A stretch of DNA of 64,000 bases from Candidatus Bathyarchaeia archaeon (GTDB lineage: Archaea > Thermoproteota > Bathyarchaeia > Bathyarchaeales > Bathycorpusculaceae). The stretch is taken from the NCBI GenBank assembly GCA_050010755.1, contig JBEKKK010000001.1:1-64000 (forward strand). The letters run 5' to 3'. Under the pieces are notes generated by a model, which saw only the letters and a list, made by a program, of their open reading frames with translations, did no database searches and was not told the origin of the DNA. The translations under genes were made by a program, and so were the position numbers. How positions within the stretch are numbered: the first letter of the stretch is position 1; each line of letters opens with the position of its first letter. Positions 1-64,000 of this stretch are shown in pieces.

Positions 1-150
1 ACTGACATAAATGCACAATTGGAAAAACTCGACCAAGACTTCCGAGCTGACAAGATAAGCGGCGACGAATACGCTGAACAGAGACAGAGACTCAAACAGA
101 CAAAGGCAGGCTTGTTAGACGAGCTTCACCGAATGGGCGTGGTCATTTAA
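1..150 (+). CDS. 3' end of a gene running in from the left edge (short helical, SHOCT-like C-terminus)
   Basis: Frame 1 is open from base 1 to TAA at 148-150: TDINAQLEKLDQDFRADKISGDEYAEQRQRLKQTKAGLLDELHRMGVVI. Confidence 0.7.
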   Translation, partial: TDINAQLEKLDQDFRADKISGDEYAEQRQRLKQTKAGLLDELHRMGVVI

Positions 151-315
151 ATCAACAAAACGAAAGTGACATACCCTTGCCTTGACAAGTGATGAACCGG
201 GCTGAGGTAAAATGTTGATAGAAGGTAGATGCAGACCTTGGAAAACTTGCCAGGGAGCGCGCGCTACAATGCCCATGGTCCCTTTAGTTCTTAGCTTCGT
301 GCGCACGCGACAAGG

Positions 316-1224
316 TTAACCCATCCAGCTTGGGTTTTGGGTGGTGCTGTCGAACGCAGTTCCTGTTTTGTAGGGTTCGTAGTTTCCCGTTCTGGCGGCT
401 TTCTCAGTCTTGGCTAAAAGTTTGGAACGTTCTGCATCCGTCATTGGAGAAAAATCCCTGACTGCTGATAATGCCTGTTCAAGAATCGACATGGAGTCGA
501 TGCCCGTGATTACGACGCTGACTGGTAAACTCATGGAATAGCGCAGACATTCTTGCGCGGTGACGAAGCCGCTGTCGAGTATGTTTCTATCTCCGAGGGG
601 TTTCATACCCAGCACGCCTATTCCGTGCTTCAAGAGAACTGGCAGGACTTTTCTCTCAAAGCTGTTGTAGTGGGCATCCATCACGTTGAGCGGCATCTGC
701 ACCGCATCGAAAGTGAAGCCTTGGTCGAACCCCATCCTCAGCATTCTCAGGTGAACATCGGGACTCTTGTGACCAGTGAAGCCTATGTAACGAATCTTCC
801 CCTCGGTCCTAGCGTCGAGAGCCGCCTCAAGCGCACCTCCAGACTCGAAAATCCGGTCAGCATCTGAGGATCGAATTATCTCATGGAATTGGAGCAAATC
901 AATATTCGTATCGAGACGGCTGATGGATTCATCAATCTGCTTCTCTGCCGTCTTTTTGTCGCGACCATCTATCTTTGTCATGAGAAAAACTTTTTCTCGG
1001 TATCCGCCCCGCAGGGCTTTGCCCATCCGCGTTTCGCTGAGACCATCGTTGTAATCCCAGCTGTTGTCCAGAAAATTAATGCCCTTATCAATGGCAGTTC
1101 TTACGATTTTCAGGCTTTCTTCGTCTGAAACTCGCTGCGAGCCAATGTGGTATCCGCCAACACCTACAATTGAAACCTTCTCCTTTGTCCGACCAAGAGT
1201 ACGATAAAGCATCTCTGCACTCAT
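316..1224 (-). CDS. Aldo/keto reductase
   Basis: YRTLGRT..VSIVGVGG, GINFLDNSWDY, FLMTK, DLLQFH and IRYIGFTGH AKR motifs. Confidence 0.93.
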   Translation of the reverse strand: MSAEMLYRTLGRTKEKVSIVGVGGYHIGSQRVSDEESLKIVRTAIDKGINFLDNSWDYNDGLSETRMGKALRGGYREKVFLMTKIDGRDKKTAEKQIDESISRLDTNIDLLQFHEIIRSSDADRIFESGGALEAALDARTEGKIRYIGFTGHKSPDVHLRMLRMGFDQGFTFDAVQMPLNVMDAHYNSFERKVLPVLLKHGIGVLGMKPLGDRNILDSGFVTAQECLRYSMSLPVSVVITGIDSMSILEQALSAVRDFSPMTDAERSKLLAKTEKAARTGNYEPYKTGTAFDSTTQNPSWMG

Positions 1225-1317
1225 AAAAAATTCACTCTAATCAAAGTGCGTCCGAACCGGTAATAGCTGTTTCCTCAATCAGATTCTTAAGAGTAGCCCG
1301 CGCTCTAAAGGGTCCTC

Positions 1318-1611
1318 TCATGGAGGCTTTTGGCTTTTCTTTTTGCGGGGCTTGTGCAGTACGAAGGTGTGGCCTCGAACGTCGATTACGGTGGATTCTG
1401 TTTGCTGTGCTGTTTTTGACGCGATGTCTTTGGCGCTCTCATTCATGAGCGCGCCTTGCAATATTTGGACTTTCACCATTTTCCTTTTTTCCAGCTGCCT
1501 AGAAATCTCATTCATCGCCTGCGGCGACGCTCCCTCCTTACCAACCCATATCGTCGGCTTCTCCAGGCTTAGCTCACGCTTCATCCGATTCCTCGCCTTA
1601 GACGAAATCAT
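1318..1611 (-). CDS. YhbY/CRM-domain RNA-binding protein
   Basis: KPTIWVGKEG, QLEKRKMVKV and VRGHTFVLHK motifs; start placed at MISSKAR (1611). Confidence 0.9.
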   Translation of the reverse strand: MISSKARNRMKRELSLEKPTIWVGKEGASPQAMNEISRQLEKRKMVKVQILQGALMNESAKDIASKTAQQTESTVIDVRGHTFVLHKPRKKKSQKPP

Positions 1612-1903
1612 GCTTCCATCCGATCCTTCAGTCCCGGTTAAACTATTTACATTCAAATAGTACAATGAAGCTCCTAAATATAGGCATCAGGCTTGTCCAA
1701 AATCTCATTCAGTTTTCTAGTCTCATGTCCTTCAAACGCGGGCGCTAAGTTGCTTCTTCATGCAAGCATGGCCATGGCGCACGCGAGAGAGAGTTTTTGG
1801 TACTGATTATTGAGACTGAAACGTTAAATTGCAGGGGTAACACAACTATTAACATGTATCTGTGGTTTCCCAAAGACCACATCCTGTGCACTAGTGGGAA
1901 AGC

Positions 1904-4228
1904 ATGAGCAAGAAATCTCTAACCGAAGCAGACATCTGTACGAAATTTATTACGCCATCAGTAGTTGGGGCTGGGTGGGATTTAAGAAATCAGATCAGGC
2001 AAGAGGTCTACTTTACTGCTGGAAGAATAATCATTAAAGGCGATGGAATTGAGCGAGGCGAGAGGAAGAGAGCAGATTACATTTTGTACTATAAAGGTAA
2101 CATCCCAATCGCAATTATTGAAGCAAAGGACAACAATCACAGTGTTGGAGCTGGAATGCAGCAAGCGCTAGAATATGGTAAGGTATTGGATATCCCTTTT
2201 GTTTATAGTTCTAATGGAGATAGCTTCATAGAACATGATACAACGGGCAAAGCCGAGGAAATAGAACGAGAAATACCATTGGATAATTTCCCCAGTCCAG
2301 AAGAATTATGGCGAAGGTACAAGGACTGGAAAGGAATCACTGAAGAAATTGAACCTGTATTGACGGAAGAATACTATACTGGATTCAAGAAACCTAGGTA
2401 TTATCAAGAAGTGGCAATTAACAGAACCGTGGAGGCAATATCCAAGGGCAAGAATAGAATCCTTTTGGTCATGGCTACTGGCACAGGAAAAACGTATGTT
2501 GCTTCCCAGGTAATCTATAAGCTCTGGAAATCTAAAAAGAAAAAAAGGATACTTTTCTTAGCTGATAGGAACATCTTGGTTGATCAAGCCCGTAATAATG
2601 ACTTCAAACACTTCAAGGGCGCAATGACGAAAATAACTAACAGAAAAATAGATACTTCTTACGAAATTTACCTTGCCTTATACCAAGCAGTTACTGGAGT
2701 TGAAGAATGGAGAAACATCTACAAGCAATTTTCAAGAGAGTTTTTTGATCTTGTAATAGTTGACGAGTGCCACAGGGGAAGTGCAGCTGAAGATTCAGCT
2801 TGGAGAGAAGTCTTAGAATATTTCGAGTCTGCCACACAAATTGGTATGACAGCGACACCTAAAGAGAGCAAAGAAGTGTCTAACATAGACTATTTTGGCG
2901 GGCCAATTTACATCTATTCTCTGAAACAAGGGATTCAGGACGGATTCTTATCTCCTTACAAGGTTATCAGAATATCCATTGACAAAGATGTTGAAGGATA
3001 CAGGCCTGAAAAGGGGAAGCGGGACAAGTATGGAAACTTGGTTCCTGACAAAATCTATGACGGTAAGGATTTTGATAGGGATCTAGTCATTGATGAACGT
3101 ACGAAATTGGTAGCTAAAAAAGTAACAGAGTTTTTAAAAAAGACTAACAGACTTGACAAGACAATAGTGTTCTGCGTTGATATAGAACATGCCGAGAGAA
3201 TGCGTAGAGCGTTAGTCAACGAAAACAAAGATCTCGTTACGAAGAACCCGAAATATATCATAAGAATTACTGGTGATGATGAGTCCGGGAAGAGAGAACT
3301 TGACAATTTCATTGATCCATCAGTCCATTACCCAGTGATTGTGACAACATCAAAATTACTCAACACTGGAGTTGACGTCCAGACCTGCAAACTCATTGTC
3401 TTAGACAGCAACATACAATCGGTGGCTGAGTTTAAACAAATCATTGGCAGAGGAACAAGAGTAAGAGAAGACTATGGAAAATACTACTTCACGATTATGG
3501 ATTTCAGGCAAGTTACTAATCTGTTTGCTGATCCCGATTTTGACGGAGAACCCGTCCAAAGTATAGAATTCAAAGCCGATGAAATCATCATTCTCGAAAG
3601 CCCTCCTGAAATAACTGCAGAAAAGTCTCCGAGGGAACAAGTCTATATTCAAAACGAACCTGTGGCTAAACCAAGGAAATACTACGTCAACGGCGTTGAA
3701 GTCAAAGTCTTGAATGAGAGAGTCCAAATGTTTGACAAAGATGGAAAACTGATAACCCAATCTCTCAAGGACTACACCAAGCAGAAAGCAAACGCCCAAT
3801 TTAGATCGCTAGATGATTTTCTGCAAAAGTGGAAGAAAGCCGACCAGAAATCAGCGATAATTAAGGAGCTTATCGGACAAGGCATATTCCTTAATGAGTT
3901 GCGCGAAGAAGTTGGCAAAGACTTTGATGATTTTGATTTAATTTGTCACGTGGCTTTTGATCAAAAATTAGTGGCAAGAAAAGAACGAGCCAGCAAGGTC
4001 AAAAAAGGAAACTATTTTGCTAGGTATGGCCAAAAAGCACGAGCGGTGGTGAATGCATTGCTTGACAAATATTCCGATGAAGGAATCGAAAACATGGAAT
4101 CCATGACTATTTTGAAAGTTAACCCCTTCCCACAGTTTGGAACACCATTGGAAATCGTAGGGTTTTTTGGTGGAAAAGAAGAATACTTCGAGGCACTACA
4201 CGAAATTGAAAACCAACTATACAGATGA
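1904..4228 (+). CDS. hsdR: Type I restriction enzyme R subunit (EcoAI/EcoEI-like)
   Basis: N-terminal ADYIL..IIEAK nuclease motif, MATGTGKT, DECHR, QIIGRGTR and EcoEI-type C-terminus. Confidence 0.96.
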   Translation: MSKKSLTEADICTKFITPSVVGAGWDLRNQIRQEVYFTAGRIIIKGDGIERGERKRADYILYYKGNIPIAIIEAKDNNHSVGAGMQQALEYGKVLDIPFVYSSNGDSFIEHDTTGKAEEIEREIPLDNFPSPEELWRRYKDWKGITEEIEPVLTEEYYTGFKKPRYYQEVAINRTVEAISKGKNRILLVMATGTGKTYVASQVIYKLWKSKKKKRILFLADRNILVDQARNNDFKHFKGAMTKITNRKIDTSYEIYLALYQAVTGVEEWRNIYKQFSREFFDLVIVDECHRGSAAEDSAWREVLEYFESATQIGMTATPKESKEVSNIDYFGGPIYIYSLKQGIQDGFLSPYKVIRISIDKDVEGYRPEKGKRDKYGNLVPDKIYDGKDFDRDLVIDERTKLVAKKVTEFLKKTNRLDKTIVFCVDIEHAERMRRALVNENKDLVTKNPKYIIRITGDDESGKRELDNFIDPSVHYPVIVTTSKLLNTGVDVQTCKLIVLDSNIQSVAEFKQIIGRGTRVREDYGKYYFTIMDFRQVTNLFADPDFDGEPVQSIEFKADEIIILESPPEITAEKSPREQVYIQNEPVAKPRKYYVNGVEVKVLNERVQMFDKDGKLITQSLKDYTKQKANAQFRSLDDFLQKWKKADQKSAIIKELIGQGIFLNELREEVGKDFDDFDLICHVAFDQKLVARKERASKVKKGNYFARYGQKARAVVNALLDKYSDEGIENMESMTILKVNPFPQFGTPLEIVGFFGGKEEYFEALHEIENQLYR

Positions 4229-4234
4229 TCCCTT

Positions 4235-5665
4235 ATGATTTCGACAACGATAAAATCGATTCAAGACATTATGCGCCAAGATGCTGGCGTAGATGGTGAT
4301 GCACAACGAATATCCCAAATGGTTTGGATGATTTTCCTAAAAGTTTATGATGACAAAGAAAAGGAATGGGAACTAGAGGACGAAAAATACCAATCCGCAA
4401 TTCCAGAAAAATATAGATGGCGTAACTGGGCGTCGAACAAAGAAGGCATAACTGGCGACGACCTTCTCGATTTTATCGGTGAAATGTTCAAAGCCCTAAA
4501 AGCATTGAACGCTTCAAGAGAAGATGATCCTAAAGGCTTCATTGTTAGAGAAGTCTTTGAAGATGCATACAACTATATGAAATCTGGAACTCTGATTAGA
4601 CAAGTCATAAACAAGCTTAACGAGATCGATTTTAACAAGTCGGAAGACAAGCATCTGTTCAATGAGGTCTACGAGAAAATCATATCTGACCTGCAATCAG
4701 CAGGTAACGCTGGAGAATACTATACTCCGAGAGCCGTGACACAGTTCATAGTTGACATTATAAATCCAAAGTTTGGTGAACGAGTACTTGACCCAGCATG
4801 TGGGACTGGTGGGTTCTTAGTCAGTTCCCTTGAGAACATGAAGAAACAAATTACGCGTGATGCCGATCTAGATATGCTACAAAAAAATATTAATGGCGTA
4901 GAGAAAAAGCCTTTGCCCCACTTGCTTTGCACAACGAACATGATTCTTCACGGGATTGAAGTCCCAAACATTAGACACGACAATACTTTGACAAGACCTT
5001 TAGCTGACTATGGGCCTTCTGATATGGTGGATGTCGTTGTCACTAATCCTCCTTTTGGCGGAATAGAAGAACCAGGTATCGAACTCAATTTTCCATCGAC
5101 ATATAGAACCAGAGAAACAGCCGACCTATTTTTGGTGTTAATTATGAAACTGCTTAGAGATGAAGGAAGATGCGGAATGGTTCTCCCTGATGGTTTTTTG
5201 TTCGGTGAAGGAGCAAAGACAAGAATAAAAGAAAAATTGTTACTCGAATTCAATCTTCACACCATTGTAAGGTTGCCCAATGGAGTTTTCAACCCCTATA
5301 CTGGAATAAGAACAAACCTCTTATTCTTTGAGAAGGGTAAACCGACGAAAGAGATTTGGTATTTTGAGCACCCATATCCCGAAGGCTACAAGTCATACAA
5401 TAAAACAAAACCAATACAAATTGAAGAATTTGATCTGGAGAAAGAATGGTGGAATGACAGAGAAAATGACAAGTTCAGTCGATATTGCTGGAAAGTTTCG
5501 ATTGGCGATGTAAAGAAGAGAAATTACAACATGGATATTAACAATCCAAAGGAGCTCAACGAGACTGAGAATATGACTAGTAAGGAGATCATCGAACTAC
5601 TTGAAAAGTCTATGACTGGAAATGCTAAACTCCTTGAACAAATTAGGAAGGAGTTAGGATACTGA
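4235..5665 (+). CDS. hsdM: Type I restriction-modification methyltransferase (m6A)
   Basis: GEYYTPR, DPACGTGGFL and NPPF motifs; N-terminus IQDIMRQDAGVDGDAQR. Confidence 0.96.
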   Translation: MISTTIKSIQDIMRQDAGVDGDAQRISQMVWMIFLKVYDDKEKEWELEDEKYQSAIPEKYRWRNWASNKEGITGDDLLDFIGEMFKALKALNASREDDPKGFIVREVFEDAYNYMKSGTLIRQVINKLNEIDFNKSEDKHLFNEVYEKIISDLQSAGNAGEYYTPRAVTQFIVDIINPKFGERVLDPACGTGGFLVSSLENMKKQITRDADLDMLQKNINGVEKKPLPHLLCTTNMILHGIEVPNIRHDNTLTRPLADYGPSDMVDVVVTNPPFGGIEEPGIELNFPSTYRTRETADLFLVLIMKLLRDEGRCGMVLPDGFLFGEGAKTRIKEKLLLEFNLHTIVRLPNGVFNPYTGIRTNLLFFEKGKPTKEIWYFEHPYPEGYKSYNKTKPIQIEEFDLEKEWWNDRENDKFSRYCWKVSIGDVKKRNYNMDINNPKELNETENMTSKEIIELLEKSMTGNAKLLEQIRKELGY

Positions 5666-7082
5666 AAACCGTTGAATTCTACGGCAAAGTTGATTCTTCT
5701 GTCGCGTTAGCAAAAATCATATTCAATCATTTAACAAAGAGGTATCCAGCAAAAAAGATAGGAGATATTGCAGAAACAACTAGGGGGGTACGCCGTCCAG
5801 ATCCGTTAGTCAATATTACGGTGGAAACATTCCATGGATAAAATCAGGGGAATTGAACGATGGTTTGATTTCTGAGTATTCTGAAACGATAACTGAAGAA
5901 GGGTTAAGGAATTCAAGTGCAAAATTGTATCCTAAAGGAACGTTGGTATTAGCGCTTTATGGAGCGACTGTTGGGAAAGTTGGAATTGTTAATTTTGATA
6001 CGGTTTCAAATCAAGCTGTTTGTGCAGTCTTTCCAACTGAGGAAGTCGATAAGAGATACCTGTTTTGGTTTTTACGTCAAAAAAGACTAGACTTTTTACG
6101 AATGAGCTTTGGGGGAGCGCAACCGAATATTAGCCAAGCGGTTGTTAGAAATACGTCATTGCCTGTACCCCCTCTTGGGGTTCAGAAGCAAGTAGTAGCC
6201 ATATTAGATGAATATGAACTGAGCAAGAATCTGCTTGAAACAGAAGTTGTAACTGAAATTAGAGGCAATTTGCATACATATAACATCATAAAAACTGGGT
6301 ACGACAAAATTGTTGAAAATAACTCAACCAACTCAGAGCTCTGTCAAAAACTTCGCCAATCAATTCTCCTAGAAGCAGTCTCGGGAAAACTCGTTCCACA
6401 AGACCCAAAGGATGAGCCAGCGTCAGAACTTTTGAAGAAAATCAAAGTCGAGAAAGAAAAGCTGGTCAGAGAAAAGAAAATCAAGGAGATGGAACTGCAG
6501 CCAATTTCGAAGGAAGAAATTCCTTTGGAATTACCAAAAAGTTGGGAGTGGGTGAGGTTTGGGCAAATAACGATTTGCAGAGATGGAGAGCGAGTACCCG
6601 TATCCGAAGACGAAAGGAAACTAAAAGAAAAAATCTATGATTACTATGGTGCATCAGGGATAATTGATAAAATTGACAGCTATCTTTTTGACAAAGAACT
6701 GCTTTTGATTGGAGAAGACGGCGCCAATCTGGTAAATAGATCCACCCCAATAGCATTCTTGGCAAAAGGGAAATATTGGGTAAACAACCATGCGCATGTT
6801 TTGGACTCAATTGATTTAGATATACTCAGATTCCTAGAAGTCTACATAAACGCAATTGATTTAAGACCATATGTCACTGGCACTGCTCAACCCAAGATGA
6901 ACCAGTCTAAGATGAATTCCATTCTTGTTGCTTTTCCTCCATTAGCTGAACAGATGAGAATTATAAAAAAGGTTGAAGCAATAATGAACCTCTGCGATGA
7001 ATTAGAACAGAAAGTCAAAGAGAACCAAAAAAGCTCCGAATATCTATTGGAAGCAGTTTTGAAAGAGGCTCTCGCATCTTAA
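5662..7082 (+). pseudogene. hsdS: Type I specificity subunit with a 1-nt frameshift at a G6 run (5783-5788)
   Basis: The frame from CTG 5662 (overlapping the hsdM stop) reads ..YPAKKIGDIAETT; the next frame continues GGTPSRSVSQYYGGNIPWIKSGEL into ORF 5853-7082, which has two TRDs and conserved helices. Confidence 0.88.
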
Positions 7083-7152
7083 CAACGTTGATATCAGTGC
7101 GCACACTTGGCGTGCACTAAATGCGACCCAGCGCACGCGCTAATTAGTCCTA

Positions 7153-7413
7153 TTGCATAAGAGGTCCTACAGAGAGGAAAAGTTGAATCAGCCAGACCAA
7201 ATCTCTCTTGATGACTTAAGACATCTTACTATTCCTTTGCCATACCCAGACAAACCTCAGGAATCGCTTTCAATACAAAGTCAAATAGTCGGCTACCTAG
7301 ATACTGTCCAACAGAGAACTGCTGACCTGAAAGGCGCACAAAATGAAACGGATAAGGACATGGACGAGTTGCGCTTCAGTGCTGTGGAGAAGGGGTTGAA
7401 AGGGGAACTATAA
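7153..7413 (+). pseudogene. Orphan C-terminal fragment of a second hsdS
   Basis: LRHLTIPLP...LSIQSQIVGYLD...DELRFSAVEKGLKGEL matches the HsdS C-terminal conserved region; no N-terminal part. Confidence 0.75.
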
Positions 7414-7611
7414 AAATTGTTAGTCAGTAAAAAAGCATTTCAAGTTCGCGCGCACTGCTGAATAAAGAACGTGAGTAAGCGCACATTGAATTGAATAGCA
7501 CATTGGGTTTAGGAACAGAAAGCAGATAGATCGAGCTTTATCCTGGATACATAATTGGTTTATACTGAGAATTTGTAGTAGATGAAGACATATGAGTGAA
7601 GGGGTTCCAAG

Positions 7612-7905
7612 ATGAGACGTTCTAAGCTTGAGATGTATGTTGACATTCTCAAAGTGTTAGCTCATCGCGGACCCTTGAAACCAACGCACATAATGTATAA
7701 AACAAACGTGGCTCTTAGCGTTCTAAGAGAATATCTGGACTTTCTAATCAAACAGAATCTTGTTGAAGAAAGAAATGTAGGGAAAACTAGAACAGTCTTT
7801 GCTATAACTCAAAGAGGCATAACGGTACTAGAGTACTTTAGGGAACTGCAACAAGCATTGCCAATCATTGAAGAAACAAGAAATATGGTTCCGACACCTA
7901 TTTGA
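7612..7905 (+). CDS. Winged-helix transcriptional regulator (archaeal HTH_45/COG3432-like)
   Basis: RRSKLEMYVDIL..LKPTHIMYKTN..YLDFL..FAITQRG. Confidence 0.88.
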   Translation: MRRSKLEMYVDILKVLAHRGPLKPTHIMYKTNVALSVLREYLDFLIKQNLVEERNVGKTRTVFAITQRGITVLEYFRELQQALPIIEETRNMVPTPI

Positions 7906-8300
7906 CTTCATTAGTGCACGCACTAGCCTTAGTAGCGCAGCGCGCGCTTTTTCTTGATTATTTGAGAAGAATGGAAGATAGAGAATTCCAAAATTCACCA
8001 GAATATCATTCATCACAATTAGGAAAACACAGATTTATGGAAAAAATGTTAAAGAATTTTGACCACGAAAAGAAATATACCATTGAATCCATGGAACGCA
8101 AGACTCTTCAACTTAATTAGAAATTCTAAAAAAACTTACGCGTGATCTCTTATTTTCCAAATCGACAATATGAGGTTAAATTGGAAAATGGAACATTAAA
8201 CTCATTAACGATATTGTAAATGCATTACAATTTAGAATCTCATGTTCAACAAACAGCGCGCATCAAATCTCCAATCTATTAAACCTTCTCTGGCACGAGT

Positions 8301-8866
8301 GCGCGCGCTTTGACTATGTGTGGTTTGTTCTGTGTTTTGTTGTGGTTTTGTTAGATGTGGGGGAAGAATGTTCCTGGGACTGCTACGTGGAAGAGGACTC
8401 CGAATATTATGCTCACTATGACGAAGATTATCCATGCCAGTATGGCTATTGCTAGGGCGGCGAGCCAGCCCGTTCTGAAGCTTGCCTTGTAGACCCATAG
8501 CCAGGCTATGAGAGCCAGAATCAGCGCGATTATGTATGCCGTTGAGCCGATTACAGCTCCCAGAAGGTAACCCACTATAAACAATGTGACAGCATAAACT
8601 ATTGGGCCGAACAGCGTGGCAAGCATAGCCTCGCCAAACGTGGCTCTTCCGCCCGTTACTGCTTTGCCGGCTAACCACACGGGTATCGAGACTATAATCC
8701 ACAGAACAATCAAGCCGATTATGGTAACAACCAGACTCGCTAAACTGATATTTCCAATAATCAGATTGCTCAAGCACCACACCATTCAAGCTACATAGAA
8801 GAACGAAGGAGTATTAAACTTGTGTAGCTGCAGCGCCGCAGCAACAGAGCAGCTGCTATGCGCGCG
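8301..8866. repeat. Copy 1 of a ~560-bp diverged direct repeat (gene, promoter and downstream tract)
   Basis: Aligns by eye with 12806-13367; both ends are GCGCGC tracts. Confidence 0.9.
8351..8785 (-). CDS. Small multi-TM membrane protein, copy 1
   Basis: About 4 hydrophobic segments; highly similar to 12852-13274. Confidence 0.85.
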   Translation of the reverse strand: MVWCLSNLIIGNISLASLVVTIIGLIVLWIIVSIPVWLAGKAVTGGRATFGEAMLATLFGPIVYAVTLFIVGYLLGAVIGSTAYIIALILALIAWLWVYKASFRTGWLAALAIAILAWIIFVIVSIIFGVLFHVAVPGTFFPHI

Positions 8867-8931
8867 TTTTATAAAGTGCGCACGCTGAGAATTGAGAGTA
8901 GTGAGCAAGAAAAAGAGGAAAGTGATTCAAG

Positions 8932-9087
8932 TTGGATGAACACGACTATGACGACGATGAGTGGCCAGATGAGGATGAGGAAGAGCCTGAACCGCAAGAA
9001 GAACCTGAACCGGAAGAAGAGCCTGGAACCGCAAAGCGCGCGGGCTCCAATCTGAGATTGGTTTTCCAGTTTCTATATTCTCTCTAG
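8932..9087 (+). CDS. Putative 51-aa very acidic peptide or gene fragment
   Basis: TTG start; MDEHDYDDDEWPDEDEEEPEPQEEPEPEEEPGTAKRAG...; includes about three imperfect 18-bp repeats. Confidence 0.4.
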   Translation: MDEHDYDDDEWPDEDEEEPEPQEEPEPEEEPGTAKRAGSNLRLVFQFLYSL

Positions 9088-9171
9088 CATGCGCGCCGAA
9101 ACCCGCTCAACAGTCTGATACGACCCTTAAATAACTTAAAAGACAAATGATAGTTTGATGGGCGGAGAGCA

Positions 9172-9753
9172 ATGACCGCAGATTATCTTTTCATAGTTAG
9201 ACACGGAGAAACCGAAGCCAACAAAAAAGGAATAGAAGCAGGGCTATTGGATTACCCCCTGACTAAAAAAGGAGTGAAAGAAGCCTCATTCATAGCCAAG
9301 ACTCTTTCGAAAGTGAAGATAAACGCCGTTTACAGCAGCCCCGTGTTCCGCGCCGTCGAGACTGCAAAAATTCTGGCGCGCCCTCACAAATTGAAGGTAA
9401 AAACCCTTGAGGAACTGACAGAAGCGAAGCTCAAACCCAGATTCGTCGGCAAAAAGGGAAGACATCACATATTGACCAACCCTGAAGCATACTCAGAGAC
9501 GGACAACGACCTCCTAGAGCGAACTGGGAAAGCCATCAAAATCATCAAACAGGAAGCAGAAGGGAACGTGATAGTAGTTTCCCATGGCGACGTGATAACT
9601 GCAATGCTTGAGGGTGTGGTCGAAAGAAGGGTTAGCACTGAGAACTACTACGTTCTCCATGCTGAACCTGCAGCCCTGAGCATTGTCGAAATCAAGAGCA
9701 GACCATTCCTGGTCTTGTACAATTATCACCGCAAGATGTTTGCGAATTTCTAA
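9172..9753 (+). CDS. Histidine phosphatase (phosphoglycerate mutase-like)
   Basis: RHGETE, YSSP..RAVETA and VVSHG motifs. Confidence 0.92.
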   Translation: MTADYLFIVRHGETEANKKGIEAGLLDYPLTKKGVKEASFIAKTLSKVKINAVYSSPVFRAVETAKILARPHKLKVKTLEELTEAKLKPRFVGKKGRHHILTNPEAYSETDNDLLERTGKAIKIIKQEAEGNVIVVSHGDVITAMLEGVVERRVSTENYYVLHAEPAALSIVEIKSRPFLVLYNYHRKMFANF

Positions 9754-9880
9754 TTCTAAAATCGAATATTCCAAAGCGCGCGCTCCGTGCAGGTGAACCA
9801 GCTATCAGCAAGAAAGAACACAATCGCGTCAGAAGCAAACTGTACGCGCGCGCACGCATATATCGACGGCTGTTCTTGGA

Positions 9881-10393
9881 TTAGAAAAACTTCTTGACGA
9901 CCCAATCTAGGTGATAGAGATAGTCTTCCTCTCTGGGAACGTATGTCGGACTTACGAGAGCCGCTCTTGCCGTTATATCGTCTTTTGAAATTTTGAATTC
10001 TCTGATGCAGGTTTCAATGTCTTGGATATCTCTTTGATTTAGTCTTCCAATTTTCGTTACAACTATGTCGACAGGATGCAGAGCCTTCAACAATATGTGG
10101 CTGTACTCTTTTATCTTGATGCTTTTGTCCAGATAGTCACCAGGCAAGGATTGACAGAAAACGTACCCGTCGGCCCATCGGTGTACTCTAAAGCCTGGCG
10201 GATTATTCTTGAGGGCTCGTTCAAATTCGGGCAAGTCACTGCTGGGAATCGTAAAATCAATATCAACTGTTGATGGTTTCAGATCAAGCAGAGTCATTGC
10301 TGTTCCGCCGACGGCTACAAGAGTAACTTTTCTTGTGAGATCACCATTGAAGACATCTAAGAATTCAAGTAACGCGCTCTTGTCACACGGCAT
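9881..10393 (-). CDS. DUF6036-like nucleotidyltransferase
   Basis: VGGTAM..STVDIDF NTase motif and K..R...RD..D C-terminal motif. Confidence 0.82.
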   Translation of the reverse strand: MPCDKSALLEFLDVFNGDLTRKVTLVAVGGTAMTLLDLKPSTVDIDFTIPSSDLPEFERALKNNPPGFRVHRWADGYVFCQSLPGDYLDKSIKIKEYSHILLKALHPVDIVVTKIGRLNQRDIQDIETCIREFKISKDDITARAALVSPTYVPREEDYLYHLDWVVKKFF

Positions 10394-11435
10394 TGTATAG
10401 CCTCATCTTTTGCAGGATGCTTTCTTTGTCAGCAGGTATTTCCTCTTGTTCGAATGTTTCTAGCAAGTCTATTGTTTCAGCAGTTTCCCGTGTTGGTTTG
10501 ATGGCGTACAAGATTTTCAGCAGGCCGATTAGTTTTCCAGATGCCTCGAACTTCTGGCTTAAGAATGCCAATACGTTGCTTTTGAAGCTGCTTTTCGCGA
10601 GGATTATAGGTATGGCTTCCATCAATCTAGCGTCTTCTCGAAGCAGTATTGCGGTTATTATGTATTCAATACAGAATTTCTTTCCCTGCGACAACTGAAG
10701 ACCGAATTCTCTGTACCCGAATCTATAAAGATTGTAGGTCAGGTCTAAATCGGAAAAGTCAGCAGGCTTTGTTTCCGTTTTAATGCTCCTAATTTCTGTT
10801 TTTTCTGCGACCTGCTTGATTTCGCTCCAAAAAGCTTGGGGACAGAAAAAGATGATCTTTTCGCTTAGAGCTTCTCTGAGAGGATTAATCTCGTCTGACA
10901 TTATTAGATCGTAAAAATCATCTCTGTCTATGATAAGACTGTCAATTTTCAGGTTATACTTTTTCTGCATTTTCAGCATTTGTCTGTAAAGTTGAAGCGT
11001 CTCATCATGATACTCTGGTGTTTTCTGGAGTAGAAAGAGCAATTCTGTCTTGTTGAGTTTGATGTTTTTTGTTGGATCTATGGAACTGACTGATCTTATT
11101 ATGCATGTATCATTGAAGAACTTGTCGATTTCGGTTAGGAATAACAATTGATCGCTTCTTTTTGTCAGGAAGTTCCTCTTTTTCTCTATTTCCATTTCTG
11201 CTAGTGTGTCGATCAGTAGATAGTTTGGAAAGTTCAATTTGATATTGGAGGATCGCCCTATGAGGTCTAGGCTGAGTAATCCTTCTTTCTTCAGTTCCTG
11301 AATTTTCTGATAAATGTTTGCGTAATGTGCAGTGCCGTATTTTTCTCTAATTCCGTTAGTCAACTGATTAATTGATAGAGAATCGCCCAGGTTAGAGGAT
11401 ATCGTATTCAGGATTCGAAGTGTAGGTGTATCCAT
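10383..11435 (-). CDS. wHTH-containing protein coupled to the nucleotidyltransferase (putative antitoxin or regulator)
   Basis: N-terminal SINQLT...YANIYQKIQEL..GLL..IGRS winged helix; overlaps the downstream gene by 11 nt. Confidence 0.7.
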   Translation of the reverse strand: MDTPTLRILNTISSNLGDSLSINQLTNGIREKYGTAHYANIYQKIQELKKEGLLSLDLIGRSSNIKLNFPNYLLIDTLAEMEIEKKRNFLTKRSDQLLFLTEIDKFFNDTCIIRSVSSIDPTKNIKLNKTELLFLLQKTPEYHDETLQLYRQMLKMQKKYNLKIDSLIIDRDDFYDLIMSDEINPLREALSEKIIFFCPQAFWSEIKQVAEKTEIRSIKTETKPADFSDLDLTYNLYRFGYREFGLQLSQGKKFCIEYIITAILLREDARLMEAIPIILAKSSFKSNVLAFLSQKFEASGKLIGLLKILYAIKPTRETAETIDLLETFEQEEIPADKESILQKMRLYNAV

Positions 11436-11479
11436 TATTGTTCGCCTTCACATTATAGTCGATTCACCATATATTCAAA

Positions 11480-11499
11480 TTACTATAATATTATAGTAA
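11480..11499. promoter_or_regulatory. Perfect 20-bp palindrome, likely operator of the wHTH/NTase operon
   Basis: TTACTATAATATTATAGTAA, with extra half-sites at 11452-11459 and 11504-11511. Confidence 0.7.
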
Positions 11500-11622
11500 A
11501 CATACTATAATAAAAATCTTCTGCCCATCATCTACAATTCCAATCTTGACTGCCATGCTCTTCAGAAAGCGGAAGTAGTAACGTGTGCTTTCCTACAAAA
11601 GAGCGTCTGCATCTTAGCATTT

Positions 11623-12333
11623 TTAGGATGTACTTTGTTTTTGAAGAGATATTTCGAGACTTATCTCGTCTTCTAGGATTTCACAACCTCTAAAACTGGA
11701 TTTGGAGACGAAATCTTGGATCTCGCTTTTGCTGTAAGCTGATCTCAGCAGCATACGCCGAAATATCATTTTGGTAAAGAATGAATCAAACCTGTTCAGC
11801 TTCATGCCACGTATGTACTCGTTGATGCCTGCCTTAGAGGCATCCTTACGCAAATCAATGATCAGGGCCTTACCTCCAGTCTTCAAAACCCTGAATATTT
11901 CGTCGAGCACTCTCAGGGGTTCTGGAAAATTCTTGAAAGCAGAGGTGCAGATTACGAAATCGAAAATGCCAGCGGAGAAAGGCATATAGGCTGCATCGCC
12001 CTGTCGAAATTCGATCTGCACTCCTGCCGCTCTGGCTTTCTCTTTTGCAATATTCACAAACGTCTTGCTGATGTCCAGTCCCACAATTCTGTAGTTGCCA
12101 AGCTTTGCTAGCTCGACAGATAAGTAGCCAGGACCTGACGCGACTTCGAGCACACTACTGCCCGCTTCTATCCTGTCTCTTGCCATCTTCGCCCATGATA
12201 CGTATTGTTCTACACTCTTCCGTTGGATTCTTGAATACCATCTGGCGACAAGTCCCTCCATCGCGATGCCCTTATACGGTTTCCTTCCCGGGGGCGGAAG
12301 ATTGTCTGTCGTAAAAGTGTTCCTCCTATTCAT
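11623..12333 (-). CDS. Class I SAM-dependent methyltransferase
   Basis: VLEVASGPG, GLDIS, GDA and FD.V motifs. Confidence 0.92.
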   Translation of the reverse strand: MNRRNTFTTDNLPPPGRKPYKGIAMEGLVARWYSRIQRKSVEQYVSWAKMARDRIEAGSSVLEVASGPGYLSVELAKLGNYRIVGLDISKTFVNIAKEKARAAGVQIEFRQGDAAYMPFSAGIFDFVICTSAFKNFPEPLRVLDEIFRVLKTGGKALIIDLRKDASKAGINEYIRGMKLNRFDSFFTKMIFRRMLLRSAYSKSEIQDFVSKSSFRGCEILEDEISLEISLQKQSTS

Positions 12334-12404
12334 CCGGTCTCTACAATATGTGCACTTTCAATTTTGTTCTTCAAGAAAGTGTGACTGTCACGCACGAGAC
12401 ATCA

Positions 12405-12644
12405 CTATCTTTGTTGCTCCAATATTCTCAGTCTCTCAGTTACAAAGTTATGAACCCTTTTTCTCTCCTCGTAGCTAACGTTCCAGTTGGCGAGGATGTT
12501 GAGCATCTCAGTGACGCTTCTCACGGAGAATGCCTTTCCCTTGTGAATAGTTTTTCCTCTCAGGTCCACCTCGTCCTGCAGCATGAAGAGAATATCGCGG
12601 CTGCCAAGCTTCTTTCCAATGGAAACGCACACAGCGCCCAGCAT
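12405..12644 (-). CDS. Hypothetical protein (may extend upstream to a CTG start)
   Basis: Protein-like ORF in the same orientation as its neighbours; no motif recognised. Confidence 0.4.
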   Translation of the reverse strand: MLGAVCVSIGKKLGSRDILFMLQDEVDLRGKTIHKGKAFSVRSVTEMLNILANWNVSYEERKRVHNFVTERLRILEQQR

Positions 12645-12805
12645 TTTTCCCTCGCCATTCTGAACATCCGTACAGTTAGATCTAGAATTATCAGCCTGAT
12701 TCAGCCTATAACACCCTACTTCACCCTAATAGATGAGTGAAGATTTAAACGTTACCTTCAGCACATCTCTCTTTTCTCATGGCCCTAATGCTCAAGAGTA
12801 CAAAA

Positions 12806-13367
12806 GCGCGCGCTACATGCGCAGTCTGTTCAGTGTTTTGTTGTGGTTTTTCTAGATGTGGGGGAAGAATGTTCCGGGGACTGCTACGTGGAAGAGGGCT
12901 CCGAATATGATGCTTACTATGACGAAGATTATCCATGCCAGTATGGCTATTGCCAGGGCGCGGAGCCAGCCCGTTCCAAAGCTTGCCTTATAAATCCCTA
13001 TCCAAACTAGGAGGGCCAAAATCAGCGCGATTGTGTATGCCGTTGAGCCGATTAGCGCTCCCAGCAGGTAACCCACCGTGATCAATGTGACGGCGTAAAC
13101 TATTGGGCCGAACAGCGTGGCAAGCATAGCCTCGCCAAACGTGGCTAATCCGCCCGTTACTGTCTTGGCAGCTAACCATACGGGTATTGAGACTATTATC
13201 CACAGAACTAGCAAGCCGATTATGGTTACAAGCAGACTCGTTAAACTCATGTTTCCAATAATCAGATTGCTCAATCACTTCGCCTACTAAACTACATAGA
13301 AGTGCAAATAAGTATTAAACTTGCGAAACTGCAGCGTCACAACAACAAAGCAGCTGCCATGCGCGCA
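12806..13367. repeat. Copy 2 of the ~560-bp direct repeat
   Basis: Aligns with 8301-8866; begins and ends at GCGCGC tracts. Confidence 0.9.
12852..13274 (-). CDS. Small multi-TM membrane protein, copy 2
   Basis: Paralog of 8351-8785 with the same C-terminus, HVAVPGTFFPHI. Confidence 0.85.
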   Translation of the reverse strand: MSNLIIGNMSLTSLLVTIIGLLVLWIIVSIPVWLAAKTVTGGLATFGEAMLATLFGPIVYAVTLITVGYLLGALIGSTAYTIALILALLVWIGIYKASFGTGWLRALAIAILAWIIFVIVSIIFGALFHVAVPGTFFPHI

Positions 13368-13479
13368 CATAATAGAGTGATTTTTCAGAAAACGGAAATA
13401 AAGGGGGCTCCTAGGCCAAACTTCCCAAAAGTTATATTTCTTGGTTCTTAGATGTTGGCACAAGGGGAATAGAACTAAA

Positions 13480-14322
13480 ATGTCGACGCGTGATGCTAGC
13501 TTGATTTTTGAACTCGGTTTCGTCTTGGCAATTTATGCTGCCTTCATACTGCCTTACCTGCTCTTCAAAGGCGTCTTCAACACGGTTTTCCTACAATACA
13601 TTGCCATTTCGACTCTCACATCGGCAACTGTCCTTCTCCTCTACGCGGCGTACACGAAGAAACAAGTCATGACATTCGTCCTAGTCTTCACGATAATCGG
13701 CGTGCTGCTGTTCTCAATGTCAACAATCATCACTCAATCATACATCACCACGGAAACATATCCTTCAACATATTCATCCAACTGGGGCAACAACACCGTC
13801 ACACTTGGCCCCCTAGAATCAGAAAACATCAGCATAATCCAATATCCCGCCTACATGTTTCCATTAAACGCCAACGGAACACAGCTTCAATTTACGTTTT
13901 CAAACAACGGGAGCGTAAGATTCATGCTTTACTATACAGGCGAGGAAGATGAGCAGCTCGCGTTAAACGAATCTTTCGGCAGCGGTGGATGGCCAATCGG
14001 ATTCAACTGGTTTAACATATACTGGACGCCGATAGGGCCGATAGACGAATTTGATTCTCAACCCATAAGCAGAGAAGGTTACTACCATCAAATTTCGGTC
14101 GGGCTGCAGAACCTTGAAAACTCGCCAGAACAAGTCAACCTCAACATTACCTACTTCGACTTCACCAACACAGCACAACAAAACATCACTAATTATCATC
14201 CAGTAATCGACTACCGATACGGATACTTAGGAATAGGGCTAATCATTGCAGCAATGACCATTGAGCTAGGAACCTGGAAAAGGCGACCATACAACAAACA
14301 GAGTGCGACCGCGTCCACCTAG
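13480..14322 (+). CDS. Membrane protein with extracellular domain
   Basis: Three N-terminal TM segments, an N/T/S-rich domain with N-x-S/T sequons and a C-terminal TM. Confidence 0.75.
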   Translation: MSTRDASLIFELGFVLAIYAAFILPYLLFKGVFNTVFLQYIAISTLTSATVLLLYAAYTKKQVMTFVLVFTIIGVLLFSMSTIITQSYITTETYPSTYSSNWGNNTVTLGPLESENISIIQYPAYMFPLNANGTQLQFTFSNNGSVRFMLYYTGEEDEQLALNESFGSGGWPIGFNWFNIYWTPIGPIDEFDSQPISREGYYHQISVGLQNLENSPEQVNLNITYFDFTNTAQQNITNYHPVIDYRYGYLGIGLIIAAMTIELGTWKRRPYNKQSATAST

Positions 14323-14547
14323 TGCACATGTTAACATGCCTATTCATAGATTTGCTCTTCAGAAAAGGAAATGGGGAGTTAATCTAATCACGCCCCATTC
14401 AAACAGGAGTGATTTCGAATCTGTCTCTTTTATCACACACAGAGAATTATATGTTGAGATCATCTAATGCATTGTGAAAAATGTGGTGTCGGAAGGTTAA
14501 AGTATGCGACCCAAGTGTAAATTTTATTCTTTAAAAATAATATCGAG

Positions 14548-15045
14548 GTGGATAAGGTGCCTCTAGAAGATTATCTTTTGCCTAATGAACAGATCCGTTA
14601 TCAAAGCGAGTTTGACGTATTTTACTCCGGTAAACCATACACAGTTATTCTTACAGACTTAAGATTAGTTCTTTATTCACGAAGGGGATTACTTATCAAG
14701 AATGACGATGTGGTGACTGAGGCAATAAGAGATATTCAAGGAATAAAATACAGAGAAATGGGTTTGATAGTAAAGAGCGGTGAACTTATTATCTCTGGAA
14801 AGACGAGAATGCATTTTGGCGGCTCCAAAGATTCCATGAAGGCTTTGTACCAGAGACTTTTGCCATTCTTGTCACCTGAATATCGAACTGCGCTATACCA
14901 ACAACCTCCAAGCCCTTCATATGCGCCTATTCCTCCCTCTTCATATGTGCCAGCTCCTCCCTCTTCGATGAACTGCCCAAACTGTGGTATTGAACTACCG
15001 TCAAACGCAAGGTTTTGCCACAACTGTGGAAAACAGCTTTCTTGA
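14548..15045 (+). CDS. Bacterial PH-like domain plus zinc-ribbon protein
   Basis: VILTDLRLVLY..GLL PH-like segment, Pro-rich linker, CPNCG..FCHNCG. Confidence 0.8.
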   Translation: MDKVPLEDYLLPNEQIRYQSEFDVFYSGKPYTVILTDLRLVLYSRRGLLIKNDDVVTEAIRDIQGIKYREMGLIVKSGELIISGKTRMHFGGSKDSMKALYQRLLPFLSPEYRTALYQQPPSPSYAPIPPSSYVPAPPSSMNCPNCGIELPSNARFCHNCGKQLS

Positions 15046-15067
15046 ACGAATAGTGGGCACATGACAA

Positions 15068-15580
15068 ATGCAGAAAAAACAGTTTCGAGGGTATAACTGC
15101 GACCTAACAGACTTGCAAAAGTCTGTAGAACTCTATTTTGTTGGAAGAGGTTTCAGAGTAACCAACTTTCATATGGGAAGCCTCTATTTAACACAAGCAT
15201 TCAAGAATGGACTCGGTTCTAAGAGATTGAATATTCAAATTTCAGGCACGCCCGCAGATTTTGAAGTGACAATCGGATTGGGAGAAAGAATCGATAGCAT
15301 GAAAAATCATCAACCATCATTCGAGGACATTTCAATAGCAGACAGAACTCTTATGGGAGAACTGAGATTGGAAAGCAACTTTTGGAACCATTTTACAACC
15401 AGAGCGGAACTGAGGAGAAATTGCGCTGGCATGGCTAAAACATCGATTCCGCCTTCACCTCCTATTTACAGAGAACGAGAGACGATAAGAGAAATCGAAG
15501 TCATATATTGCAGATACTGCGGAACAAAGAACAATGCCAGGTTAACTTCTTGCACTCACTGTGGTGCAAGATTGTACTGA
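15068..15580 (+). CDS. Zinc-ribbon domain protein
   Basis: C-terminal CRYCG..CTHCGA. Confidence 0.78.
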   Translation: MQKKQFRGYNCDLTDLQKSVELYFVGRGFRVTNFHMGSLYLTQAFKNGLGSKRLNIQISGTPADFEVTIGLGERIDSMKNHQPSFEDISIADRTLMGELRLESNFWNHFTTRAELRRNCAGMAKTSIPPSPPIYRERETIREIEVIYCRYCGTKNNARLTSCTHCGARLY

Positions 15581-15688
15581 ACTAGCACGCGCTTTCCCAG
15601 GAGCTTGGCACGGTGCCTGTAGCTTCGGCGATAGTGCCATCGTTACAGACAACCTTTACACAGTAAAACACAGTGAAATCAGCGTGCA

Positions 15689-16078
15689 TTAGCTTTCTGT
15701 TTTGGATGCCCATTCCTGCAGCGTCTTAATCGGATATTCTTGCCCTACAAGATGCTGGAGCGCAGAGTTGTTTCCTACACTCTCTATCCTGGCATTCTTA
15801 TCCTTAAAGAGAGATCCAATAAGATACCTCTTCTGAACGACCGCCATCTCGACCGAGATTACACCCATGCAGTTTGGACAACGAAAATAATTCCGCGAGT
15901 TATTTCTCCACCCTAACTTGACACTCAAGTTGTTCCCCAACTCCCAGAGCGAGGGTTTCCTGCACAAAGGACAAGTCGGAAAAGCCTTATCAACCCAATT
16001 TGTCACACCGCCACCAAAAACCATGTGTTCATATCTCTTAAACTCCATCTTCGAGACTTGATTAGAATCATCACTCAT
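15689..16078 (-). CDS. Hypothetical Zn-finger protein
   Basis: CPLC..CPNC; GGAG-type RBS upstream. Confidence 0.72.
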   Translation of the reverse strand: MSDDSNQVSKMEFKRYEHMVFGGGVTNWVDKAFPTCPLCRKPSLWELGNNLSVKLGWRNNSRNYFRCPNCMGVISVEMAVVQKRYLIGSLFKDKNARIESVGNNSALQHLVGQEYPIKTLQEWASKTES

Positions 16079-16357
16079 TCTCCACCCTCCGTTTGTTCTC
16101 TATCACTGTGCGGATTAAAGATTTCTCTATGCCCGTCCACGCGCGCAACTGCATGTGTGTGCTAGAGATAACAGGTTCGAAGAAAGGACAGGAGAATGGG
16201 AAGAAAGGAATGAGCAAGGTAACTAGCTAGTTTGAGTTCGAGAAAAAACCTTACCGCATAAACACAGAGACGACAGAGCGCGCGATATATTGCTTTATTC
16301 GATATATTGCCTAGTTTGTAATATCTTTCAATAGTTTAGAGAAGCTAATGTTCTAAC

Positions 16358-16678
16358 ATGAAAGTGCGCCTATGGGTCATCACATTAGCAATCATTCTTG
16401 GCGCATTGAACGTATTAGATGTTCTCACAACTAAAGCTGCTCTGAGCATGGGCTGTGAAGAAGGTAACGGGTTGGCTATTGCCCTGTTCACGACATTCGG
16501 TTTCACTATTGGCATGTTCATTAAATTCGGCGCTGTCACCATTGTTGGCTGCTCGACCATTTACTCGTATCATTCTGACTGCAGAGCACTCCGCATTATT
16601 CTGACGACTTGTCTCGTCTACGCAGTTTGTCTATACACCGCAGTTGTGTGCAATAACATCATTAACATATTGCGATGA
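16358..16678 (+). CDS. DUF5658-like membrane protein
   Basis: LNVLDVLTT..G..EGN..K..VV.NN pattern with three TM segments. Confidence 0.75.
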   Translation: MKVRLWVITLAIILGALNVLDVLTTKAALSMGCEEGNGLAIALFTTFGFTIGMFIKFGAVTIVGCSTIYSYHSDCRALRIILTTCLVYAVCLYTAVVCNNIINILR

Positions 16679-16692
16679 CAGCGCGGGACCCG

Positions 16693-16827
16693 CTAATTAT
16701 CCGCCTTTCCTTCCTTTTTTAGCATTGGCAAGTGCTTTTCGCGGTCTTCCTTATTGTGCCAAAACTTTCCGTCTTCCCAGAAGAACGCATCATGGATTCT
16801 CAGGAGCAAGGGTTTCTTTTCCGTCAT
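16693..16827 (-). CDS. Putative 44-aa small protein (not in the ORF track)
   Basis: MTEKKPLLLRIHDAFFWEDGKFWHNKEDREKHLPMLKKEGKADN; TATA-like TTAATATAA and G-rich RBS upstream. Confidence 0.45.
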   Translation of the reverse strand: MTEKKPLLLRIHDAFFWEDGKFWHNKEDREKHLPMLKKEGKADN

Positions 16828-17030
16828 TTCCAATCGCCCCATTATATTAAGACTTACGAAGCCATACTAATAAACCCTCGGTTTCCTGTCTCCTCGCCAA
16901 GTAGATTAGCCCGGCCCAATTTGTGAGGTTACATACGTTCTAGCGCGCGCTAAATAGCTTAGTCTTTAATACCTATTTCAAACAGCTTCCCCTCGCAGGT
17001 GAGAAGCATGCAAGATAAGGAGGGAACATC

Positions 17031-17789
17031 TTGTTCAATATTAATAGGCTTGAAGAGAATTGGCGCGATCTAGTCCAAATCTACCCTGATACAGTAGAAC
17101 TGCAAGGAGCAACTGTGGCTCATTGTCTCCAAACACCAGTAATTCTCTTCAATCACGTCACACACTTTAATATAACCGAAGACAGGTCTGAGATTTTTCT
17201 CAAGACGATCATCAATCATTTCTCATCAAGAAAACTTCCCTTTGCCTGTTTCCGAGTTTCTCCTTTAACACCACCATCATTCACTTCACTCCTTGAACAC
17301 CACGGGTTCGAGAAAGAGTTAGAACAGTCGATCATGACATTTGAGGGAAAACCATCGAACAACAGCCCCCAACAAAACGTAACAATTAAGGAGATAAAAG
17401 AAGACAGCATCGACGTTTTCGACAGACTGATGATCACAAATTTCGAAATGCCACCGGAATGGAAGGAGATTATGGACAAATTACTCGTTGATTTCATGCG
17501 AAAAGGAAACAGAAACTACGTGGCCTATGCAGACGGGCAACCTGTTGGAACAGTCAGCTTGTTTTCAAAAAGCAGAACGGGATGCATCCTAAACGTTTCA
17601 ACACTTAAAGAATACAGGAACCGCGGAATAGGAACAGAGCTGACGAATCACGCTCTTTCTGACTCATTCAAAGAAGGAAACAACCTCCACACACTGCAAA
17701 CCCACAAAGGAGGAGACGCAGAGAAGCTTTACCGAAAAATCGGGTTCGAAGTCGACCATACAGTCTCCTTTCTAGTCAAAAAGCTTTGA
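17031..17789 (+). CDS. GNAT acetyltransferase
   Basis: VSTLKEYRNRGIG and LYRKIGF. Confidence 0.9.
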   Translation: MFNINRLEENWRDLVQIYPDTVELQGATVAHCLQTPVILFNHVTHFNITEDRSEIFLKTIINHFSSRKLPFACFRVSPLTPPSFTSLLEHHGFEKELEQSIMTFEGKPSNNSPQQNVTIKEIKEDSIDVFDRLMITNFEMPPEWKEIMDKLLVDFMRKGNRNYVAYADGQPVGTVSLFSKSRTGCILNVSTLKEYRNRGIGTELTNHALSDSFKEGNNLHTLQTHKGGDAEKLYRKIGFEVDHTVSFLVKKL

Positions 17790-17910
17790 CACCAAACCGC
17801 GTGCATACTGCTCGCTGTACGGCGATTCTGTATTTTGCACAATTTTTAATACGCGCGCGCCAGCGGCATGCTTTATAGTGTAAGTCGACGATAGAGAGCA
17901 TCTGGTTTGA

Positions 17911-18327
17911 TTGAGCTTCAAAATAGTGAGATACCGGTCGGAATTTCAACGTGCGGTCGTTGATTTATGGAGTGAGTGTAACCTGATCGTTCCGCAGAAT
18001 GATCCTGTTGTTGATATTCAGAAAAAGGTCGATTATCAGCCTGAATTATTCTTTGTTGCATTGTTGGATGGTCACGTTGTAGGTTCTGTTATGGCTGGCT
18101 ATGAAGGGCATCGAGGCTGGTTGAATTATGTGGCTGTTCTTCCCGACTATCAGGATCAAGGATATGGCAGGAAGCTTGTAGAAAAAGCCGTTGCTGAACT
18201 GAAGAAAATAGGTTGTTTGAAGGTTAATCTGGAGGTTCGAAAAAGCAATAGTTCTGTGATTGATTTCTACTTGCATCTTGGGTTCAAAGACAACAAGATC
18301 GTCGGTTTAGGCAAGAGGCTTGGATGA
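17911..18327 (+). CDS. GNAT acetyltransferase (YpeA-like)
   Basis: VGSVMAGYEGHRGWLNY and YQDQGYG. Confidence 0.92.
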   Translation: MSFKIVRYRSEFQRAVVDLWSECNLIVPQNDPVVDIQKKVDYQPELFFVALLDGHVVGSVMAGYEGHRGWLNYVAVLPDYQDQGYGRKLVEKAVAELKKIGCLKVNLEVRKSNSSVIDFYLHLGFKDNKIVGLGKRLG

Positions 18328-18474
18328 AAGTATTGAGCGCTCCTTAGTGGAAGTCCTGGCGACCTGTAATCTAGCGCGCTCTAATTTACTAATGCCAACA
18401 TTATGCACCATTTTTCCAACAATCCATCTTGATAGACAGAACCAAAAGCTCCAGCATACATAATCAGGTGTGGG

Positions 18475-19083
18475 GTGATTTGTGTGAGACGATTGGACAT
18501 AGCTTTCAAGCTTCTTCAAATCATTGCGTTAACGATGGTTGCATTTTCGATTTTTCTGCCATGGGTTTCGGAAAGCGGCGTAAGTCCCCTCGCAATATAT
18601 CCCCCACTAGTGGTGAATATCAAGTATTGGACTTACCAAAGCGTCACAAACACGAATGGATATACAACCGTATCCACATTTCAAGGATACTGGCAATCTG
18701 CATCTGATTTCAGACATTCTTACGCGTCCAAAGTATGGTTTCTAATGTTTGTGCTGCAGATTCTCACCATCGCGTTAGAGTCTCTCAGTGTTGTGAGAGA
18801 AAACGTGAAGAGGCACTCGATACTTTTTGTTGGCGCCATCTTAACGTTGAGTGCTATCCTGATTCTAGGCTTTCGCCAGTTCAATTCGATATCTCAGGAC
18901 CAAGGCCTAAACTATCATCAAGCAAGCATCGAGATAGGTTTCTGGTTGGCATTATTCTCGCTGATACTGATCGTGACGGCGGCTACCCTGACTACAACAA
19001 CGAGTGCCAGAGCATCATCAAAAATCGACCAAGAGCCCCGAGCGCGCGGCCTTTTATCTTCCAAACAAAAAGTGTGGGTTTGA
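18475..19083 (+). CDS. Hypothetical 4-TM membrane protein
   Basis: FLPW after TM1 and GFWLAL in the last TM. Confidence 0.75.
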   Translation: MICVRRLDIAFKLLQIIALTMVAFSIFLPWVSESGVSPLAIYPPLVVNIKYWTYQSVTNTNGYTTVSTFQGYWQSASDFRHSYASKVWFLMFVLQILTIALESLSVVRENVKRHSILFVGAILTLSAILILGFRQFNSISQDQGLNYHQASIEIGFWLALFSLILIVTAATLTTTTSARASSKIDQEPRARGLLSSKQKVWV

Positions 19084-19163
19084 CGCGCCAGATTGAACTG
19101 ATGTTTTAATTTAAAGAAAAACTTAATTAGTAATGCTGCGAGAGCTAATTCAGGGGAAGGATT

Positions 19164-19862
19164 ATGAAGCGTGTAAGTTTCATTATAGCTCTTTCAGTAG
19201 CCCTCTTGGCAATCATTCTGGTTGGCGCATATTCTGCTATTCTCGGATCCCATATTTTGGGTACTGAGACAAAAGCTGATATCGACATGCAACTTGTTTA
19301 CGCCAACTTTTGGACCTCGAATCTAGACAATAACCCAAACCTTTCCACTGGCTTAACTTCGTATATTGCAGTGATTAAAATCACAAATCACGCCTCAGAA
19401 ACGGCATATATTACTGATGTAACCGTCGACGCTGCTCAAAATGTCACTGTTTATCCTTCCAGTGCAAATATGACTAATAATTCTCCCAGCATAAATGTGT
19501 CGCATGATTCATCCCATGTTTTCTCAGGAATATCCATCCTGCTGGAGAGCGCCTCCTTGGATGACCAACGAGATGGTCTACAGTTGCAAGTAGAACCCGG
19601 AAGCTACCGACTAGTTGCTGTAACAGGCGTCACCACCAGACCAGACGTTCTCGGAAGCAGAGAATTATTCTTGAAAGCCAACGCAGAACCAGCCTACGTT
19701 AAAGGAGAACCTCTAGGAATATATGACATCCAAGACCTTTCCACTTTCCAACAAACCAGCAACGGCATTCTATACAATACGTTATTAGCAGGAAAACAAA
19801 CGCTCTCAATCAACGGACTCGACGCCTCGATAAATTATCCTGTGTCGATAAATGATCCTTAA
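19164..19862 (+). CDS. Secreted or membrane-anchored hypothetical protein
   Basis: N-terminal signal/TM; shares motifs with 20068-20823. Confidence 0.78.
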   Translation: MKRVSFIIALSVALLAIILVGAYSAILGSHILGTETKADIDMQLVYANFWTSNLDNNPNLSTGLTSYIAVIKITNHASETAYITDVTVDAAQNVTVYPSSANMTNNSPSINVSHDSSHVFSGISILLESASLDDQRDGLQLQVEPGSYRLVAVTGVTTRPDVLGSRELFLKANAEPAYVKGEPLGIYDIQDLSTFQQTSNGILYNTLLAGKQTLSINGLDASINYPVSINDP

Positions 19863-20067
19863 GCTTCTCACAATTACACATCGCCCCTATTCGCCTGGCC
19901 CGTGGGAGTATTAAGCAAAACCTTACGTAAGCTTTCATTCTTGAATCCAACAAGGCGGTTGCTAGCCCGCGTTGTGCAGTTTTAGGTGTTCTTTTGAGGG
20001 AACGCAGTGTTCTCCAGTGAGAGTTATTAAGTCAAAATGCTCCATCCGATAGTAGGAGACTGACAGT

Positions 20068-20823
20068 TTGGTCAATAAGCTTGTTATTGGAAGTCTCTTG
20101 GCGTTAATTCTTGGTCTTTCAGTCGGGATGCCCGTTCTGTTCAAAACAGTCACTTTTGGAAAGCCACCTAAAATCTATGCCGACATCGTCTACGCCTACT
20201 TCTCACTCTTACCCTCCAACCAGAGCGTTCCGGGACTGCAGCAGGAGCAACTTCTCTCGTTCCTGTTCATTTTGAACGTGACTAACCTCTCAAACGAGGT
20301 TGTAGCTATAACACAGGCTCAAGCGGCGGCCGCTCCACATATGGAATTCCTTCCCACCACGAGCAAGGGAAAACAGGTCATCGCCAACGTAACAATCAGC
20401 AATATTTATCCAGGTGAAAACGTGTCGTCCAACGTTGAATGGAACAATGCCACACAAGTACGCTATGAAGACAATGGAAGCATAGCCTATGGATTCACCG
20501 ATGCCATAGCAACAAGCTCAGAAAACTATGAAGGCAACGAGTACTACTGGAGCGAGAACGCCTCCAGGCTCCTGATTCTTTCCGGCATCCTCGAGCTTCC
20601 CCCGTGGGGCCTTGCCACAATGCAGAACGCAAACATCTTCCTGTTTTCCCACGTGGCCGGAGAAGCCATCTCCAACAGCGTCGCAGCCTACGGAGCATAC
20701 GTGATAAAGGGAGTGCAACTGGAAAACTTCGGAGACCGCGAGTTCATTTTCAACGAATTATTCAACGCTAACGAGACCCTGCATTTCGATCCAACCGGAG
20801 TGCCCATCGTCTCGGGGACCTAA
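20068..20823 (+). CDS. Secreted or membrane-anchored hypothetical protein
   Basis: N-terminal TM and many N-glycosylation sequons; distant paralog of 19164-19862. Confidence 0.78.
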   Translation: MVNKLVIGSLLALILGLSVGMPVLFKTVTFGKPPKIYADIVYAYFSLLPSNQSVPGLQQEQLLSFLFILNVTNLSNEVVAITQAQAAAAPHMEFLPTTSKGKQVIANVTISNIYPGENVSSNVEWNNATQVRYEDNGSIAYGFTDAIATSSENYEGNEYYWSENASRLLILSGILELPPWGLATMQNANIFLFSHVAGEAISNSVAAYGAYVIKGVQLENFGDREFIFNELFNANETLHFDPTGVPIVSGT

Positions 20824-20826
20824 GCC

Positions 20827-21267
20827 TTGGACGCCGAGGAGATTGAAGGCACCACTTTCAAAGTGTACCTTTACCTCGTGAAGGAAGCAAAGCCCTCAGG
20901 CCCCAGAGATGTCATGCGAGGAACAGACCTAAGCAGCCCCAGCGTGGCTTACAGGCACCTGCAGAAACTCGAAGACCTGGGTTTGATACAGAAGAACAAT
21001 TACGGACAGTACATCGTGAAGGAGAAACAGACGTTCAAGGGCTATTTCTGGATCGGCCGAAACCTCATGCCCCGACTAGTGTTCTACTCCTTCTTCTTTC
21101 TCGGCCTATGCGTAATTGGGATCGCTACAGTCGTGGCGCGCGTGATAATGCAGGAGGGGATTCAGCTCGAACTTCTGTTCTTGACATTTGCGACTGGCGC
21201 TTCATCAATTCTATTCATGGCTGAAGGAATCGCGTTACTCAGAAAGTTGAAGGAAAAGAACTCATAG
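20827..21267 (+). CDS. Membrane-anchored winged-helix regulator
   Basis: GPRDVMR..LSSPSVAYRHLQKL..GL HTH followed by two TM helices. Confidence 0.82.
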   Translation: MDAEEIEGTTFKVYLYLVKEAKPSGPRDVMRGTDLSSPSVAYRHLQKLEDLGLIQKNNYGQYIVKEKQTFKGYFWIGRNLMPRLVFYSFFFLGLCVIGIATVVARVIMQEGIQLELLFLTFATGASSILFMAEGIALLRKLKEKNS

Positions 21268-21348
21268 CTCGAATCTGAAACGAAACTTTTCAGCAGGACT
21301 GTTCGATGTAAGCTACGCTTTAAAGAGACAACTTCATTCAGAAGAAAG

Positions 21349-22170
21349 ATGAAGAAGGAGATCAAATTAATCAACAACAACGATGTCAAATGGATTCGGC
21401 TTGAACATGGTCGCCGTCTTAGCTATGCGGAGTATGGAGAACCTGCCGGCAAGCCGATCTTTCATTTTCATGGCTATCCAGGATCTCGACTTGAAGGAAA
21501 AATCATTAGCGCAACCGCAGCAAGATGCGGCGTCCGCCTCATCGCCGTGGATAGACCGGGAATGGGTCTTTCCGATTTCAAACCAGAACGAACAATACTT
21601 GATTGGCCAGATGAAGTCGCCGAGCTTGCTGACTTCCTGAAAATTGATAGATTTGCCGTCGAGGGAATATCGGGAGGCGGACCATACTCAGCAGCCTGCG
21701 CCTACAAGATTCCAGACCAGCTGACCAGCGCCGGTATCCTGAGCGGTGTAGGTCCATTTTGGGATGCTGGCGAACCCTGGGCTAAACCCAGTGACATGAA
21801 GAGTGTAAAGGATTTTTGGTTACAGTTTTCAACGAATATGCCCGAACCTGACAGGAAAATAATACTCGATCCAACAACGCTGAACCTCCTAACCGAGGAA
21901 ATGTATGAAGCATTCCGGAAAGGAGCCGAAGGACCAGCCTACGAACGAGAATTATACGGAAAAGACTGGGGCTTCAAACTTGAAGACATCTCTCCAAATG
22001 TCAAAGTCTATCTCTGGCACGGAGAACAAGACGTTAACGTTCCCATCTCAATGGGTCGCAGGGTGGCAGAGACCATTCCAAATTGCAAAGCACAGTTCTA
22101 CGCCGAAGAAGGCCACTATTCAACGGCATTGAACCACCTGGAAGACATCCTCAGAACACTGACCTCCTGA
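21349..22170 (+). CDS. Alpha/beta hydrolase
   Basis: FHGYPGSR, DRPGMG, GISGGG nucleophile, HGEQD and EGH. Confidence 0.92.
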   Translation: MKKEIKLINNNDVKWIRLEHGRRLSYAEYGEPAGKPIFHFHGYPGSRLEGKIISATAARCGVRLIAVDRPGMGLSDFKPERTILDWPDEVAELADFLKIDRFAVEGISGGGPYSAACAYKIPDQLTSAGILSGVGPFWDAGEPWAKPSDMKSVKDFWLQFSTNMPEPDRKIILDPTTLNLLTEEMYEAFRKGAEGPAYERELYGKDWGFKLEDISPNVKVYLWHGEQDVNVPISMGRRVAETIPNCKAQFYAEEGHYSTALNHLEDILRTLTS

Positions 22171-22489
22171 GGCTAGCGCACGCGCGAAACTCAGAAGCGT
22201 CCGCTATTTGCCAACTTTGTCCTCGTGTTTTTTCTTCTTTGCTTTATTCTTTTTTTCCATTGAAGGCATACGACAACCCCAATACCCACAATTATAATCA
22301 ATGATATTACCCAATCCAAGTCTTAAGACTTTTCATGCTTCAATCTAGTGAAGTCAGAAAAGAGGGTCTGCGAGAGAAATCACAACTAATTTGGTGCGCG
22401 CGTCCCTTCTCTTACTCAACGTTATTGACACTAGCAAATAAAATGATGGCGCGGAAAAGCTTTAGCTTGATTCAGAACATTTCGTTGAC

Positions 22490-22984
22490 ATGGACTATCA
22501 TATTCGAAAGGCAAAGAGTAAGGATAAGGAGCAGATAGTCTCGATTTTCAACTATTATGTAGAAAACAGCTATGCCGCCTATCCTGAACACAAAGCCGAT
22601 CTGGACTTTTTTGACAAATTGACAGAGCTTGCCACAGGCTACCCATTATACGTGATTGACACTACCGAAGGGGAAGCAGTGGGTTTCGGGCTGATGAGAC
22701 CCTACCACAATTCTGAAACGTTTAGACGCACGGCAAAACTAACTTACTTCATCCATCCGGCCCACACAAGAAAAGGACTCGGCACAAGACTCCTGAACGC
22801 TCTCACAGAGAAAGCAAAACAAATGGACATAAACACCGTGCTTGCCGACATATCTTCAAAAAACCCTGCGAGCATAGATTTCCACAAAAAGAACGGATTC
22901 CAAGAATGCGGAAGATTCAAACGCGTCGGAAAAAAGTTCGGAAAAGACTTCGACGTAATCTGGATGCAGAAATTCATAAAGTGA
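22490..22984 (+). CDS. GNAT acetyltransferase (YncA/phosphinothricin acetyltransferase-like)
   Basis: IFNYYV, RKGLG, N.AS..FH.K.GF and GKKFG motifs. Confidence 0.9.
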   Translation: MDYHIRKAKSKDKEQIVSIFNYYVENSYAAYPEHKADLDFFDKLTELATGYPLYVIDTTEGEAVGFGLMRPYHNSETFRRTAKLTYFIHPAHTRKGLGTRLLNALTEKAKQMDINTVLADISSKNPASIDFHKKNGFQECGRFKRVGKKFGKDFDVIWMQKFIK

Positions 22985-23080
22985 CAAAATCGTTGATCTC
23001 CACGCGCTGTGCCTCACAAACGTTACGCTGATTTTCAAGGGCCATTCGCGTTACCGACGACAGGTTCTTCTTCCCGCATT

Positions 23081-23791
23081 TCAACCGGTTGAAGTGACAT
23101 TGATGAAAGTCTCAGCCCAAAATGGAGCTAGGTAATTGTTCAAGTCAGGGTAGAAACTGACGTCCGGTATGAAGGCGTCTACAAGGTAAGTGCCCGGTTT
23201 AACAAGCAGAGAAGATTCTGGATGAATGAGTGTCTGGTTCCAAACCACCGTTCTCGTCAGGCTTTGTCCTGGGGAAAATGTGAGCGTCGTTAGACTCTGG
23301 TTAACAAACGCTGTAAACCACATTTGCATATCGACAATTGGTTCCGGGATGCCGTCCTCATAATACGTGCTCCACACTTCGACTATGATGGAAGGATCTA
23401 CGATAGTAGAGAAAGAATGAGATATGTACCCCAGGTTAGTCACAGTCACCGTGATGTGGACCCCCTCGGCCGGGGCGTAAACAGACTTGCCCGTAGAGAC
23501 TGTGAAAGACCACTTCGGCGTATCAATAACATACACCGCGTGGGTGACTCCCGAAGACGCGATTATCAAACCGAAAACGAGAACAAGTAACTTTCTCCAG
23601 CTCAGCTTTTGATTACTCACCAGATAATCGAAAGCAATAGCGAAAGCAAAAACCCAACCAAACACAAGTACAGGATACATCAAAAAGTACTGCATCCTCT
23701 CGTAAACCGTCACCGCGAGACTTGCAGCCGTCAAGATGCAGACATAAGCACTAAACGCTAGAAGATAGAGTCTGAAGCCCATTCCCGTCAC
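23081..23791 (-). CDS. Membrane protein with C-terminal Ig-like (BsuPI-like) domain
   Basis: Three TM segments, then T.KSVY..E.V.ITVTVTN..W.Q..PGTY. Confidence 0.72.
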   Translation of the reverse strand: MTGMGFRLYLLAFSAYVCILTAASLAVTVYERMQYFLMYPVLVFGWVFAFAIAFDYLVSNQKLSWRKLLVLVFGLIIASSGVTHAVYVIDTPKWSFTVSTGKSVYAPAEGVHITVTVTNLGYISHSFSTIVDPSIIVEVWSTYYEDGIPEPIVDMQMWFTAFVNQSLTTLTFSPGQSLTRTVVWNQTLIHPESSLLVKPGTYLVDAFIPDVSFYPDLNNYLAPFWAETFINVTSTG

Positions 23792-23943
23792 TCCTTCAGA
23801 GGGCCTCTATGCAAATTTAAACCTTTAGCGCACGCAGATTTTGGAGTCGCTTCTTCTTTCCCTTCGCTCTGCAATGCGCGCAATTCTGGCACACATAAGC
23901 TCCGCAAGATTTATACTGCATCCGCATGGAGATATGAGAATCC

Positions 23944-24360
23944 GTGGTAACAATGGAAGGGGAAATGGACAAAGTGGCACGATGGGCTTTCGTAGCCGTT
24001 GTGGTTCTCGCGATTGTCATGGGACTGGCCGTCGGTTACATGGCCAACGTTGCGACTCTGCACATGGCGGATTCCAATGTTAGAAACGCTAATGCATATC
24101 TCACTCTGGTATTGCTGATTCTGGGAATAGTCGTCGGGTTCATCAGCGTGACAGCAAAAGAGGTGACACCGTTTCTCATAGCTGCAATCGCTCTAATAGT
24201 AGCTAGTACGTCAAACGTCTGGGTATTTTTGCAGAACGGCACTTTGAATCTGCTTTATTATTGGGTAGTGGAAATTCTAGTTTATATCGCTGCGTTCACT
24301 GCACCCGCCGCCGTCATAATTGCTGTCAGATCCCTCCTTGCCCTGGAAAAAACGAAGTAA
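23944..24360 (+). CDS. Hypothetical membrane protein
   Basis: Four TM segments; LGIVVGF..E..PFL and APAA motifs; T-rich tract downstream. Confidence 0.78.
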   Translation: MVTMEGEMDKVARWAFVAVVVLAIVMGLAVGYMANVATLHMADSNVRNANAYLTLVLLILGIVVGFISVTAKEVTPFLIAAIALIVASTSNVWVFLQNGTLNLLYYWVVEILVYIAAFTAPAAVIIAVRSLLALEKTK

Positions 24361-24591
24361 GACACTCTTTCTTTCCTTCTTTTTTTTGTTGTCCAATCTC
24401 ACCGAAGGCGCGCTATATTGTAAATGCGTTATATTCTAGAGTCCGATGTTGAACAAATAGCGCGAGCATATCGAATCTCCCCTGACCTTTTTTGGTGCGA
24501 AGTGATAGTATAAATAGCTGCAGGAGGAAAGTAACTATAAGGTAACCTTTGGGAGGCCACCTACTTGTTTCCTCAAAAAAGGGGAACTCTA

Positions 24592-24813
24592 ATGGTAGAC
24601 AAGAACAGGGAGGAAGAGAACATCAAATGGATCTGTCCTTCTTGTGGCCAAAGATACACAACGCCCCCGACAGTACGCACCAAATGTCAAAACTGCGGAA
24701 GAACATTCTACACCGAAGGAATTAACGTCGAAAACGGAGAATCCCGAAAGCTTCAAACCGAAATACAAAGACGCAGACGAAGAGAAGTAGAAGCAGACAA
24801 AGAACACGAATGA
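24592..24813 (+). CDS. Small zinc-ribbon protein
   Basis: CPSCG..CQNCG; TATA box at about 24508. Confidence 0.65.
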   Translation: MVDKNREEENIKWICPSCGQRYTTPPTVRTKCQNCGRTFYTEGINVENGESRKLQTEIQRRRRREVEADKEHE

Positions 24814-25031
24814 AACTAACGTTCCACGTGTGCATAATAAACAACTGCAATTACCAGGCAAACAGAAGAACAGTCGCTATGATCCTTACGCGAGCAAAGC
24901 TGATTCCGCTGAAGCCTCCGGTTGAAACCGGCGAAAATCCTGTTGACACTACTGGCAACACTGATAACTATAAAACGTTTAAGTTCATAAAACTGCGTAA
25001 ATAGCTTATCGCCGCGGAGGGTTTCGATAAA

Positions 25032-25265
25032 ATGAAGCTGAACGCGTTTATCCTGATCAACGTGAACCTGGGCTGCGAAATTCAAGTCTTGAAAGCTCTA
25101 AGGGACGTTCAAGGTTTTGAAGAAGTCTTCTACGTTTTTGGGGACTACGACATGATAGCAAAGGTAACCGCCAACACGATGGAAGAACTCAACCAAACCG
25201 TATCTCAAGTAAGAAAACTCGCAAACATCAAGTCAACATCCACAATAATTTCACGCGATCTGTAA
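25032..25265 (+). CDS. Stand-alone Lrp/AsnC ligand-binding (RAM) domain protein
   Basis: AFILIN..V..VFGDYD.IAKV..IKSTST. Confidence 0.88.
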   Translation: MKLNAFILINVNLGCEIQVLKALRDVQGFEEVFYVFGDYDMIAKVTANTMEELNQTVSQVRKLANIKSTSTIISRDL

Positions 25266-25282
25266 GGCAAGCGCGCGCTAGG

Positions 25283-27166
25283 TCAGGGGAGGTGTTGCCC
25301 GAAGTTTCTAGCAATTAACGCGACGTCTTTCAAGTCGACCTTGCCGTCACCGTTCACGTCTGCGAACTGGTTCCAGTTTGGACCGCTCGGAGCAGAACCG
25401 AAGGCCCGTACCGCCAGCGCCAAATCTCTAAGATCGACTCTTCCGTCGCCGTTCACGTCGCCCATAAGTTTGATTGTGATGTTCCCGTCCGAGAGCGCGT
25501 TCGAACCCGTAGGTATTGTCGCCACCGCCGTCAGCGTGTAATTTTGGCAAGGGACGCCTGTTGTGTCCCACGTGAATGTGAATGTCAGGCTCTGTCCCAC
25601 CTCCAAGGTTAGTGGGTATGTGTTTATGCTCTTGCCGGCTTTCAAGTCATAGTACAGGGTGACTGACACGGCGGATTCGTTGAAATCTCCGACGTTCTTG
25701 ACCGTGACGTTGATCGTGAGTGTACCCCCCTGATAGACCCATGCAGCGTTGGCTGTTATGTTCGTCACTATAACTTCGTGAGTCACGTAATCGCCCGTCA
25801 CGCTTCCTGGTGCAGCCACGGTGATTGAACCTGTCTGCAGGGTTGACAAGCCTGTTGTCGAGTTCCAGAAATACTGTTCGCCACTGCTCACAACGACCGA
25901 GGGGGCATAGGAGTAACTGTGCACTGAACCTGTCCCCCACCAGAAAGACAATGGGAGGCAACCCGCAGTGTAGTTTAGGCCGTCTATGGTGACTACTGTG
26001 CCGTTGCAGTTGCTTCCAAGGCCTGTTTGATCGAAGGTGATCTGGCTGTTACCAGGCTGCATCAAGGGATAGTGATCTGTGTTGTTCGCGTCAACCACGT
26101 ATTGTGTGTCGCCTATTCCGTCGCTTCCAGTAATATTTTGATAGGGACCATGGTACGAGTCTGTTCCGCCGTAGTTGCTCCAATAGTTTCCGCCTGAGGG
26201 ATAGCCATTATCCCAAAAATTCACGCATGCGCCCAAGTTAACGTCAAAGTCAATAACCTGCACTTGATTATCAATGAAAGAGTTATGATATATCGAGTTG
26301 TTACTCGAACTTAATCTCTGAACCAGTCCATACTTGTTATTCGACACGTTATTTTCGACTATTTCGTTTGAATCAGCGAAATTGGCAACAACAATACCAC
26401 CGTTCCACAAGCCCTTACCCCAGCCGTTGTTTGTTATGTCATTCTGGGCAACTGTGTTGTTTGTACAGAAATCACCCACGATAATCCCGTAATCTACACA
26501 ATCGTTTACCTCATTTCCCACTATTGTGTTATTGCTGGCGAAACTAAAAAGGAAAATTCCTCCAGTGTCTGCACTGACTGTTTCTTGGACAACATTTGAT
26601 GTCACTGTATTATTACTTGATCCAATAATAACAATGCTGCAATCGGTGCTGCCATTGAAGAAACAGTTCGAAACTGTGTTGCCGTCTGCTTCCAGAGCAA
26701 CGCCGTCTTCATCACTTATGAATTTGTTGCCGGATATCAAACAGCCAGATCCACATACCCAGCATCCAATTGATCCGTATTGAAACGTGAACCCTTCAAT
26801 AGTGACATTGTCCGCGTTGATTCTGATAATATGATTGGCAGGCTGAGGCATTGGATGCGGGTACGGGAACCAGTAAACATCTGAGATTATGGTGGTTTCT
26901 TTATCCTGCCCTATGAGTGAGATGCTTTTATTAATCTGTATGTCGGGCACACCAATTTGGTAATTCACCTGTTGATACACTCCCGATTTAACGTAGACCG
27001 TATCTCCATCCTTTGCCGCGTTTATGGCCGCTTGAATGGTCGGATAATCGTCGGGAACTATGATGGTCGCAGGCTGAGCCTTAACTGGTTGAATCCTGAA
27101 CGTCAACGTTAACATGCCTATTAACAACAATGCCATCAATATTCCAGAAAATATCCTATCGGGCAT
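25283..27166 (-). CDS. Cell-surface protein: NosD/CASH beta-helix, CARDB and dockerin domains
   Basis: Signal peptide, VPDDYPTIQAAI, WDNGYPSGGNYWS, INVTVKNVG and two GDVNGDG.VD..D repeats. Confidence 0.9.
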   Translation of the reverse strand: MPDRIFSGILMALLLIGMLTLTFRIQPVKAQPATIIVPDDYPTIQAAINAAKDGDTVYVKSGVYQQVNYQIGVPDIQINKSISLIGQDKETTIISDVYWFPYPHPMPQPANHIIRINADNVTIEGFTFQYGSIGCWVCGSGCLISGNKFISDEDGVALEADGNTVSNCFFNGSTDCSIVIIGSSNNTVTSNVVQETVSADTGGIFLFSFASNNTIVGNEVNDCVDYGIIVGDFCTNNTVAQNDITNNGWGKGLWNGGIVVANFADSNEIVENNVSNNKYGLVQRLSSSNNSIYHNSFIDNQVQVIDFDVNLGACVNFWDNGYPSGGNYWSNYGGTDSYHGPYQNITGSDGIGDTQYVVDANNTDHYPLMQPGNSQITFDQTGLGSNCNGTVVTIDGLNYTAGCLPLSFWWGTGSVHSYSYAPSVVVSSGEQYFWNSTTGLSTLQTGSITVAAPGSVTGDYVTHEVIVTNITANAAWVYQGGTLTINVTVKNVGDFNESAVSVTLYYDLKAGKSINTYPLTLEVGQSLTFTFTWDTTGVPCQNYTLTAVATIPTGSNALSDGNITIKLMGDVNGDGRVDLRDLALAVRAFGSAPSGPNWNQFADVNGDGKVDLKDVALIARNFGQHLP

Positions 27167-27447
27167 TTGTCCTTTCCCCTTTCAACAATTAAGAAGAGAC
27201 AATCAATCAATTAACACTTGCGGTACGCTCTTCTGTTACATATGCAGCACGCCGCGACGCGATAACCGCTTCACGGATCGCGATGATGATATTCTCTCAT
27301 TCCGAATTCTCCGAAACATCTCGCCGAACAAAAAAGAGTCATGACAAAACCACAGTGCGCGCGCTGGGATTTCGAACCTGTTGCAGCCAGGGCACAGTCA
27401 CACACTCTTAAATACGGCCTTGGCAACCCCTTTTCAGGTGAAAAAAT

Positions 27448-27876
27448 ATGGTATTAGGAGAAAAACTCTGGGAAGGCAAAGCCAAAAGTGCGGGACCAGG
27501 CTTCATAAAATGCGTTGGAATGGAAGGCGTTACATCTGAGTATTCATGGTCGGCTCAAATGAAGGGAATGGGACGAGCCAAAGGCGCAGACATAAACATC
27601 CACGTGACAGCAAAGAGCAAAATGCCCCCGAAAGGCGTAGGCGGAGCAAAAGACCAAGGAGTATTCATGACAATGACCGGCGACATGGGCATACTCAAAG
27701 GCTTCGACCTAATGAAAACGAGCATGAGCCCCAAGCCAACAGCCGTCGGCTTATATAAATTCATGACGATGTCCGAGAAACTAGGCTGGATGAACGACCT
27801 CATAGCCCTCATCACCTTCGAAGCACAGGACCCCATGTGGGAAACGTCCAACCTTACCATCTACGAGTGGAAATAA
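27448..27876 (+). CDS. Conserved hypothetical protein
   Basis: TATA (TTAAATA), RBS AGGTGA, clean ORF and T-rich terminator-like tract. Confidence 0.8.
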   Translation: MVLGEKLWEGKAKSAGPGFIKCVGMEGVTSEYSWSAQMKGMGRAKGADINIHVTAKSKMPPKGVGGAKDQGVFMTMTGDMGILKGFDLMKTSMSPKPTAVGLYKFMTMSEKLGWMNDLIALITFEAQDPMWETSNLTIYEWK

Positions 27877-27964
27877 AAACCGACCCGAAACACGATACCT
27901 CCGTTTCGCCCTCCCCATTTTCTTTTTAACCAATCAGTAACAAAACATAAATGGAAGAATTTAT

Positions 27965-28423
27965 GTGCAAAAAATCATCACATTCCTGTGGTTCGACAAT
28001 CAAGCCGAAGAAGCAGCAAGATTTTACGCCTCCAACTTCAAGAATTCAAGGATCCTGAGCACGTTGCCAGGACCAGGTGGAAAACCCATGTCAGTGACAT
28101 TCGAGCTTGACGGACAAAAGTTCACAGCGCTAAACGGTGGGCCACAGTTCAAATTCACAGAGGCCATATCGCTCTTCGTCAACTGTAAGTCACAAGAAGA
28201 AGTCGACAACTTCTGGGAGAAACTTTCCATAGGCGGAGAAAAAGGAAAATGCGGCTGGCTCAAAGACAAGTACGGCTTATCGTGGCAGATCGTCCCCACG
28301 ATTCTAGGTGAGATGCTGGCCGACAAGGATCCTGAAAGAGCCAACAGAGTAATGCAAGCAATGCTCAAAATGGCCAAAATCGACATCAAACAACTAAAAC
28401 AAGCATACGAGCAACCAACCTAA
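27965..28423 (+). CDS. VOC/PhnB-family (3-demethylubiquinone-9 3-methyltransferase domain) protein
   Basis: QKI.TFLWFD.QAEEAA, ALNGGP and [14 protein letters not shown]. Confidence 0.93.
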
Positions 28424-28529
28424 ATCTTGCACGCACTTACAGAAAAAACGTATCGTCGCGCACGCCATTATGAATTTGCTCCACATGCCCTTGAAAGTGG
28501 TCTCTTGAAGTGGATTCTCGCAATGGGGG

Positions 28530-29225
28530 CTACTGCAATGCTATCTTGATTAACTCTATCGAGAAAGGTTTTCCATGTCCAGGATAAACAGTCGTTGCCC
28601 CAAGTTCGATCAGGTGTCGCCAGCTTTCTTTCACTTTTTCGATGTTGTCAGCCAAGATAGGCAGTCCAGGACTGCGCCTGAGAGGGAGTCTGTTCATGGC
28701 GAGGTCTCCCACAAATGCTTCTCCTGAATCTAAGAGCACGCTGATTGATCCCATCGTGTGGCCAGGGGTGTACACTATCTGTCCAGGAATATCATAGTCT
28801 TTGAGCCGTAGGCCATCGTCTTTGATGATTAACTCGACTTCCGTAGGTTGAACATCGCCTGCAAACGGGGAGGCGAGTCTGCCGAGTTTTGTCATGAACC
28901 AGCCCCATGAACTGCCCTCTGCTGCCCTTACGTTGTGGGTTGCTTTCGAGTCTCCAGTTTCGAGGCATTGTTTGTCAAGTTGATGCATCGCAATCTTGGC
29001 TCCAGTGAGTTCTCTTATGTCTTTGGCCGATCCGATGTGGTCGAAGTGCCCGTGAGTAATGACGATGAGCTTGATTTCCTCAGGTTTCATTGGAATTTTC
29101 CTCATTGCCTTGATGAAATCATCTCTCTTGCCTGGAGGTCCGCCGTCAATCATTATCGTGCCCTTGTCTCGGATTACATAACAATCATTGATGCCGAAAG
29201 AAAAACTGAAGATGGCTGTACTCAT
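28530..29225 (-). CDS. MBL-fold metallo-hydrolase
   Basis: THGHFDH, TPGHT.GS, GD and PGHG. Confidence 0.93.
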   Translation of the reverse strand: MSTAIFSFSFGINDCYVIRDKGTIMIDGGPPGKRDDFIKAMRKIPMKPEEIKLIVITHGHFDHIGSAKDIRELTGAKIAMHQLDKQCLETGDSKATHNVRAAEGSSWGWFMTKLGRLASPFAGDVQPTEVELIIKDDGLRLKDYDIPGQIVYTPGHTMGSISVLLDSGEAFVGDLAMNRLPLRRSPGLPILADNIEKVKESWRHLIELGATTVYPGHGKPFSIELIKIALQ

Positions 29226-29325
29226 TTGAAAACCATCACCAAATTGCCTGCCATTGAGTGTTGCAATCGGACACTTTACAATCATTTATACTTCACAGGG
29301 TTTATACAATTAACGGTAATTTCTC

Positions 29326-29763
29326 ATGTCGGCAAAAGAAATCAAGGCACTTGAGCGTTATTTTCTCGAGGAGGTAAACAAGGGAAAGGCGGCCGCTATG
29401 GCCGTTATGGACGAGACTTGCGCTGCTGACTTAGTCGTTCACAGTAGTGCCGGCAGGGATATCCACGGTCTCAAAAACTTCAAACAGTACTGCAGCAGAC
29501 TCTTCAGCGCCTTTCCCGATAACCATTCCACCCTTGACGACGTGATCGTCGAAGGAGACAAAGCAGTTATTCGCTACACGACTACCGGCACACATAAGGG
29601 CGAATTTATGGGCATTCCCCCTACCAATAAGAAGGTGACGTTTTGGGCGATCGAAATCGACCGATTTTCTGGCGGCAAGTTCGTGGAAATCTGGTCAAGG
29701 TTTGATACGCTAGACCTCATGCAGCAACTCGGAATAGCGCCCACGCCGGAAAAAGGAAAATAA
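29326..29763 (+). CDS. SnoaL-like ester cyclase family protein
   Basis: AFPD..EGDK..GTHKGEFMGIPPT.K..QQLG. Confidence 0.92.
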   Translation: MSAKEIKALERYFLEEVNKGKAAAMAVMDETCAADLVVHSSAGRDIHGLKNFKQYCSRLFSAFPDNHSTLDDVIVEGDKAVIRYTTTGTHKGEFMGIPPTNKKVTFWAIEIDRFSGGKFVEIWSRFDTLDLMQQLGIAPTPEKGK

Positions 29764-29812
29764 CCCCACTGATACCATTACATATTAACCCTCCACATCT
29801 TTAGCTCGCGTG

Positions 29813-30328
29813 CTAATTAGTCGGCAGTTCACCCACAACATTAAGCATTAAGACAACTTCTCCGGGAGCGAGCCATATATCCCTGTAGAAGTCGAAGGTT
29901 CGCCAACCGAAAAGCCGCCAGAGCTCCAGAAAACTCAATCTTCTGAAACCTTGCCTACCAAAAACCGTCAGAGAAGCAACGTTTCTCCTTTGCACCGAAG
30001 CGAAAACAGCCCCGGCCCCGGCATGCTTGACACACTCAACGCCAGCATTCACAAGCGCGGCTGCAATTCCTCTTCGACGAAATTGCGGGTGAACCGCAAC
30101 CCACAATATACAACCGAACCTGCCGCCGCCTACTTGAAACTCGATCAGTTTAACAAACCCAACCGCCACTCCCCCCTGCGTCTGACTCACGAACACTCGT
30201 CCCCCTTCTCGAATACTATGCAGAGCAAAAAAGCGGAGGAACGGCGAAAAAGACAAGTCTATAATTCCCTTAAGCCCACTCGCATCACTCGGAATCATCG
30301 GTCTGATCGTAAACTCGACATTCACCAT
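29813..30328 (-). CDS. GNAT acetyltransferase
   Basis: VAVHPQFRRRGIA and N.AS..F...GF. Confidence 0.88.
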   Translation of the reverse strand: MVNVEFTIRPMIPSDASGLKGIIDLSFSPFLRFFALHSIREGGRVFVSQTQGGVAVGFVKLIEFQVGGGRFGCILWVAVHPQFRRRGIAAALVNAGVECVKHAGAGAVFASVQRRNVASLTVFGRQGFRRLSFLELWRLFGWRTFDFYRDIWLAPGEVVLMLNVVGELPTN

Positions 30329-30436
30329 AGTCCCAATCGCTGAGTTAATAGTTATAGTATTATAAATTGCCTTGGAAACACCTGCCCACTTAGCAAATCT
30401 CCCGTTTGCACATTCTTTCGGCGTAAGGTTAAATAG

Positions 30437-30481
30437 TTAACAATTCTAATTATTAGATATGCAATCTGTTAGAAGGCCTAA
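30437..30481. promoter_or_regulatory. Three tandem imperfect palindromes TTAG-N5-CTAA with 16-bp period (putative MarR operator)
   Basis: TTAAcaattCTAA (30437), TTAGatatgCAAT (30453) and TTAGaaggcCTAA (30469), directly before the marR start. Confidence 0.6.
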
Positions 30482-30486
30482 TTAAA

Positions 30487-30939
30487 ATGACCGTAACTCC
30501 TGAACAATCCGCAGGTGAACTCCTCGAAGTGGTTCCGATGCTTATGATGGAAATTCGATCCCAGATGCGCAGCCAGGGAGCAACCGACTTGACCATCCCC
30601 CAGTTCCGCACGCTAGCCTTTGTAAATCGCAACCAAGGTTCGCCGCTCTGTAAAGTGGCAGATCACATGGGTCTGACACCCCCCTCCGCATCCACACTTG
30701 TAGACGGCCTCATCAAGCGAGGCATGATGACACGAGAAGACCAACCTGATAATCGAAGACGTGTAAAACTAGTTGTCACAAGCCGCGGGAGCGCCATTAT
30801 GGAGACCTCTCGCCGCGGAACCATGGCATACCTAGCAAAAAAACTGAGCAGCGTAAACGCAGAAAACAGAGAAGTCATCGTCAAAGCAATGGAAACCCTT
30901 CGCTCAGTCTTCACGACTAGCACACCAAAAGGAGCGTAG
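30487..30939 (+). CDS. MarR-family regulator
   Basis: LT.PQF..L, S.LVD.L..RG and D.RR...T..G. Confidence 0.92.
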   Translation: MTVTPEQSAGELLEVVPMLMMEIRSQMRSQGATDLTIPQFRTLAFVNRNQGSPLCKVADHMGLTPPSASTLVDGLIKRGMMTREDQPDNRRRVKLVVTSRGSAIMETSRRGTMAYLAKKLSSVNAENREVIVKAMETLRSVFTTSTPKGA

Positions 30940-31198
30940 CCAAGCAAGACCATGAACACCCTCACGAAACAGCACCACCTCAACCACAGACTCGAAAATC
31001 AAAAACCCGCCCACGAAATCGAGCATTCACGTCAGCCACATGCCCAGCAAAGAGTGACTAGAAGCTGATTCTCGAAATAGTTAACCTAAGCAAGAGGTCA
31101 GGCAGGGCTGCGGCGGTAGATTTCATCAGTTTAGGTGTTCGAGGACGGAATTTTCGCGTGTGCCAACCGTATGGAGAAGAAACGGGTCTGATGGTTAA

Positions 31199-33025
31199 AT
31201 GAGTGTCGCCAAACCGGTGCTAGATTGGATAGCCAAGCTGAAGGTTAAACGGGGCATCCTAGGTTCAGGAAAAGAATTCAGGACCTTCATGAAGTATAAC
31301 AGGCCCTACATCAAGCACTACGCAGTCATGACTGTGATAAGCGGCGTGAGGGCTGCCCTGTTCGCCCTCGAGCCCCTTTACTTGGCCCTTATCATCGACA
31401 AGGTAATCATCGGAGGCCAGTCGGCCCTTCTCCCAGGTCTAGTCCTCTACACGATACTCGCGGTCATGGGCGTCGGACTGTTAACCTTCGCTGAGACGTT
31501 CATGAACAGCTACGTCGCCGAGTGGCAGACAAGAGACATCAGATCGGACTACTTCAAGTCGCTCGAGGAGAAGTCTTTCGGGTTCTTCGACTCCAACGCA
31601 GTCGGCGACCTCGTCTCTCGCGCCACAATGGACCTCCAAGCCGTAAACAATTTCGCCGGCAACTGGCCTACCAGCGTCACCGACTCCGTCTTCGTAATCG
31701 CCGCCTGCCTGCTCGTCATGATTCCAATAAACCCCGTCTTGACCCTGCTGACTCTAGCCCCCATGCCCCTCATTATGTACCTCCAGTTTAGGCAGTTCAC
31801 CCAGGTCCGCCCATTATTCATGAAGATGATGCTCATCCTCGGCAAACTCGGCGCCTACATACACCAGAACATCATCGGCATGAAGAACGTAAGGATATTC
31901 AGGAGGGAGAATGAGATGAAGGATGGCTTCAAGCAGGTAGAGTCGAAGTACGTCGCAACCGCCATCTCCGCCGGAAGGCTGCAGGCCTTCTACACGCCCT
32001 CACCTCAAACAATCCTCCAGATCGGCATAACGTTCGTCTACGTGTACGGCACGAGCCTCCTCCTCGGGCCGAACCCGATCCTCCTCATCGGCAGCCTCAT
32101 ACTATTCGCCACATACATGCAGAGAATTGTCCCTCAGCTCAACTCGTTTGCCAACGTCATCGGTTCATGGGTAAACGCCTCCGCAAGCTTCGAACGAATA
32201 GAAGAGATGGAAGACACCCCAATCGAAGTCAAGGACTCGCCTAACGCCAGAGACATCACAATCGAGCGAGGTGAAGTCGAGTTCAATAACGTCAACTTCG
32301 GCTACACCAGCGGCATCAACGTACTCACTGACATCAGCTTCAAAGCGGAAGCCGGAGAGAAGATAGCCATACTCGGACGCACCGGCTCCGGCAAAACCTC
32401 CCTCATCAACCTCATTCCCAGATTCTACGACGTCAAGTCAGGAAGCATAAAGATCGATGGAGTTGACACCAAGGATTACAAACTCACCTCCCTCCAAAAA
32501 CAGATAGGACTAGTACTGCAAGACGTCCTCCTCTTCACAGGCACCATCTACAACAACATATCCCTCGGCAAACCTGACGCAACCCTAGAAGAAATCATAA
32601 GCGCCGCGAAGCTCGCGAGGATACACGACTTCGTCGACTCCCTCCCCGACAAGTACGACAGCGTGGTTGGGGAGAGGGGCATAACCCTCTCTGGCGGACA
32701 GAAACAGAGGGTAACCATTGCCAGGGCAATCCTGACGAACCCAAAGATACTGATCCTCGACGACTCACTATCCTTCGTCGACGCCAGAACCGAACAGGAG
32801 ATCCAAGAGGCACTTGAGGAGGCGATGAAGGGGCGCACGACCTTCATTATCGCCCAGAGACTCTCCACCATCAAGAACGCTGATAAGATACTGGTCCTCG
32901 AGGAGGGCAGAATCGTCGAATTCGGCACCCACAGCGAACTCATGGCCAAGGCGGGCATCTACAAGAGAGTGTACGAGACCCAGTTCCTCGATAAGACCCC
33001 CGCGTGGGACCTGGAGGCGCCCTAG
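31199..33025 (+). CDS. ABC exporter subunit 1 (TMD plus NBD, heterodimeric MDR type)
   Basis: GRTGSGKT, LSGGQ and degenerate Walker B ILILDD. Confidence 0.94.
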   Translation: MSVAKPVLDWIAKLKVKRGILGSGKEFRTFMKYNRPYIKHYAVMTVISGVRAALFALEPLYLALIIDKVIIGGQSALLPGLVLYTILAVMGVGLLTFAETFMNSYVAEWQTRDIRSDYFKSLEEKSFGFFDSNAVGDLVSRATMDLQAVNNFAGNWPTSVTDSVFVIAACLLVMIPINPVLTLLTLAPMPLIMYLQFRQFTQVRPLFMKMMLILGKLGAYIHQNIIGMKNVRIFRRENEMKDGFKQVESKYVATAISAGRLQAFYTPSPQTILQIGITFVYVYGTSLLLGPNPILLIGSLILFATYMQRIVPQLNSFANVIGSWVNASASFERIEEMEDTPIEVKDSPNARDITIERGEVEFNNVNFGYTSGINVLTDISFKAEAGEKIAILGRTGSGKTSLINLIPRFYDVKSGSIKIDGVDTKDYKLTSLQKQIGLVLQDVLLFTGTIYNNISLGKPDATLEEIISAAKLARIHDFVDSLPDKYDSVVGERGITLSGGQKQRVTIARAILTNPKILILDDSLSFVDARTEQEIQEALEEAMKGRTTFIIAQRLSTIKNADKILVLEEGRIVEFGTHSELMAKAGIYKRVYETQFLDKTPAWDLEAP

Positions 33026-34888
33026 ACGTCGATAGGCACCGGTGGAGGGGGGCCGGGAGGACCCGGCGGGTTCGGCGTCTTCTCGACGCTAGGAGAAGCC
33101 CAAAAGAAGCGAAACACCAGAGACAGGGATCTTCTACTCAGACTTTACAGGTACGCCGTCGCCAACCGCAGAAACTTTATCATGGCAACCATGGCCCTCA
33201 TCGCCAACTCGGCGACAACCGTGATGGTTCCCTTCATGAGTAAGCTCGTGGTGGACGACATAATCACCCCCATGAACATGGCCGGCTTCATCTGGTGGAT
33301 CCCCCTCTTCCTGGCCATAACAGCCGGCTACTACTACACGCAGTACGTTTCAACGTGGCAGATAAGAATCCTCGGCGAGAACACCGTCGCCAGGATAAGA
33401 CAGGACATAATGTCCAAGCTGCAGATCATCTCCCTCAGGTACTTCTCCGAAGGAGAGACGGGGAGAATAATAGCCAGGCCCATCAACGACGCAAACAACG
33501 TCCGGATATTCTTCAGGATGGGGTTCACCAGCATCATACAGAACGCGGGATCCCTCTTCTTAGGCATCGTCATAATATTCTTCCTAAACGTGAGACTCGC
33601 CCTGCTCGCCGTAGCGGTCATGCCCATGGCGGCTATAGCGACCTACTACCTCGGACTGTTGTCGAGGAAATACAACAGGGGCGCCTTCCTCAACACGTCG
33701 GGGATGATCTCAACCATGCAGGAGAGTCTCTCAGGGATTAAGGTCATCAAATCTTTCGTCCAACTCGACAGATTCAACAAACACTTCAACGATGAGCAGG
33801 ACAAAGTCGTGAAGCAGCGGATCCTAGCCGTCCTCGTCTCATCAATCTACCAGCCGGTCGCCTACGCCATCAGAGTCGCAGGAACAGCCCTGGTCCTCTG
33901 GTACGGGGCGATCATGACGATGAACGGCAAGATAACCCTAGGGACATTCGTCGCCTTCACCGCATTCCAGATAATGTTCTTCAACCCCATCCTAGCACTC
34001 GTCCAGGCATACGATCAGTACCAGCAGGCCATGTCCGCAACCGAGAGAATGTTCGACCTCATCGACACAAAACCAGAGGTGGAAGATCCGCCGGATGACA
34101 CAGCAGTTCAGGTCGGAAAGTCAGAGAAGCTCAACTCAGAACACGTCACCTTCGGCTACGACCCCAAGATACCAGTCATAAACGACATCAACTTCGAAAT
34201 AGACCACAACACACCGAAGCTTGCGATAGTCGGACCCACCGGCGCCGGAAAGAGCACCATCATCAACCTAATATCAAGGTTCTACGACCCGCTCAACGGC
34301 AGCATTAAACTGAATGACCAGGACATCAAAAACCTAAGAATCTCCGACCTACGAAGCCACCAAAGCATCGTCCTCCAAGACTCCTACCTATTCCCAATGT
34401 GCATCAGAGACAACATCCGCTTCGGAACGCCAGACGCGACCGATGAAATGGTCATCGAAGCAGCGAAGATGGTAGGGGCCCACGAGTTCATCATGAACCT
34501 CCCCAGAGGATACGACTACATCATCCAAGAGGGCTCTTCAAACATCTCCATCGGCCAGAGGCAGCTGATCAGCTTCGCAAGGGCCATCCTCACCAACCCC
34601 GACATCCTCATCCTAGACGAGGCCACATCCAGCATCGACCCCTACACCGAACTCGTCATACAGAACGCCCTGAAAAACCTGCTATCCAACAGACTAGTCA
34701 TAATCATAGCCCACAGACTCTCAACCATAAGACTCTGCGACGAAATCGTAGTCATCGATCACGGACGCATAGTAGAATGGGGAACCCATGAAGAACTCAT
34801 GAAGGCAGACGGAATATACTCCTCTTTCTACAAGATGCAATTCAAAGAAGAGAAGGGACTCAACATCGACTATGGAGATCCATCCTAG
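33026..34888 (+). CDS. ABC exporter subunit 2 (TMD plus NBD); start uncertain (ACG 33026 or ATG 33182)
   Basis: GPTGAGKS, ISIGQ, ILDEA and IAHRL; the frame is open back to the preceding TAG. Confidence 0.9.
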   Translation, partial: TSIGTGGGGPGGPGGFGVFSTLGEAQKKRNTRDRDLLLRLYRYAVANRRNFIMATMALIANSATTVMVPFMSKLVVDDIITPMNMAGFIWWIPLFLAITAGYYYTQYVSTWQIRILGENTVARIRQDIMSKLQIISLRYFSEGETGRIIARPINDANNVRIFFRMGFTSIIQNAGSLFLGIVIIFFLNVRLALLAVAVMPMAAIATYYLGLLSRKYNRGAFLNTSGMISTMQESLSGIKVIKSFVQLDRFNKHFNDEQDKVVKQRILAVLVSSIYQPVAYAIRVAGTALVLWYGAIMTMNGKITLGTFVAFTAFQIMFFNPILALVQAYDQYQQAMSATERMFDLIDTKPEVEDPPDDTAVQVGKSEKLNSEHVTFGYDPKIPVINDINFEIDHNTPKLAIVGPTGAGKSTIINLISRFYDPLNGSIKLNDQDIKNLRISDLRSHQSIVLQDSYLFPMCIRDNIRFGTPDATDEMVIEAAKMVGAHEFIMNLPRGYDYIIQEGSSNISIGQRQLISFARAILTNPDILILDEATSSIDPYTELVIQNALKNLLSNRLVIIIAHRLSTIRLCDEIVVIDHGRIVEWGTHEELMKADGIYSSFYKMQFKEEKGLNIDYGDPS

Positions 34889-35179
34889 CATCCCTAGAGC
34901 GCACTCGTTCAGTAACCCCACTGTCCAGAAGCGCGCGAATTAGCTATGCAGTAGCTTGTTGGCAACACGCTAATCTACCTACAACTAATCAGCACAAAAA
35001 AGACGGTTCGCGCCCGCCTCCCATGCATTCCAACCTATTTCGTTCTTCAACGCTCCGATGGTTAGGTTGATGGACAAGAAGCTTTTACCAAGATAGATCT
35101 TTACAACAAATTTGCGTGCCCAGTCAAAACATCATGTCGGAAATAGTTGTGTTGAGTTAATCACTTCTGAAATCCACGT

Positions 35180-36019
35180 TTAGCGAGTTGCGAGTCGGAC
35201 AATCAAGTATAAAACGAACACTATGCTGGTTATGAAGAAACTCACCGGATACGGTTCATAAAACGCAATGAATAGTCCCAGCCACGTTGCCATCAATGCA
35301 ATAGCCACGGAGATTATTACGGCGTGCTGCGGTCGTTTTGTCAATCTCTGGGCGATTGCAGCCGGCGTGACCATTAACGAGAAAATGAGAAGCACCCCGA
35401 CTACCTGAACGGAAATCGATGTCGCAACCGCAACCAAGAGCATGAAAATAACGCCGAGCAAGAGCATCGGCATTCCTTTTGCCTCTGCAACATCCTCATC
35501 AAGCGACGCAAACAAGAGCGGCCGATACACAACAGCAATTACAACCAAAATCACCAAGCTGACAAACAATGTCAACAGAACATCGCTACTACTGATGCCC
35601 AGTATTTCCCCGAACAAGATAGAATAGGCTTCCGTCGCATAGCCCGTGTACAGGCTAATAAACAGCACTCCCAAGCCGAGCATGAACGCGAGAACTGTCC
35701 CGATTTGAACATCCCGATTCGCCGCCCGCGGACCAAGCACAGCAATCCCAAATCCGCCGACGCTAGTAAACGCCAAAAGACCGAAAACGGGATTAACACC
35801 CAACAACACGGCGCCTGCAGCTCCAGCGAAACCAATATGCGAAAGAGCATGCGCTGCAAAGGACGAACGACGCAACACCACAAAGTATCCCACTATACCT
35901 GCAATAATCGCGACTATTGTCCCGGCCTCGAAGGCATGCTGCATAAACTGGTACTGAAATATCTGCAGCAAGCCGGCCTGTAAATTAATGCTTAACTCCC
36001 CCATACAATTCATCAGCAT
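35180..36019 (-). CDS. Zn/Mn ABC transporter permease (ZnuB-like; start uncertain)
   Basis: HALSH..FAG, LFG.ILG and VG.LL...L..TPAA.A. Confidence 0.92.
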   Translation of the reverse strand: MLMNCMGELSINLQAGLLQIFQYQFMQHAFEAGTIVAIIAGIVGYFVVLRRSSFAAHALSHIGFAGAAGAVLLGVNPVFGLLAFTSVGGFGIAVLGPRAANRDVQIGTVLAFMLGLGVLFISLYTGYATEAYSILFGEILGISSSDVLLTLFVSLVILVVIAVVYRPLLFASLDEDVAEAKGMPMLLLGVIFMLLVAVATSISVQVVGVLLIFSLMVTPAAIAQRLTKRPQHAVIISVAIALMATWLGLFIAFYEPYPVSFFITSIVFVLYLIVRLATR

Positions 36020-36833
36020 GGTGATCTTCAGTCCCTGTGCCTATTATTGCCACATTGCCCTTGGAATCATGCATAACCTCAACTTGAACCCCGTACAAAG
36101 CCGTGAGACACTCCGACGTCAGAACGTCTTTCGGCCTCCCAGTTGCCACCCTGCCGTTGGCAATATAGATCACGTTATCCAGAAAAGGCAGAAGAGGATT
36201 GATGTCGTGGGCCACCAGAAACGCTGTCACGCTGCGCGATCTAACCACATTGTTGATAAGCTGAACCAATTCCCTCCCGCGCCCAATATCAAGATTCGAC
36301 AACGGCTCATCAAGCAATAATATGCGCGGGTTGCTCACCAACGCCTCAGCCAGAAATATCCTCTGCAATTCACCCCCCGACAACGCATTGAGAGATCGGT
36401 GCGCCAACCCGCCAGCTCCAACAGCTCGCAACGAGTCAAAAGCCACTTCGCAGTCGTCTTGAGAGAATAGGCTGAAACCCCACCGTTTGCCAGAGATCGC
36501 CAGCCGCACCAATTCCAGACATTCAATATTCGTTTCACTGTCAATCATGTGCCGCTGAGGCACGTAACCAATCTGCGGATTGCCACGCCTGGGCCGACCG
36601 TTAAAAATCCTAATAGCGCCGCTGATGGGCTGCTGCAACCCAAGCAGAAGTCGAAACAGAGTTGTCTTGCCCGCCCCGTTAGGGCCTATAACCGCCACAA
36701 ACTCCCCACGACCAACAGCAAAACTAGCGTCACGCCAAACTTCGCGGTCCCCGTAACCAGCCACCACGTTTTCAGCCGTAACAATCCCAGAAGACATCGT
36801 AACCGAAAATTTCTCGGGCTCTACTGCACTCAT
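35985..36833 (-). CDS. Zn/Mn ABC transporter ATPase (ZnuC-like)
   Basis: GPNGAGKT, IGYVPQ, LSGGE and LLDEP. Confidence 0.93.
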   Translation of the reverse strand: MSAVEPEKFSVTMSSGIVTAENVVAGYGDREVWRDASFAVGRGEFVAVIGPNGAGKTTLFRLLLGLQQPISGAIRIFNGRPRRGNPQIGYVPQRHMIDSETNIECLELVRLAISGKRWGFSLFSQDDCEVAFDSLRAVGAGGLAHRSLNALSGGELQRIFLAEALVSNPRILLLDEPLSNLDIGRGRELVQLINNVVRSRSVTAFLVAHDINPLLPFLDNVIYIANGRVATGRPKDVLTSECLTALYGVQVEVMHDSKGNVAIIGTGTEDHHADELYGGVKH

Positions 36834-36848
36834 TAGGCATCGTCACCG

Positions 36849-37769
36849 CTACTGTCTAAGGGCAAGCGCATTCTGAAGACTGATCAATTCTGCGCTCATC
36901 CAATCTTGGAACAAAAGTTCGGGCGGTTGTATGGTTTCTGTCACACCAACCGTCGTGACGTTGTTTTGGGCGGCTAACGCCTTCATATTATCCGTGAGAG
37001 GCGTCACCGTTTGATTATTGTACACTAGCACTCTTAAGCTTCCGCTCTGAAGCTGCTGCTGAAACTCCACCACGCTCTGTGCCGGCGGATCATTTCCTTC
37101 TGACACAGCTTGCATAAACGCAGGAGGAGAGACGAGATCTAGACCCGTCGCATTTGCTAGATACTCAAAGATGCTCTCTGTAGACGCCACTTCGGTGCCT
37201 GCGAATTGCTGTCTGATCTCATCGATTCGCCCGTTATACACTCCGAGCGACGCATTCAGACTAACATACTGTTGATTATAATAGCCTGCATCAGCAGGAT
37301 CAAGAGAAACAAGATCGGAACACATCTGATGCACAGTTTCATTCACGTACGAAGGAGAATACCAAAAATGAGGGTTATCGCCTTCCTTCTTTCCGAGAAG
37401 ATTAGCCACGTTCAACACCTTTTGATTGGGATTATTGCTCGCCGAAATAAGCTTGAGAGCCCAATCGTCATACCCAGCCCCGTTGACGATTACATAGTTT
37501 GCATTTGCGATTGCCCGCGCATCCGTAATGCTGCTTTCATATTCATGAGGATCAGCATTGGGATCCGTAACGATGCTCAATACCTGGACATGCGCTCCTC
37601 CAAGCTGAAGCACCAGACTGCCCCAGAAATTTTCACCAGCAACTATTTGCAACTTTGTTGGAGTTGAACCTGATGTGGATCTATCTAAGATGTAAGAACC
37701 TGTGAGTATAGCTGCAGCCAAAACTACAACTGCCAAGACCACAACGGCCACATACGTGATTTTCTGCAA
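36849..37769 (-). CDS. Zn/Mn ABC transporter substrate-binding protein (ZnuA-like)
   Basis: DPHEYE, NG.GYD and NPHFWY motifs; N-terminal anchor. Confidence 0.92.
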   Translation of the reverse strand: MQKITYVAVVVLAVVVLAAAILTGSYILDRSTSGSTPTKLQIVAGENFWGSLVLQLGGAHVQVLSIVTDPNADPHEYESSITDARAIANANYVIVNGAGYDDWALKLISASNNPNQKVLNVANLLGKKEGDNPHFWYSPSYVNETVHQMCSDLVSLDPADAGYYNQQYVSLNASLGVYNGRIDEIRQQFAGTEVASTESIFEYLANATGLDLVSPPAFMQAVSEGNDPPAQSVVEFQQQLQSGSLRVLVYNNQTVTPLTDNMKALAAQNNVTTVGVTETIQPPELLFQDWMSAELISLQNALALRQ

Positions 37770-37804
37770 TCACAACGCCCTCCACAAATCTTCCTTTAAC
37801 GCGA

Positions 37805-37865
37805 TTATTGATTTCTGTTATCAATAAGACAATATATAAATATTGTTGATTGCCATTATCAATAA
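37805..37865. promoter_or_regulatory. Two Fur/Zur-type boxes flanking a TATA box in a divergent promoter
   Basis: TTATTGAT-N7-ATCAATAA (37805-37827) and TTGTTGAT-N7-ATCAATAA (37843-37865) around ATATATAAA. Confidence 0.78.
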
Positions 37866-37871
37866 GAGAAC

Positions 37872-38297
37872 ATGCCAAAACTGTCGAGAAAGACAAAACA
37901 GAAAGAACTCTTGAAATCGGAAATTGAAAAGATTGATACCTTCTTCACCGCCGACGATTTGCTCAAAAGAATCAAAGAGAAAGACAAAGAAATAGGCATA
38001 GCCACGATTTACAGGTTTCTGAACGAGTTAAAGACTGAAAGAAAAATTCATTGCTATTTTTGTGACGGAAGAGTCACATACTCCAATGACAAAAAGAATC
38101 ACTGCCACTTTGTGTGCATGAAATGTAACAGCTTGACACACTTCGACGTTGACAACATAGACTTCGTGAAGAAGAAGATTGATGGTGAAATGTATCATTT
38201 CCAAATAGAAGTCCATGGAATCTGCAACGACTGTTTAAAGAAAGAATCATCAAGCGCGCGAAACGAAAAACAAACAGTGTCAGGCAAAAATTTTTAG
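37872..38297 (+). CDS. Fur/Zur-family regulator
   Basis: IGIATIYRFL, HCHFVCMKC and GICNDC. Confidence 0.92.
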   Translation: MPKLSRKTKQKELLKSEIEKIDTFFTADDLLKRIKEKDKEIGIATIYRFLNELKTERKIHCYFCDGRVTYSNDKKNHCHFVCMKCNSLTHFDVDNIDFVKKKIDGEMYHFQIEVHGICNDCLKKESSSARNEKQTVSGKNF

Positions 38298-38678
38298 AGT
38301 ATTGTGCCGTAAATCATCTGTCTTAGAATTCTCAGAATTAGCAATCTGAGAAATAACGGCAACCTACGATAAGAAGGGTACAAAACAATCTCCACGTAAT
38401 CTCTAAACAGCATCTGTTTCTTCCTTCTATCTTTTGCCAATCTCAACTGGAACGCTGTTGTATTCAAACCCTGCGGCTAACTCCTTCAATCGTACATCAA
38501 CTACTCGGGCATTCAAGGTACCACGTTTAGCTTCCTTGTTATAGCCATGACGATCATTTTCATTCTCATTCTGTTTCTCCGCGCGCCCATTTCTAATGAA
38601 GCAGCAGAGGAAGCAGCAAAGAAGAAATTCGGCAAAATATGGCTGAAAAGCCAAAAATAAGCTCAAATTTAGGGCCTT

Positions 38679-38786
38679 TGGTGCCGAGGGCCGGGTTTGA
38701 ACCAGCGACGACTCGGTCTTCAGCTTCGCCCCCAACGCAAAGAAATGCGATGAGTCGAGCGCTCTCCCAGGCTGAGCTACCTCGGC
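38679..38786 (-). tRNA. tRNA-Phe(GAA) with a 31-nt intron at position 30/31 (38725-38755); CCA encoded
   Basis: Cloverleaf GCCGAGG..CCTCGGC-A-CCA; removing the intron restores CTCGG-CTGAAGA-CCGAG; full bulge-helix-bulge (CG|A, CGCT/GGCG, AA|G). Confidence 0.93.
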
Positions 38787-39019
38787 ACTCTGGAATACCT
38801 CTGATACTTTACTCAGTTACGTTTTCTCAGAAATATTAATGTATCTTTTTGATAGAAGGCACCAAAGGTCGCTTCTAACAATGTTTTGACTTCTTCCGGT
38901 TTTCCGCCACGTTGAAGGTGACTCATCGTTGGGCGACGCGCTGCTACGGTGCGGCCAGATGTTAGATCTGCGAAAGTTAATCAGTCAAAGCGGAGGAGTA
39001 AATATCAGAGGACTGAAGG

Positions 39020-39934
39020 ATGGCGCAGTATCGCATTGGAACCGGCGGCTGGGCTTACTTCAATGCTCAAGGTAGGTCCTCATTGAAGGCATATTCTAAA
39101 ATATTCAACTTCGTAGAGGTGAATTACACTTTCTACGAGTACCCAACGCAAAGAATGGTCGAACACTGGCGAGGATCAGTTCCGAAAGATTTCACGTTCA
39201 CAGTCCGGTGTCACCGAGACCTCACCCACAGGATCGGTTTGAAACCCGTCGAACATGCGTACAACGTTTTCAACCAGATGATCCAATTTTGCAGAGTCCT
39301 TGAAGCTCCGTTCTTGCATCTGGAAACGCCCAGGAGCTACAGCCTTGAAAAACCCGCCCTGGAACAGGCAAGGGATTTCTTTTCAACAATCAGTCTCAAA
39401 GGTGTACGGCTGGCATGGGAACTGAGAAGCCCAATAACCGAAGAAACTAGCAAGCTAATGCAGAATTTTGGCATAGTGCACAGCGTTGACCTGTCAAGAG
39501 AGCAACCAACCTATGGCTCAGATACGGTGTACACAAGGCTATTCGGAAAGGGCGAACACAACATCTACCAATTCACGGACGAGGAACTCGTTAACATCAA
39601 TCAAAAAATCGCGAAATCGGAAGCCAAAACTGTTATCGCCTCTTTTCACGGAGTCAGAATGAACACGGACGCCTTGAGGTTCAAGCAATACAAAGAATCG
39701 GGAATCTTTCCAACCGTCACACCATTCGTCGGAGCAGAATCCGCCCGTTCAGTCCTACAAGAGGACGCCGTGTTCCCCTCCTCAAAACAAGAACTGATCA
39801 AAGATCAAGGCTGGAAAATTATCGATCTCACAACCGAAAAGAGAGTGCGCCTCTCAGAAAAGCTCGCAGATATCCCCGAAAGAATCTACAACAGCCTAGA
39901 CGAGGTTGTTCAAACGTTGGAGACCAGCTCATGA
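39020..39934 (+). CDS. DUF72-domain protein with C-terminal extension
   Basis: IGTGGW.Y, VEVN.TFY..P and Y.RL.G. Confidence 0.88.
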   Translation: MAQYRIGTGGWAYFNAQGRSSLKAYSKIFNFVEVNYTFYEYPTQRMVEHWRGSVPKDFTFTVRCHRDLTHRIGLKPVEHAYNVFNQMIQFCRVLEAPFLHLETPRSYSLEKPALEQARDFFSTISLKGVRLAWELRSPITEETSKLMQNFGIVHSVDLSREQPTYGSDTVYTRLFGKGEHNIYQFTDEELVNINQKIAKSEAKTVIASFHGVRMNTDALRFKQYKESGIFPTVTPFVGAESARSVLQEDAVFPSSKQELIKDQGWKIIDLTTEKRVRLSEKLADIPERIYNSLDEVVQTLETSS

Positions 39935-40752
39935 GCAAGAACAACATCCTTCTCGGCACATCGGGATGGAGCTACGAAGAATGGGAAGGACCATTCTACC
40001 AGGAAGGAGAAAAAAGGAAGCTCAGAGCCTACACCAAAGTGTTCTCAACAGTCGAGATTGACTCAACGTGGTACCGATACCCCACAAAGGGAACAGTCAT
40101 GGGATGGCTGAAATACTCACCATCAGAGTTCGTGTACACCGCCAAAATGCCCAAACTCATCACCCACGAGAAGAAACTAGGCCTCAAAGGAAACATAGAC
40201 GCAGATCTGAAAGCCTTCTCCGAACTAATGTTGCCCCTCCAACAGAGCGGAAAACTCGCCTGCCTTCTCATCCAGCTCCCCCCAAGCTACACCTACAACC
40301 CTGAGAACCTAGAGTCATTCTTTCAAACGCTCGACCCAAGGTTCAGGTTCGCCGTCGAATTCAGACACCTCTCCTGGATGAGAGAAGAGACCTGGCAACT
40401 CCTAAACAAGCACAAAATAGCCTACACCAACGTTGACGAGCCGCTGCTACCTCCCGACGTCCACCTGACAACCGATTTTTCATACTTCCGATGGCACGGC
40501 AGAGGCAAAAAACCGTGGTTTGATTATTATTACACCGAGGAGCAGCTCGACGAGTGGATCCCCAGATTGAAGGAAGCCGCCGGAAAAATCAACAAGGTCT
40601 ATGGATACTTCAACAATCACTTTCACGGATACGCCCCCGAAAACTGCCTACACATGATTCGAAAGCTCGGACTAATCACAGAACAACAAAAAAAGATCGA
40701 AGAAAGAACACGAGCAAAACAAGCAAACCTAGGCGACTTCTTCAAAAGCTAG
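39931..40752 (+). CDS. DUF72-domain protein
   Basis: GTSGWSY..W..FY, VEIDST.Y, QLPPS, EFRH.SW and YFNN. Confidence 0.93.
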   Translation: MSKNNILLGTSGWSYEEWEGPFYQEGEKRKLRAYTKVFSTVEIDSTWYRYPTKGTVMGWLKYSPSEFVYTAKMPKLITHEKKLGLKGNIDADLKAFSELMLPLQQSGKLACLLIQLPPSYTYNPENLESFFQTLDPRFRFAVEFRHLSWMREETWQLLNKHKIAYTNVDEPLLPPDVHLTTDFSYFRWHGRGKKPWFDYYYTEEQLDEWIPRLKEAAGKINKVYGYFNNHFHGYAPENCLHMIRKLGLITEQQKKIEERTRAKQANLGDFFKS

Positions 40753-41045
40753 CTGCTCCAAGCACTCGGCAACCGTGAGGAAAGAGGTGCAAGCTTTCTC
40801 CTTTCTGCATAAGGGAGAAGGGAAAGAAGAACAATGTAAGTGGTCTGCTTGCACCTCTAGTTTTCCCAATTTGGACATGATCGCTTAAAAGGTTTGTGAC
40901 ACATTGTTTCATAGGTTTCAGTCGCCCACCTTGTTCGCAGTGCAGGCTGAAGGCGGGAACAGGTGGATCGATTCTTGGAATACGTGATTCTGATTTTGTG
41001 ATTCAAAAAGACGGGAGAGCGGTCGACAAGGATTTTGAGAAGTGA

Positions 41046-41180
41046 CTAGAAAAGCAGAAAATGAATAACCCCATAGCCGATAACGGCGAACACCAAAGAG
41101 ATTAAAGTCAAAAGAACCCTGTCAATCCTCTGTTCCTCATCGAGTTTTCCATCAGCACGGGAGAGGCTCATGTTGCTCAC
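41046..41180 (-). CDS. Putative 44-aa single-TM protein (not in the ORF track)
   Basis: MSNMSLSRADGKLDEEQRIDRVLLTLISLVFAVIGYGVIHFLLF with AGGAG RBS. Confidence 0.55.
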   Translation of the reverse strand: MSNMSLSRADGKLDEEQRIDRVLLTLISLVFAVIGYGVIHFLLF

Positions 41181-41282
41181 ATCTCTCCTGTTTAAAGCTC
41201 TCAAGGAAAGGTTTTATGAAGCTAAAATACTTATTTCAGAACCCTGAAGCCGCGGATTTCAAGTGCTCAACAGGGTCCAAGC

Positions 41283-41377
41283 GGGCTCGTAGTCTAGCTG
41301 GCTAGGACGTCGCCCTCACACAGCTTAGTTGCTGGAGGAAGCGGCGAAGATCCCCGGTTCAAATCCGGGCGGGCCCA
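41283..41377 (+). tRNA. tRNA-Val(CAC) with a 21-nt anticodon-loop intron
   Basis: GGGCTCG..CGGGCCC-A acceptor, TTCAAAT T-loop and TCGCC/GGCGA stem; intron at 41320-41340 (36/37) or 41321-41341 (37/38). Confidence 0.9.
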
Positions 41378-41421
41378 CTATAAGCACGAAGTTTAATATG
41401 TCCTAATTAACCATAGCGCGG

Positions 41422-41655
41422 CTATCTCGGTTCGAAAGATATCAGAGTCACTGTCTCCGTTATCCCGGGGATTCTGCGTATTTTGTCGAAAATGAATTCG
41501 TCAAGGCTCTCTTTGGTTGCAAAGGCAACTTCAACGTGTAAATCGTAGATGCCAAGGGTGGAAACTGCACTTCTAACACCGGGCAACTTCTTGACTTTTT
41601 CCATTACTTCGTCCTTTCCGGCTTCGACTTTTGCCAATACGTATGCCGTGACCAA
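41422..41655 (-). CDS. Stand-alone Lrp/AsnC ligand-binding domain protein
   Basis: AYVL.KVE.G..G.YDL..IRRIPGITETVTLI. Confidence 0.88.
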   Translation of the reverse strand: MVTAYVLAKVEAGKDEVMEKVKKLPGVRSAVSTLGIYDLHVEVAFATKESLDEFIFDKIRRIPGITETVTLISFEPR

Positions 41656-41703
41656 CGCATACTCCACTCGAAGATGCGCGAGCTACAAGATAGTCAAATG
41701 GTT

Positions 41704-42288
41704 TTATCCGAGATGTGTCGGTGTTGTAGTCATAGCAAAGTAAAGCCAAGCGCCGGCAAATATGAATGCAGCTATTGCCCACAGCCACCTAAACCACCTG
41801 TTCTCAAGGTGCATTGCTGGAACCGTAAGTAACAACACAATTGCAGGTGCCAGGTAGAGCAAAGTGGTTTCCGTCGGGTTCGACGTGAGCTTATATTTCC
41901 ATATTGAATAAGCATCGGAGATCAGGTATAGGCCCAAGACAGCAGCGAAGTAGGTGCATGCTTGCACCCCTCTCCCGCGAAACAGCGCCGCAGCGCCCGA
42001 CAGCAGCACTAGCCCTGCAAGCGCACCAACGCCTCCGAACAAAATGTTATAGGCCTGGAGGCCTGAAGGGAAAAGGCCAAGGGTGATAGTTATGCTAGTG
42101 AGGAAGATGTAAAAGCCGGTTGCTCCCAGCGCAACTCCCAGGCCCGACGCTATGTTCTTCTGTCCTTCGTCGATTGAGTCTGTAGACGGCTTGTAACGAA
42201 GTCTGAGCGCTGCAACTCCTAGTATTACTCCGCTCGCAGCGATGCCCCACATCATGCTATCCAAATAATCTAAAGCTGGTGCGGTCAA
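41704..42288 (-). CDS. DUF981-like membrane protein
   Basis: DYL..M, P....YNILFG and Y.LT..P with about six TM segments. Confidence 0.72.
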   Translation of the reverse strand: MTAPALDYLDSMMWGIAASGVILGVAALRLRYKPSTDSIDEGQKNIASGLGVALGATGFYIFLTSITITLGLFPSGLQAYNILFGGVGALAGLVLLSGAAALFRGRGVQACTYFAAVLGLYLISDAYSIWKYKLTSNPTETTLLYLAPAIVLLLTVPAMHLENRWFRWLWAIAAFIFAGAWLYFAMTTTPTHLG

Positions 42289-42352
42289 TATTCATTACTC
42301 CAACCATTTTTATCTTTTCTATAACACAATCGGTATAAAAGCTTTCTGTTTA

Positions 42353-42610
42353 GTGCTGACGCGTGGTCTGAGATTCATCGTTGCAACCTCTCTCCTGCTC
42401 GTAACCTTCTCGCCCGTGCTTTTCTTTTCCGGCGCCTTCGAACTAGCATACCTGCTCCTTGCAATTGTTCTAGGCGGACTGATATACACACTGAACGTAG
42501 GGCTCTTCCTCACACCAACAAAACGAACAGCGTGAACAGTCTTCAAATTCTCTAGCCCTCATCTTGCCCTGATATTTCTTGCATTGATAACCCACTCAGT
42601 TCCAATTTAA
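42353..42610 (+). pseudogene. C-terminal remnant of a heme o synthase (CyoE/CtaB-like)
   Basis: ..PTKRTA*TVFKFSSPHLALIFLAL; the in-frame TGA sits where W is expected in the AW..FK.SSPYLA..F motif; 5' part missing. Confidence 0.65.
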
Positions 42611-42664
42611 TTCAACTTCCAAACGTACGAAAATGCCCCCCGAGACTGGGATAATCAAAGAGCC

Positions 42665-43609
42665 TTAGCGCAAGACAGACCAAAACGCTGAAAGAACATA
42701 TGCAATTACTAGTAGCACGCCGAAAAGTAAATGCACTCTTATCGTTGACACGTTTGCCGTAATAATGGATTGCGGTTTCTCGTAGTACTTCCTTGCCGTG
42801 GTGATTGCGTTTATCGCCAAAGGAAGAGTAATTAGAACGATTAGCGAGGCAAGCGGCATCAGTCTCAATACAACCATCACCGCCGTCCAAGCATAAGCTG
42901 CCATGACAATGACTCCATACAGGTCTGCTCCTTGCTTCCTCCCGACTCTCACGACGAGGGTTTTCTTACCAACCGCCTTGTCCGCAGTGTAATCTGGAAT
43001 CTCGTTGATCCACAATATTGCGGTGATAAGAAAGCCGACTGGTACAGAAGCGACTAAAGGGCCCAGAAGCAAGTTCTTGCTCTGAACGTAATAGCTACCC
43101 AAGACCATCAACGGACCGAAGTTCAGACCCACCACCAGCTCGCCGATTCCACGTGTTGCCAGCTGCGTAACGTAGAAATATCCAGATACGACGCCTATGG
43201 CGCCCAGCAGCAAGACGCCCCATCCGACAGAAACGAAGAGTACGATGCCAATGAGACCGGCCACGGCAAAAAGGCAAAGAGCTGCAAAATATGCCCTCCG
43301 CGGACTGACCAGATTCTCCAGCAAAACTCGACTCCCCCCACTTATCGGTGAAAGCCCCTCGGTGTTGATTGCGTCACAGCCGCTTCGAAAGTCAAAATAG
43401 TCATTGATGATGTTTGTCCCCAAATGCAGGCACATCGCCGCCACTAGCGCCAAGGCAAAATATGCAGGATTAAAAGCTTTGATGGCCGTCCATGCGATGA
43501 CAGCCCCCAAGGTAACGGGAATTATTGTTCCCGTCAAAAAAGGGATCCTAGCCAGTCTCGCCCAAATCATGAACGAACGACGAAACCCTTGACCTTTAGG
43601 AGTGTCCAA
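42665..43609 (-). CDS. menA: 1,4-dihydroxy-2-naphthoate prenyltransferase (UbiA superfamily)
   Basis: R.PFL, N..NDYFD..G.D, GGSR, G.GE and NE.PD..D...GK.TL.VR.G. Confidence 0.88.
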   Translation of the reverse strand: MDTPKGQGFRRSFMIWARLARIPFLTGTIIPVTLGAVIAWTAIKAFNPAYFALALVAAMCLHLGTNIINDYFDFRSGCDAINTEGLSPISGGSRVLLENLVSPRRAYFAALCLFAVAGLIGIVLFVSVGWGVLLLGAIGVVSGYFYVTQLATRGIGELVVGLNFGPLMVLGSYYVQSKNLLLGPLVASVPVGFLITAILWINEIPDYTADKAVGKKTLVVRVGRKQGADLYGVIVMAAYAWTAVMVVLRLMPLASLIVLITLPLAINAITTARKYYEKPQSIITANVSTIRVHLLFGVLLVIAYVLSAFWSVLR

Positions 43610-43614
43610 TCTGG

Positions 43615-44598
43615 CTAGCCCTCGAATTCGTCGACATAGCCAGAAAACCGCATTAGATAATTCTTGAACTTGGAATCCCTGACGTCTTTCAAACTCGAAT
43701 GAGATTTCTCTATATATTCTGCTATTTTTCCCTTACAATAACTAAAAGCCCCGGACTCTTCCATCCTGTCTTTCATTCTTTCCATATCAGCCAAGGTGAC
43801 TTTTCTATTTCCAAAGTTCCTCTTCATCAAATCCCTCGCCGCCTCGTTTCCGTGTTCATACACGTGAAGGAATGGGAGAGTGACGTTGCCGTTTCTGAGG
43901 TCGCGTGAAATCTGATTCTTGCCCAACAAATCGTCAAGATCATCATTGAGCTGATATGCCATTCCGAAATACTCACCAAACTTGGCCAAGGCTTCAACTT
44001 CCGAAGGCGTGCCTCCAGCCGCCAAGGCCCCGCAACGGGTCGCACATCTGAAGAGAGAAGCGGATTTCTTCTCTATCTTTGTGAAATACTGCTGCTCAGT
44101 TGCATCATCCAGAGAAAGAACAGCATCGATGTATTCGCCGTCTGAGAGTTCTAGCCCGCCGTCGGATAGGATTTTCATTATTTTCGGTCCATAGTCCGTG
44201 GCAAGATTTACGGACAAGGCGATTAGAGCATCTCCTGCTAAGATTGCCCCTTTTGTGAACCATTTTGAATACAGAGTCTTCATTCCGCGGCGGCAGGTGT
44301 CCTGATCTATTATGTCGTCGTGGACCAGTGTGGCAGTATGTAAGAGTTCGAATGACAAAGCGAGATTGGTCACTTTCTTCGGGTCTCCGCCGACGCTCTG
44401 AGCACTCAGCACTGTTAGTATTGGTCTCAGTCTTTTTCCATTGGATAACAATGCAAATTCCAGCAAGGGACGAAGGCTGACATCAGAAATCTTCGAGAGC
44501 AGCTTTTCAAGCTCAGACTCGATTGAACGTTTCATGCCAAATACGTATGAATGAAAATCCTCACTAGTGCAGCTGACCAATTGGCTCCTGGTTCTCAT
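43615..44598 (-). CDS. Polyprenyl diphosphate synthase
   Basis: GKRLRP, LVHDDIID...RRG, AILAGD and YQLNDDLDD. Confidence 0.93.
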   Translation of the reverse strand: MRTRSQLVSCTSEDFHSYVFGMKRSIESELEKLLSKISDVSLRPLLEFALLSNGKRLRPILTVLSAQSVGGDPKKVTNLALSFELLHTATLVHDDIIDQDTCRRGMKTLYSKWFTKGAILAGDALIALSVNLATDYGPKIMKILSDGGLELSDGEYIDAVLSLDDATEQQYFTKIEKKSASLFRCATRCGALAAGGTPSEVEALAKFGEYFGMAYQLNDDLDDLLGKNQISRDLRNGNVTLPFLHVYEHGNEAARDLMKRNFGNRKVTLADMERMKDRMEESGAFSYCKGKIAEYIEKSHSSLKDVRDSKFKNYLMRFSGYVDEFEG

Positions 44599-44745
44599 GA
44601 GCAAATCATTTCCTCGGCTGTTGTAATCAGCAAAAGTTGGGTGCAGCAAGATATAATGCTTTTTGTTATGACGATTAGGTTGATAATAATAATGAAATGC
44701 ACAAATAATCTATAAATAACAGGCCAGATAGAGGTGTTGACGTGA

Positions 44746-45465
44746 GTGAAAACATTGAATGAATCCGTCCTCCACCGAACCCTAGGCAGCCCATCCAGAG
44801 TGCAAATACTGCGGCTACTCTATCGAGGACCACTGAGCGTGGAAGAAATGGCAACGAAATTGGATCTGCAGCCTATAACTATAAGGCATCATTTGCAGTC
44901 CTTGATGGAAGCAGGGATAGTTGAATGCCACGAAGAGAGGTCAGGAACAGCAGGGCGGCCGAAAGCATACTACACCGTTGCCAAAACAGCTCCATCTACT
45001 AGTTTTCCCAAAAGACAATATCAGATTCTATCAGAATCTCTAATCAACAGCATGATAAAAGAATTTGGAATAAACAAGACGAAGGCGCTGCTCAAGAAAA
45101 TCGGCACAAACATGGGAGAATTCGCCGTAAAAACGCTTGAGTCCGAGCACAACATAAAATCTTGGTCCCCGAAGGATTACGAGACGTACATGATTCGTGG
45201 ATATTTTGAACAAGAGGGAGCGGAGCCTGAAATGCTTGAAGCGACTGGCAATAAAATTGTATACAGGCTTCACAACTGCCTTTTCCAAGAGCTGTCGGTG
45301 AAGATGCCCGAGATAATGTGTGATGTTCTTCATGAAAGCTTTCACGAGGGCGTTATCAAAGCAATTGGCAAGGACTTGAAAATAGACCGCGCTACTTGCA
45401 TGGGACACGGCGACCCTTATTGTGAACACGTTTGCGTGTGGCCACGCGCACCAAGAAAACCGTAG
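44746..45465 (+). CDS. ArsR-type HTH regulator with Cys-rich V4R/SufR-like (COG2345) sensor domain
   Basis: TIRHHL..L, GRP...Y and HNCLF..C..TC..GD..C. Confidence 0.85.
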   Translation: MKTLNESVLHRTLGSPSRVQILRLLYRGPLSVEEMATKLDLQPITIRHHLQSLMEAGIVECHEERSGTAGRPKAYYTVAKTAPSTSFPKRQYQILSESLINSMIKEFGINKTKALLKKIGTNMGEFAVKTLESEHNIKSWSPKDYETYMIRGYFEQEGAEPEMLEATGNKIVYRLHNCLFQELSVKMPEIMCDVLHESFHEGVIKAIGKDLKIDRATCMGHGDPYCEHVCVWPRAPRKP

Positions 45466-45771
45466 ATTGCAATAGCACTCAAATGGGAAAATCTGGAGAC
45501 AGCACGCGCGCTCGTTAGCTTAGGACGGAAAATGAACTACTTTCCCACGGTTTCAAGCATAATCTCGACGGTTTTCGCTCTTCCACTTTCATGGTGTATC
45601 GCAAAAGAACAAAGAGGCATCAGCCAATATCGGCAAGTTCCTTGTTCATGTTCTTCATTACAACTCTGACGCGCTGATGCCCTTGACTTGGGAGCAGAGG
45701 TTGAAGGCAGGGAATTTAGGTGAAAGTGAAGTAGCGCGCGGGCGCACTTGCTTGGAAGGTTCTGAATTCCG

Positions 45772-46296
45772 TCAGAATTCTGATAGGCGCTTCCAGTTGC
45801 TCCACTTTCGTATTATGAGCGCATCCACACTGTGGTTACCATATTTCGCGCTTCTCTCGGCTATTATCATCGCGGCGAAAACGAAAGCGTAAACTGCTGC
45901 AGTTCCAATATCCGTCGAGCCAGGTCCATAAGGCCCGCCAAATCCTTCAGGAACAGCCCATATCATCAGACTGTACAGTGCACCGACAATATACACTGTC
46001 TTTCTCAAGAAACCCACGATTAATACAAGCCCGAGCAGAATCTCGATCACCCCTATTGAATAGTAGACAGCGGTGGGTTGGGAAGTTACCGAGCTCAGCC
46101 AGAAACTGTACCAAGGATGAAGCCATGAAGGTGCGCCCTGCCCAGCTGTCTGAACCATGTTCACTATATCTGATGGTTGCAGGTAGGTGAATTTTATCAA
46201 CCCATCTATCAACCACACTATTCCGAAAGCAATTCTAAATGCAGTAAACGCATTCAATGATTCTGTTAGCGCACGCACGCGCTTGCGTATTTTCAT
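45772..46296 (-). CDS. DoxX/DoxD (TQO small subunit-like) membrane protein
   Basis: RI.FG..WL..G..K, E..LGL.LI.G and W.VPEGFGGPY.PGSTD.G. Confidence 0.78.
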   Translation of the reverse strand: MKIRKRVRALTESLNAFTAFRIAFGIVWLIDGLIKFTYLQPSDIVNMVQTAGQGAPSWLHPWYSFWLSSVTSQPTAVYYSIGVIEILLGLVLIVGFLRKTVYIVGALYSLMIWAVPEGFGGPYGPGSTDIGTAAVYAFVFAAMIIAERSAKYGNHSVDALIIRKWSNWKRLSEF

Positions 46297-46545
46297 GTTT
46301 AAATTCCACCAATGTTTACAAATTTTATATAATGATTATAATAATTACTTAAAACTTTGCACAATATGCTCGCGCAAATGACTCTTGAATGCGATACAGA
46401 AAACGCTTCATATCTTGACATCTGACTTAATCTCCAAACCTAGAGACCTTACTATCAAGGCGCCGAACTGGAAGACCAGAACCAGAGCACTTCTTGGACG
46501 GATGATAAGCTGCTGACAAAAATCCTACAGCAAACAAGTCGCCAA

Positions 46546-47448
46546 TCATGCTTTGGCTACAGCCGGAATTGGAGTTTTTATCTTGTCAAGAATCTTTTTC
46601 AGAGACACCACGTTCCTGCCCAGACCAAGCTCTTTTGGGTCCAACCCGAACGCGATCCCCATGAGTTGCGTGAAGTAGAGGATAGGCATGTCAATCTTCA
46701 AGTCATATCGACCTTCTACATCTTCTTGTTTAGCGTCAAGATTAAAGTGACACATAGGACAAGGAGTAACTATGCAGTCAGCCCCGATGGCCTTCGCGCT
46801 CAACAGCACGTCCTTGGTCATCTCAAGCATGACACTCTCATCTGTCAGAGCTAATGAAGCCCCACAACATCGGGTCTTGTCAGGGTAATCTAGGCTTTGA
46901 GCCCCCACGGCTTCGATAATTCTATCCATGGATTTCGGGTGTTCAGGGTCATCGAAACTTCTTACCTGCGGAGGCCTCACGAGCAAACAGCCATAGTAGG
47001 GTGCAACCTTCAAACCCTTCAGCGGCACTTTAACGTTCTCGGCAATCTTTGACGGCCCAACGTCATTTATCAGCACGTCGAGATAGTGTCTGACTTTGAC
47101 TTCGCCAGTGAACTTCAATCCTGCATCGTTGATTATTTTGTCAACTGCCCCTTTGAGGTTAGGATCTTCGTGAAGCATTTTGCTCGCTCTTGACAGGGTA
47201 AAGAAGCAGGCGCTGCAGAGGGTCACTATCTCCATGTTCATGGCTTCCGCGATCGAAAAGTTTCGGGCAGACAGAGACAGGGACAATTCTGGATTGTAAG
47301 CGTGGACAGCGTCAATGGATCCGCAACAGTTCCAATCGGGTATTTCCACGAGCTCTATCCCGAGGACCTTGTTCACGGCCATGCATGACATTCCATATTC
47401 GTGTGCAGACGCTTCTACCGAGCATCCTGGAAAGTATGCGTATTTCAT
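46546..47448 (-). CDS. hdrB: Heterodisulfide reductase subunit B
   Basis: Two CCG domains (DWNCCG, YYGC, CCG, CPMC). Confidence 0.95.
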   Translation of the reverse strand: MKYAYFPGCSVEASAHEYGMSCMAVNKVLGIELVEIPDWNCCGSIDAVHAYNPELSLSLSARNFSIAEAMNMEIVTLCSACFFTLSRASKMLHEDPNLKGAVDKIINDAGLKFTGEVKVRHYLDVLINDVGPSKIAENVKVPLKGLKVAPYYGCLLVRPPQVRSFDDPEHPKSMDRIIEAVGAQSLDYPDKTRCCGASLALTDESVMLEMTKDVLLSAKAIGADCIVTPCPMCHFNLDAKQEDVEGRYDLKIDMPILYFTQLMGIAFGLDPKELGLGRNVVSLKKILDKIKTPIPAVAKA

Positions 47449-48050
47449 TTCTGTACCTCCTCTTTTTTCTGAGCACTTTTGAAAATGGCTTCTATGTCCT
47501 TTGAATGCTTTACTCTGGATGGGGTAACTTTCACTTTTCCTTTTCGAAACATCTCCACCCCGAAGAGCATGTTGTTCAAGACCTCTTTGGGACTGGTTTT
47601 CTTCATGAGCTTGACCTGTAGCTGTGGCTCGTGCATTCTGCCATACTTACCCACGATTTCAGTGAAGGCCTTGTGAAACTTCGGTTTAGTCGGAATCTTG
47701 GCCGGAACCTTGTTCTCCATTGCCATGTTCTTCAACGATGACATTATGAGTGGAATGTCGATTCCTCTCGGACATCGTGAGGTGCAAGTGTAGCACGAAG
47801 CACAAATCCATATGGTTGAGCTTGAAAGAACATCATCTTTCAAACCCAATTGCACCATCTTTATGATCTGCATCGGACTGTAATCCATAGCGAACCTAGC
47901 GTGGCAAGAGCCTGCGCAGATTCCACATTGAATACAATCGAGTATCCTTTTTCCAGCTGCAGTTTTCTTCATCTCCACCAGAAATGTGGAGTCCGCTTTC
48001 TGATTCATTATTGTGTTTTTCTGCACTTGTTCCACGCTAACTACCTCCAA
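47445..48050 (-). CDS. hdrC: Heterodisulfide reductase subunit C
   Basis: CIQCGICAGSC and W.CASCYTCTSRCP. Confidence 0.95.
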   Translation of the reverse strand: MEVVSVEQVQKNTIMNQKADSTFLVEMKKTAAGKRILDCIQCGICAGSCHARFAMDYSPMQIIKMVQLGLKDDVLSSSTIWICASCYTCTSRCPRGIDIPLIMSSLKNMAMENKVPAKIPTKPKFHKAFTEIVGKYGRMHEPQLQVKLMKKTSPKEVLNNMLFGVEMFRKGKVKVTPSRVKHSKDIEAIFKSAQKKEEVQK

Positions 48051-50442
48051 GATGTTCGGCGATTTTCTTCCTTTTCTCTTCTGGCAAGCGTCCCAGAGTG
48101 GACAGTCTTTGACTCAAAGTTTCGAAAAGGTTGACCACCTTGTCATACTGAGGCAAAGTTGTCGTGGTTGAAGCCAGTCTTAGCGATTCAACTCCGTACT
48201 TGCCCATTTCCTTCTTCAACTGGATTACATGATCCCTGATAAGATCTTCTCTGAATGGACTGTCGTCGCCTTCTATGAAAACAATTCCGTCGGCACCTGC
48301 TGCAAAGGCTTGTAACACGTGTTTGGCTCCCACTCGTCCTGCACTCGGCACGCTGATGATTCTAACATCTGGTGTATAGTTCACTCTCGTCTGCCCAGCT
48401 AGATCGGCTGAGCCATACGCAGTTGTCTTCTCAAGAAAAGCGAGAATTCTCGGCTCATCTCCCTCTCCTTGGCAGGTCAGTTGAATCTGAGCTGTCAATT
48501 GCTCGTTCGTCAAGTTTTTGAGATCAATCGCTTCAGTGGGACACTTGGGCACACATATGCCGCAACCAATGCAAAGAATCGAGTCAATTACGACGCCTTT
48601 GCGTTTGGCACTTATTGCCTTCGTCGGACAGACGGGTATGCACAAACCGCACGCGTTACATTTCTCAGGATTTATGTACGCCTTTTCCGGTGAAACAGCG
48701 ATTTCACCTTTGCCCAGGAATGTAGCCACTTTAGATGCGCATGCCATGGACTCAATCGTGGTCTCTCTAATGTCTTTGGGTCCAACAGCGCATCCCGCCA
48801 AGTAAATGCCTTCCATCTTTGTGTCCACCGGTCTCAATTTGTGATGCCTTTCCAAAAGGAAACCGTCTGGTCCAACGTCTATTCCCAGCTTTTTGGCCAG
48901 TTCATGGGAACCATAATTGGGAAGCAGAGCGGGGCTAAGAACCACCATATCGAACGTTTCCTCAATCTGTCTACCTAGAACGGTGTCTTCAGCTCTTAAA
49001 GTTAGACTGTCTCCGTTTGGAAAGACCTCGGCTGCCCTGCCTCGAATAAACTTGACCCCAAGTTCTCTTGCGTGAGAGTAGAACTCTTCATACCCTTTTC
49101 CATGCGCCCTCAGGTCTGTGTAGAATATCCAAGGTTCGGCTTCTGGGTTTGACTTAAGAAGCAACAGAGAATGCTTAATGGCGTTCATGCAGCCTATTTT
49201 GCAGCAGTAGTTTATTCCTTTGTCCATTCGGCTGCCGACACAGAGTATGAAGGCGACTTTCTTTGGCATCTTTCCGTTTGAGGGTAGATGTAGACCCTGT
49301 AGCATGAGACGCTCAAACTGCAGATTGGTTACAATGTCAGGGTGTAGACCGAAACTGTATGGGCTGAAAACGTCGTGTCCTTCAAAGACGTCTTTTGACA
49401 GCGTTGGATCAAGTTGCTGATAGCCCGTGCAAGCGATGATGGCGCCGACGTTTAATTCAACTATTTTCTCTTTTTGATCAAACGCTATGGCCCTGCCCTT
49501 GCAAAATCGCTCACAAACCCTGCAAACACCTTTGTTGAAAAAGAGACACGCATCTTTGTCTATCAAGTAACTGCTAGGAACTGCCTGCTTGAAAGGTAAG
49601 TAAATTGCCTTTTCCTGTTGCAGTCCTTCTTCAAACTTGCTCGCCTTCTTGACTGGGCAGACTCTCGCACACTCGCCGCACGATATACATTTTTCCGAGT
49701 CAACGAATCGCGGCCTGACACGTACTTGAACTTTGTAGTTACCGGGAGAACCTTCAATCGAAAAGGGTTCCGCCATCGTGATAACTTCGATGTTCGGATG
49801 CTGAGAAGCGTAGACCATTTTCGGGGTTAGAATACATTGGGAACAGTCCAGCGTTGGAAAGGTCTTACTCAGTTGGGACATGTGGCCACCGATACTGGGA
49901 TTTCTTTCCACCAAGTGAACCTTGTATCCCTTGTCAGCCAATTCAATAGAAGTCAATACGCCAGCGATGCCGCCGCCAATTACAAGAACGTCCTCCGTGA
50001 GGGGGAGGCTCTTTGTTTCCAAGGGCTCGAGGAAACGAGCACGTCCCACTAACCCACTGATAAGAGCAATTGCTTTATTGGTTGCCGCCGCGTGGTCTTT
50101 ATCATGAACCCAGCTGCATTGTTCGCGAATGTTGGCCATATCCAGCAAGTAAGGATTGAGCCCGGCTGATCTGGCTGCTTCCCTGAAAGTCTCTAGATGC
50201 ATTCGAGGTGAGCATGAAGCTACGATAACTCGATTTAGTCCAAGCTCTTTGATATCTTTCTTTATCATGTCCTGTCCAGGTTTACTGCACATATAATCAT
50301 AATTCTCGACAATCTTCACCCCATCCAGTTGGGAAATAGCTTCTTTGACCTTCGTCACTTGCACGGTGTCGCTTATGTTACCGCCGCAGTGGCAAATGAA
50401 AACTCCAATCGAAGCATTTTGTTGCACAAATACACCGACCAT
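48037..50442 (-). CDS. hdrA: HdrA fused to a degenerate (Cys-less) MvhD domain
   Basis: GVFICHCG, GGGIAG, KTFPTLDC and ferredoxin motifs; C-terminal MvhD-like AYGSADLAG..GRV..AF..GADG lacking Cys. Confidence 0.93.
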   Translation of the reverse strand: MVGVFVQQNASIGVFICHCGGNISDTVQVTKVKEAISQLDGVKIVENYDYMCSKPGQDMIKKDIKELGLNRVIVASCSPRMHLETFREAARSAGLNPYLLDMANIREQCSWVHDKDHAAATNKAIALISGLVGRARFLEPLETKSLPLTEDVLVIGGGIAGVLTSIELADKGYKVHLVERNPSIGGHMSQLSKTFPTLDCSQCILTPKMVYASQHPNIEVITMAEPFSIEGSPGNYKVQVRVRPRFVDSEKCISCGECARVCPVKKASKFEEGLQQEKAIYLPFKQAVPSSYLIDKDACLFFNKGVCRVCERFCKGRAIAFDQKEKIVELNVGAIIACTGYQQLDPTLSKDVFEGHDVFSPYSFGLHPDIVTNLQFERLMLQGLHLPSNGKMPKKVAFILCVGSRMDKGINYCCKIGCMNAIKHSLLLLKSNPEAEPWIFYTDLRAHGKGYEEFYSHARELGVKFIRGRAAEVFPNGDSLTLRAEDTVLGRQIEETFDMVVLSPALLPNYGSHELAKKLGIDVGPDGFLLERHHKLRPVDTKMEGIYLAGCAVGPKDIRETTIESMACASKVATFLGKGEIAVSPEKAYINPEKCNACGLCIPVCPTKAISAKRKGVVIDSILCIGCGICVPKCPTEAIDLKNLTNEQLTAQIQLTCQGEGDEPRILAFLEKTTAYGSADLAGQTRVNYTPDVRIISVPSAGRVGAKHVLQAFAAGADGIVFIEGDDSPFREDLIRDHVIQLKKEMGKYGVESLRLASTTTTLPQYDKVVNLFETLSQRLSTLGRLPEEKRKKIAEHLGGS

Positions 50443-50600
50443 GTTAATTAGGAGATATTCTCCAGCAACACTACCAACAGAAGAATGGAGATTTATAAAG
50501 ATTTCATTTCTATATTATATTTCATAACATTCATCTAAAGTATTTGGCGCTTATGTGCAGTCCTGTTATTCTGTGCTTTTCCGTTCATTTTTCTCGAGAT

Positions 50601-51395
50601 TTATCTTGTTCCGACCACTATTACGACATATCCATCTGTATGGAAGAACGTGTCTACGCCTGTCAGAACACATCTGACATCCCTGAACTTTGCTTGATTG
50701 AACAGTTCTACAACTTCCTTCGCTGACGGTGTGTAAAGCATTCTGTCTAAAAATATTCTCTTAAACCATTCAGACTCTGGACCCCCAACAACCACTCTTC
50801 CTCTAGGCTTGACAACTCTCGCCATCTCTTGCAGAGCCCTCTCTGGATTGGGGAAATATTCCAGCGCTCCGAACGAGATTATTGCACCAAATGTTTCATT
50901 CCTGAAGGGCAGGTTTTCTGCATCACCTCTAGAGAGGTTAACCACCACCTTTTTGGGGTTAAGCTTTCTCGCCGCTTTCCTCAGCTGTTGGGAGGTCATG
51001 TCAATTCCATCCACTTCGCCGATTTCCAGCCTCTTCAACACAGCCTCAGTTGTGTAGCCCGTGCCGCAGCCAACATCAAGCACGCGTGAACCTTGATGGA
51101 TGTGCGCCAGTTCTGCGACATCATTTCGCATCGTGTCTGTATAGAAGAAGACGTTCAATCTGTCATACACCTTGGACAAAACTCTGTAGAAGATCATAGC
51201 TCGTCTCTTGTCAACCAGAAACGCGCCCAATTGTTTTCCGACGCGCCTCTTGCTTTGAAATCTCTCTTCCGCCAAAATGAGTATGCAAGCCCCCAGACCT
51301 ACCGTGGCGCTTAACAAGGTTGCCCAACCAAACAGCAAAGAGTTCCGAGTTCTTCTCAGCATATTCGACAGTCCCCAGCAGCTTATGCTAAACAT
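50601..51395 (-). CDS. UbiE/MenG-like quinone methyltransferase
   Basis: YD..N, VLDVGCGTG, GDAENLPF and ALQEMARVVKP. Confidence 0.78.
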   Translation of the reverse strand: MFSISCWGLSNMLRRTRNSLLFGWATLLSATVGLGACILILAEERFQSKRRVGKQLGAFLVDKRRAMIFYRVLSKVYDRLNVFFYTDTMRNDVAELAHIHQGSRVLDVGCGTGYTTEAVLKRLEIGEVDGIDMTSQQLRKAARKLNPKKVVVNLSRGDAENLPFRNETFGAIISFGALEYFPNPERALQEMARVVKPRGRVVVGGPESEWFKRIFLDRMLYTPSAKEVVELFNQAKFRDVRCVLTGVDTFFHTDGYVVIVVGTR

Positions 51396-51429
51396 CTTGT
51401 GGGGAACTCATAAAAAAGGCTCGCAAGCG

Positions 51430-52338
51430 TCATTTGCCTAACAACGATCTAGCCAAGAGCAGTAAATTGCTTGGTTTTTCTCTCAATCTTCTAAGACTAT
51501 AGGGCAACCAGTTTTGGCCGTACGGTATGTACTCAGTGACTCTGTACCCGTTATTCAAAAGTTCACGCTTAAGATCGTCTCTGATGCCCTTCAGAAAAGC
51601 GAACTCGAAGTTTTTGGAGTATTCCTTACTCATTCTCATGGCCTCGTGAACCAGTCTGTCATCGTGAGTTGCAACAGAAAATAGGCTCGAGTTTTCTTTG
51701 AACAGATGTTCCATTAACTCCGCATAGTTCTTGTCTATCTCTTTTCTTGATTTGTATGCTATGGTCGCGGGTTCATTGTAGGCTCCTTTGACCAACCTAA
51801 TTTTTCCGCCGATTCTGAGCAATTCTTCAATGTCGTTCTCGCTTCTTCTCAGGTAGGCCTGGATGCATATTCCGATGTTTTTGCTCGCAGAAAACAGGGT
51901 GTTATAAATGTTGATAGTGGCGTCGGTAAACTCCGAGCCCTCCATGTCTATCCACACAAATTTTCTGAGCTTCCCAGCGTGACAAACTATCTCAACCATG
52001 TTTTTCTTGCAGTAATCTTGGTCAGCTTTGAGGCCAAGCTGAGTGAGCTTTACGGAGATACACCCCAAAATTCCATTGTGTTGCAATAGGTCGAGGATAT
52101 GCTCGTACTCTTTCAGCGCCTCTTCAACTTCGCTCGCAGTCTCAACTTCCTCCCCTAGGTAGTTCAATATAACACTGAAACCTTTGGCATTCGCAAGCGT
52201 GGAATAGCTAATTGCATCTGAAATCCTCTTGCCAGCTATCCAGTTCTTAGCCAACGGATAAGCTAGAAAAGAGACCAAAGGCACGTTCGTCATCTCAACC
52301 ACTTTATTCACGAACCTATTCACGGCTGAGCTTGACAC
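51430..52338 (-). CDS. Proline dehydrogenase (monofunctional)
   Basis: SVKLTQLG, IDME, QAYL.R, RLVKGAY, ATHD and YIPYG..RR..E. Confidence 0.93.
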   Translation of the reverse strand: MSSSAVNRFVNKVVEMTNVPLVSFLAYPLAKNWIAGKRISDAISYSTLANAKGFSVILNYLGEEVETASEVEEALKEYEHILDLLQHNGILGCISVKLTQLGLKADQDYCKKNMVEIVCHAGKLRKFVWIDMEGSEFTDATINIYNTLFSASKNIGICIQAYLRRSENDIEELLRIGGKIRLVKGAYNEPATIAYKSRKEIDKNYAELMEHLFKENSSLFSVATHDDRLVHEAMRMSKEYSKNFEFAFLKGIRDDLKRELLNNGYRVTEYIPYGQNWLPYSLRRLREKPSNLLLLARSLLGK

Positions 52339-52418
52339 TCAATTGTAGAAATCCAGCTTAAATCTTTGCACAGAACACACGATTTGATTCTTGACAGAGT
52401 TATGAGCCGATGATTTGC

Positions 52419-52931
52419 TCACGTCGTCTGGCTCTTCGAGTTGTTCGTAGCCATCCTTCTTACAAGCTCTCTCAGCTGCGTGTCTTCGCCATGAACAAGT
52501 AAGAAGCCTTCATTTTGAACAATACAGGAAAGATGCAATTCGTCAGCAAACTTTTTTGACTCGTCGACTGACACAGTCGAAGGGTTGATACGAATCCATT
52601 TTGCGCCTCGCGGAACATTCGGAAGCAATTTTGGTTTCTCTTTTGTTTCCTCTGGGGCGTTTTTCGCTTGATCCAGCCGTGTAAACCATTTCTCAACGTA
52701 TTCAGGTTCAAAGACCATTTGTCCTTTAGACATGATATAGGATTCCACGTTGAAGAAGCATTTGTCAATCTCCTGACTGATATCGGCTTGACCGGTACCG
52801 GCTTCTGAGACGTGGACCAAGGTCTTTGCTGATTGCAGTTCTGTCATAGTATCAGATGGAATAAGGATTCCCTTTTCTTTCAAGTCAACGATCATTTCTT
52901 CAACAACTTTCCATGCGTCCAAATATCCCAT
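52419..52931 (-). CDS. DUF2096-like protein
   Basis: W.V.E..I.DL..G, L..AK.L, VESY and P.VPR..W.R. Confidence 0.72.
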   Translation of the reverse strand: MGYLDAWKVVEEMIVDLKEKGILIPSDTMTELQSAKTLVHVSEAGTGQADISQEIDKCFFNVESYIMSKGQMVFEPEYVEKWFTRLDQAKNAPEETKEKPKLLPNVPRGAKWIRINPSTVSVDESKKFADELHLSCIVQNEGFLLVHGEDTQLRELVRRMATNNSKSQTT

Positions 52932-52934
52932 GGC

Positions 52935-55451
52935 TCATTCCTCCTCAACTGAAGCTACAACCAGTGGAGTAACATGTGTCTTGCTAGGAACTTGCGCGGT
53001 GGAGGTCTGTTGCACGATTGGCTCTGCCTTTTTCTTCAACAAATTCTCCAATATTGGACGCAGTTTCTGATTCTCTGCTTTGATTCTCTCCTTGCCTAAG
53101 GCGACCATCTGCCCGGTGGTTTGTTTGACGATCTCAGCAAACTTGACGCCCTCGGCAGCGGAAACATACTCTACGCGAAGTCTCTCTGAGCTTAACCCGA
53201 GCTTCTCAAGCATCTTCCCCAAGGCGTCCATTCTGGATTTCATCCTTCCGTTTCCGCTTATGTAGTGGCAATCGTAGGGTAGATGGCATGCTCCAACCAT
53301 GACCATGCCAGCGCCAAGCCTGAAAGCTTCAAGGACGAAGTCTCGATCAACTCTTCCCGAACACATCACACGAACAGGTCTTATCGTTGGTGGATACTCG
53401 ATTCTGCTCGTCCCTGCAAGGTCTGCTCCTGCATAACTGCACCAGTTACACAAGAACGCCAGAATCTTGTCTTCCGGATTTGTCTCCAGAGCTGCTCTGA
53501 TCTGGGCCAGTATCTGATCGTCCGTAAAGTGAAGTTGAGTCATTGCATTTGCGGGACATTCCGCAACGCACGTCCCGCACCCATGGCACGTGGCAGGTAT
53601 TACTTGAGCTGGTTGCTTTTCCTCGATTTTTATTGATCTGTGGGGGCATCTTTCTGCACAAATGCCACACTTAGCTGAAACATTTCTGCACTTGAGTGGG
53701 TCTACCACAGAAACTATAGGTTCGATCTTCCAAGTAGTCTTAGAGATTACAGTTGCAGCCCTTGAGGCTGCCCCACTGCCTTGCGAAACGCTGTACGGGA
53801 TGTCCTTTAATCCCTGACACGCACCCGCAAAGAATATCCCATCGGTGGGCGCATCCATTGGTTTGAGCTTGGGGTGGCTCTCCATGAAAAAGCCATCTGT
53901 TCCCCGGGTTAGACCTAGTATCCGCGCAATTTCCTCGGTACCTTTCTTGGGTATGGCGGCTGTTGCGAGAACAACCATCTCGGACTCAACCTCTATGGGT
54001 TGCCCCAGCATCATGTCCTCAGAGTGTAAAATCAAGTTGCGAGTCTCAGGGACTTCAGTAATTCGGCTTACGCGTCCGCGAACAAAGGTTACGCCAAGCT
54101 CTCTTGCGCGCTGATAGAATTCTTCAAAACCCTTGAAATTGCTCCGCATATCCATGTAGAAAATGTAGACTTCAACATCTTCCTTATACTTCTCTTTGAG
54201 CTGAATCGCGTGTTTCAAAGTGTACATGCAACAGAAGTTTGAACAATATGGATATTTCTTTACGTCACGCGAACCGACGCACTGAATGAACGACATGGTG
54301 TGGGGTTTCTTTCCATCGGAAGCCCTGATAACCTTTCCTCCTGTCGGACCCGCCGCGAGTATGAGTCTCTCAAACTCCATAGACGTGAGCACGTTTGCAT
54401 ATTTACCGTAGCCCAAAAGCGGATTATCAAACGGGAGGTATAAGTCATAACCAGTCGCTACAATTATCGCACCGACTTCGATCTCGACTTCTTCTGGTTT
54501 CTGCTCGAAATTTATGGCCTGTCTTGCTCCACAAGCATCAACGCACTTGTAGCATTCGATGCAGTAATCCCTGTTTATGGTGTAGGTCAGTGGAACCGCT
54601 TGGTCGAAAGGAACGGATATTGCCTTTCTAACGCCTAAGTTCTGGTCCCATTCATTCGGATATTCGATTGGACAAACTTCCTTGCACTCGCCACATCCAG
54701 TACAGTTGTGAGCGATCACGTAGCGCGGGTTTTTCCGAATTTTGACTTTAAAATTACCTACGAACCCGTCTACGCTCAGCAAGTCCGCATAGTCTATTAT
54801 TTCAATATTAGGATGCCTTTTCACATCAACCATCTTCGGGCCTTCAATGCATATGCTGCAATCGAGAGTCGGAAAGGTTTTGTCTAGCTGCGCCATGTGT
54901 CCTCCTATGCTTTCACCTTTCTCGAGCAGGTACACCTTGAAGCCCATTTCGGCCAAGTCAAGCGAGGCATTCATTCCAGCTATGCCGCCCCCTATAATCA
55001 ACGCTTTGTTCGTTACCGGGACCTCTATCTTCTGAAGAGGCGCTAACAGTCTCACCTTCGCGACGGCCATTTTTATCAAATCTTTGGCTTTATCCGTCGC
55101 AGCTTCGGGAGTGCTGGGGTGACACCACGATGCAAATTCACGGATATTTGCCATTTCAAAGAGAAACGGGTTCAAGCCGACCTCTGAAACCGTTCTCCGA
55201 AACGTAGCCTCGTGCATGCGAGGCGAGCACGCTGCCACGACAACACGATTGAGCCTATGTGCTTTAACGGCCTTTTTGATTTCTTCCTGTCCAGGATCGG
55301 CGCACGTGTACCGGTTATCTTTCACATAGACAACGTCTGGCAGAGTTCCCGCAAACTCAAGAAGTTTTTGAATGTTCAGCACTCCGGCTATGTTTAGACC
55401 GCAGTGACAAACGAAAACCCCTACCCTCGGCTTTTCAACTTCCTTTTCCAT
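52935..55451 (-). CDS. hdrA: HdrA-MvhD fusion with intact MvhD domain
   Basis: GVFVCHCG, KTFPTLDC, CNWCSY, MCSGRV and GACH...CHY; start placed at MEKEVEK (55451). Confidence 0.95.
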   Translation of the reverse strand: MEKEVEKPRVGVFVCHCGLNIAGVLNIQKLLEFAGTLPDVVYVKDNRYTCADPGQEEIKKAVKAHRLNRVVVAACSPRMHEATFRRTVSEVGLNPFLFEMANIREFASWCHPSTPEAATDKAKDLIKMAVAKVRLLAPLQKIEVPVTNKALIIGGGIAGMNASLDLAEMGFKVYLLEKGESIGGHMAQLDKTFPTLDCSICIEGPKMVDVKRHPNIEIIDYADLLSVDGFVGNFKVKIRKNPRYVIAHNCTGCGECKEVCPIEYPNEWDQNLGVRKAISVPFDQAVPLTYTINRDYCIECYKCVDACGARQAINFEQKPEEVEIEVGAIIVATGYDLYLPFDNPLLGYGKYANVLTSMEFERLILAAGPTGGKVIRASDGKKPHTMSFIQCVGSRDVKKYPYCSNFCCMYTLKHAIQLKEKYKEDVEVYIFYMDMRSNFKGFEEFYQRARELGVTFVRGRVSRITEVPETRNLILHSEDMMLGQPIEVESEMVVLATAAIPKKGTEEIARILGLTRGTDGFFMESHPKLKPMDAPTDGIFFAGACQGLKDIPYSVSQGSGAASRAATVISKTTWKIEPIVSVVDPLKCRNVSAKCGICAERCPHRSIKIEEKQPAQVIPATCHGCGTCVAECPANAMTQLHFTDDQILAQIRAALETNPEDKILAFLCNWCSYAGADLAGTSRIEYPPTIRPVRVMCSGRVDRDFVLEAFRLGAGMVMVGACHLPYDCHYISGNGRMKSRMDALGKMLEKLGLSSERLRVEYVSAAEGVKFAEIVKQTTGQMVALGKERIKAENQKLRPILENLLKKKAEPIVQQTSTAQVPSKTHVTPLVVASVEEE

Positions 55452-55856
55452 GGTCTGGATACGAATCGCCCCCCACGTTATGATTATAATAATTATCATA
55501 AAAAGTATATTAATCTTCCTGACAGGCAACCGCATTTCACACCTTAACCTCGAATGGTTCTTTGGAGCCTCTTGGTGACAGAAGAAAAACTCTCTTGAAC
55601 GGAAATCTTATATTGATTTGTATCATATCAATAATATTAAGGTGCGTCATGCTGAGAACTTTCGCCTCCTTTACTTTGCAAACACAATTTTTTGACATGC
55701 ATGACGCATCTCAACAATTCCAAACGAGCCCATACGCACTTTCCGAATTTCCCGCGCGCGTTATCGTTAGCGGTTATGCGGTTTTTTTGTGGTTGAGAAC
55801 AGAGCGTTCTACCCCGTTTCTCAAGTTCCAAGAGATTATTTGGATGACCAAAGGGC

Positions 55857-57041
55857 ATGACGGCTGTTGAGGGGCAAAAGGAGATTTCTCGTTACCGCTG
55901 GCTAGTGCTGTTTGCGTCCCTGTTAGCTTTCATGATGTATGGTTTTGCTCTTCAGTCAGTGCCTCCTTTGCTGCAGCAGTTCAAAATCATCTTCGGCGTA
56001 AACGACGCGACGGCAGGGCTCCTCATGTCCATAGTCGTTATTCCAGGAATTGTTCTGGCGTTACCAGCCGGCGTATTAATTGATAGGCATGGTTTCCACA
56101 AAATCGGGTTCCTGTCCGTTTTGACAATTGCAGCCGGCAGCCTATTGATGGCAATCTCTCAGAGCTTCTTTTGGGCACTCTTTGCCAGATTCATTGTGGG
56201 CTTCGGCGGCGGTTTGATCTCCGTTGGCACGCCATCGATTGTTCCCCAATGGTTCGAACGCAGAGAGATGGGAAAAGCCATGGGAGTTTACGCGGTGGGC
56301 ATGCCCGCAGCCACGACGGCGGCGTTCTTTGCAGCGCCCGTCTTGGCGCAGAGTTTTGGTTGGCAGTCGCCGTTTTACACTACAGTTGTTATTTCGTTGA
56401 TTTCGGCGGCGTTTTTCTGGGCAACTGTGAGAGACGGTCCGTTGAAGAGTCAGGCAACCGTTGCCAAGTTGTCTGAGGCTGGGCAGGTTTTCCGTATCGG
56501 CGAGGTTTGGAAGGTGAGTCTTGTTTGGATGTTTTTCAACATGGTTGCCATCGGCTTCCTCACATGGGCGCCCGAATTGTTCGTCACGTTTAGAGGGTTG
56601 ATGCCCTTGTCGGCCAGCATTCTCGCGAGTTTAATCATGATTGCAAACTTCTTTTTCGTTCCCTTTTACGGGTGGGCTTCCGACAGAGTGGGCAGACGCA
56701 AACCCTTCATAATCGCAGGACCCGTCGCTATGGCGTTGAGCCTTTACGCCATCTCCTATGCAACGGGCATTTTCCTGCCAGTTTCCATCTTTATTCTTGG
56801 AGCTTCAGCAGGGGCGGTCCCGCCGATTGTGATGGCGATTACGGGGCAGACTTTGCCTCCGAAATTGGCGGGCATGGGTTTTGGCGTCGTTACGTTCTCG
56901 CAGAACATCGGCATCACGCTGACTGCTCCTATAATTGGGTACTTCATACAGGTTACGGGTTCTTTGCCTCTGACTTTTTTAGGCATGTCCGTTTTCGCCT
57001 TTTGCGGGGCTGCAGTAGCCTTAACGGCTCGGACAAGATAG
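55857..57041 (+). CDS. MFS transporter
   Basis: About 12 TM segments with G.L.DRHG and GW.SDRVGRR motifs. Confidence 0.92.
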   Translation: MTAVEGQKEISRYRWLVLFASLLAFMMYGFALQSVPPLLQQFKIIFGVNDATAGLLMSIVVIPGIVLALPAGVLIDRHGFHKIGFLSVLTIAAGSLLMAISQSFFWALFARFIVGFGGGLISVGTPSIVPQWFERREMGKAMGVYAVGMPAATTAAFFAAPVLAQSFGWQSPFYTTVVISLISAAFFWATVRDGPLKSQATVAKLSEAGQVFRIGEVWKVSLVWMFFNMVAIGFLTWAPELFVTFRGLMPLSASILASLIMIANFFFVPFYGWASDRVGRRKPFIIAGPVAMALSLYAISYATGIFLPVSIFILGASAGAVPPIVMAITGQTLPPKLAGMGFGVVTFSQNIGITLTAPIIGYFIQVTGSLPLTFLGMSVFAFCGAAVALTARTR

Positions 57042-57176
57042 CGTAACCTCTTCCCCAGAAATGATACGTTTGATCTTGATAATCAAGGCGTGGTTGATTC
57101 CAGCGTAGTTCTCTTCCTAGCGCGCGCCATGATCTTTCAAGAACCCAGCTTCGAAAGGATTCTTCCAATCTGGTCA

Positions 57177-57350
57177 TCACGTTTCCTTAGTTATGGACGT
57201 TGAACCTCGCGTAGACAGTTCAAGCTGTTCGCCGAAACCCTCTTGACATAAACGTTCTTAATGACAATGCTGTCACCTAATTTCAAGTCTCTCGCGAAAT
57301 CCGCGGAGCGCACGCGGAGACTACTTCGTCCAGTGTCTTCAATTATGAAC
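57177..57350 (-). pseudogene. Remnant of an OB-fold ssDNA-binding (RPA/SSB-like) gene
   Basis: FIIEDTG..ADFARDLKLGDSIVIKNVYVKR, a frameshift, then GFGEQLELSTRGSTSITKET*. Confidence 0.6.
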
Positions 57351-57593
57351 AGAGATTCGTTCAGAGGTGGTCCTCCGTGGAGAAAGGGTGGCGGTACTTG
57401 AACCTATTTGGGCATTTGAGACGGCAGCCCTAAACCAGTTGGCCAAGACAAAGAGAATGCTGGTCATAGGATATTTGAAGCAAGGGGCTCGAACCCATTT
57501 GGGTCTAAGTCCGGGCAGGCCCTCAAGTGTTTTCTTGTTGAACGTGCAAACGATAAGATTTATTAAATATTAATATTTAATATACGAACTCGG

Positions 57594-57980
57594 TTGAACA
57601 GTATGCACAAAACACAAGACTTACGGGAATCTGAGGAAGACTGCCCCAAAAAAACTGGCGAAAAAGGCTTCGCGTGCGACGAATGTGGAGGAACGTTCCA
57701 GAGACCGATCTTAGCAACAGTTTTGACAAGCGACCAACCGCAAACCTACTACGCATGTCCACGATGCATGACCAAGGTTCAAAGCTTCAAAGTAGAATCG
57801 AAAAAGAATGAAGAAGAAACCCCAATTTTGGCCATGGAATCTGAGAGGCTGAAGAACGAGCCAGAAAGCACCGTTAAGTGCGGACATTTCCTCGGTTATC
57901 TACACAAGCATCAAAAGAACACGCCTTTTCCCGACGAGTGTTTAACGTGTGAGAGAATGTTTGAATGCATGCGTCACTGA
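57594..57980 (+). CDS. Zn-binding hypothetical protein
   Basis: CDECG..CPRC and C-terminal CGH..GYL..PDECLTC...EC. Confidence 0.8.
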   Translation: MNSMHKTQDLRESEEDCPKKTGEKGFACDECGGTFQRPILATVLTSDQPQTYYACPRCMTKVQSFKVESKKNEEETPILAMESERLKNEPESTVKCGHFLGYLHKHQKNTPFPDECLTCERMFECMRH

Positions 57981-58189
57981 AAAGACCACACAAGACTCAA
58001 CGGAAATGTTGAGGACCAAATATTTCTGAAGAAACGCTTCCCTCACAGCCCGAGCTGACGCTAGGACCTTTTGTTGAGACCAGATTTACACTGCCCACTA
58101 GAAGCACAAAGTAGCATTCGACGACAAGCAAGGCTTAGGCATCCTGATTGAGATGAAACCATGAAAGCGATGCCTCATCCCGCAAGTAA

Positions 58190-58258
58190 ACATCAGGGGT
58201 CTGTCCGTCATAAGTTCTTCATCTTATAAATCAGACTGGGACGGCTACATCATCCCCC
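58190..58258 (-). ncRNA. C/D-box guide sRNA (putative targets: 23S rRNA P-loop and A-loop)
   Basis: ATGATGT, AGCCGTCCCAGT, CTGA, ATGAAGA, ACTTATGACGGACAGACCC, CTGA in order; TATA-like TTTATCT about 25 nt upstream. Confidence 0.72.
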
Positions 58259-58726
58259 AAACCTTAGCAGCGTTCCAGACAGATAAACTGTTTGCGAGCG
58301 TTTTTATCGCTGAAAAAGTGCAAATTTATGCATTGTTTCCAAATCAGTAATATATCGCATTTCGAAGACAGTTGATGCTTTCATTTTCATAGATTCTCAA
58401 GAATGATTGAACATGATCCATCAGAATGTGCCAGCCGACCCGCTCGAATGGAAGATTCTTCTATAACAATCTTCCACAAGGATTATGTATTCTTCAAGAG
58501 AGTCTTCACAGGAAAGAGAAGGGAAGAAACAAAAACAAGGCGAGGGAAAAGACAGGGGAGAAAGGAAGAATATCTTGTCTTTTCCCCCTCCACAAAGTAT
58601 TCTATGCAGCTTTTTACTTAAGTCGTTGTCGCTTTCCCTTGGCGCGTTCTTCCATGTCCCATGGACCACATTGGGGCAACAATCGAAGACAAAAATTAAG
58701 ATCATTGGGCAGGAAAAAAAGGAAGC

Positions 58727-59047
58727 CTAATGGTCGTCCAGTCTCTTTTGAAGTGCTTTTATTGTACCTGAAACGGCTAAGACGTGCATGGCCACGGGCT
58801 TTTTTCCAACCTGGCTTATTGATGCCAATGCGGTTCGAAGCATTTCAAGCGTCGTATGCCCAGTGCGAACAATCGCCAACTTTTTGGTCGCATCATAATC
58901 AATCAGACTCAACCCAGCTTGGCTCGCACCGTACTCCCCGAAAAGCCTAGAAACAGCCCCCCAGACAGCATCCATGAAATCGCGGGAACCCAACGTCTCA
59001 TCGGAGTCTATCGACACCGCTAGATAGCGACGCTTCACTACCTTCAA
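58727..59047 (-). CDS. rnp2: RNase P protein Pop5/Rpp14
   Basis: KRRYL, LFGEYG and VSGTIKAL; adjacent to Rpp30. Confidence 0.9.
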   Translation of the reverse strand: MKVVKRRYLAVSIDSDETLGSRDFMDAVWGAVSRLFGEYGASQAGLSLIDYDATKKLAIVRTGHTTLEMLRTALASISQVGKKPVAMHVLAVSGTIKALQKRLDDH

Positions 59048-59775
59048 CCGTTTCCTCCTCTTCTGACAATCATTACTCCAGGAGCGACAAACTTGGAGCC
59101 AAGCTTCTCCCTGTTCCTTTTCACTATTGCCATGGGATTCTTGGAAACCGCTTCACAAGCCCCCCTTCCGGACAAGTCGAAAAGCGATGCCAACGCCGCA
59201 AGCTCCCTCGGTCTGCGCATCAGCATCTCATCCGAGACTCCACTCGATATCACGACTGGAACGTGAAATTCTCGAGCTGTGGCCGCTTCTCGGCGCAAAC
59301 TCGAAAGAAGCCTTATTCTTGCCGGTCCTTCCAGGGTCAATAAGGGTTTCACGTCTATTTCAAGAGAAGCCAAACAGTTTGAGGCCAATTCGGCTTCGGC
59401 CGCATCGAAGAAGCCTCTGCGAAAGTCGGGTTGAGGAAAGTTCAGCAGGTCCACCCGACGGTCTTTTGCCGCTTGCCTTGCAACATTTTTCGATTCACAC
59501 ATCACAGCGACTACATCGAACCTGCGTCTGAGTTTCCGCAAGAAGCCGATGAGCTCTTCCGGCGTGTGCGGCCTCAGATCCACGCGGGACGCGAAGTCCA
59601 AGTTGCATCTGTCGCAAGTTTCCCGTGCCTGCCTAATCTGCTCTTCAGAAAACTTTCGAGACGGAATCGCAATCAATGTGTAACCGAGTTTCGACGCCTT
59701 GCCCACTGCACGTGAAAACAGCTCCATCTTGTCGCCGTCCACGCAGAGATGCAGATCCGAGTAAACCCGTTTCAT
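59044..59775 (-). CDS. rnp3: RNase P protein Rpp30
   Basis: DLH, ARQAAKDRRVDLL, VVISSG..R.PR and S.NP. Confidence 0.9.
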   Translation of the reverse strand: MKRVYSDLHLCVDGDKMELFSRAVGKASKLGYTLIAIPSRKFSEEQIRQARETCDRCNLDFASRVDLRPHTPEELIGFLRKLRRRFDVVAVMCESKNVARQAAKDRRVDLLNFPQPDFRRGFFDAAEAELASNCLASLEIDVKPLLTLEGPARIRLLSSLRREAATAREFHVPVVISSGVSDEMLMRRPRELAALASLFDLSGRGACEAVSKNPMAIVKRNREKLGSKFVAPGVMIVRRGGNG

Positions 59776-60224
59776 GGTAGTAACCCGAATTTTCTGCAGA
59801 TGTCTATCACTTCTTCGGTGCTGGGTTTCCTGAAGTGCATTCGCACATGTATGGGATCTGGGGAGCCTAACCTGAACTCGCCCAAGTAAGCAGATTGTTT
59901 GTCGAGGCGTATGAACAAGTTACCACTCTCCACGTGCTGAGCGATTTCGCTGTTCAAAGCTTCTTTGTCCACCATGGCAAGGTTCGAGGCAAGCTTCTCA
60001 AGAAGCATCCTAGCCGCCTTCTTGTTCTTGATTCGCGCTTCGAACAACGTTATTGGGTTTCCATGATGCCCCGTCAAAGCCGTCCTCTTGAACGTGACGG
60101 TATCTGCCGATTCCGCTGGCAGAATGTTGCGGACAGCCTTCAGAACTCTTTCCAAGTCTTCCGTTGCATGGGCAAAAACTCGCACGTCAACGTATGCAAT
60201 CGGAGCCACGGAAGACAAAAACAC
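59772..60224 (-). CDS. Exosome-associated RNA-binding protein (COG1325)
   Basis: HATED..RV, GHHGNPI and RLDKQ.AY.G. Confidence 0.9.
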   Translation of the reverse strand: MFLSSVAPIAYVDVRVFAHATEDLERVLKAVRNILPAESADTVTFKRTALTGHHGNPITLFEARIKNKKAARMLLEKLASNLAMVDKEALNSEIAQHVESGNLFIRLDKQSAYLGEFRLGSPDPIHVRMHFRKPSTEEVIDICRKFGLLP

Positions 60225-60249
60225 ATCACTTATACCCTGTTGGCGCCTG

Positions 60250-60561
60250 TCAGCTTTTAGGCTTTCCCTTCTGCTTTGGTTTGGGAGCTACCTTCTGCTT
60301 TGGTTTGGGAGCTACCTTCGGCGTCGGTGTTGGAGCCGGTTTCGGCTTTGGTTTGGAAGCGAGTCTCCTGTCTTTAACGAAGGTTTTGGCATCCTCGACG
60401 TTCTTGTCGTGGGATGTTTTTCTCTTATCGTCCACTGGTAGGCCGAGTTTTACAGCTTCTTTCAGGCTTGATCCAGCCTTTTTCAATTCTTCTCGGCTGA
60501 AACCCCTTCCGAACCGTTCTTTCCCATCGTTCTTGAATACTTTCGGCCTCGTTGGTGTCAA
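60250..60561 (-). CDS. rpl13e: 50S ribosomal protein L13e with K/P-rich tail
   Basis: R.GRGFS..EL..AG..A.KLGL.VD..RKT.H..NV. Confidence 0.85.
   Translation of the reverse strand: MTPTRPKVFKNDGKERFGRGFSREELKKAGSSLKEAVKLGLPVDDKRKTSHDKNVEDAKTFVKDRRLASKPKPKPAPTPTPKVAPKPKQKVAPKPKQKGKPKS
60267..60319. repeat. 24-bp tandem repeat (about 2.2 copies) in the L13e tail
   Basis: CCTTCTGCTTTGGTTTGGGAGCTA twice, encoding KVAPKPKQ. Confidence 0.85.
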
Positions 60562-60564
60562 GGA

Positions 60565-61143
60565 CTATTTTCCTCCCGCGCCCGCTTTCAAGCTAGGCCT
60601 AACCTTTTCGGCTCCGCGTCCTCTTGTTCTCAGAGCCCTGACCTTCTTGCCTGCACTGGTTAGGCTTCTGAACGCTCTTCTGCGGTGTTGCTTCTGGCCT
60701 ATCCACCTGATGTTCTTATCGGCCTTTATCGCCGGATGATGCGCGTCGACCATTATCACTTCAAACCATTTTGAAACGCCGTCTTCTCCAACCCAGTAAG
60801 AGTTCAGGACTTCAAGGTTGGGAAACTTTCTTGCGACTCTTTCTTCGGCGATCAGCCTCAGGCTTTTTGAAGGCTTGAACTTTTTGACCCCCATCCGTTT
60901 CGGCCTTCTGCCCGCCTTAGGCCTCTGCTTTCGCATTCCCCCTCTTCTTATGCGAACGCGCGCCAAAACGAAGCCTTGCTTCGCCTTGTATCCCAGCTTT
61001 CTAGCCTTATCTAAGCGCGTCGGTTTCTCCACTCGGGTTATAACCGACTGCCCGCGCCATTCAATCAATCTCTGATGCATTAACTCGTCGACATAGGATT
61101 TCTCATGTTGAGCCCATGCCTCTGCAATGTATTTGTACGTCAA
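60565..61143 (-). CDS. rpl15e: 50S ribosomal protein L15e
   Basis: [27 protein letters not shown] and LTSAG; TTG start after AGGTG RBS. Confidence 0.96.
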
Positions 61144-61168
61144 TCGTTTCCACCTTAACATTAGTTTA

Positions 61169-61212
61169 CGGTTCAGCCTTTACGGCCACATCCCTGCGGA
61201 CTTCAATCCGCC
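61169..61212 (-). promoter_or_regulatory. Structured 5' leader of rpl15e (eL15 r-leader-like)
   Basis: GCGGA-TTGAAG-TCCGC hairpin followed by GG-GATGT-GGCC-GTAA-AGGC-TGAA-CC internal-loop stem. Confidence 0.6.
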
Positions 61213-61334
61213 AGTAGCTTGAGTCATAGCATCAAGCACCAAAATAAACCTTTCCAGAGCGCACGGGAATTGACTGCTTCACATTGAGAGGTAAGCTGGT
61301 AGTGCGCGCACAGAGCTCTGGGAGCAGGAAATGA

Positions 61335-62696
61335 CTATTTCACGATTCGTGAATTGGCTTCTTTAAACATTGTTAAGGTCTGTAACCGCCACTTTTCAAA
61401 GCCTTCTGGAGCAACCGGATACGTCTTGTAGTGTGCTTTGACTTGTTTCATCATGTTCACCGTGACGCGCAACCTGTTCAGGAACCTTATTCTCTTCAAC
61501 CCTTTGAAAACGCGTTTTGCAGTCTCCGAAACGTTCAGATGAAAGTCTTCGCCCATACCAGCCTTCAGAACATCCTCTTCTTTCAACAGCTGATAGTTCA
61601 TTCCATAGTTGAGGTCTTCGTCACGACTCTTCAGGAGCAGCAAACGGAAAATGTCCAGACTGGCCTGTTTCGCCCCGTAAATTTCCTCGTACCTGCAATT
61701 GTAAGGCCACAGTGCTTTCCTGCTGAAGTCATCTTTGTTGAAGGCCTCGAGGATTGTTTTGCCCACAAGGTGGCCGCTCAGCATTGACGGGCCTATGCCC
61801 CCACCGTGGATCGGATTGACGAGGCAGGCCGCATCGCCGATTATTGCCACTCCGTTGCCCACCATGTTATCAAGAGGCCTTCGCGTTGGATCGTACCACG
61901 CGCCTCCATTCAGGAGTAATGATCCCTCAAACATGGGTCTCGGCAGAATATGCTGATAAAACTGGTTTTTGGGGTTCGGGAAATCCCCTCGCATGCAAAT
62001 TCCCACGCCGGCGTTGACTCTCGCTCCGCTTTTTGGAAAAATCCAACTGTAGCCTCCGGGGCTAATCCTCTGATTCAGATAGATTTCGCAGTACTTTGTG
62101 TTCTCAGTTTCCTGCCTAAGCTGCCGTATTTCGCGATAGCAAGCTTCAACGTCTTCGTTTGCGACGTCGTTTTCGATTCCTAATTCTTGCGGAAGTTTTT
62201 TTCTGACAACGGCCACAAACCCACTCGCATCCACGATTACCTTGCTCTTCAACCGGGCATCTTTGCCAGTCTTCATGTTTTTGACCACGACACCTGTCAC
62301 GTAATGTTTCTCAATGATCGGTTTCAGACACTGTGCTGAATCAAGGAGACTTGAACCTTCATCGAGCGCTTTTCTCAACAGCCATTGCCCAAACAGGTGC
62401 CTGTTCAGCAAATAGCCCACGAAATCCTCATGTTCAATAGTGAAGACCGTATGCAAATCGGGCGAATATATCTTGATGCCCTCGATTCGCTTCTCCAGTT
62501 CACCGCCCTGTGGCTTTTCCAAACCCAAGTTTTTCAGATGATGCTCGCCCAACGCGTCGCCGCAGACTTTCTCTCCAATCTCCTCCCTCTTCTTTCTCTC
62601 AACCATACAGACTTTCAGGCCCGCCTCAGCTGTGGTTTTCGCCGCCAAGCATCCAGCGGTCCCAGCCCCAACAACTATGACATCGAATTCTTCCAA
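61335..62696 (-). CDS. Geranylgeranyl reductase (DGGGPL reductase family)
   Basis: VGAGTAG, K.CGD, DASG, GGYSWIFP and GDAA..VNP.HGGGI. Confidence 0.92.
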   Translation of the reverse strand: MEEFDVIVVGAGTAGCLAAKTTAEAGLKVCMVERKKREEIGEKVCGDALGEHHLKNLGLEKPQGGELEKRIEGIKIYSPDLHTVFTIEHEDFVGYLLNRHLFGQWLLRKALDEGSSLLDSAQCLKPIIEKHYVTGVVVKNMKTGKDARLKSKVIVDASGFVAVVRKKLPQELGIENDVANEDVEACYREIRQLRQETENTKYCEIYLNQRISPGGYSWIFPKSGARVNAGVGICMRGDFPNPKNQFYQHILPRPMFEGSLLLNGGAWYDPTRRPLDNMVGNGVAIIGDAACLVNPIHGGGIGPSMLSGHLVGKTILEAFNKDDFSRKALWPYNCRYEEIYGAKQASLDIFRLLLLKSRDEDLNYGMNYQLLKEEDVLKAGMGEDFHLNVSETAKRVFKGLKRIRFLNRLRVTVNMMKQVKAHYKTYPVAPEGFEKWRLQTLTMFKEANSRIVK

Positions 62697-62961
62697 GCCG
62701 ACACACGCTCAACAGTTCCAATCTAGTTCGCCAATAGAGGCTCATAACTTTTGCTGAGTCTTTATATGCTTACTCGCCATCCGTCCCCTCAACTCCGAGC
62801 AATACTCGAAGGCTTTGACACGTCAGCAACGTATTTGTTACTTGCATCAGCGGGCAGGATTGCGCGTTTGAAAGACGTCTAAATGAGAGTCTATTTATAG
62901 GAAATGTGTAGTTCTAGTACAGATTGAGCGTTCATAATCGTTAATATACTCAAGAGCAACC

Positions 62962-63246
62962 ATGGACACAAGAATCAAAAAAGGTGTGCTTAACGATATG
63001 ATGAAGAAAGCTGATGTTAAGAAAAATATGGTTTACACGATTGACTTGACGAAAATCGATGGAGACGGAGCTTTTGAATGCCCGAAATGCGGATCTTTAA
63101 TATCGCCAGAAGACGAAACTGACACCACGTACGAGATCGTTGAAACCAAAGTCAAGGGTGACGACCTGGAAGAACTGGTGCTAACCTGCAAGAAATGCGG
63201 AACCACCATCAAGCTTGTAGGTTTTTTGGCACAGCCCCAAGCTTGA
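62962..63246 (+). CDS. Small Zn-finger protein
   Basis: IDLTKIDGDG.F.CPKCG..ISP.D..CKKCG. Confidence 0.82.
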   Translation: MDTRIKKGVLNDMMKKADVKKNMVYTIDLTKIDGDGAFECPKCGSLISPEDETDTTYEIVETKVKGDDLEELVLTCKKCGTTIKLVGFLAQPQA

Positions 63247-63262
63247 CTTTGATAGCTTCCGT

Positions 63263-63487
63263 CTAACCCTCTTGTTCAAGTTTCCTACTTATTCCAGCAA
63301 AAACCGCCCATACCATAGCGCCATAGAAGAGGCCGTTTAGGACGGCGCTGAAATACAAAGAGTACTCGTTTACAGCTGGCCCCAGCTTGTAACATATGAA
63401 ATTTCCTGGAAACATGGGGAAAGGAGCCAATAGAGACGCCGCTGTAAACATCAAGAAGAAAATAAGCATAATCGGCGTCCCTCGCAT
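63263..63487 (-). CDS. Small 2-TM membrane protein
   Basis: P.PMFPG and NGL.YG between two hydrophobic segments. Confidence 0.7.
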   Translation of the reverse strand: MRGTPIMLIFFLMFTAASLLAPFPMFPGNFICYKLGPAVNEYSLYFSAVLNGLFYGAMVWAVFAGISRKLEQEG

Positions 63488-63603
63488 TATCCGTTCACCT
63501 TCAAAGGCTTCGAAATGTTTTTGACGTGCTGAGTTCAAGGGTCTCGTAAGATTTTATAAACGTTTTTGTATGGATGTACAACAAAAATACAGATTACGAA
63601 TAA

Positions 63604-64000
63604 CTAAAGAATCGGCGTGAAAGGAACGGCACACAAGATGAATATAACTACCAGACCGACTGCGACTAGTTTTCTACTCCATGACAGGCTGGAAACATCA
63701 TCCAAAGGACCTGGGTGCCTGAAGGACAGCATCAAGACTACCAAAAAGGCCATCGGAACGAGCCCTTCAATGAATAGGTACACGATTGAAATGGCAGCAA
63801 GGGCAAATCTAAAATTCCTGTTTTCCCCTAGAACTGACCGTGCTACGTGACCCCCATCCAACATCGCAACTGGGAGTAGGTTCAGCGTTGTGACGAGCAT
63901 TCCAACCCAACCGGCAAATGCCACAGGATGCAAGAACAGAACGTCACCCTGTGGAGCCTTAGGGAACAAGTTCAAACCTCGCAGAAATAATTCAAGAATT
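63604..64000 (-). CDS. Site-2 protease (M50), 3' part truncated by the window edge
   Basis: HPVAFAGWVG, NLLP..LDGGH and HPGPLDD. Confidence 0.92.
   Translation of the reverse strand, partial: ILELFLRGLNLFPKAPQGDVLFLHPVAFAGWVGMLVTTLNLLPVAMLDGGHVARSVLGENRNFRFALAAISIVYLFIEGLVPMAFLVVLMLSFRHPGPLDDVSSLSWSRKLVAVGLVVIFILCAVPFTPIL

Follow-up and report, generated by a model that had tools for sequence, protein, structure and literature searches.

The window, that is, the whole 64-kb stretch of DNA analysed here, derives from a peat archaeon of the Bathyarchaeia, which are abundant uncultured archaea of sediment and peat without genetics. Its genes include those for a wHTH protein, a histidine phosphatase, an ABC transporter, an intron-bearing tRNA, an HdrA-MvhD fusion, an MFS protein and a geranylgeranyl reductase, and short alternating GC tracts recur among them. 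The tracts are listed below; none is assigned a strand, and (-) marks a gene on the reverse strand.

256..265: perfect AGCGCGCGCT, between ORF 19..150 and the stop of gene 316..1224(-)
1449..1454: GCGCGC, in weak ORF 1318..1665
7131, 15585, 22176, 23828, 28458, 45502: GCGCAC/GCACGC variants
7447..7453: CGCGCGC, intergenic, 5' of the wHTH gene 7612..7905
7939..7948: perfect AGCGCGCGCT, then TTTTTCTT, 34 nt past the stop of 7612..7905
8256..8261: GCGCGC, intergenic
8300..8309: TGCGCGCGCT, 1 mismatch, ~40 nt past the stop of 8351..8785(-)
8860..8866: GCGCGCG, divergent gap, adjoining TTTTATAAA
9036..9042: GCGCGCG, within a dubious 51-aa ORF
9091..9096: GCGCGC, ~80 nt 5' of gene 9172..9753
9376..9381: GCGCGC, within CDS 9172..9753 (histidine phosphatase)
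9775..9784: perfect AGCGCGCGCT, convergent gap, 22 nt past the stop of 9172..9753
9845..9853: CGCGCGCGC, extending as ACGCATATAT, ~28 nt past the stop of 9881..10393(-)
12805..12814: perfect AGCGCGCGCT, ~40 nt past the stop of 12852..13274(-)
13361..13366: GCGCGC, divergent gap
16140..16146: CGCGCGC, intergenic
16277..16286: AGCGCGCGAT, 1 mismatch, ~75 nt 5' of 16358..16678
16941..16952: perfect 12-mer TAGCGCGCGCTA, between 16358..16678 and 17031..17789
17852..17860: CGCGCGCGC, ~60 nt past the stop of 17031..17789
18373..18382: AGCGCGCTCT, 1 mismatch, intergenic
19042..19048: GCGCGCG, final 41 nt of weak ORF 18475..19083
21136..21142: GCGCGCG, within CDS 20827..21267
22181..22186: CGCGCG (TAGCGCACGCGCG), 11 nt past the stop of 21349..22170
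22396..22402: GCGCGCG, ~90 nt 5' of 22490..22984
23876..23881: GCGCGC, divergent gap
24408..24413: GCGCGC, 48 nt past the stop of 23944..24360
25270..25279: perfect AGCGCGCGCT, convergent gap, 25032..25265 / 25283..27166(-)
27356..27365: TGCGCGCGCT, 1 mismatch, divergent gap
34931..34937: GCGCGCG, 43 nt past the stop of the ABC transporter gene 33182..34888
38254..38260: GCGCGCG, final 43 nt of 37872..38297
38580..38586: CGCGCGC, intergenic, beside the intron-bearing tRNA (38682-38786)
45446, 46269: further coding copies, from the list in the initial annotation
45505..45511: CGCGCGC, 40 nt past the stop of 44746..45465
45734..45740: GCGCGCG, ~35 nt past the stop of 45772..46296(-)
54106..54111: GCGCGC, within the HdrA-MvhD fusion gene 52935..55535(-)
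55753..55760: CGCGCGCG, divergent gap
57119..57128: AGCGCGCGCC, 1 mismatch, ~78 nt past the stop of the MFS gene 55857..57041
60957..60963: CGCGCGC, within ORF 60565..61161(-)
61304..61309: GTGCGCGCAC variant, 25 nt past the stop of the geranylgeranyl reductase gene 61335..62696(-)

Every coordinate given in the initial annotation was found to bear the tract or variant described there. Among the 37 window tracts of at least 6 nt, 29 are intergenic (13,459 bp in total) and eight coding (50,541 bp), according to crude gene calls made for this analysis, with which "intergenic" takes in unannotated small genes. The annotation had placed the tracts in most intergenic gaps; they are present as described, and "most" was an overstatement, with 22 of 49 window gaps of at least 40 bp containing one (15 of 25 within 7,000-28,500). 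Genome-wide, tracts occur in 86 of 257 convergent, 194 of 788 tandem and 82 of 358 divergent gaps. Operons in the window, such as 9881-12644 and 46546-55535, carry tracts at their ends and none internally. It was also noted that the tract at 8860..8866 sits in a segment common to the upstream region of the paralogue at 13349.

The over-representation was confirmed to be real and far above chance. As had been proposed, the iterated tracts exceed a dinucleotide-matched null: GCGCGC occurs 47 times in the window against 11.20±3.34 in 100 dinucleotide-preserving shuffles, with 0/100 shuffles reaching 47, and window sequences with at most one mismatch to AGCGCGCGCT number 13 against 1.55±1.39, including 6 perfect copies. 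The genome-wide count places the excess in intergenic DNA (GCGCGC, 640 vs ~75 expected under a first-order or 147 under a second-order model; GCGCGCGC, 208 vs 4-12), and coding GCGCGC stands at expectation (271 vs 271). When coding interiors were compared with synonymous-codon shuffles, GCGCGC was found 175 times against 174.3 and GCGCGCGC 18 times against 11.2, that is, 1.0x for the 6-mer and 1.6x for the 8-mer (z 2.1), compared to 17-48x in intergenic DNA. AGCGCGCGCT, with 57 copies against 0.35 expected, resembles HIP-type words in being brief, rich in GC, perfectly palindromic and in excess by at least one order of magnitude. An assembly artefact was excluded: contigs from independent runs of metagenome sequencing (X5 records 14 and 15; X7 records 17 and 20-24) read through the sites with 0 differences, and none of the motifs coincides with a junction.

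The repeated unit proved to be (T)A-GCGCGCGC-T(A), a perfect palindrome whose phase, length, and flanks are all specific. Among maximal tracts, GCGCGCGC (n = 116) outnumbers the opposite phase CGCGCGCG (n = 20) 5.8-fold, and A..T flanks enclose 58 of these 116 tracts, compared to only 77 of 740 GCGC seeds. Tract-length counts plateau at 6-8 (120, 116) and fall to 17 at 10, the sole longer tract being an 11-mer. Fully alternating 10-mers are scarce (TGCGCGCGCA, 2; ACGCGCGCGT, 4; vs 57 for AGCGCGCGCT); other comparison words gave counts of 25 (AGCGCGCT) and 3 (AGCGCGCGCGCT), and AGCGCT occurs 77 times against 105 expected. One-mismatch variants of the word are all enriched, by 2-10x, with transitions among the commonest. 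A position weight matrix returned a defined word with two flanking positions on each side and was flat outside ±2. The left and right flank preferences are mutually independent, and complementary longer arms around the word (k=1-12) occur at expectation, leaving no hairpin arms. A symmetric reader of duplex DNA fits the independent flank preferences and the lack of complementary arms, while the specificity of phase, length, and flanks, together with the absence of extended flanks or hairpin arms, argues against Z-DNA, slippage, MITEs, and REPs.

Plotting distances to start and stop codons revealed an excess 0-40 nt past stops (1.2-1.75x within-gap random placement) and a deficit over the last 60 nt ahead of start codons, the zone in which TATA-like hexamers are most frequent. 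The first decile of tandem gaps holds 53 tracts against 23.6 expected, and positions 65-200 nt upstream of starts carry tracts as often as those past stops. Density is highest in convergent gaps (1.77/kb), followed by tandem (1.13-1.23/kb) and divergent gaps (1.05/kb); arithmetic from these densities and the start depletion indicated that exclusion from the 60-nt promoter zone alone approximately predicts this ranking. Up to ~500 bp, tracts per gap approximate a Poisson expectation with gap length. Of the confident 3' flanks (<=150 nt; n = 1023), 202 hold a tract, or ~20%. Runs of T5 peak 10-20 nt past stops, overlapping the tract zone, and the two coincide in 56 flanks against 62 expected (n = 1023), showing them to be independent. 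No Rfam matches were found at word sites.

The word resides in unconstrained non-coding DNA. In aligned intergenic columns of G000 and the congener G004, identity is 0.703 in tracts vs 0.731 in flanks. Of the 24 instances that make up this test, mostly 6-7-mers from one genome pair, 3 are intact. Gaps of 1-3 nt fall inside the tract in 5 of the 24. The differences at sites are mostly substitutions, not 8-12-bp insertions. Tract density is 12-fold lower in conserved than in non-conserved intergenic DNA (0.10/kb vs 1.20/kb), and 51 of the 76 G004 tracts in the syntenic span fall in alignment gaps. One ~460-bp insertion in G004 is bracketed by GCGCGC and GCGCGCGC, with a single copy in G000. The proposal of a recombination core was not supported, with no consistent motif found at the junctions of ~24 indels relative to G004. 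Among orthologues whose gaps are no shorter than the span under test, the presence of a downstream tract is correlated between the two genomes at 100 nt ([[65,5],[10,5]], OR 6.5, p 0.013) and 150 nt (OR 19.5, p 1.5e-4), and upstream presence is not significantly so (150 nt, OR 1.9). This downstream correlation may reflect a common lack of constraint.

Surveying relatives, as had been suggested, showed the word to be present in 5/5 genus genomes (29-115 copies vs 2-6 for a control word) and patchy across Bathyarchaeia families. Class-wide, 24 of 251 genomes carry at least 10 copies with at most 5 of the control, concentrated in families f26 (9/13) and f31 (6/10) and in four further f1 genera. 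The enrichment is likewise confined to intergenic DNA in G004 (160 copies vs 12.1, with the same A..T flanks) and in G121, from another family (68 vs 8.5, with A..T flanks in 6/6). The word is absent from the sister genera of similar GC represented by G006 (47% GC) and G012. A second "dialect", TCGCGCGCGA, reaches 13-26 copies in some f24 genera, a count made without base-composition correction in genomes that are presumably GC-richer. It was noted that intergenic (TG)n is also strongly enriched in G121 (TGTGTGTGTG, 34 vs 0.1 expected).

A survey for co-distributed DNA-binding proteins or recombinases had been suggested; none of the candidates tested tracks the word. C5 methyltransferase (PF00145) exceeded the cut-off in 0/5 genus genomes and Vsr was found in 0/31 genomes, while N4/N6 methyltransferases (PF01555) occur in 28/31 relatives regardless of the motif. 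The bacterial markers DprA and ComEC were each found in 0/5 motif-rich genomes. The Zα domain was detected in 0/5 genus genomes, a weak test given that the control was also silent (0/14 genomes). NucS is near-universal (215/251 genomes), and its loss therefore fails to explain the patchiness. Y1 transposase occurs in 3/5 genus genomes vs 1/26 other relatives and in 31/251 genomes class-wide, including many motif-poor carriers, and in 0/10 genomes of f31, six of which are motif-rich. IS110 transposase showed no pattern with the word, the IS200-like element ends in CCCCGGRGCTTGCYCCGGGG hairpins, not (GC)4, with no consistent tract in its flanks, and the word is not among the members of self-BLAST repeat families. 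No co-distribution was found for the local wHTH gene. Winged-helix regulators less typically recognise contiguous 10-bp palindromes than do restriction/modification enzymes or ribbon-helix-helix proteins.

The initial annotation had proposed a cis-element, and a site for a protein is still the best reading of a two-fold symmetric word so specific in phase, length, and flanks; the strict per-gene boundary role is doubtful because only ~20% of 3' flanks carry a tract, base-level conservation is lacking, and density follows unconstrained DNA. We tentatively favour, at somewhat less than an even chance, the word as the recognition site of a putative two-fold-symmetric (dimeric) DNA-binding protein or enzyme, kept collectively with fast site turnover. 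The reader factor would be present in this genus and in patchy other Bathyarchaeia lineages, holding the site population above chance as a whole while single sites remain interchangeable. Sites would arise and decay quickly, mostly via CpG transitions, and persist only where the DNA is otherwise unconstrained: just past stops, in convergent gaps, 5' of core promoters though not inside them, and within insertions specific to a lineage. The word would then work on the scale of the chromosome or of a transcription-unit neighbourhood, the scale suggested for cyanobacterial HIP1. It would not serve as an operator of single genes, a terminator hairpin, or a Z-DNA switch. The excess of the word, its specificity, its location, the want of conservation at single sites, and the patchy distribution among lineages are observed; we infer that a protein reads the word, that its sites are maintained collectively, and what its binding might achieve. 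A more novel but unlikely reading casts it as an archaeal HIP1/DUS counterpart, a "self" palindrome read by a transferable factor. Its dialect would be A(GC)4T here and in families f26 and f31, with certain f24 genera using T(CG)4A. Such a word might organise the chromosome at transcription-unit boundaries or tag DNA exchanged among related Bathyarchaeia, which would explain both the patchy distribution and the highest density in lineage-specific, recently gained non-coding DNA.

Two other readings are unlikely. A boundary element, whether roadblock terminator or insulator, would act locally at each site, a bound protein past genes blocking read-through polymerase from either side and shielding the next promoter. 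The excess past stops, most evident in the first decile of tandem gaps, its overlap with the oligo-T peak, the depletion where TATA-like hexamers peak, the dense convergent gaps, the downstream orthologue correlation, and the operons bearing tracts at their ends all agree with this. However, most 3' flanks have no tract and those with one are independent of T5 runs, divergent gaps retain 1.05/kb in a ranking that promoter-zone exclusion alone roughly reproduces, sites lack base-level conservation, conserved intergenic DNA is depleted, and the orthologue correlation may stem from shared lack of constraint. Functionless molecular drive, which we would likewise call possible without expecting it, invokes a lineage-specific enzyme that keeps converting near-cognate sequences into the word, with neutral decay and purging where harmful; the enzyme might act through methyltransferase-linked mismatch repair (Elhai's HIP model), a nuclease plus repair, or biased uptake/recombination (DUS/USS). 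Individually important sites should be conserved and are not, so the data fit such drive equally well. It accords with site decay at about the neutral rate, accumulation in unconstrained, lineage-specific DNA, the enrichment of all one-mismatch neighbours, and a patchy distribution with a second dialect, as is usual for mobile enzymes of short specificity. Cyanobacterial HIP variants track cognate methyltransferases (PMC4390886) and HIP1 correlates with transformation genes (PMC13756078). Substitution drive should nevertheless hit synonymous sites, where coding interiors stand near expectation, and neither the C5 methyltransferase, Vsr, DprA, and ComEC counts above nor the motif-independent PF01555 enzymes point to such an enzyme.

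The remaining readings are improbable to differing degrees. It is quite improbable that (GC)n serves as Z-DNA or a supercoil sink, or is a dinucleotide microsatellite tolerated outside frames. Slippage in 2-nt steps breaks the frame and would explain absence from CDS, including synonymous sites, and the tract-internal gaps in the alignment, the (TG)n of G121, and the alternating core are in keeping. The supercoil sink of the initial annotation was nonetheless not supported, as the preferred flanks break purine/pyrimidine alternation, the opposite phase is far rarer, and tracts stop at 10-11 nt; the length plateau and drop, the flank contrast between GCGC seeds and 8-mers, and the scarcity of alternating 10-mers also count against structure or slippage, Zα gives only its weak negative, and NucS loss does not account for the patchiness. 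Eight bp is short for Z-DNA. A trace of mobile DNA, be it a Y1 (RAYT)-moved REP-like element, a transposon footprint or target duplication, or a cassette crossover core, is very improbable. Its extragenic, lineage-specific, hundreds-fold iteration, the tracts in G004 alignment gaps, the bracketed insertion, and Y1 in the genus suit it; against it stand the lack of conserved flanks, terminal repeats, or stem arms, the patternless IS110, and indel junctions without the motif amid differences that are mostly substitutions. Flat flanks, the distinct IS200-like ends, and a Y1 transposase not tracking the word largely refute it, and a MITE or IS remnant was rejected on the flat matrix beyond ±2 and the self-BLAST families that exclude the word. 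We give barely any credence to an RNA-level 3'-UTR element for mRNA stability or processing, despite the enrichment just past stop codons: a loop-less 10-nt palindrome without complementary flanks cannot form a useful hairpin, the word is equally frequent 65-200 nt upstream of starts, where transcription along with a gene is not expected, perfect DNA dyad symmetry is unneeded for an RNA signal, and Rfam matches are absent from the sites.

Full-text literature searches returned no report of an archaeal highly iterated short palindrome or of this word, which appears to be unreported, HIP1-like but intergenic-only. It offers a direct handle on a sequence-specific DNA protein or a repair/exchange process in Bathyarchaeia, whose factor should be findable through phylogenetic profiling owing to the patchy distribution. 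Confinement to non-coding DNA makes it a cleaner case than HIP1 for parting "function" from "drive". In practice, its compositional signal could help to bin these lineages and to flag their non-coding or recently acquired DNA.

Among known highly iterated short palindromes is the HIP1 of cyanobacteria, with other forms in bacteria (REP, DUS/USS). HIP1 (GCGATCGC) is described as abundant and conserved within and between cyanobacterial ORFs (PMC5861425), and HIPs as accompanied by cognate methyltransferases (PMC4390886). The word resembles HIP1 and alternate HIPs (PMC5861425, PMC4390886, PMC13756078) in being a GC-rich, perfectly palindromic short sequence built on an 8-bp core, lineage-restricted, with variant dialects, tens- to hundreds-fold excess, and an unsettled function, perhaps in the nucleoid or DNA exchange. 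It differs in its expected frequency in CDS, its unconserved sites, the lack of C5 methyltransferase and Vsr in the genomes searched, and its archaeal host. REP/BIME elements are extragenic, often 3' of transcription units, in hundreds of copies of species-specific sequence, and REPs are imperfect ~20-40-nt palindromes that fold into stem-loops and are found flanking a Y1 transposase gene. The word shares the extragenic location, frequent 3'-end position, hundreds of copies, and species-specific sequence; unlike REPs, it spans 10-12 bp with no loop or arms, and Y1 neither flanks nor co-distributes with it. The DUS of Neisseria and USS of Pasteurellaceae are non-palindromic dialect words of 9-12 nt. 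Their copies, hundreds to thousands in number, often lie near the 3' ends of genes, are common inside genes, and are enriched in exchanged DNA. The word is likewise a lineage-specific 9-12-nt word in hundreds of copies, but is confined to non-coding DNA in genomes where DprA and ComEC were not found (0/5 motif-rich). Its 8-bp core alternates purine and pyrimidine as Z-DNA (CG)n does, although its phase, length, and flank preferences oppose Z-DNA formation. Noc/SlmA/MatP sites and Reb1/TTF-I roadblock terminators, the latter lying past genes, are short defined or palindromic scattered sites with one reader protein each; unlike the word, they are far fewer or not excluded from genes. Finally, the word shares with archaeal oligo-T terminators the zone past stop codons, but it is independent of T runs and occurs upstream of promoters as well.

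We found that the palindromic word AGCGCGCGCT (8-nt core GCGCGCGC) and alternating G/C tracts of at least 6 nt were over-represented in the non-coding DNA of the source genome, a Candidatus Bathyarchaeia assembly of 2.19 Mb on 8 contigs (47.7% G+C; completeness 93.5% and contamination 4.4%, as given), whose contig C1 opens with the 64-kb window. Every position for which the initial annotation had reported a tract indeed carried one. Within the window, GCGCGC occurred 47 times compared to 11.2±3.3 in dinucleotide-preserving shuffles (0 of 100 shuffles reached 47), and AGCGCGCGCT with at most one mismatch occurred 13 times compared to 1.55 in shuffles. Genes were called with a home-made codon-log-odds ORF picker (82% coding), and 29 of the 37 window tracts fell in 13.5 kb of intergenic DNA, whereas the 50.5 kb of coding DNA contained the other 8. 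Genome-wide, the intergenic class (403 kb, which under these home-made calls includes unannotated small genes and pseudogenes) contained 640 GCGCGC per strand where approximately 75 (first-order Markov) or 147 (second-order) were expected, and 208 copies of GCGCGCGC where 4-12 were expected. A frequency no higher than a dinucleotide-matched null had been named beforehand as the refuting outcome; intergenic GCGCGC surpassed that null 8-fold. The other refuting outcome named, an assembly artefact, was not borne out either: contigs of independent metagenome runs spanned the sites without differences or junctions. The claim that tracts occupy most gaps was an overstatement: a tract was present in 22 of 49 gaps of at least 40 bp in the window, in 15 of 25 between 7 and 28.5 kb, and in 23-33% across the genome.

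The density of GCGCGC was 1.59/kb in intergenic DNA versus 0.152/kb in coding DNA across the genome. In the coding fraction (1.78 Mb), 271 copies were observed and 271 expected. When the interiors of confident genes were compared with synonymous-codon shuffles, GCGCGC was found 175 times (174.3 expected) and GCGCGCGC 18 times (11.2 expected; z 2.1), and the word is thus neither avoided nor really enriched in coding sequence. Copies of the motif stood to synonymous-correctable neighbours as 18:70 in coding sequence and 208:559 in intergenic DNA, ratios that are not interpretable without a matched null.

We then characterized the anatomy of the word. Among maximal intergenic runs, GCGCGCGC was found 116 times, 58 of these with A..T flanks, and the other phase CGCGCGCG 20 times. 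The 10-mer AGCGCGCGCT was present in 57 copies against 0.35 expected (8 in coding sequence), and the 12-mer TAGCGCGCGCTA in 9 against 0.01; the fully alternating 10-mers TGCGCGCGCA and ACGCGCGCGT were rare by comparison (2 and 4 copies). A shorter variant, AGCGCGCT, was enriched (25 versus 6.0 expected), a longer one, AGCGCGCGCGCT, was found in 3 copies, and AGCGCT showed no enrichment (77 versus 105 expected). Tracts of 6, 8 and 10 nt numbered 120, 116 and 17, a non-geometric decay, and the sole longer tract was an 11-mer. Every one-mismatch variant of the core exceeded expectation, by 2-10-fold, and transitions ranked among the most frequent. Information in the position weight matrix was limited to positions ±1 (A 0.62 / T 0.58) and ±2 (T 0.47 / A 0.47), the matrix being flat farther out, and complementarity of bases at -k and +k (k = 1-12) was not above expectation. 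Because of this specificity of length, phase and flanks and the flat matrix without flank complementarity, the word was rejected as a hairpin apex, a MITE or a REP-type stem-loop. A longer repeat was likewise rejected, since an 18-nt extension at 8848 and 13349 is limited to two paralogous genes and one weak third site. A dyad of this kind, perfect, without a loop and specific in its flanks, would suit recognition of duplex DNA by a factor with two-fold symmetry.

The placement of tracts relative to genes was assessed against random placement in the same gaps. Tracts were enriched 1.2-1.75-fold at 0-40 nt past stop codons and depleted in most bins of the 60 nt ahead of start codons (0.26-0.67-fold). 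In tandem gaps, the decile adjoining the upstream stop contained 53 tracts compared to 23.6 expected. The tract minimum, at -60 to -35 of starts, coincided with the peak of TATA-like hexamers, and T5 runs peaked 10-20 nt past stops. A tract was present in 202 of 1023 3' flanks, and tract and T5 occurred together in 56, compared to 62 expected under independence. Density was 1.77/kb in convergent, 1.13-1.23/kb in tandem and 1.05/kb in divergent gaps, which is roughly the order that our own arithmetic predicts from removing about 60 nt per promoter. As density was alike across gaps of 50-800 bp (1.15-1.90/kb), the share of tract-bearing gaps climbs with length, and up to about 500 bp this rise is close to that of a Poisson process. 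Neighbouring tracts showed a mild excess of pairs closer than 100 nt (7.6% versus 3.7%) and no clear period in their spacing.

To follow single sites through evolution, 756 kb of the congener G004 was aligned to the whole source genome (138 best HSPs, 406 kb covered); site conservation was measured outside the window, because the window's own 7-27 kb stretch is poorly conserved with congeners. Enrichment in G004 was likewise intergenic-only, with 160 copies where 12.1 were expected (64 kb of intergenic sequence). Only 24 tract instances, counting both directions, fell in the intergenic part of the alignment (34.5 kb, 77% identity). For this one species pair, per-base identity was 0.703 in tracts and 0.731 in their flanks, and 3 of the 24 were intact in both genomes. 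Most differences amounted to one or two substitutions, with CpG transitions frequent among them; gaps of 1-3 nt occurred in 5 of the 24, and none contained an 8-12-bp insertion. Tracts of G004 containing GCGCGCGC were found at 1.20/kb in intergenic DNA not aligning to the source genome versus 0.10/kb where it aligned (0.07 and 0.01/kb in coding sequence), and across a 134-kb syntenic span 51 of 76 G004 tracts lay in alignment gaps, that is, in lineage-specific segments. From the poor conservation of sites, their density in non-aligned DNA and the enriched one-mismatch variants, the word population therefore turns over quickly and sits in unconstrained DNA. The junctions of about 24 indels between the two genomes shared no consistent motif, and an insertion-junction model was rejected on this account; one insertion of about 460 bp was flanked by two word copies where the source genome has one.

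The presence of a tract after orthologous stops was correlated between the two genomes, both within 100 nt (OR 6.5, p 0.013) and within 150 nt (OR 19.5, p 1.5e-4; both gaps at least as long as the span), and no significant correlation was found in the 150 nt upstream (OR 1.9). In several correlated pairs the tract stood at different positions, in different flanks. The downstream correlation argues against pure neutrality, although the numbers are small and a shared lack of constraint could equally yield it.

We assessed the phyletic distribution of the word, with related genomes entering the counts as non-independent samples. The source genome contained 69 copies of AGCGCGCGCT and the four other genus genomes 29, 87, 98 and 115, with 2-6 of the reversed control word; counts were 0-9 in 14 other genera of the family and 0-1 in 12 genomes from the order's other families. 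No such word was among the top intergenic k-mers of the sister-genus genomes G006 (47.1% G+C) and G012 (41.2%), both of which have less intergenic DNA, and as G006 is of similar G+C content, base composition is not the cause. In an even sample of the class, 24 of 251 genomes had at least 10 copies with at most 5 of the control. These comprised five from the source family f1 (the source genome, G099, G207, G234 and G210), 9 of 13 in family f26, 6 of 10 in f31, and one each in f27, f29, f36 and f37. Families f24 and f35, with 90 genomes between them, had low counts. Three f24 genera (g62, g84, g110) contained 13-26 copies of the control palindrome TCGCGCGCGA and 1-9 of AGCGCGCGCT, counts not normalised to base composition, which may represent a second 'dialect' or a mere effect of higher G+C. 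In 300 kb of the f26 genome G121, intergenic GCGCGC was found 68 times versus 8.5, tracts were at 0.82/kb in intergenic versus 0.10/kb in coding DNA and commoner near stops than near starts, and all six exact 8-mers had A..T flanks. That lineages so distant and scattered share one specificity points to a trans-acting factor common to them, which would have been transferred or repeatedly lost.

The same G121 stretch (C4:1-300000; L149-L163) was also strongly enriched in intergenic (TG)n/(CA)n, with TGTGTGTGTG present 34 times versus 0.1 expected (1 in coding sequence), a feature not seen in the source genome. Among viral contigs, 25 stretches carried a word pair 10-40 nt apart, 22 of them that pair only, and these gave no evidence of viral spread. 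One 47.9-kb viral contig (L191, L179) contained 109 GCGCGC in 12.6 kb where shuffles gave 18.9±4.7, a density far above that of the archaeal genomes, and the copies did not appear to be limited to gaps.

Candidates for the cognate factor were then examined. No C5 cytosine methyltransferase scored over the cut-off in the five genus genomes, and Vsr was found in 0 of 31 genomes; an N4/N6 methyltransferase (PF01555) was present but in 28 of the 31 relatives, NucS was near-universal in the class (215 of 251), and IS110 showed no pattern. DprA and ComEC were each found in 0 of 5 motif-rich genomes, and Zα in 0 of 5 genus genomes by a search whose control gave no match in any reference genome. The Y1 (IS200/RAYT) transposase occurred in 3 of 5 genus genomes versus 1 of 26 others, often at contig ends, but was rejected: the element terminates in CCCCGGRGCTTGCYCCGGGG hairpins, beside which (GC)4 was not consistently present, and it occurs in 31 of 251 genomes class-wide and 0 of 10 in f31. 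A multi-copy wHTH (HTH_45) gene, window 7612..7905, has the word on its flanks in the window and in two congeners. It too was rejected, as the HTH_45 family is found throughout the order, close homologues occur in families f1, f2, f6 and f7 with 0 of 13 in f26 and 0 of 10 in f31, and a tract lies within 200 nt of only 2-3 of the 8 HTH_45 genes listed for the source genome.

As an observation on the transposase itself, an IS200-like element was encountered at L141:2800-3335 (G004, contig C21), in L142 (G001, C9) and in L140 (end of G004 C3). It is multi-copy and encodes a Y1 transposase (about 140 aa) that is enclosed by hairpins, CCCCGGGGCTTGCCCCGGG and CCCCGGAGCTTGCTCCGGGG. Its many copies at contig ends in genus genomes probably break assemblies; it was not found in the source genome or in G003.

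We filed the word with the known highly iterated palindromic words, as a variant. In our full-text search of openly accessible articles, no report turned up of this word or of an iterated palindrome in any archaeon, and the passages checked in one hit, PMC13340088, contained nothing relevant. Our tentative reading, held at somewhat below even confidence, is that a putative dimeric, sequence-specific DNA protein, carried by the word-bearing lineages, recognises the word. The site population would be kept up collectively and individual sites would be interchangeable, so that they would survive only in sequence under no other constraint. Recognition of this kind would explain the specificity, dyad symmetry, promoter exclusion, turnover and patchy phylogeny, as well as the restriction to non-coding DNA without a synonymous-site effect. 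It matches the nucleoid-level function that Xu et al. propose for HIP1 (PMC5861425), although HIP1 sites are conserved and abundant inside genes, unlike the Bathyarchaeia word.

A local roadblock or insulator at gene 3' ends would account for the stop-proximal excess of tracts and for the downstream correlation between orthologues, but the low share of 3' flanks covered and the lack of site conservation make it unlikely. We regard as similarly improbable a functionless process, either the enzyme-driven drive proposed for HIPs by Elhai (PMC4390886) or a DUS-like uptake bias (compare PMC13756078): synonymous sites are nearly without signal and the enzymes looked for were not found to track the word, even though neutral decay of sites and the patchy distribution are what such a process would leave. 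Z-DNA formation or slippage fits poorly and is very unlikely; the preferred A..T flanks end the purine/pyrimidine alternation, opposite to selection for Z-DNA. Traces of mobile elements fit poorly as well and are less probable still, and a signal acting in RNA, another poor fit, is the least credible.

Several features of the window were observed beside the word:

1904-7082: Type I restriction-modification operon encoding HsdR (774 aa) and HsdM (476 aa), with ORF 5853..7082 the likely specificity subunit
8351-8866 and 12852-13366, minus strand: two paralogous genes (144 and 140 aa), no family assigned
10210-11551: one gene with 90% DNA identity to congener G002 (C11) and 73% to G004 (C3)
11551-24484: strain-variable island of 12.9 kb
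38682-38786 and 41283-41377: two tRNA genes with introns according to Rfam, of which ARAGORN recovers one, giving it an odd anticodon loop
61165-61211: eL15 ribosomal-protein leader, upstream of ORF 60565..61161 (minus strand)

The window is archaeal by its intron-bearing tRNAs, archaeal eL15 leader and HdrA-MvhD fusions, and the stretch was present in runs labelled peat or wetland metagenome. A metagenome contig of run X9 lacks the island, joining 11550 directly to 24485, and the island's flanks adjoin each other in G002. It contains small genes (GNAT acetyltransferases, a hydrolase, a wHTH and hypotheticals) and is especially palindrome-rich. The two paralogues have in common a conserved upstream segment, CAACARAGCAGCTGCYATGCGCGC, ending in a tract. 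Metagenome depth over 8335-9001 was several-fold above that of the bins around it; together with contigs that 'go back' in this stretch, this suggests a unit present in multiple copies. The nearest records to the geranylgeranyl reductase were Candidatus Bathyarchaeia/Bathyarchaeota MAGs (64-92% amino-acid identity); its region matched G004 at 86% identity, and no counterpart was found in G002. Such mosaic relationships to the two congeners suggest gene flow within the genus.

The remaining top intergenic k-mers (GTAATG, CAACATTA, AAAAAGGG) come from a family of repeats, each about 90 bp long (…ACATTACAAAGCAACATTACA…GTAAAGAAAAAAAGGGGAGGGGG), of which the source genome has 12 or more copies, among them the following outside the window:

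C1:472963-473068: repeat copy
C1:1134883-1134966: repeat copy
C1:1376555-1376650: repeat copy
C2:8578-8675: repeat copy
C3:126031-126125: repeat copy

This repeat may be a promoter or leader module, a small RNA, or, on the opposite strand, a terminator made up of C-rich and oligo-T sequence. Segments rich in ACATTACA and similar to the repeat were found in an insertion of G004.

What the first reader, a model, noticed from the sequence alone, without database searches (positions are those of the whole stretch)
8301..13367. Duplicated gene unit whose two ends coincide with the GCGCGC motif: candidate cassette system
Seen: 8301-8866 and 12806-13367 are diverged direct copies of a complete unit (promoter with TTTAATA box, membrane-protein gene, downstream tract). 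In both copies the similarity starts at a GCGCGCGC and stops at a GCGCGC, with unrelated sequence outside. Many other single genes in 7-30 kb are also bracketed by a motif on each side, often with their own TATA box, in either orientation. Inference: the motif may define mobile or shufflable cassettes. A palindromic core would permit both orientations, unlike integron attC arrays, whose cassettes are mostly co-oriented and promoterless. No recombinase is visible in the window.
Basis: partly seen in the sequence, partly recalled or inferred. Interest (0 to 1): 0.8.

Follow-up and report, generated by a model that had tools for sequence, protein, structure and literature searches.

The report
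GC-palindrome marks shuffled archaeal gene modules
In a peat-soil archaeon, a tiny repeated DNA word (GCGCGC) sits exactly where gene-sized pieces of DNA have been copied, moved, gained or lost, which points to a simple and so far undescribed way of shuffling genes.

Summary
8301-8878 and 12806-13379 are direct copies (85.6% over 578 bp) of a complete unit on the minus strand: TATA box, 140-aa membrane-protein gene, 3' tract. Similarity starts at GCGCGCGC and ends at GCGCGC; outside it falls to 36-39%.

The genome is a Bathyarchaeia genome. A(GC)3-5T is a lineage-specific iterated palindrome: 921 GCGCGC hits, about two thirds in the 17% non-coding DNA. It is abundant in three genera of the family and nearly absent from most others.

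Homology blocks end on it. The distance from block ends to the nearest run peaks sharply at 0±2 nt, for paralogues and for comparison with a congener, and runs almost never lie inside aligned DNA. A ~90%-identical metagenome contig is a mosaic of five G000 places with 9 of 12 block ends at runs. It lacks window 8886-9857, an indel flanked by a GCGCACGC direct repeat.

But about 70% of relocated-segment ends carry no run. No matching recombinase, Y1 transposase or C5 methylase was found, and no excision joints were seen.

Verdict: the "shufflable module boundary" reading is partly supported. The runs are junction marks of gene-unit rearrangement. The enzyme and the direction of causality are unknown.

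The parts
8301..8308 (.). GCGCGCGC run: boundary of copy A on the gene's 3' side
   Evidence: homology to copy B, to relatives and to L126 stops here
8309..8350 (-). 3' untranslated tract of copy A (C/A-rich on the minus strand), 30/42 identical to copy B
8351..8785 (-). copy A gene: small membrane protein (144-aa ORF from ATG 8785). The start conserved across relatives is TTG at 8773-8771. The ATG used by copy B and by relatives is ATA here.
   Evidence: no Pfam or NCBIfam family
8812..8818 (-). TTTAATA TATA box of copy A, conserved in copy B and in 12 relatives
8819..8859 (-). conserved upstream region with GCAGCTGC-type palindromes (candidate operator), conserved in relatives
8860..8865 (.). 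GCGCGC: boundary of copy A on the promoter side; decayed to ACACGC in L126
12806..12813 (.). GCGCGCGC run: 3'-side boundary of copy B
12852..13274 (-). copy B gene (140 aa), 86% aa identity to copy A, dN/dS 0.29
13313..13319 (-). TTTAATA TATA box of copy B
13361..13366 (.). GCGCGC: promoter-side boundary of copy B
8876..8885 (.). GTGCGCACGC, decayed run; left copy of the direct repeat that flanks the 972-bp indel against L126
8886..9857 (.). 972 bp present in the window and absent in L126. It holds the small acidic ORF unit, a 48-nt spacer, the His_Phos_1 gene unit and a 61-nt spacer. It ends in GCGCGCGCACGC (9846-9857).
   Evidence: L126 2701-3281 = 8303-8885; 3272-4970 = 9848-11546, with a 10-nt overlap
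8256..8261 (.). GCGCGC; with 8301-8308 it brackets a 39-nt spacer that recurs at 89% in G002:C11
23876..24413 (.). another motif-bounded single-gene unit (ORF 23944-24360, +). Its homology to G003:C4 runs 23883-24402, that is from motif to motif, and G003 has no run there.
17853..18379 (.). motif-bounded GNAT gene unit (17911-18327, +); homology to G003:C7 starts 12 nt after the left run
8866..9041 (+). small acidic ORF unit; homologous block in G002:C3 (87.6%) is bounded by runs at both ends in both genomes
   Evidence: loose ends

Best explanation
The duplicated unit is one instance of a genome-wide pattern in this Bathyarchaeia genus. Short alternating runs, A(GC)3-5T, sit at the joints between gene-sized DNA segments of different history.

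I read the runs as the places where segments are joined. Promoter-bearing single-gene modules are copied, inserted, deleted or relocated with their ends at such runs. The palindrome lets a module sit in either orientation.

The most likely mechanism (inferred, not shown) is illegitimate recombination by host repair at these very stable self-complementary microhomologies. Each event leaves or renews a run, and the runs later decay by transitions.

Shown: the coincidence of homology ends with runs; the mosaic structure of close relatives; the turnover and lineage restriction of the runs.

Inferred: that the runs cause or are made by the joining, and by what enzyme.
For: 1. The unit.
- Copies A and B share both ends.
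- At least 7 relatives' loci (82.8-86.8% identical) align only from 8311/8314 to 8857/8860. They have no run at either end, yet stay alignable with each other beyond it.
- The four motif-bounded copies (A, B and two in L126) form one clade, 100/100. They have four different left flanks.

2. The close relative L126 (82.8-94% identical over the six blocks).
- Adjacent blocks map to C3:57 kb, C1:8.3 kb, C1:9.8 kb, C1:945 kb and C1:1314 kb.
- 9 of 12 block ends lie within 10 bp of a perfect run in one or both genomes (run lists).
- Window 8886-9857 is an indel flanked by a GCGCACGC direct repeat.

3. G002 compared with G000.
- G002 has a 1,250-bp two-gene insertion against G000. Its right edge is GCGCGCGC where G000 has GCGCGTGC. 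Internal runs separate the genes.

4. Statistics over 387 kb of G002 against G000.
- Ends of small relocated blocks at a run: 12 of 40. Ends of large syntenic blocks: 3 of 34.
- Against the expectation from the same intergenic region: 14 observed vs 7.7 expected (P 0.009) and 7 vs 2.3 (P 0.004). For paralogue ends: 32 vs 9.1 (0 of 20,000 simulations).
- The signed distance from a block end to the nearest run peaks at -2..+2 nt: 14 of 280 ends between genomes and 34 of 525 paralogue ends. It falls 5- to 10-fold (and more for the paralogue ends) by 20-60 nt.
- Only 2 ends (between genomes) and 6 ends (paralogues) have a run 3-100 nt inside the block.

5. Turnover.
- In the syntenic block C1:1.13-1.32 Mb, aligned non-coding DNA (8.9 kb) holds 1 run. 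Unaligned non-coding DNA (21.1 kb) holds 26.
- Of 12 collinear short gaps, only 1 has a run in both genomes.
- The run at 61304 sits in a 16-nt indel that G004 and G003 lack.

6. Sequence specificity.
- G-phase runs far outnumber C-phase runs in non-coding DNA: 106 vs 18 at length 8, and 15 vs 0 at length 10. This is not generic Z-DNA-prone sequence.
- Perfect GCGCGC has 574 non-coding copies, against 56-155 for each one-mismatch variant.

7. The joints are real.
- Contigs of runs from two other studies (X5, X7) cross 7940, 8256, 8301, 9036, 9091, 12806 and 13361 without a difference.
Against: - Most breakpoints carry no perfect run: 28 of 40 ends of small relocated blocks.
- 4 of 10 clean G000/G002 indels that I read have none.
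- The 16-kb indel 41380-57506 has none. One inversion uses a 20-nt inverted repeat instead.
- Many indels have a run on one side only.
- No enzyme fits. There are three tyrosine recombinase hits, none in the window. The island integrase does not track the motif.
- Ku is present in G002-G004 and in motif-poor genomes, but was not found in G000, G018 or G033.
- No serine recombinase, Y1 transposase, TnpB or C5 methylase was found.
- No target-duplication signature extends beyond the core, over 386 neighbouring run pairs.
- Block ends at 78-88% identity are fuzzy. ORF masks are crude. Paralogue families are not independent.
- Only 6 kb of one close relative and 387 kb of one congener were compared.
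- Runs could arise only in unconstrained DNA, which by definition borders aligned DNA. The sharp 0 +/- 2 nt peak argues against this but does not exclude it.
Confidence: 0.45

Rival explanations
1. A dedicated system. An unrecognised nuclease, recombinase or transposase acts on A(GC)nT. Because the word is its own inverted repeat, any DNA between two runs has 'terminal inverted repeats' and can be excised, inverted or inserted as a cassette. A GCGCGC-cutting endonuclease plus ligation would give 6-, 8- and 10-mers by in-register, slipped and filled-in joining.
For: - Strict G-phase and an A...T flank preference point to sequence recognition, not structure.
- The 8-mer is as common as the 6-mer: 106 vs 110 in non-coding DNA.
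- The distribution across genera is patchy and all-or-none at equal G+C. G000-G004, G018 and G033 are rich; G006 at 48.8% G+C is poor.
- In many junctions the run is present only in the rearranged genome.
- Units carry runs at both ends, whereas motif-free donor-like relatives carry none.
Against: - No candidate gene was found. DDE transposases and restriction enzymes were not searched.
- The self-comparison shows no high-identity multi-copy insertion sequence.
- Often only one side of an indel has a run.
- No extended binding arms flank the core.
Confidence: 0.2
2. Functional punctuation. The run is a binding or boundary signal (insulator, termination aid, regulator site) at the outer edge of transcription units. 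Homology ends there only because everything beyond the last functional element is free to diverge or be deleted.
For: - Density by region is convergent 1.91 > tandem 1.2 > divergent 0.83 > coding 0.16 runs per kb.
- Runs peak 0-40 nt after stop codons and are depleted 0-60 nt before starts.
- A run lies 2 nt upstream of the TATA-like box of the divergent neighbour in both copies.
Against: - Only 240 of 2,023 ORFs have a run within 100 nt of the stop, and no T-tract or other partner signal exists.
- Runs are almost absent from intergenic DNA conserved between congeners: 1 run in 8.9 kb.
- They are not kept at orthologous variable gaps: 1 shared of 7.
- The same gene unit works without any run in relatives.
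- Most of the family lacks the motif.
Confidence: 0.15
3. Mutation or repair bias, as proposed for the cyanobacterial palindrome HIP1. A lineage-specific repair or modification activity converts near-matches into (GC)n in unconstrained DNA. The link with breakpoints is a by-product, because unconstrained DNA borders aligned DNA.
For: - The perfect word far exceeds its one-mismatch neighbours.
- Turnover is rapid and the motif is lineage-restricted.
- Runs occur almost only in unaligned intergenic DNA.
Against: - The sharp peak at 0 +/- 2 nt from block ends is not a flat spread over the unaligned stretch.
- The same ends recur in four copies of the unit and in comparisons with more than 7 relatives.
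- An indel is flanked by a direct repeat.
- No C5 methylase was found.
Confidence: 0.15
4. An ordinary old segmental duplication whose ends happen to lie near a common intergenic word.
For: Runs are locally dense in 7-27 kb: 34 of the window's 47 hits.
Against: - Only 2.5% of intergenic bases lie within 8 bp of a run.
- Both ends coincide in both copies.
- The same ends recur against relatives and L126.
Confidence: 0.03

Closest known systems
PeSL regulatory cassettes of T4-type phages (Arbiol et al. 2010, PMC2839356, abstract and outline read; PMC4122927, search listing only)
   Same: A short repeated motif brackets small, mostly non-essential genes in hyperplastic regions. Insertions, deletions and replacements between close relatives have their ends at the motif. 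The modules carry their own expression signals.
   Different: A PeSL is a composite of a strong promoter and a terminator stem-loop, and recombines by homology between copies. Here the word is only 6-10 bp with no stem-loop or promoter of its own, lies in a cellular archaeal chromosome, and is too short for homologous recombination. Mini-circles were shown for PeSLs and not here.
Integron gene cassettes with attC, including archaeal integrons (10.1101/2022.02.06.479319 / PMC9668308, search listing and start of abstract only)
   Same: Arrays of single-gene modules separated by a recombination site. Accessory, often unknown functions. Modules differ between relatives.
   Different: No IntI next to the array. 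No attC (55-140-nt imperfect inverted repeat). Modules have their own TATA boxes and lie in both orientations. The motif is spread over the whole genome.
HIP1 (GCGATCGC), the highly iterated palindrome of cyanobacteria (PMC5861425, PMC4390886, PMC13756078: listing and start of abstracts; PMC4390886 also searched for four terms, none found)
   Same: A lineage-specific, hyper-abundant short GC-rich palindrome of unknown function whose perfect form greatly exceeds its neighbours. That HIP1 sits at deletion borders is my recollection and was not checked here.
   Different: As I recall (no call checked it), HIP1 is abundant inside genes as well, and it is tied to orphan methylases. Here the word is about 10-fold denser outside genes, is absent from conserved intergenic DNA, and no C5 methylase was found.
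REP/BIME elements with RAYT transposases (recalled, no paper read)
   Same: Extragenic palindromic repeats, enriched after genes and between convergent genes, in hundreds of copies.
   Different: REPs are 20-40-nt hairpins with a conserved head and a cognate Y1 transposase. Here there is no extended consensus and no PF01797 hit.

Membership tests
Integron / gene cassette array | Integron integrase (tyrosine recombinase) adjacent to the array | tested here: not met
   No PF00589 hit in C1:1-64000; three hits elsewhere. One hit (C1:1348836-1350131) borders another motif-dense island, but it does not co-vary with the motif. The IntI-specific insert was not tested.
Integron / gene cassette array | attC site (imperfect inverted repeat of about 55-140 nt) after each cassette | tested here: not met
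   The inverted-repeat scan of 7000-29900 gives only weak, non-recurrent pairs. Run flanks have no consensus beyond A/T at +/-1.
Integron / gene cassette array | Mostly co-oriented, promoterless cassettes read from Pc | tested here: not met
   Units lie on both strands. The duplicated unit has its own conserved TATA box.
REP / RAYT | Y1 (HUH) transposase of the RAYT type in the genome | tested here: not met
   PF01797: 0 hits in G000, which is 93% complete
REP / RAYT | 20-40-nt imperfect palindrome able to form a hairpin | tested here: not met
   Runs are 6-11 nt, too short for a hairpin, with no flanking consensus
HIP-type iterated palindrome | Perfect palindrome many-fold over-represented against its one-mismatch neighbours and against shuffles | tested here: met
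   47 vs 11.2 expected in the window; 574 non-coding copies vs 56-155 for neighbours
HIP-type iterated palindrome | Cognate orphan DNA methyltransferase(s) | tested here: inconclusive
   PF00145 was not found in any motif-rich genome searched. N4/N6 methylases exist but their specificity is unknown.
PeSL-like modular shuffling | Indels and replacements between close relatives end at the repeated motif | tested here: met
   This holds for a minority to about half of events.
PeSL-like modular shuffling | Motif is a promoter plus a terminator stem-loop | tested here: not met
   No positional TATA, T-tract or stem partner around runs
PeSL-like modular shuffling | Circular motif-to-motif excision products | not testable with these tools
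   Only assembled contigs of the runs were available. They drop rare variants.

The most novel reading that the evidence does not exclude
A minimal, orientation-free gene-cassette system in archaeal chromosomes. A still unidentified enzyme, present in three Bathyarchaeia genera, cuts and joins DNA at A(GC)3-5T. Any promoter-bearing gene lying between two runs is then a mobilisable module, and each joining event writes a new run. This would be an integron-like engine of gene gain and loss without an integrase or attC.
Probability: 0.2. Interest if true: 0.9.

Novelty: new variant of a known kind. Interest (0 to 1): 0.7.

Why it matters
Bathyarchaeia are abundant, uncultured carbon cyclers. How their accessory genes turn over is unknown.

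Here a 6-10-bp word marks the seams of a mosaic genome with nucleotide precision. That gives a direct, testable handle on gene-module gain, loss and duplication: strain-level breakpoints, circles, a motif-specific enzyme.

Alternating GC runs are generally avoided in prokaryotes (PMC4060949, abstract and passages read). A lineage that accumulates about 900 of them outside genes therefore needs an explanation.

If an enzyme is behind it, it would be a new kind of recombination system and a possible tool. If host repair alone is responsible, it shows how a short palindrome can organise genome plasticity.

Tried and rejected
- Excision or deletion joints. Logan contigs of four peat runs (X5, X7, X9, X10) laid on 7001-27000 gave no joints and no indels. 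Contigs cannot show rare forms, so this says nothing either way. Raw reads were not available.
- Extending the informative metagenome contig L126. The record is not held by the genome search and list_loci gave no handle, so only 6,032 bases could be compared.
- General terminator. Rejected: 240 of 2,023 ORFs have a run after the stop, with no T-tract.
- Generic Z-DNA tract. Rejected by the phase bias.
- MITE-like family between paired runs. 17 of 89 spacers have a second short copy, but there is no single family.
- Target-site duplication beyond the core. The flanks of 386 neighbouring run pairs match no better than random pairs.
- Enzyme correlates. The island integrase, Ku and C5 methylase do not track motif-rich genomes. 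PF00239, PF01797 and PF07282 were not found in G000. DDE transposases and restriction-enzyme families were not searched.
- An inversion near C1:940-942 kb, first taken as motif-linked, uses a 20-nt inverted repeat.
- Function of the membrane protein. No Pfam or NCBIfam family. No structure prediction or atlas search was run.
- Literature. The term sets 'GCGCGC, archaea, intergenic' and 'Bathyarchae*, palindrom*, intergenic' returned 7 papers each. None of their titles or abstract starts describes this motif. This covers only the held library.
- Earlier scan notes. Nothing on this genome or its look-alikes.

Full report
WHAT IS THERE

The window is the first 64 kb of contig C1 of a 2.19-Mb, 8-contig genome (47.7% G+C). 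Relatives of its proteins are named Bathyarchaeia or Bathyarchaeota MAGs in the genome contigs record titles. Near-identical DNA is held by peat and wetland metagenome runs of several studies.

Positions 8301-8878 and 12806-13379 are direct repeats, 85.64% identical over 578 bp. Each holds one gene on the minus strand: 8351-8785, a 144-aa ORF, and 12852-13274, 140 aa. The product is a small hydrophobic protein with no Pfam or NCBIfam family. The two proteins are 86% identical. dS is 0.25 and dN/dS is 0.29, so both are kept by selection.

Upstream on the minus strand lie a conserved TTTAATA box (8812-8818, 13313-13319) and a conserved GCAGCTGC-rich stretch. Downstream lies a 42-nt C/A-rich tract.

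In the alignment with flanks, similarity starts at GCGCGCGCT and ends at ATGCGCGC. Non-coding parts inside the unit are 71-74% identical. The 100 nt outside are 36-39% identical. About 13 nt past the promoter-side motif still match 8/13; this is a TATA-like box of the divergent neighbour.

THE MOTIF IS A GENOME-WIDE, LINEAGE-SPECIFIC, INTERGENIC PALINDROME

- Excess. GCGCGC occurs 47 times in the window against 11.2 +/- 3.3 in shuffles, and 921 times in the genome.
- Location. On C1, 431 of 661 hits are not fully inside ORFs, although my crude ORF mask covers 83% of the contig. Six other G+C-only palindromic hexamers have 81-267 hits with 7-16% outside ORFs.
- Density. Runs per kb are 1.91 in convergent, 1.2 in tandem and 0.83 in divergent intergenic regions, and 0.16 in ORFs. 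There is a peak 0-40 nt after stops and a gap 0-60 nt before starts.
- Not a general terminator. Only 240 of 2,023 ORFs have a run within 100 nt of the stop. The flanks show nothing but A at -1 (59%) and T at +1 (56%).
- Sequence-specific. In non-coding DNA, G-phase runs beat C-phase runs 110:51 at length 6, 106:18 at length 8 and 15:0 at length 10. The 8-mer is as common as the 6-mer.
- Perfect form favoured. Perfect GCGCGC has 574 non-coding copies against 56-155 for any one-mismatch variant. Transition variants are somewhat commoner.
- Lineage distribution. GCGCGCGC counts are 168-646 in the five genomes of the genus, 227 and 439 in two other genera of the family (G018, G033), 30-53 in four genomes, and 0-19 in the remaining 30 of 41 genomes searched.
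- Not a G+C effect. In 100-kb samples, G033 and G018 (41% G+C) also hold the runs outside ORFs: 1.07 and 1.05 per kb against 0.11 and 0.07 inside. In 49 kb of G006, which has the same G+C as G000, it is the reverse: 0.11 against 0.40.
- Background. A published survey finds alternating-GC words generally suppressed in prokaryotes (PMC4060949, abstract and passages).

THE UNIT HAS FIXED ENDS IN EVERY COMPARISON

The protein family is widespread in Bathyarchaeia and Nitrososphaeria: 101 relatives were confirmed and 80 loci kept. 41 of the 80 loci have no run at all in up to 8.4 kb.

At the DNA level, copy A aligns at 82.8-86.8% with L008, L011, L012, L020, L026, L028, L033 and L039. The alignment always runs from 8311-8315 to 8850-8860. 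In the multiple alignment these relatives have no run at either end. They remain alignable with one another beyond both ends, including a second copy of the promoter segment downstream.

The congeners G001, G002 and G004 hold only a 52-54%-identical paralogue; G003 and G033 gave no match at E 1e-10. G000 has that paralogue as well, on C3.

A 2.46-Mb metagenome contig (locus L126, 6,032 bases held) carries one full and one truncated copy. The four motif-bounded copies form one clade with 100/100 support, and A pairs with the full L126 copy. At the 3'-side end the four copies read GCGCGCGC, GCGCGCGC, GGCGCG and CGTGCGC, and all four outer flanks differ. The same two ends have thus been used or kept in acquisition, in duplication and in later flank changes.

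CLOSE RELATIVES ARE MOSAICS JOINED AT RUNS

L126 blocks map as follows:

| L126 block | G000 place | identity |
|---|---|---|
| 146-489 | C1:8301-8645 | 89% |
| 2255-2704 | C3:57464-57014 | 94% |
| 2701-3281 | C1:8303-8885 | 89.5% |
| 3272-4970 | C1:9848-11546 | 92.8% |
| 5239-5325 | C1:944967-945053 | 83% |
| 5329-6004 | C1:1314391-1315065 | 89% |

Using the run lists, 9 of these 12 ends lie within 10 bp of a perfect run in one or both genomes. The three misses are 489, 4970 and 5325.

The window's 8886-9857 holds two gene units and two short spacers, and L126 lacks it. The window has GTGCGCACGC at 8876-8885 and GCGCGCGCACGC at 9846-9857. L126 has a single GCGCGCACGC. This is the signature of a deletion between direct repeats, or of an insertion that duplicated its target.

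G002:C2 carries a 1,250-bp two-gene insertion where G000 has 31 bp. Its right edge is GCGCGCGC against GCGCGTGC in G000, and internal runs separate the genes.

Within the window, blocks shared with congeners map to different contigs and often run from run to run. 23883-24402 (runs at 23876 and 24408) matches G003:C4, which has no run there. 8874-9017 matches G002:C3, with runs at both ends in both genomes. 17872-18327 starts 12 nt after a run, and 25030-25272 ends on one.

Others do not: 10209-11550, 24485-24887 and 27001-27243. The 16-kb segment 41380-57506 also does not. It is missing at this place in G004, G003 and G001, and its left end abuts a tRNA gene.

STATISTICS

I compared 387 kb of G002 (contigs C2 and C3) with G000, keeping 70 best blocks of at least 78% identity and at least 150 bp.

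- Ends within 10 bp of a run in either genome: 15 of 68 at rearrangement junctions (13 of 46 intergenic ones) and 7 of 64 at collinear indels (5 of 39 intergenic). 5.2% of intergenic bases in G002 lie that close to a run.
- By block type: small blocks relocated on both sides, 12 of 40; ends of large syntenic blocks, 3 of 34. By identity: 9 of 28 at 88% or more, 10 of 68 at 83-88%, 5 of 44 at 78-83%.
- Against an expectation drawn from the same intergenic region: 14 observed vs 7.73 expected of 90 ends in G002 coordinates (P 0.009); 7 vs 2.26 of 97 in G000 coordinates (P 0.004); 32 vs 9.12 of 260 unique intergenic ends of G000's own paralogue blocks (0 of 20,000 simulations).
- Earlier, cruder counts agree. 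52 of 436 paralogue ends lie within 12 bp. Of 122 intergenic junction pairs, 7 have a run in both copies and 17 in one.
- The most telling result is the signed distance from a block end to the nearest run. Between genomes, 14 of 280 ends fall at -2..+2 nt (2.8 per nt). The rate then declines to 0.25-0.6 per nt at 21-60 nt, and only 2 ends have a run 3-100 nt inside the block. For paralogues, 34 of 525 ends fall at -2..+2 (6.8 per nt) and 6 have a run inside. Homology stops on the runs and almost never passes through them.

TURNOVER

- In the block of G000 syntenic with G002:C2 (C1:1,130,314-1,322,826), aligned non-coding DNA (8,884 bp) holds 1 run. Unaligned non-coding DNA (21,148 bp) holds 26.
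- In the same block, 1 of 30 intergenic regions spanned by a block has a run, against 16 of 85 not spanned.
- Inside alignments only 2 non-coding runs per direction were found.
- Of 12 collinear short gaps, a run is present in both genomes once, in one genome six times, and in neither five times.
- In a conserved intergenic region, the run at 61304 lies in a 16-nt indel absent from G004 and G003.
- At several junctions the other genome has a decayed form: GCGCGTGC, GCACAC, GCACGC.

Runs are therefore young, are associated with change, and decay by transitions. This speaks against a conserved regulatory site.

WHAT DOES IT

No answer was found.

- G000 has three PF00589 hits, none in the window.
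- One (C1:1348836-1350131) borders another run-dense island that carries TIR-domain and other accessory genes. Its close homologues do not follow the motif, and only its first ~45 codons are widely conserved.
- Serine recombinase, Y1 transposase and TnpB were not found in G000, which is 93% complete.
- C5 methylase was not found in any motif-rich genome.
- Ku is in G002-G004 and in three motif-poor genomes, but was not found in G000, G001, G018 or G033.
- There is no attC-like structure, no target duplication beyond the core, and no MITE-like spacer family.
- DDE transposases and restriction enzymes were not searched.

READING

Best supported, at about 0.45: the runs are the seams at which gene-sized, promoter-bearing modules are joined. 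The duplicated unit is such a module. The likeliest process is illegitimate recombination by host repair at these very stable self-complementary microhomologies.

A dedicated enzyme, the strong cassette reading, is at about 0.2. It fits the strict phase, the 6/8/10-nt lengths and the patchy all-or-none distribution, but has no candidate gene.

Functional punctuation and a HIP1-like mutational bias are at about 0.15 each. They explain the placement, or the excess, but not the nucleotide-sharp coincidence with block ends.

COMPARISON WITH KNOWN SYSTEMS

The closest known analogue in behaviour is the PeSL cassette of T4-type phages (PMC2839356, abstract).

Membership fails for integrons: no IntI at the array, no attC, and mixed orientation with own promoters. 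It fails for REP/RAYT: no Y1 transposase and no hairpin. It holds only in part for HIP-type palindromes and for PeSLs.

LIMITS

- ORF masks are crude.
- Block ends at 78-88% identity are imprecise.
- Paralogue families are not independent.
- One congener (387 kb) and 6 kb of one close relative carry most of the weight.
- Contigs cannot show rare excision products.
- The joints themselves are real: contigs from two other studies cross them without a difference.

Noticed in passing
window 1904-7082: Complete type I restriction-modification operon: HsdR 774 aa, HsdM 476 aa, HsdS 409 aa. It lies directly left of the run-dense region.
   Followed up: no
window 41283-41377 (+), 38682-38786 (-), 41380-57506: Two tRNA genes, 95 and 105 nt long (probably with introns). 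The 16 kb to the right of the first holds Hdr/MvhD-like iron-sulfur flavoproteins, UbiA and polyprenyl synthases, proline dehydrogenase and an MFS transporter. This segment is not at this place in G004, G003 or G001. There is no run at either breakpoint.
   Followed up: partly
window 8170-8255 (+): Apparent remnant of a gene's 5' end (reads ..WNIKLINDIVNAL..). It resembles the start of a gene next to G000 C1:1316740, with ATT in place of the ATG. It is cut off at the run at 8256. This is my own reading; no search was run.
   Followed up: partly
window 8262-8300 and 9043-9090: The short spacers between paired runs are themselves repeated elsewhere. The 39-nt one is 89% identical in G002:C11:73696-73732. 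The 48-nt one is 95% identical over 38 nt at G000 C1:1312305-1312342. Run pairs 40-70 nt apart are about 5-fold enriched.
   Followed up: partly
window 8771-8785: Copy A has ATA where copy B and 12 relatives have the ATG. An upstream TTG and the codons after it are conserved at the DNA level in all, so translation may start there.
   Followed up: no
G000 C1:1348836-1350131 (L119:3836-5134) and C1:1350.6-1374 kb: A 432-aa tyrosine recombinase at the edge of the most run-dense island. The island holds two CAP12/Pycsar-type TIR effector genes, a lipocalin and many unknown genes. Only the first ~45 codons of the recombinase are conserved (65-93%) in many relatives, as expected if they overlap an attachment site.
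   Followed up: partly
G000 C2:1-1106 and 199471-200576: The two ends of contig C2 are inverted copies (91.6% over 1,106 bp), each encoding an integrase-like ORF.
   Followed up: no
G000 C1:958628-960352 (L122:13628-15352): MvaI/BcnI-family restriction endonuclease next to an N4/N6 DNA methylase, inside a run-dense region.
   Followed up: no
window 61165-61211 (-): Rfam eL15 ribosomal-protein leader match (44.5 bits; the family is named for Euryarchaeota) in this Bathyarchaeia genome.
   Followed up: no
G000 C1:940027-940045 and 942125-942143: A 1.5-kb segment is inverted in G002 relative to G000. It is flanked by a ~20-nt inverted repeat (GCACATAACGAGCGTAAAC), not by runs.
   Followed up: partly
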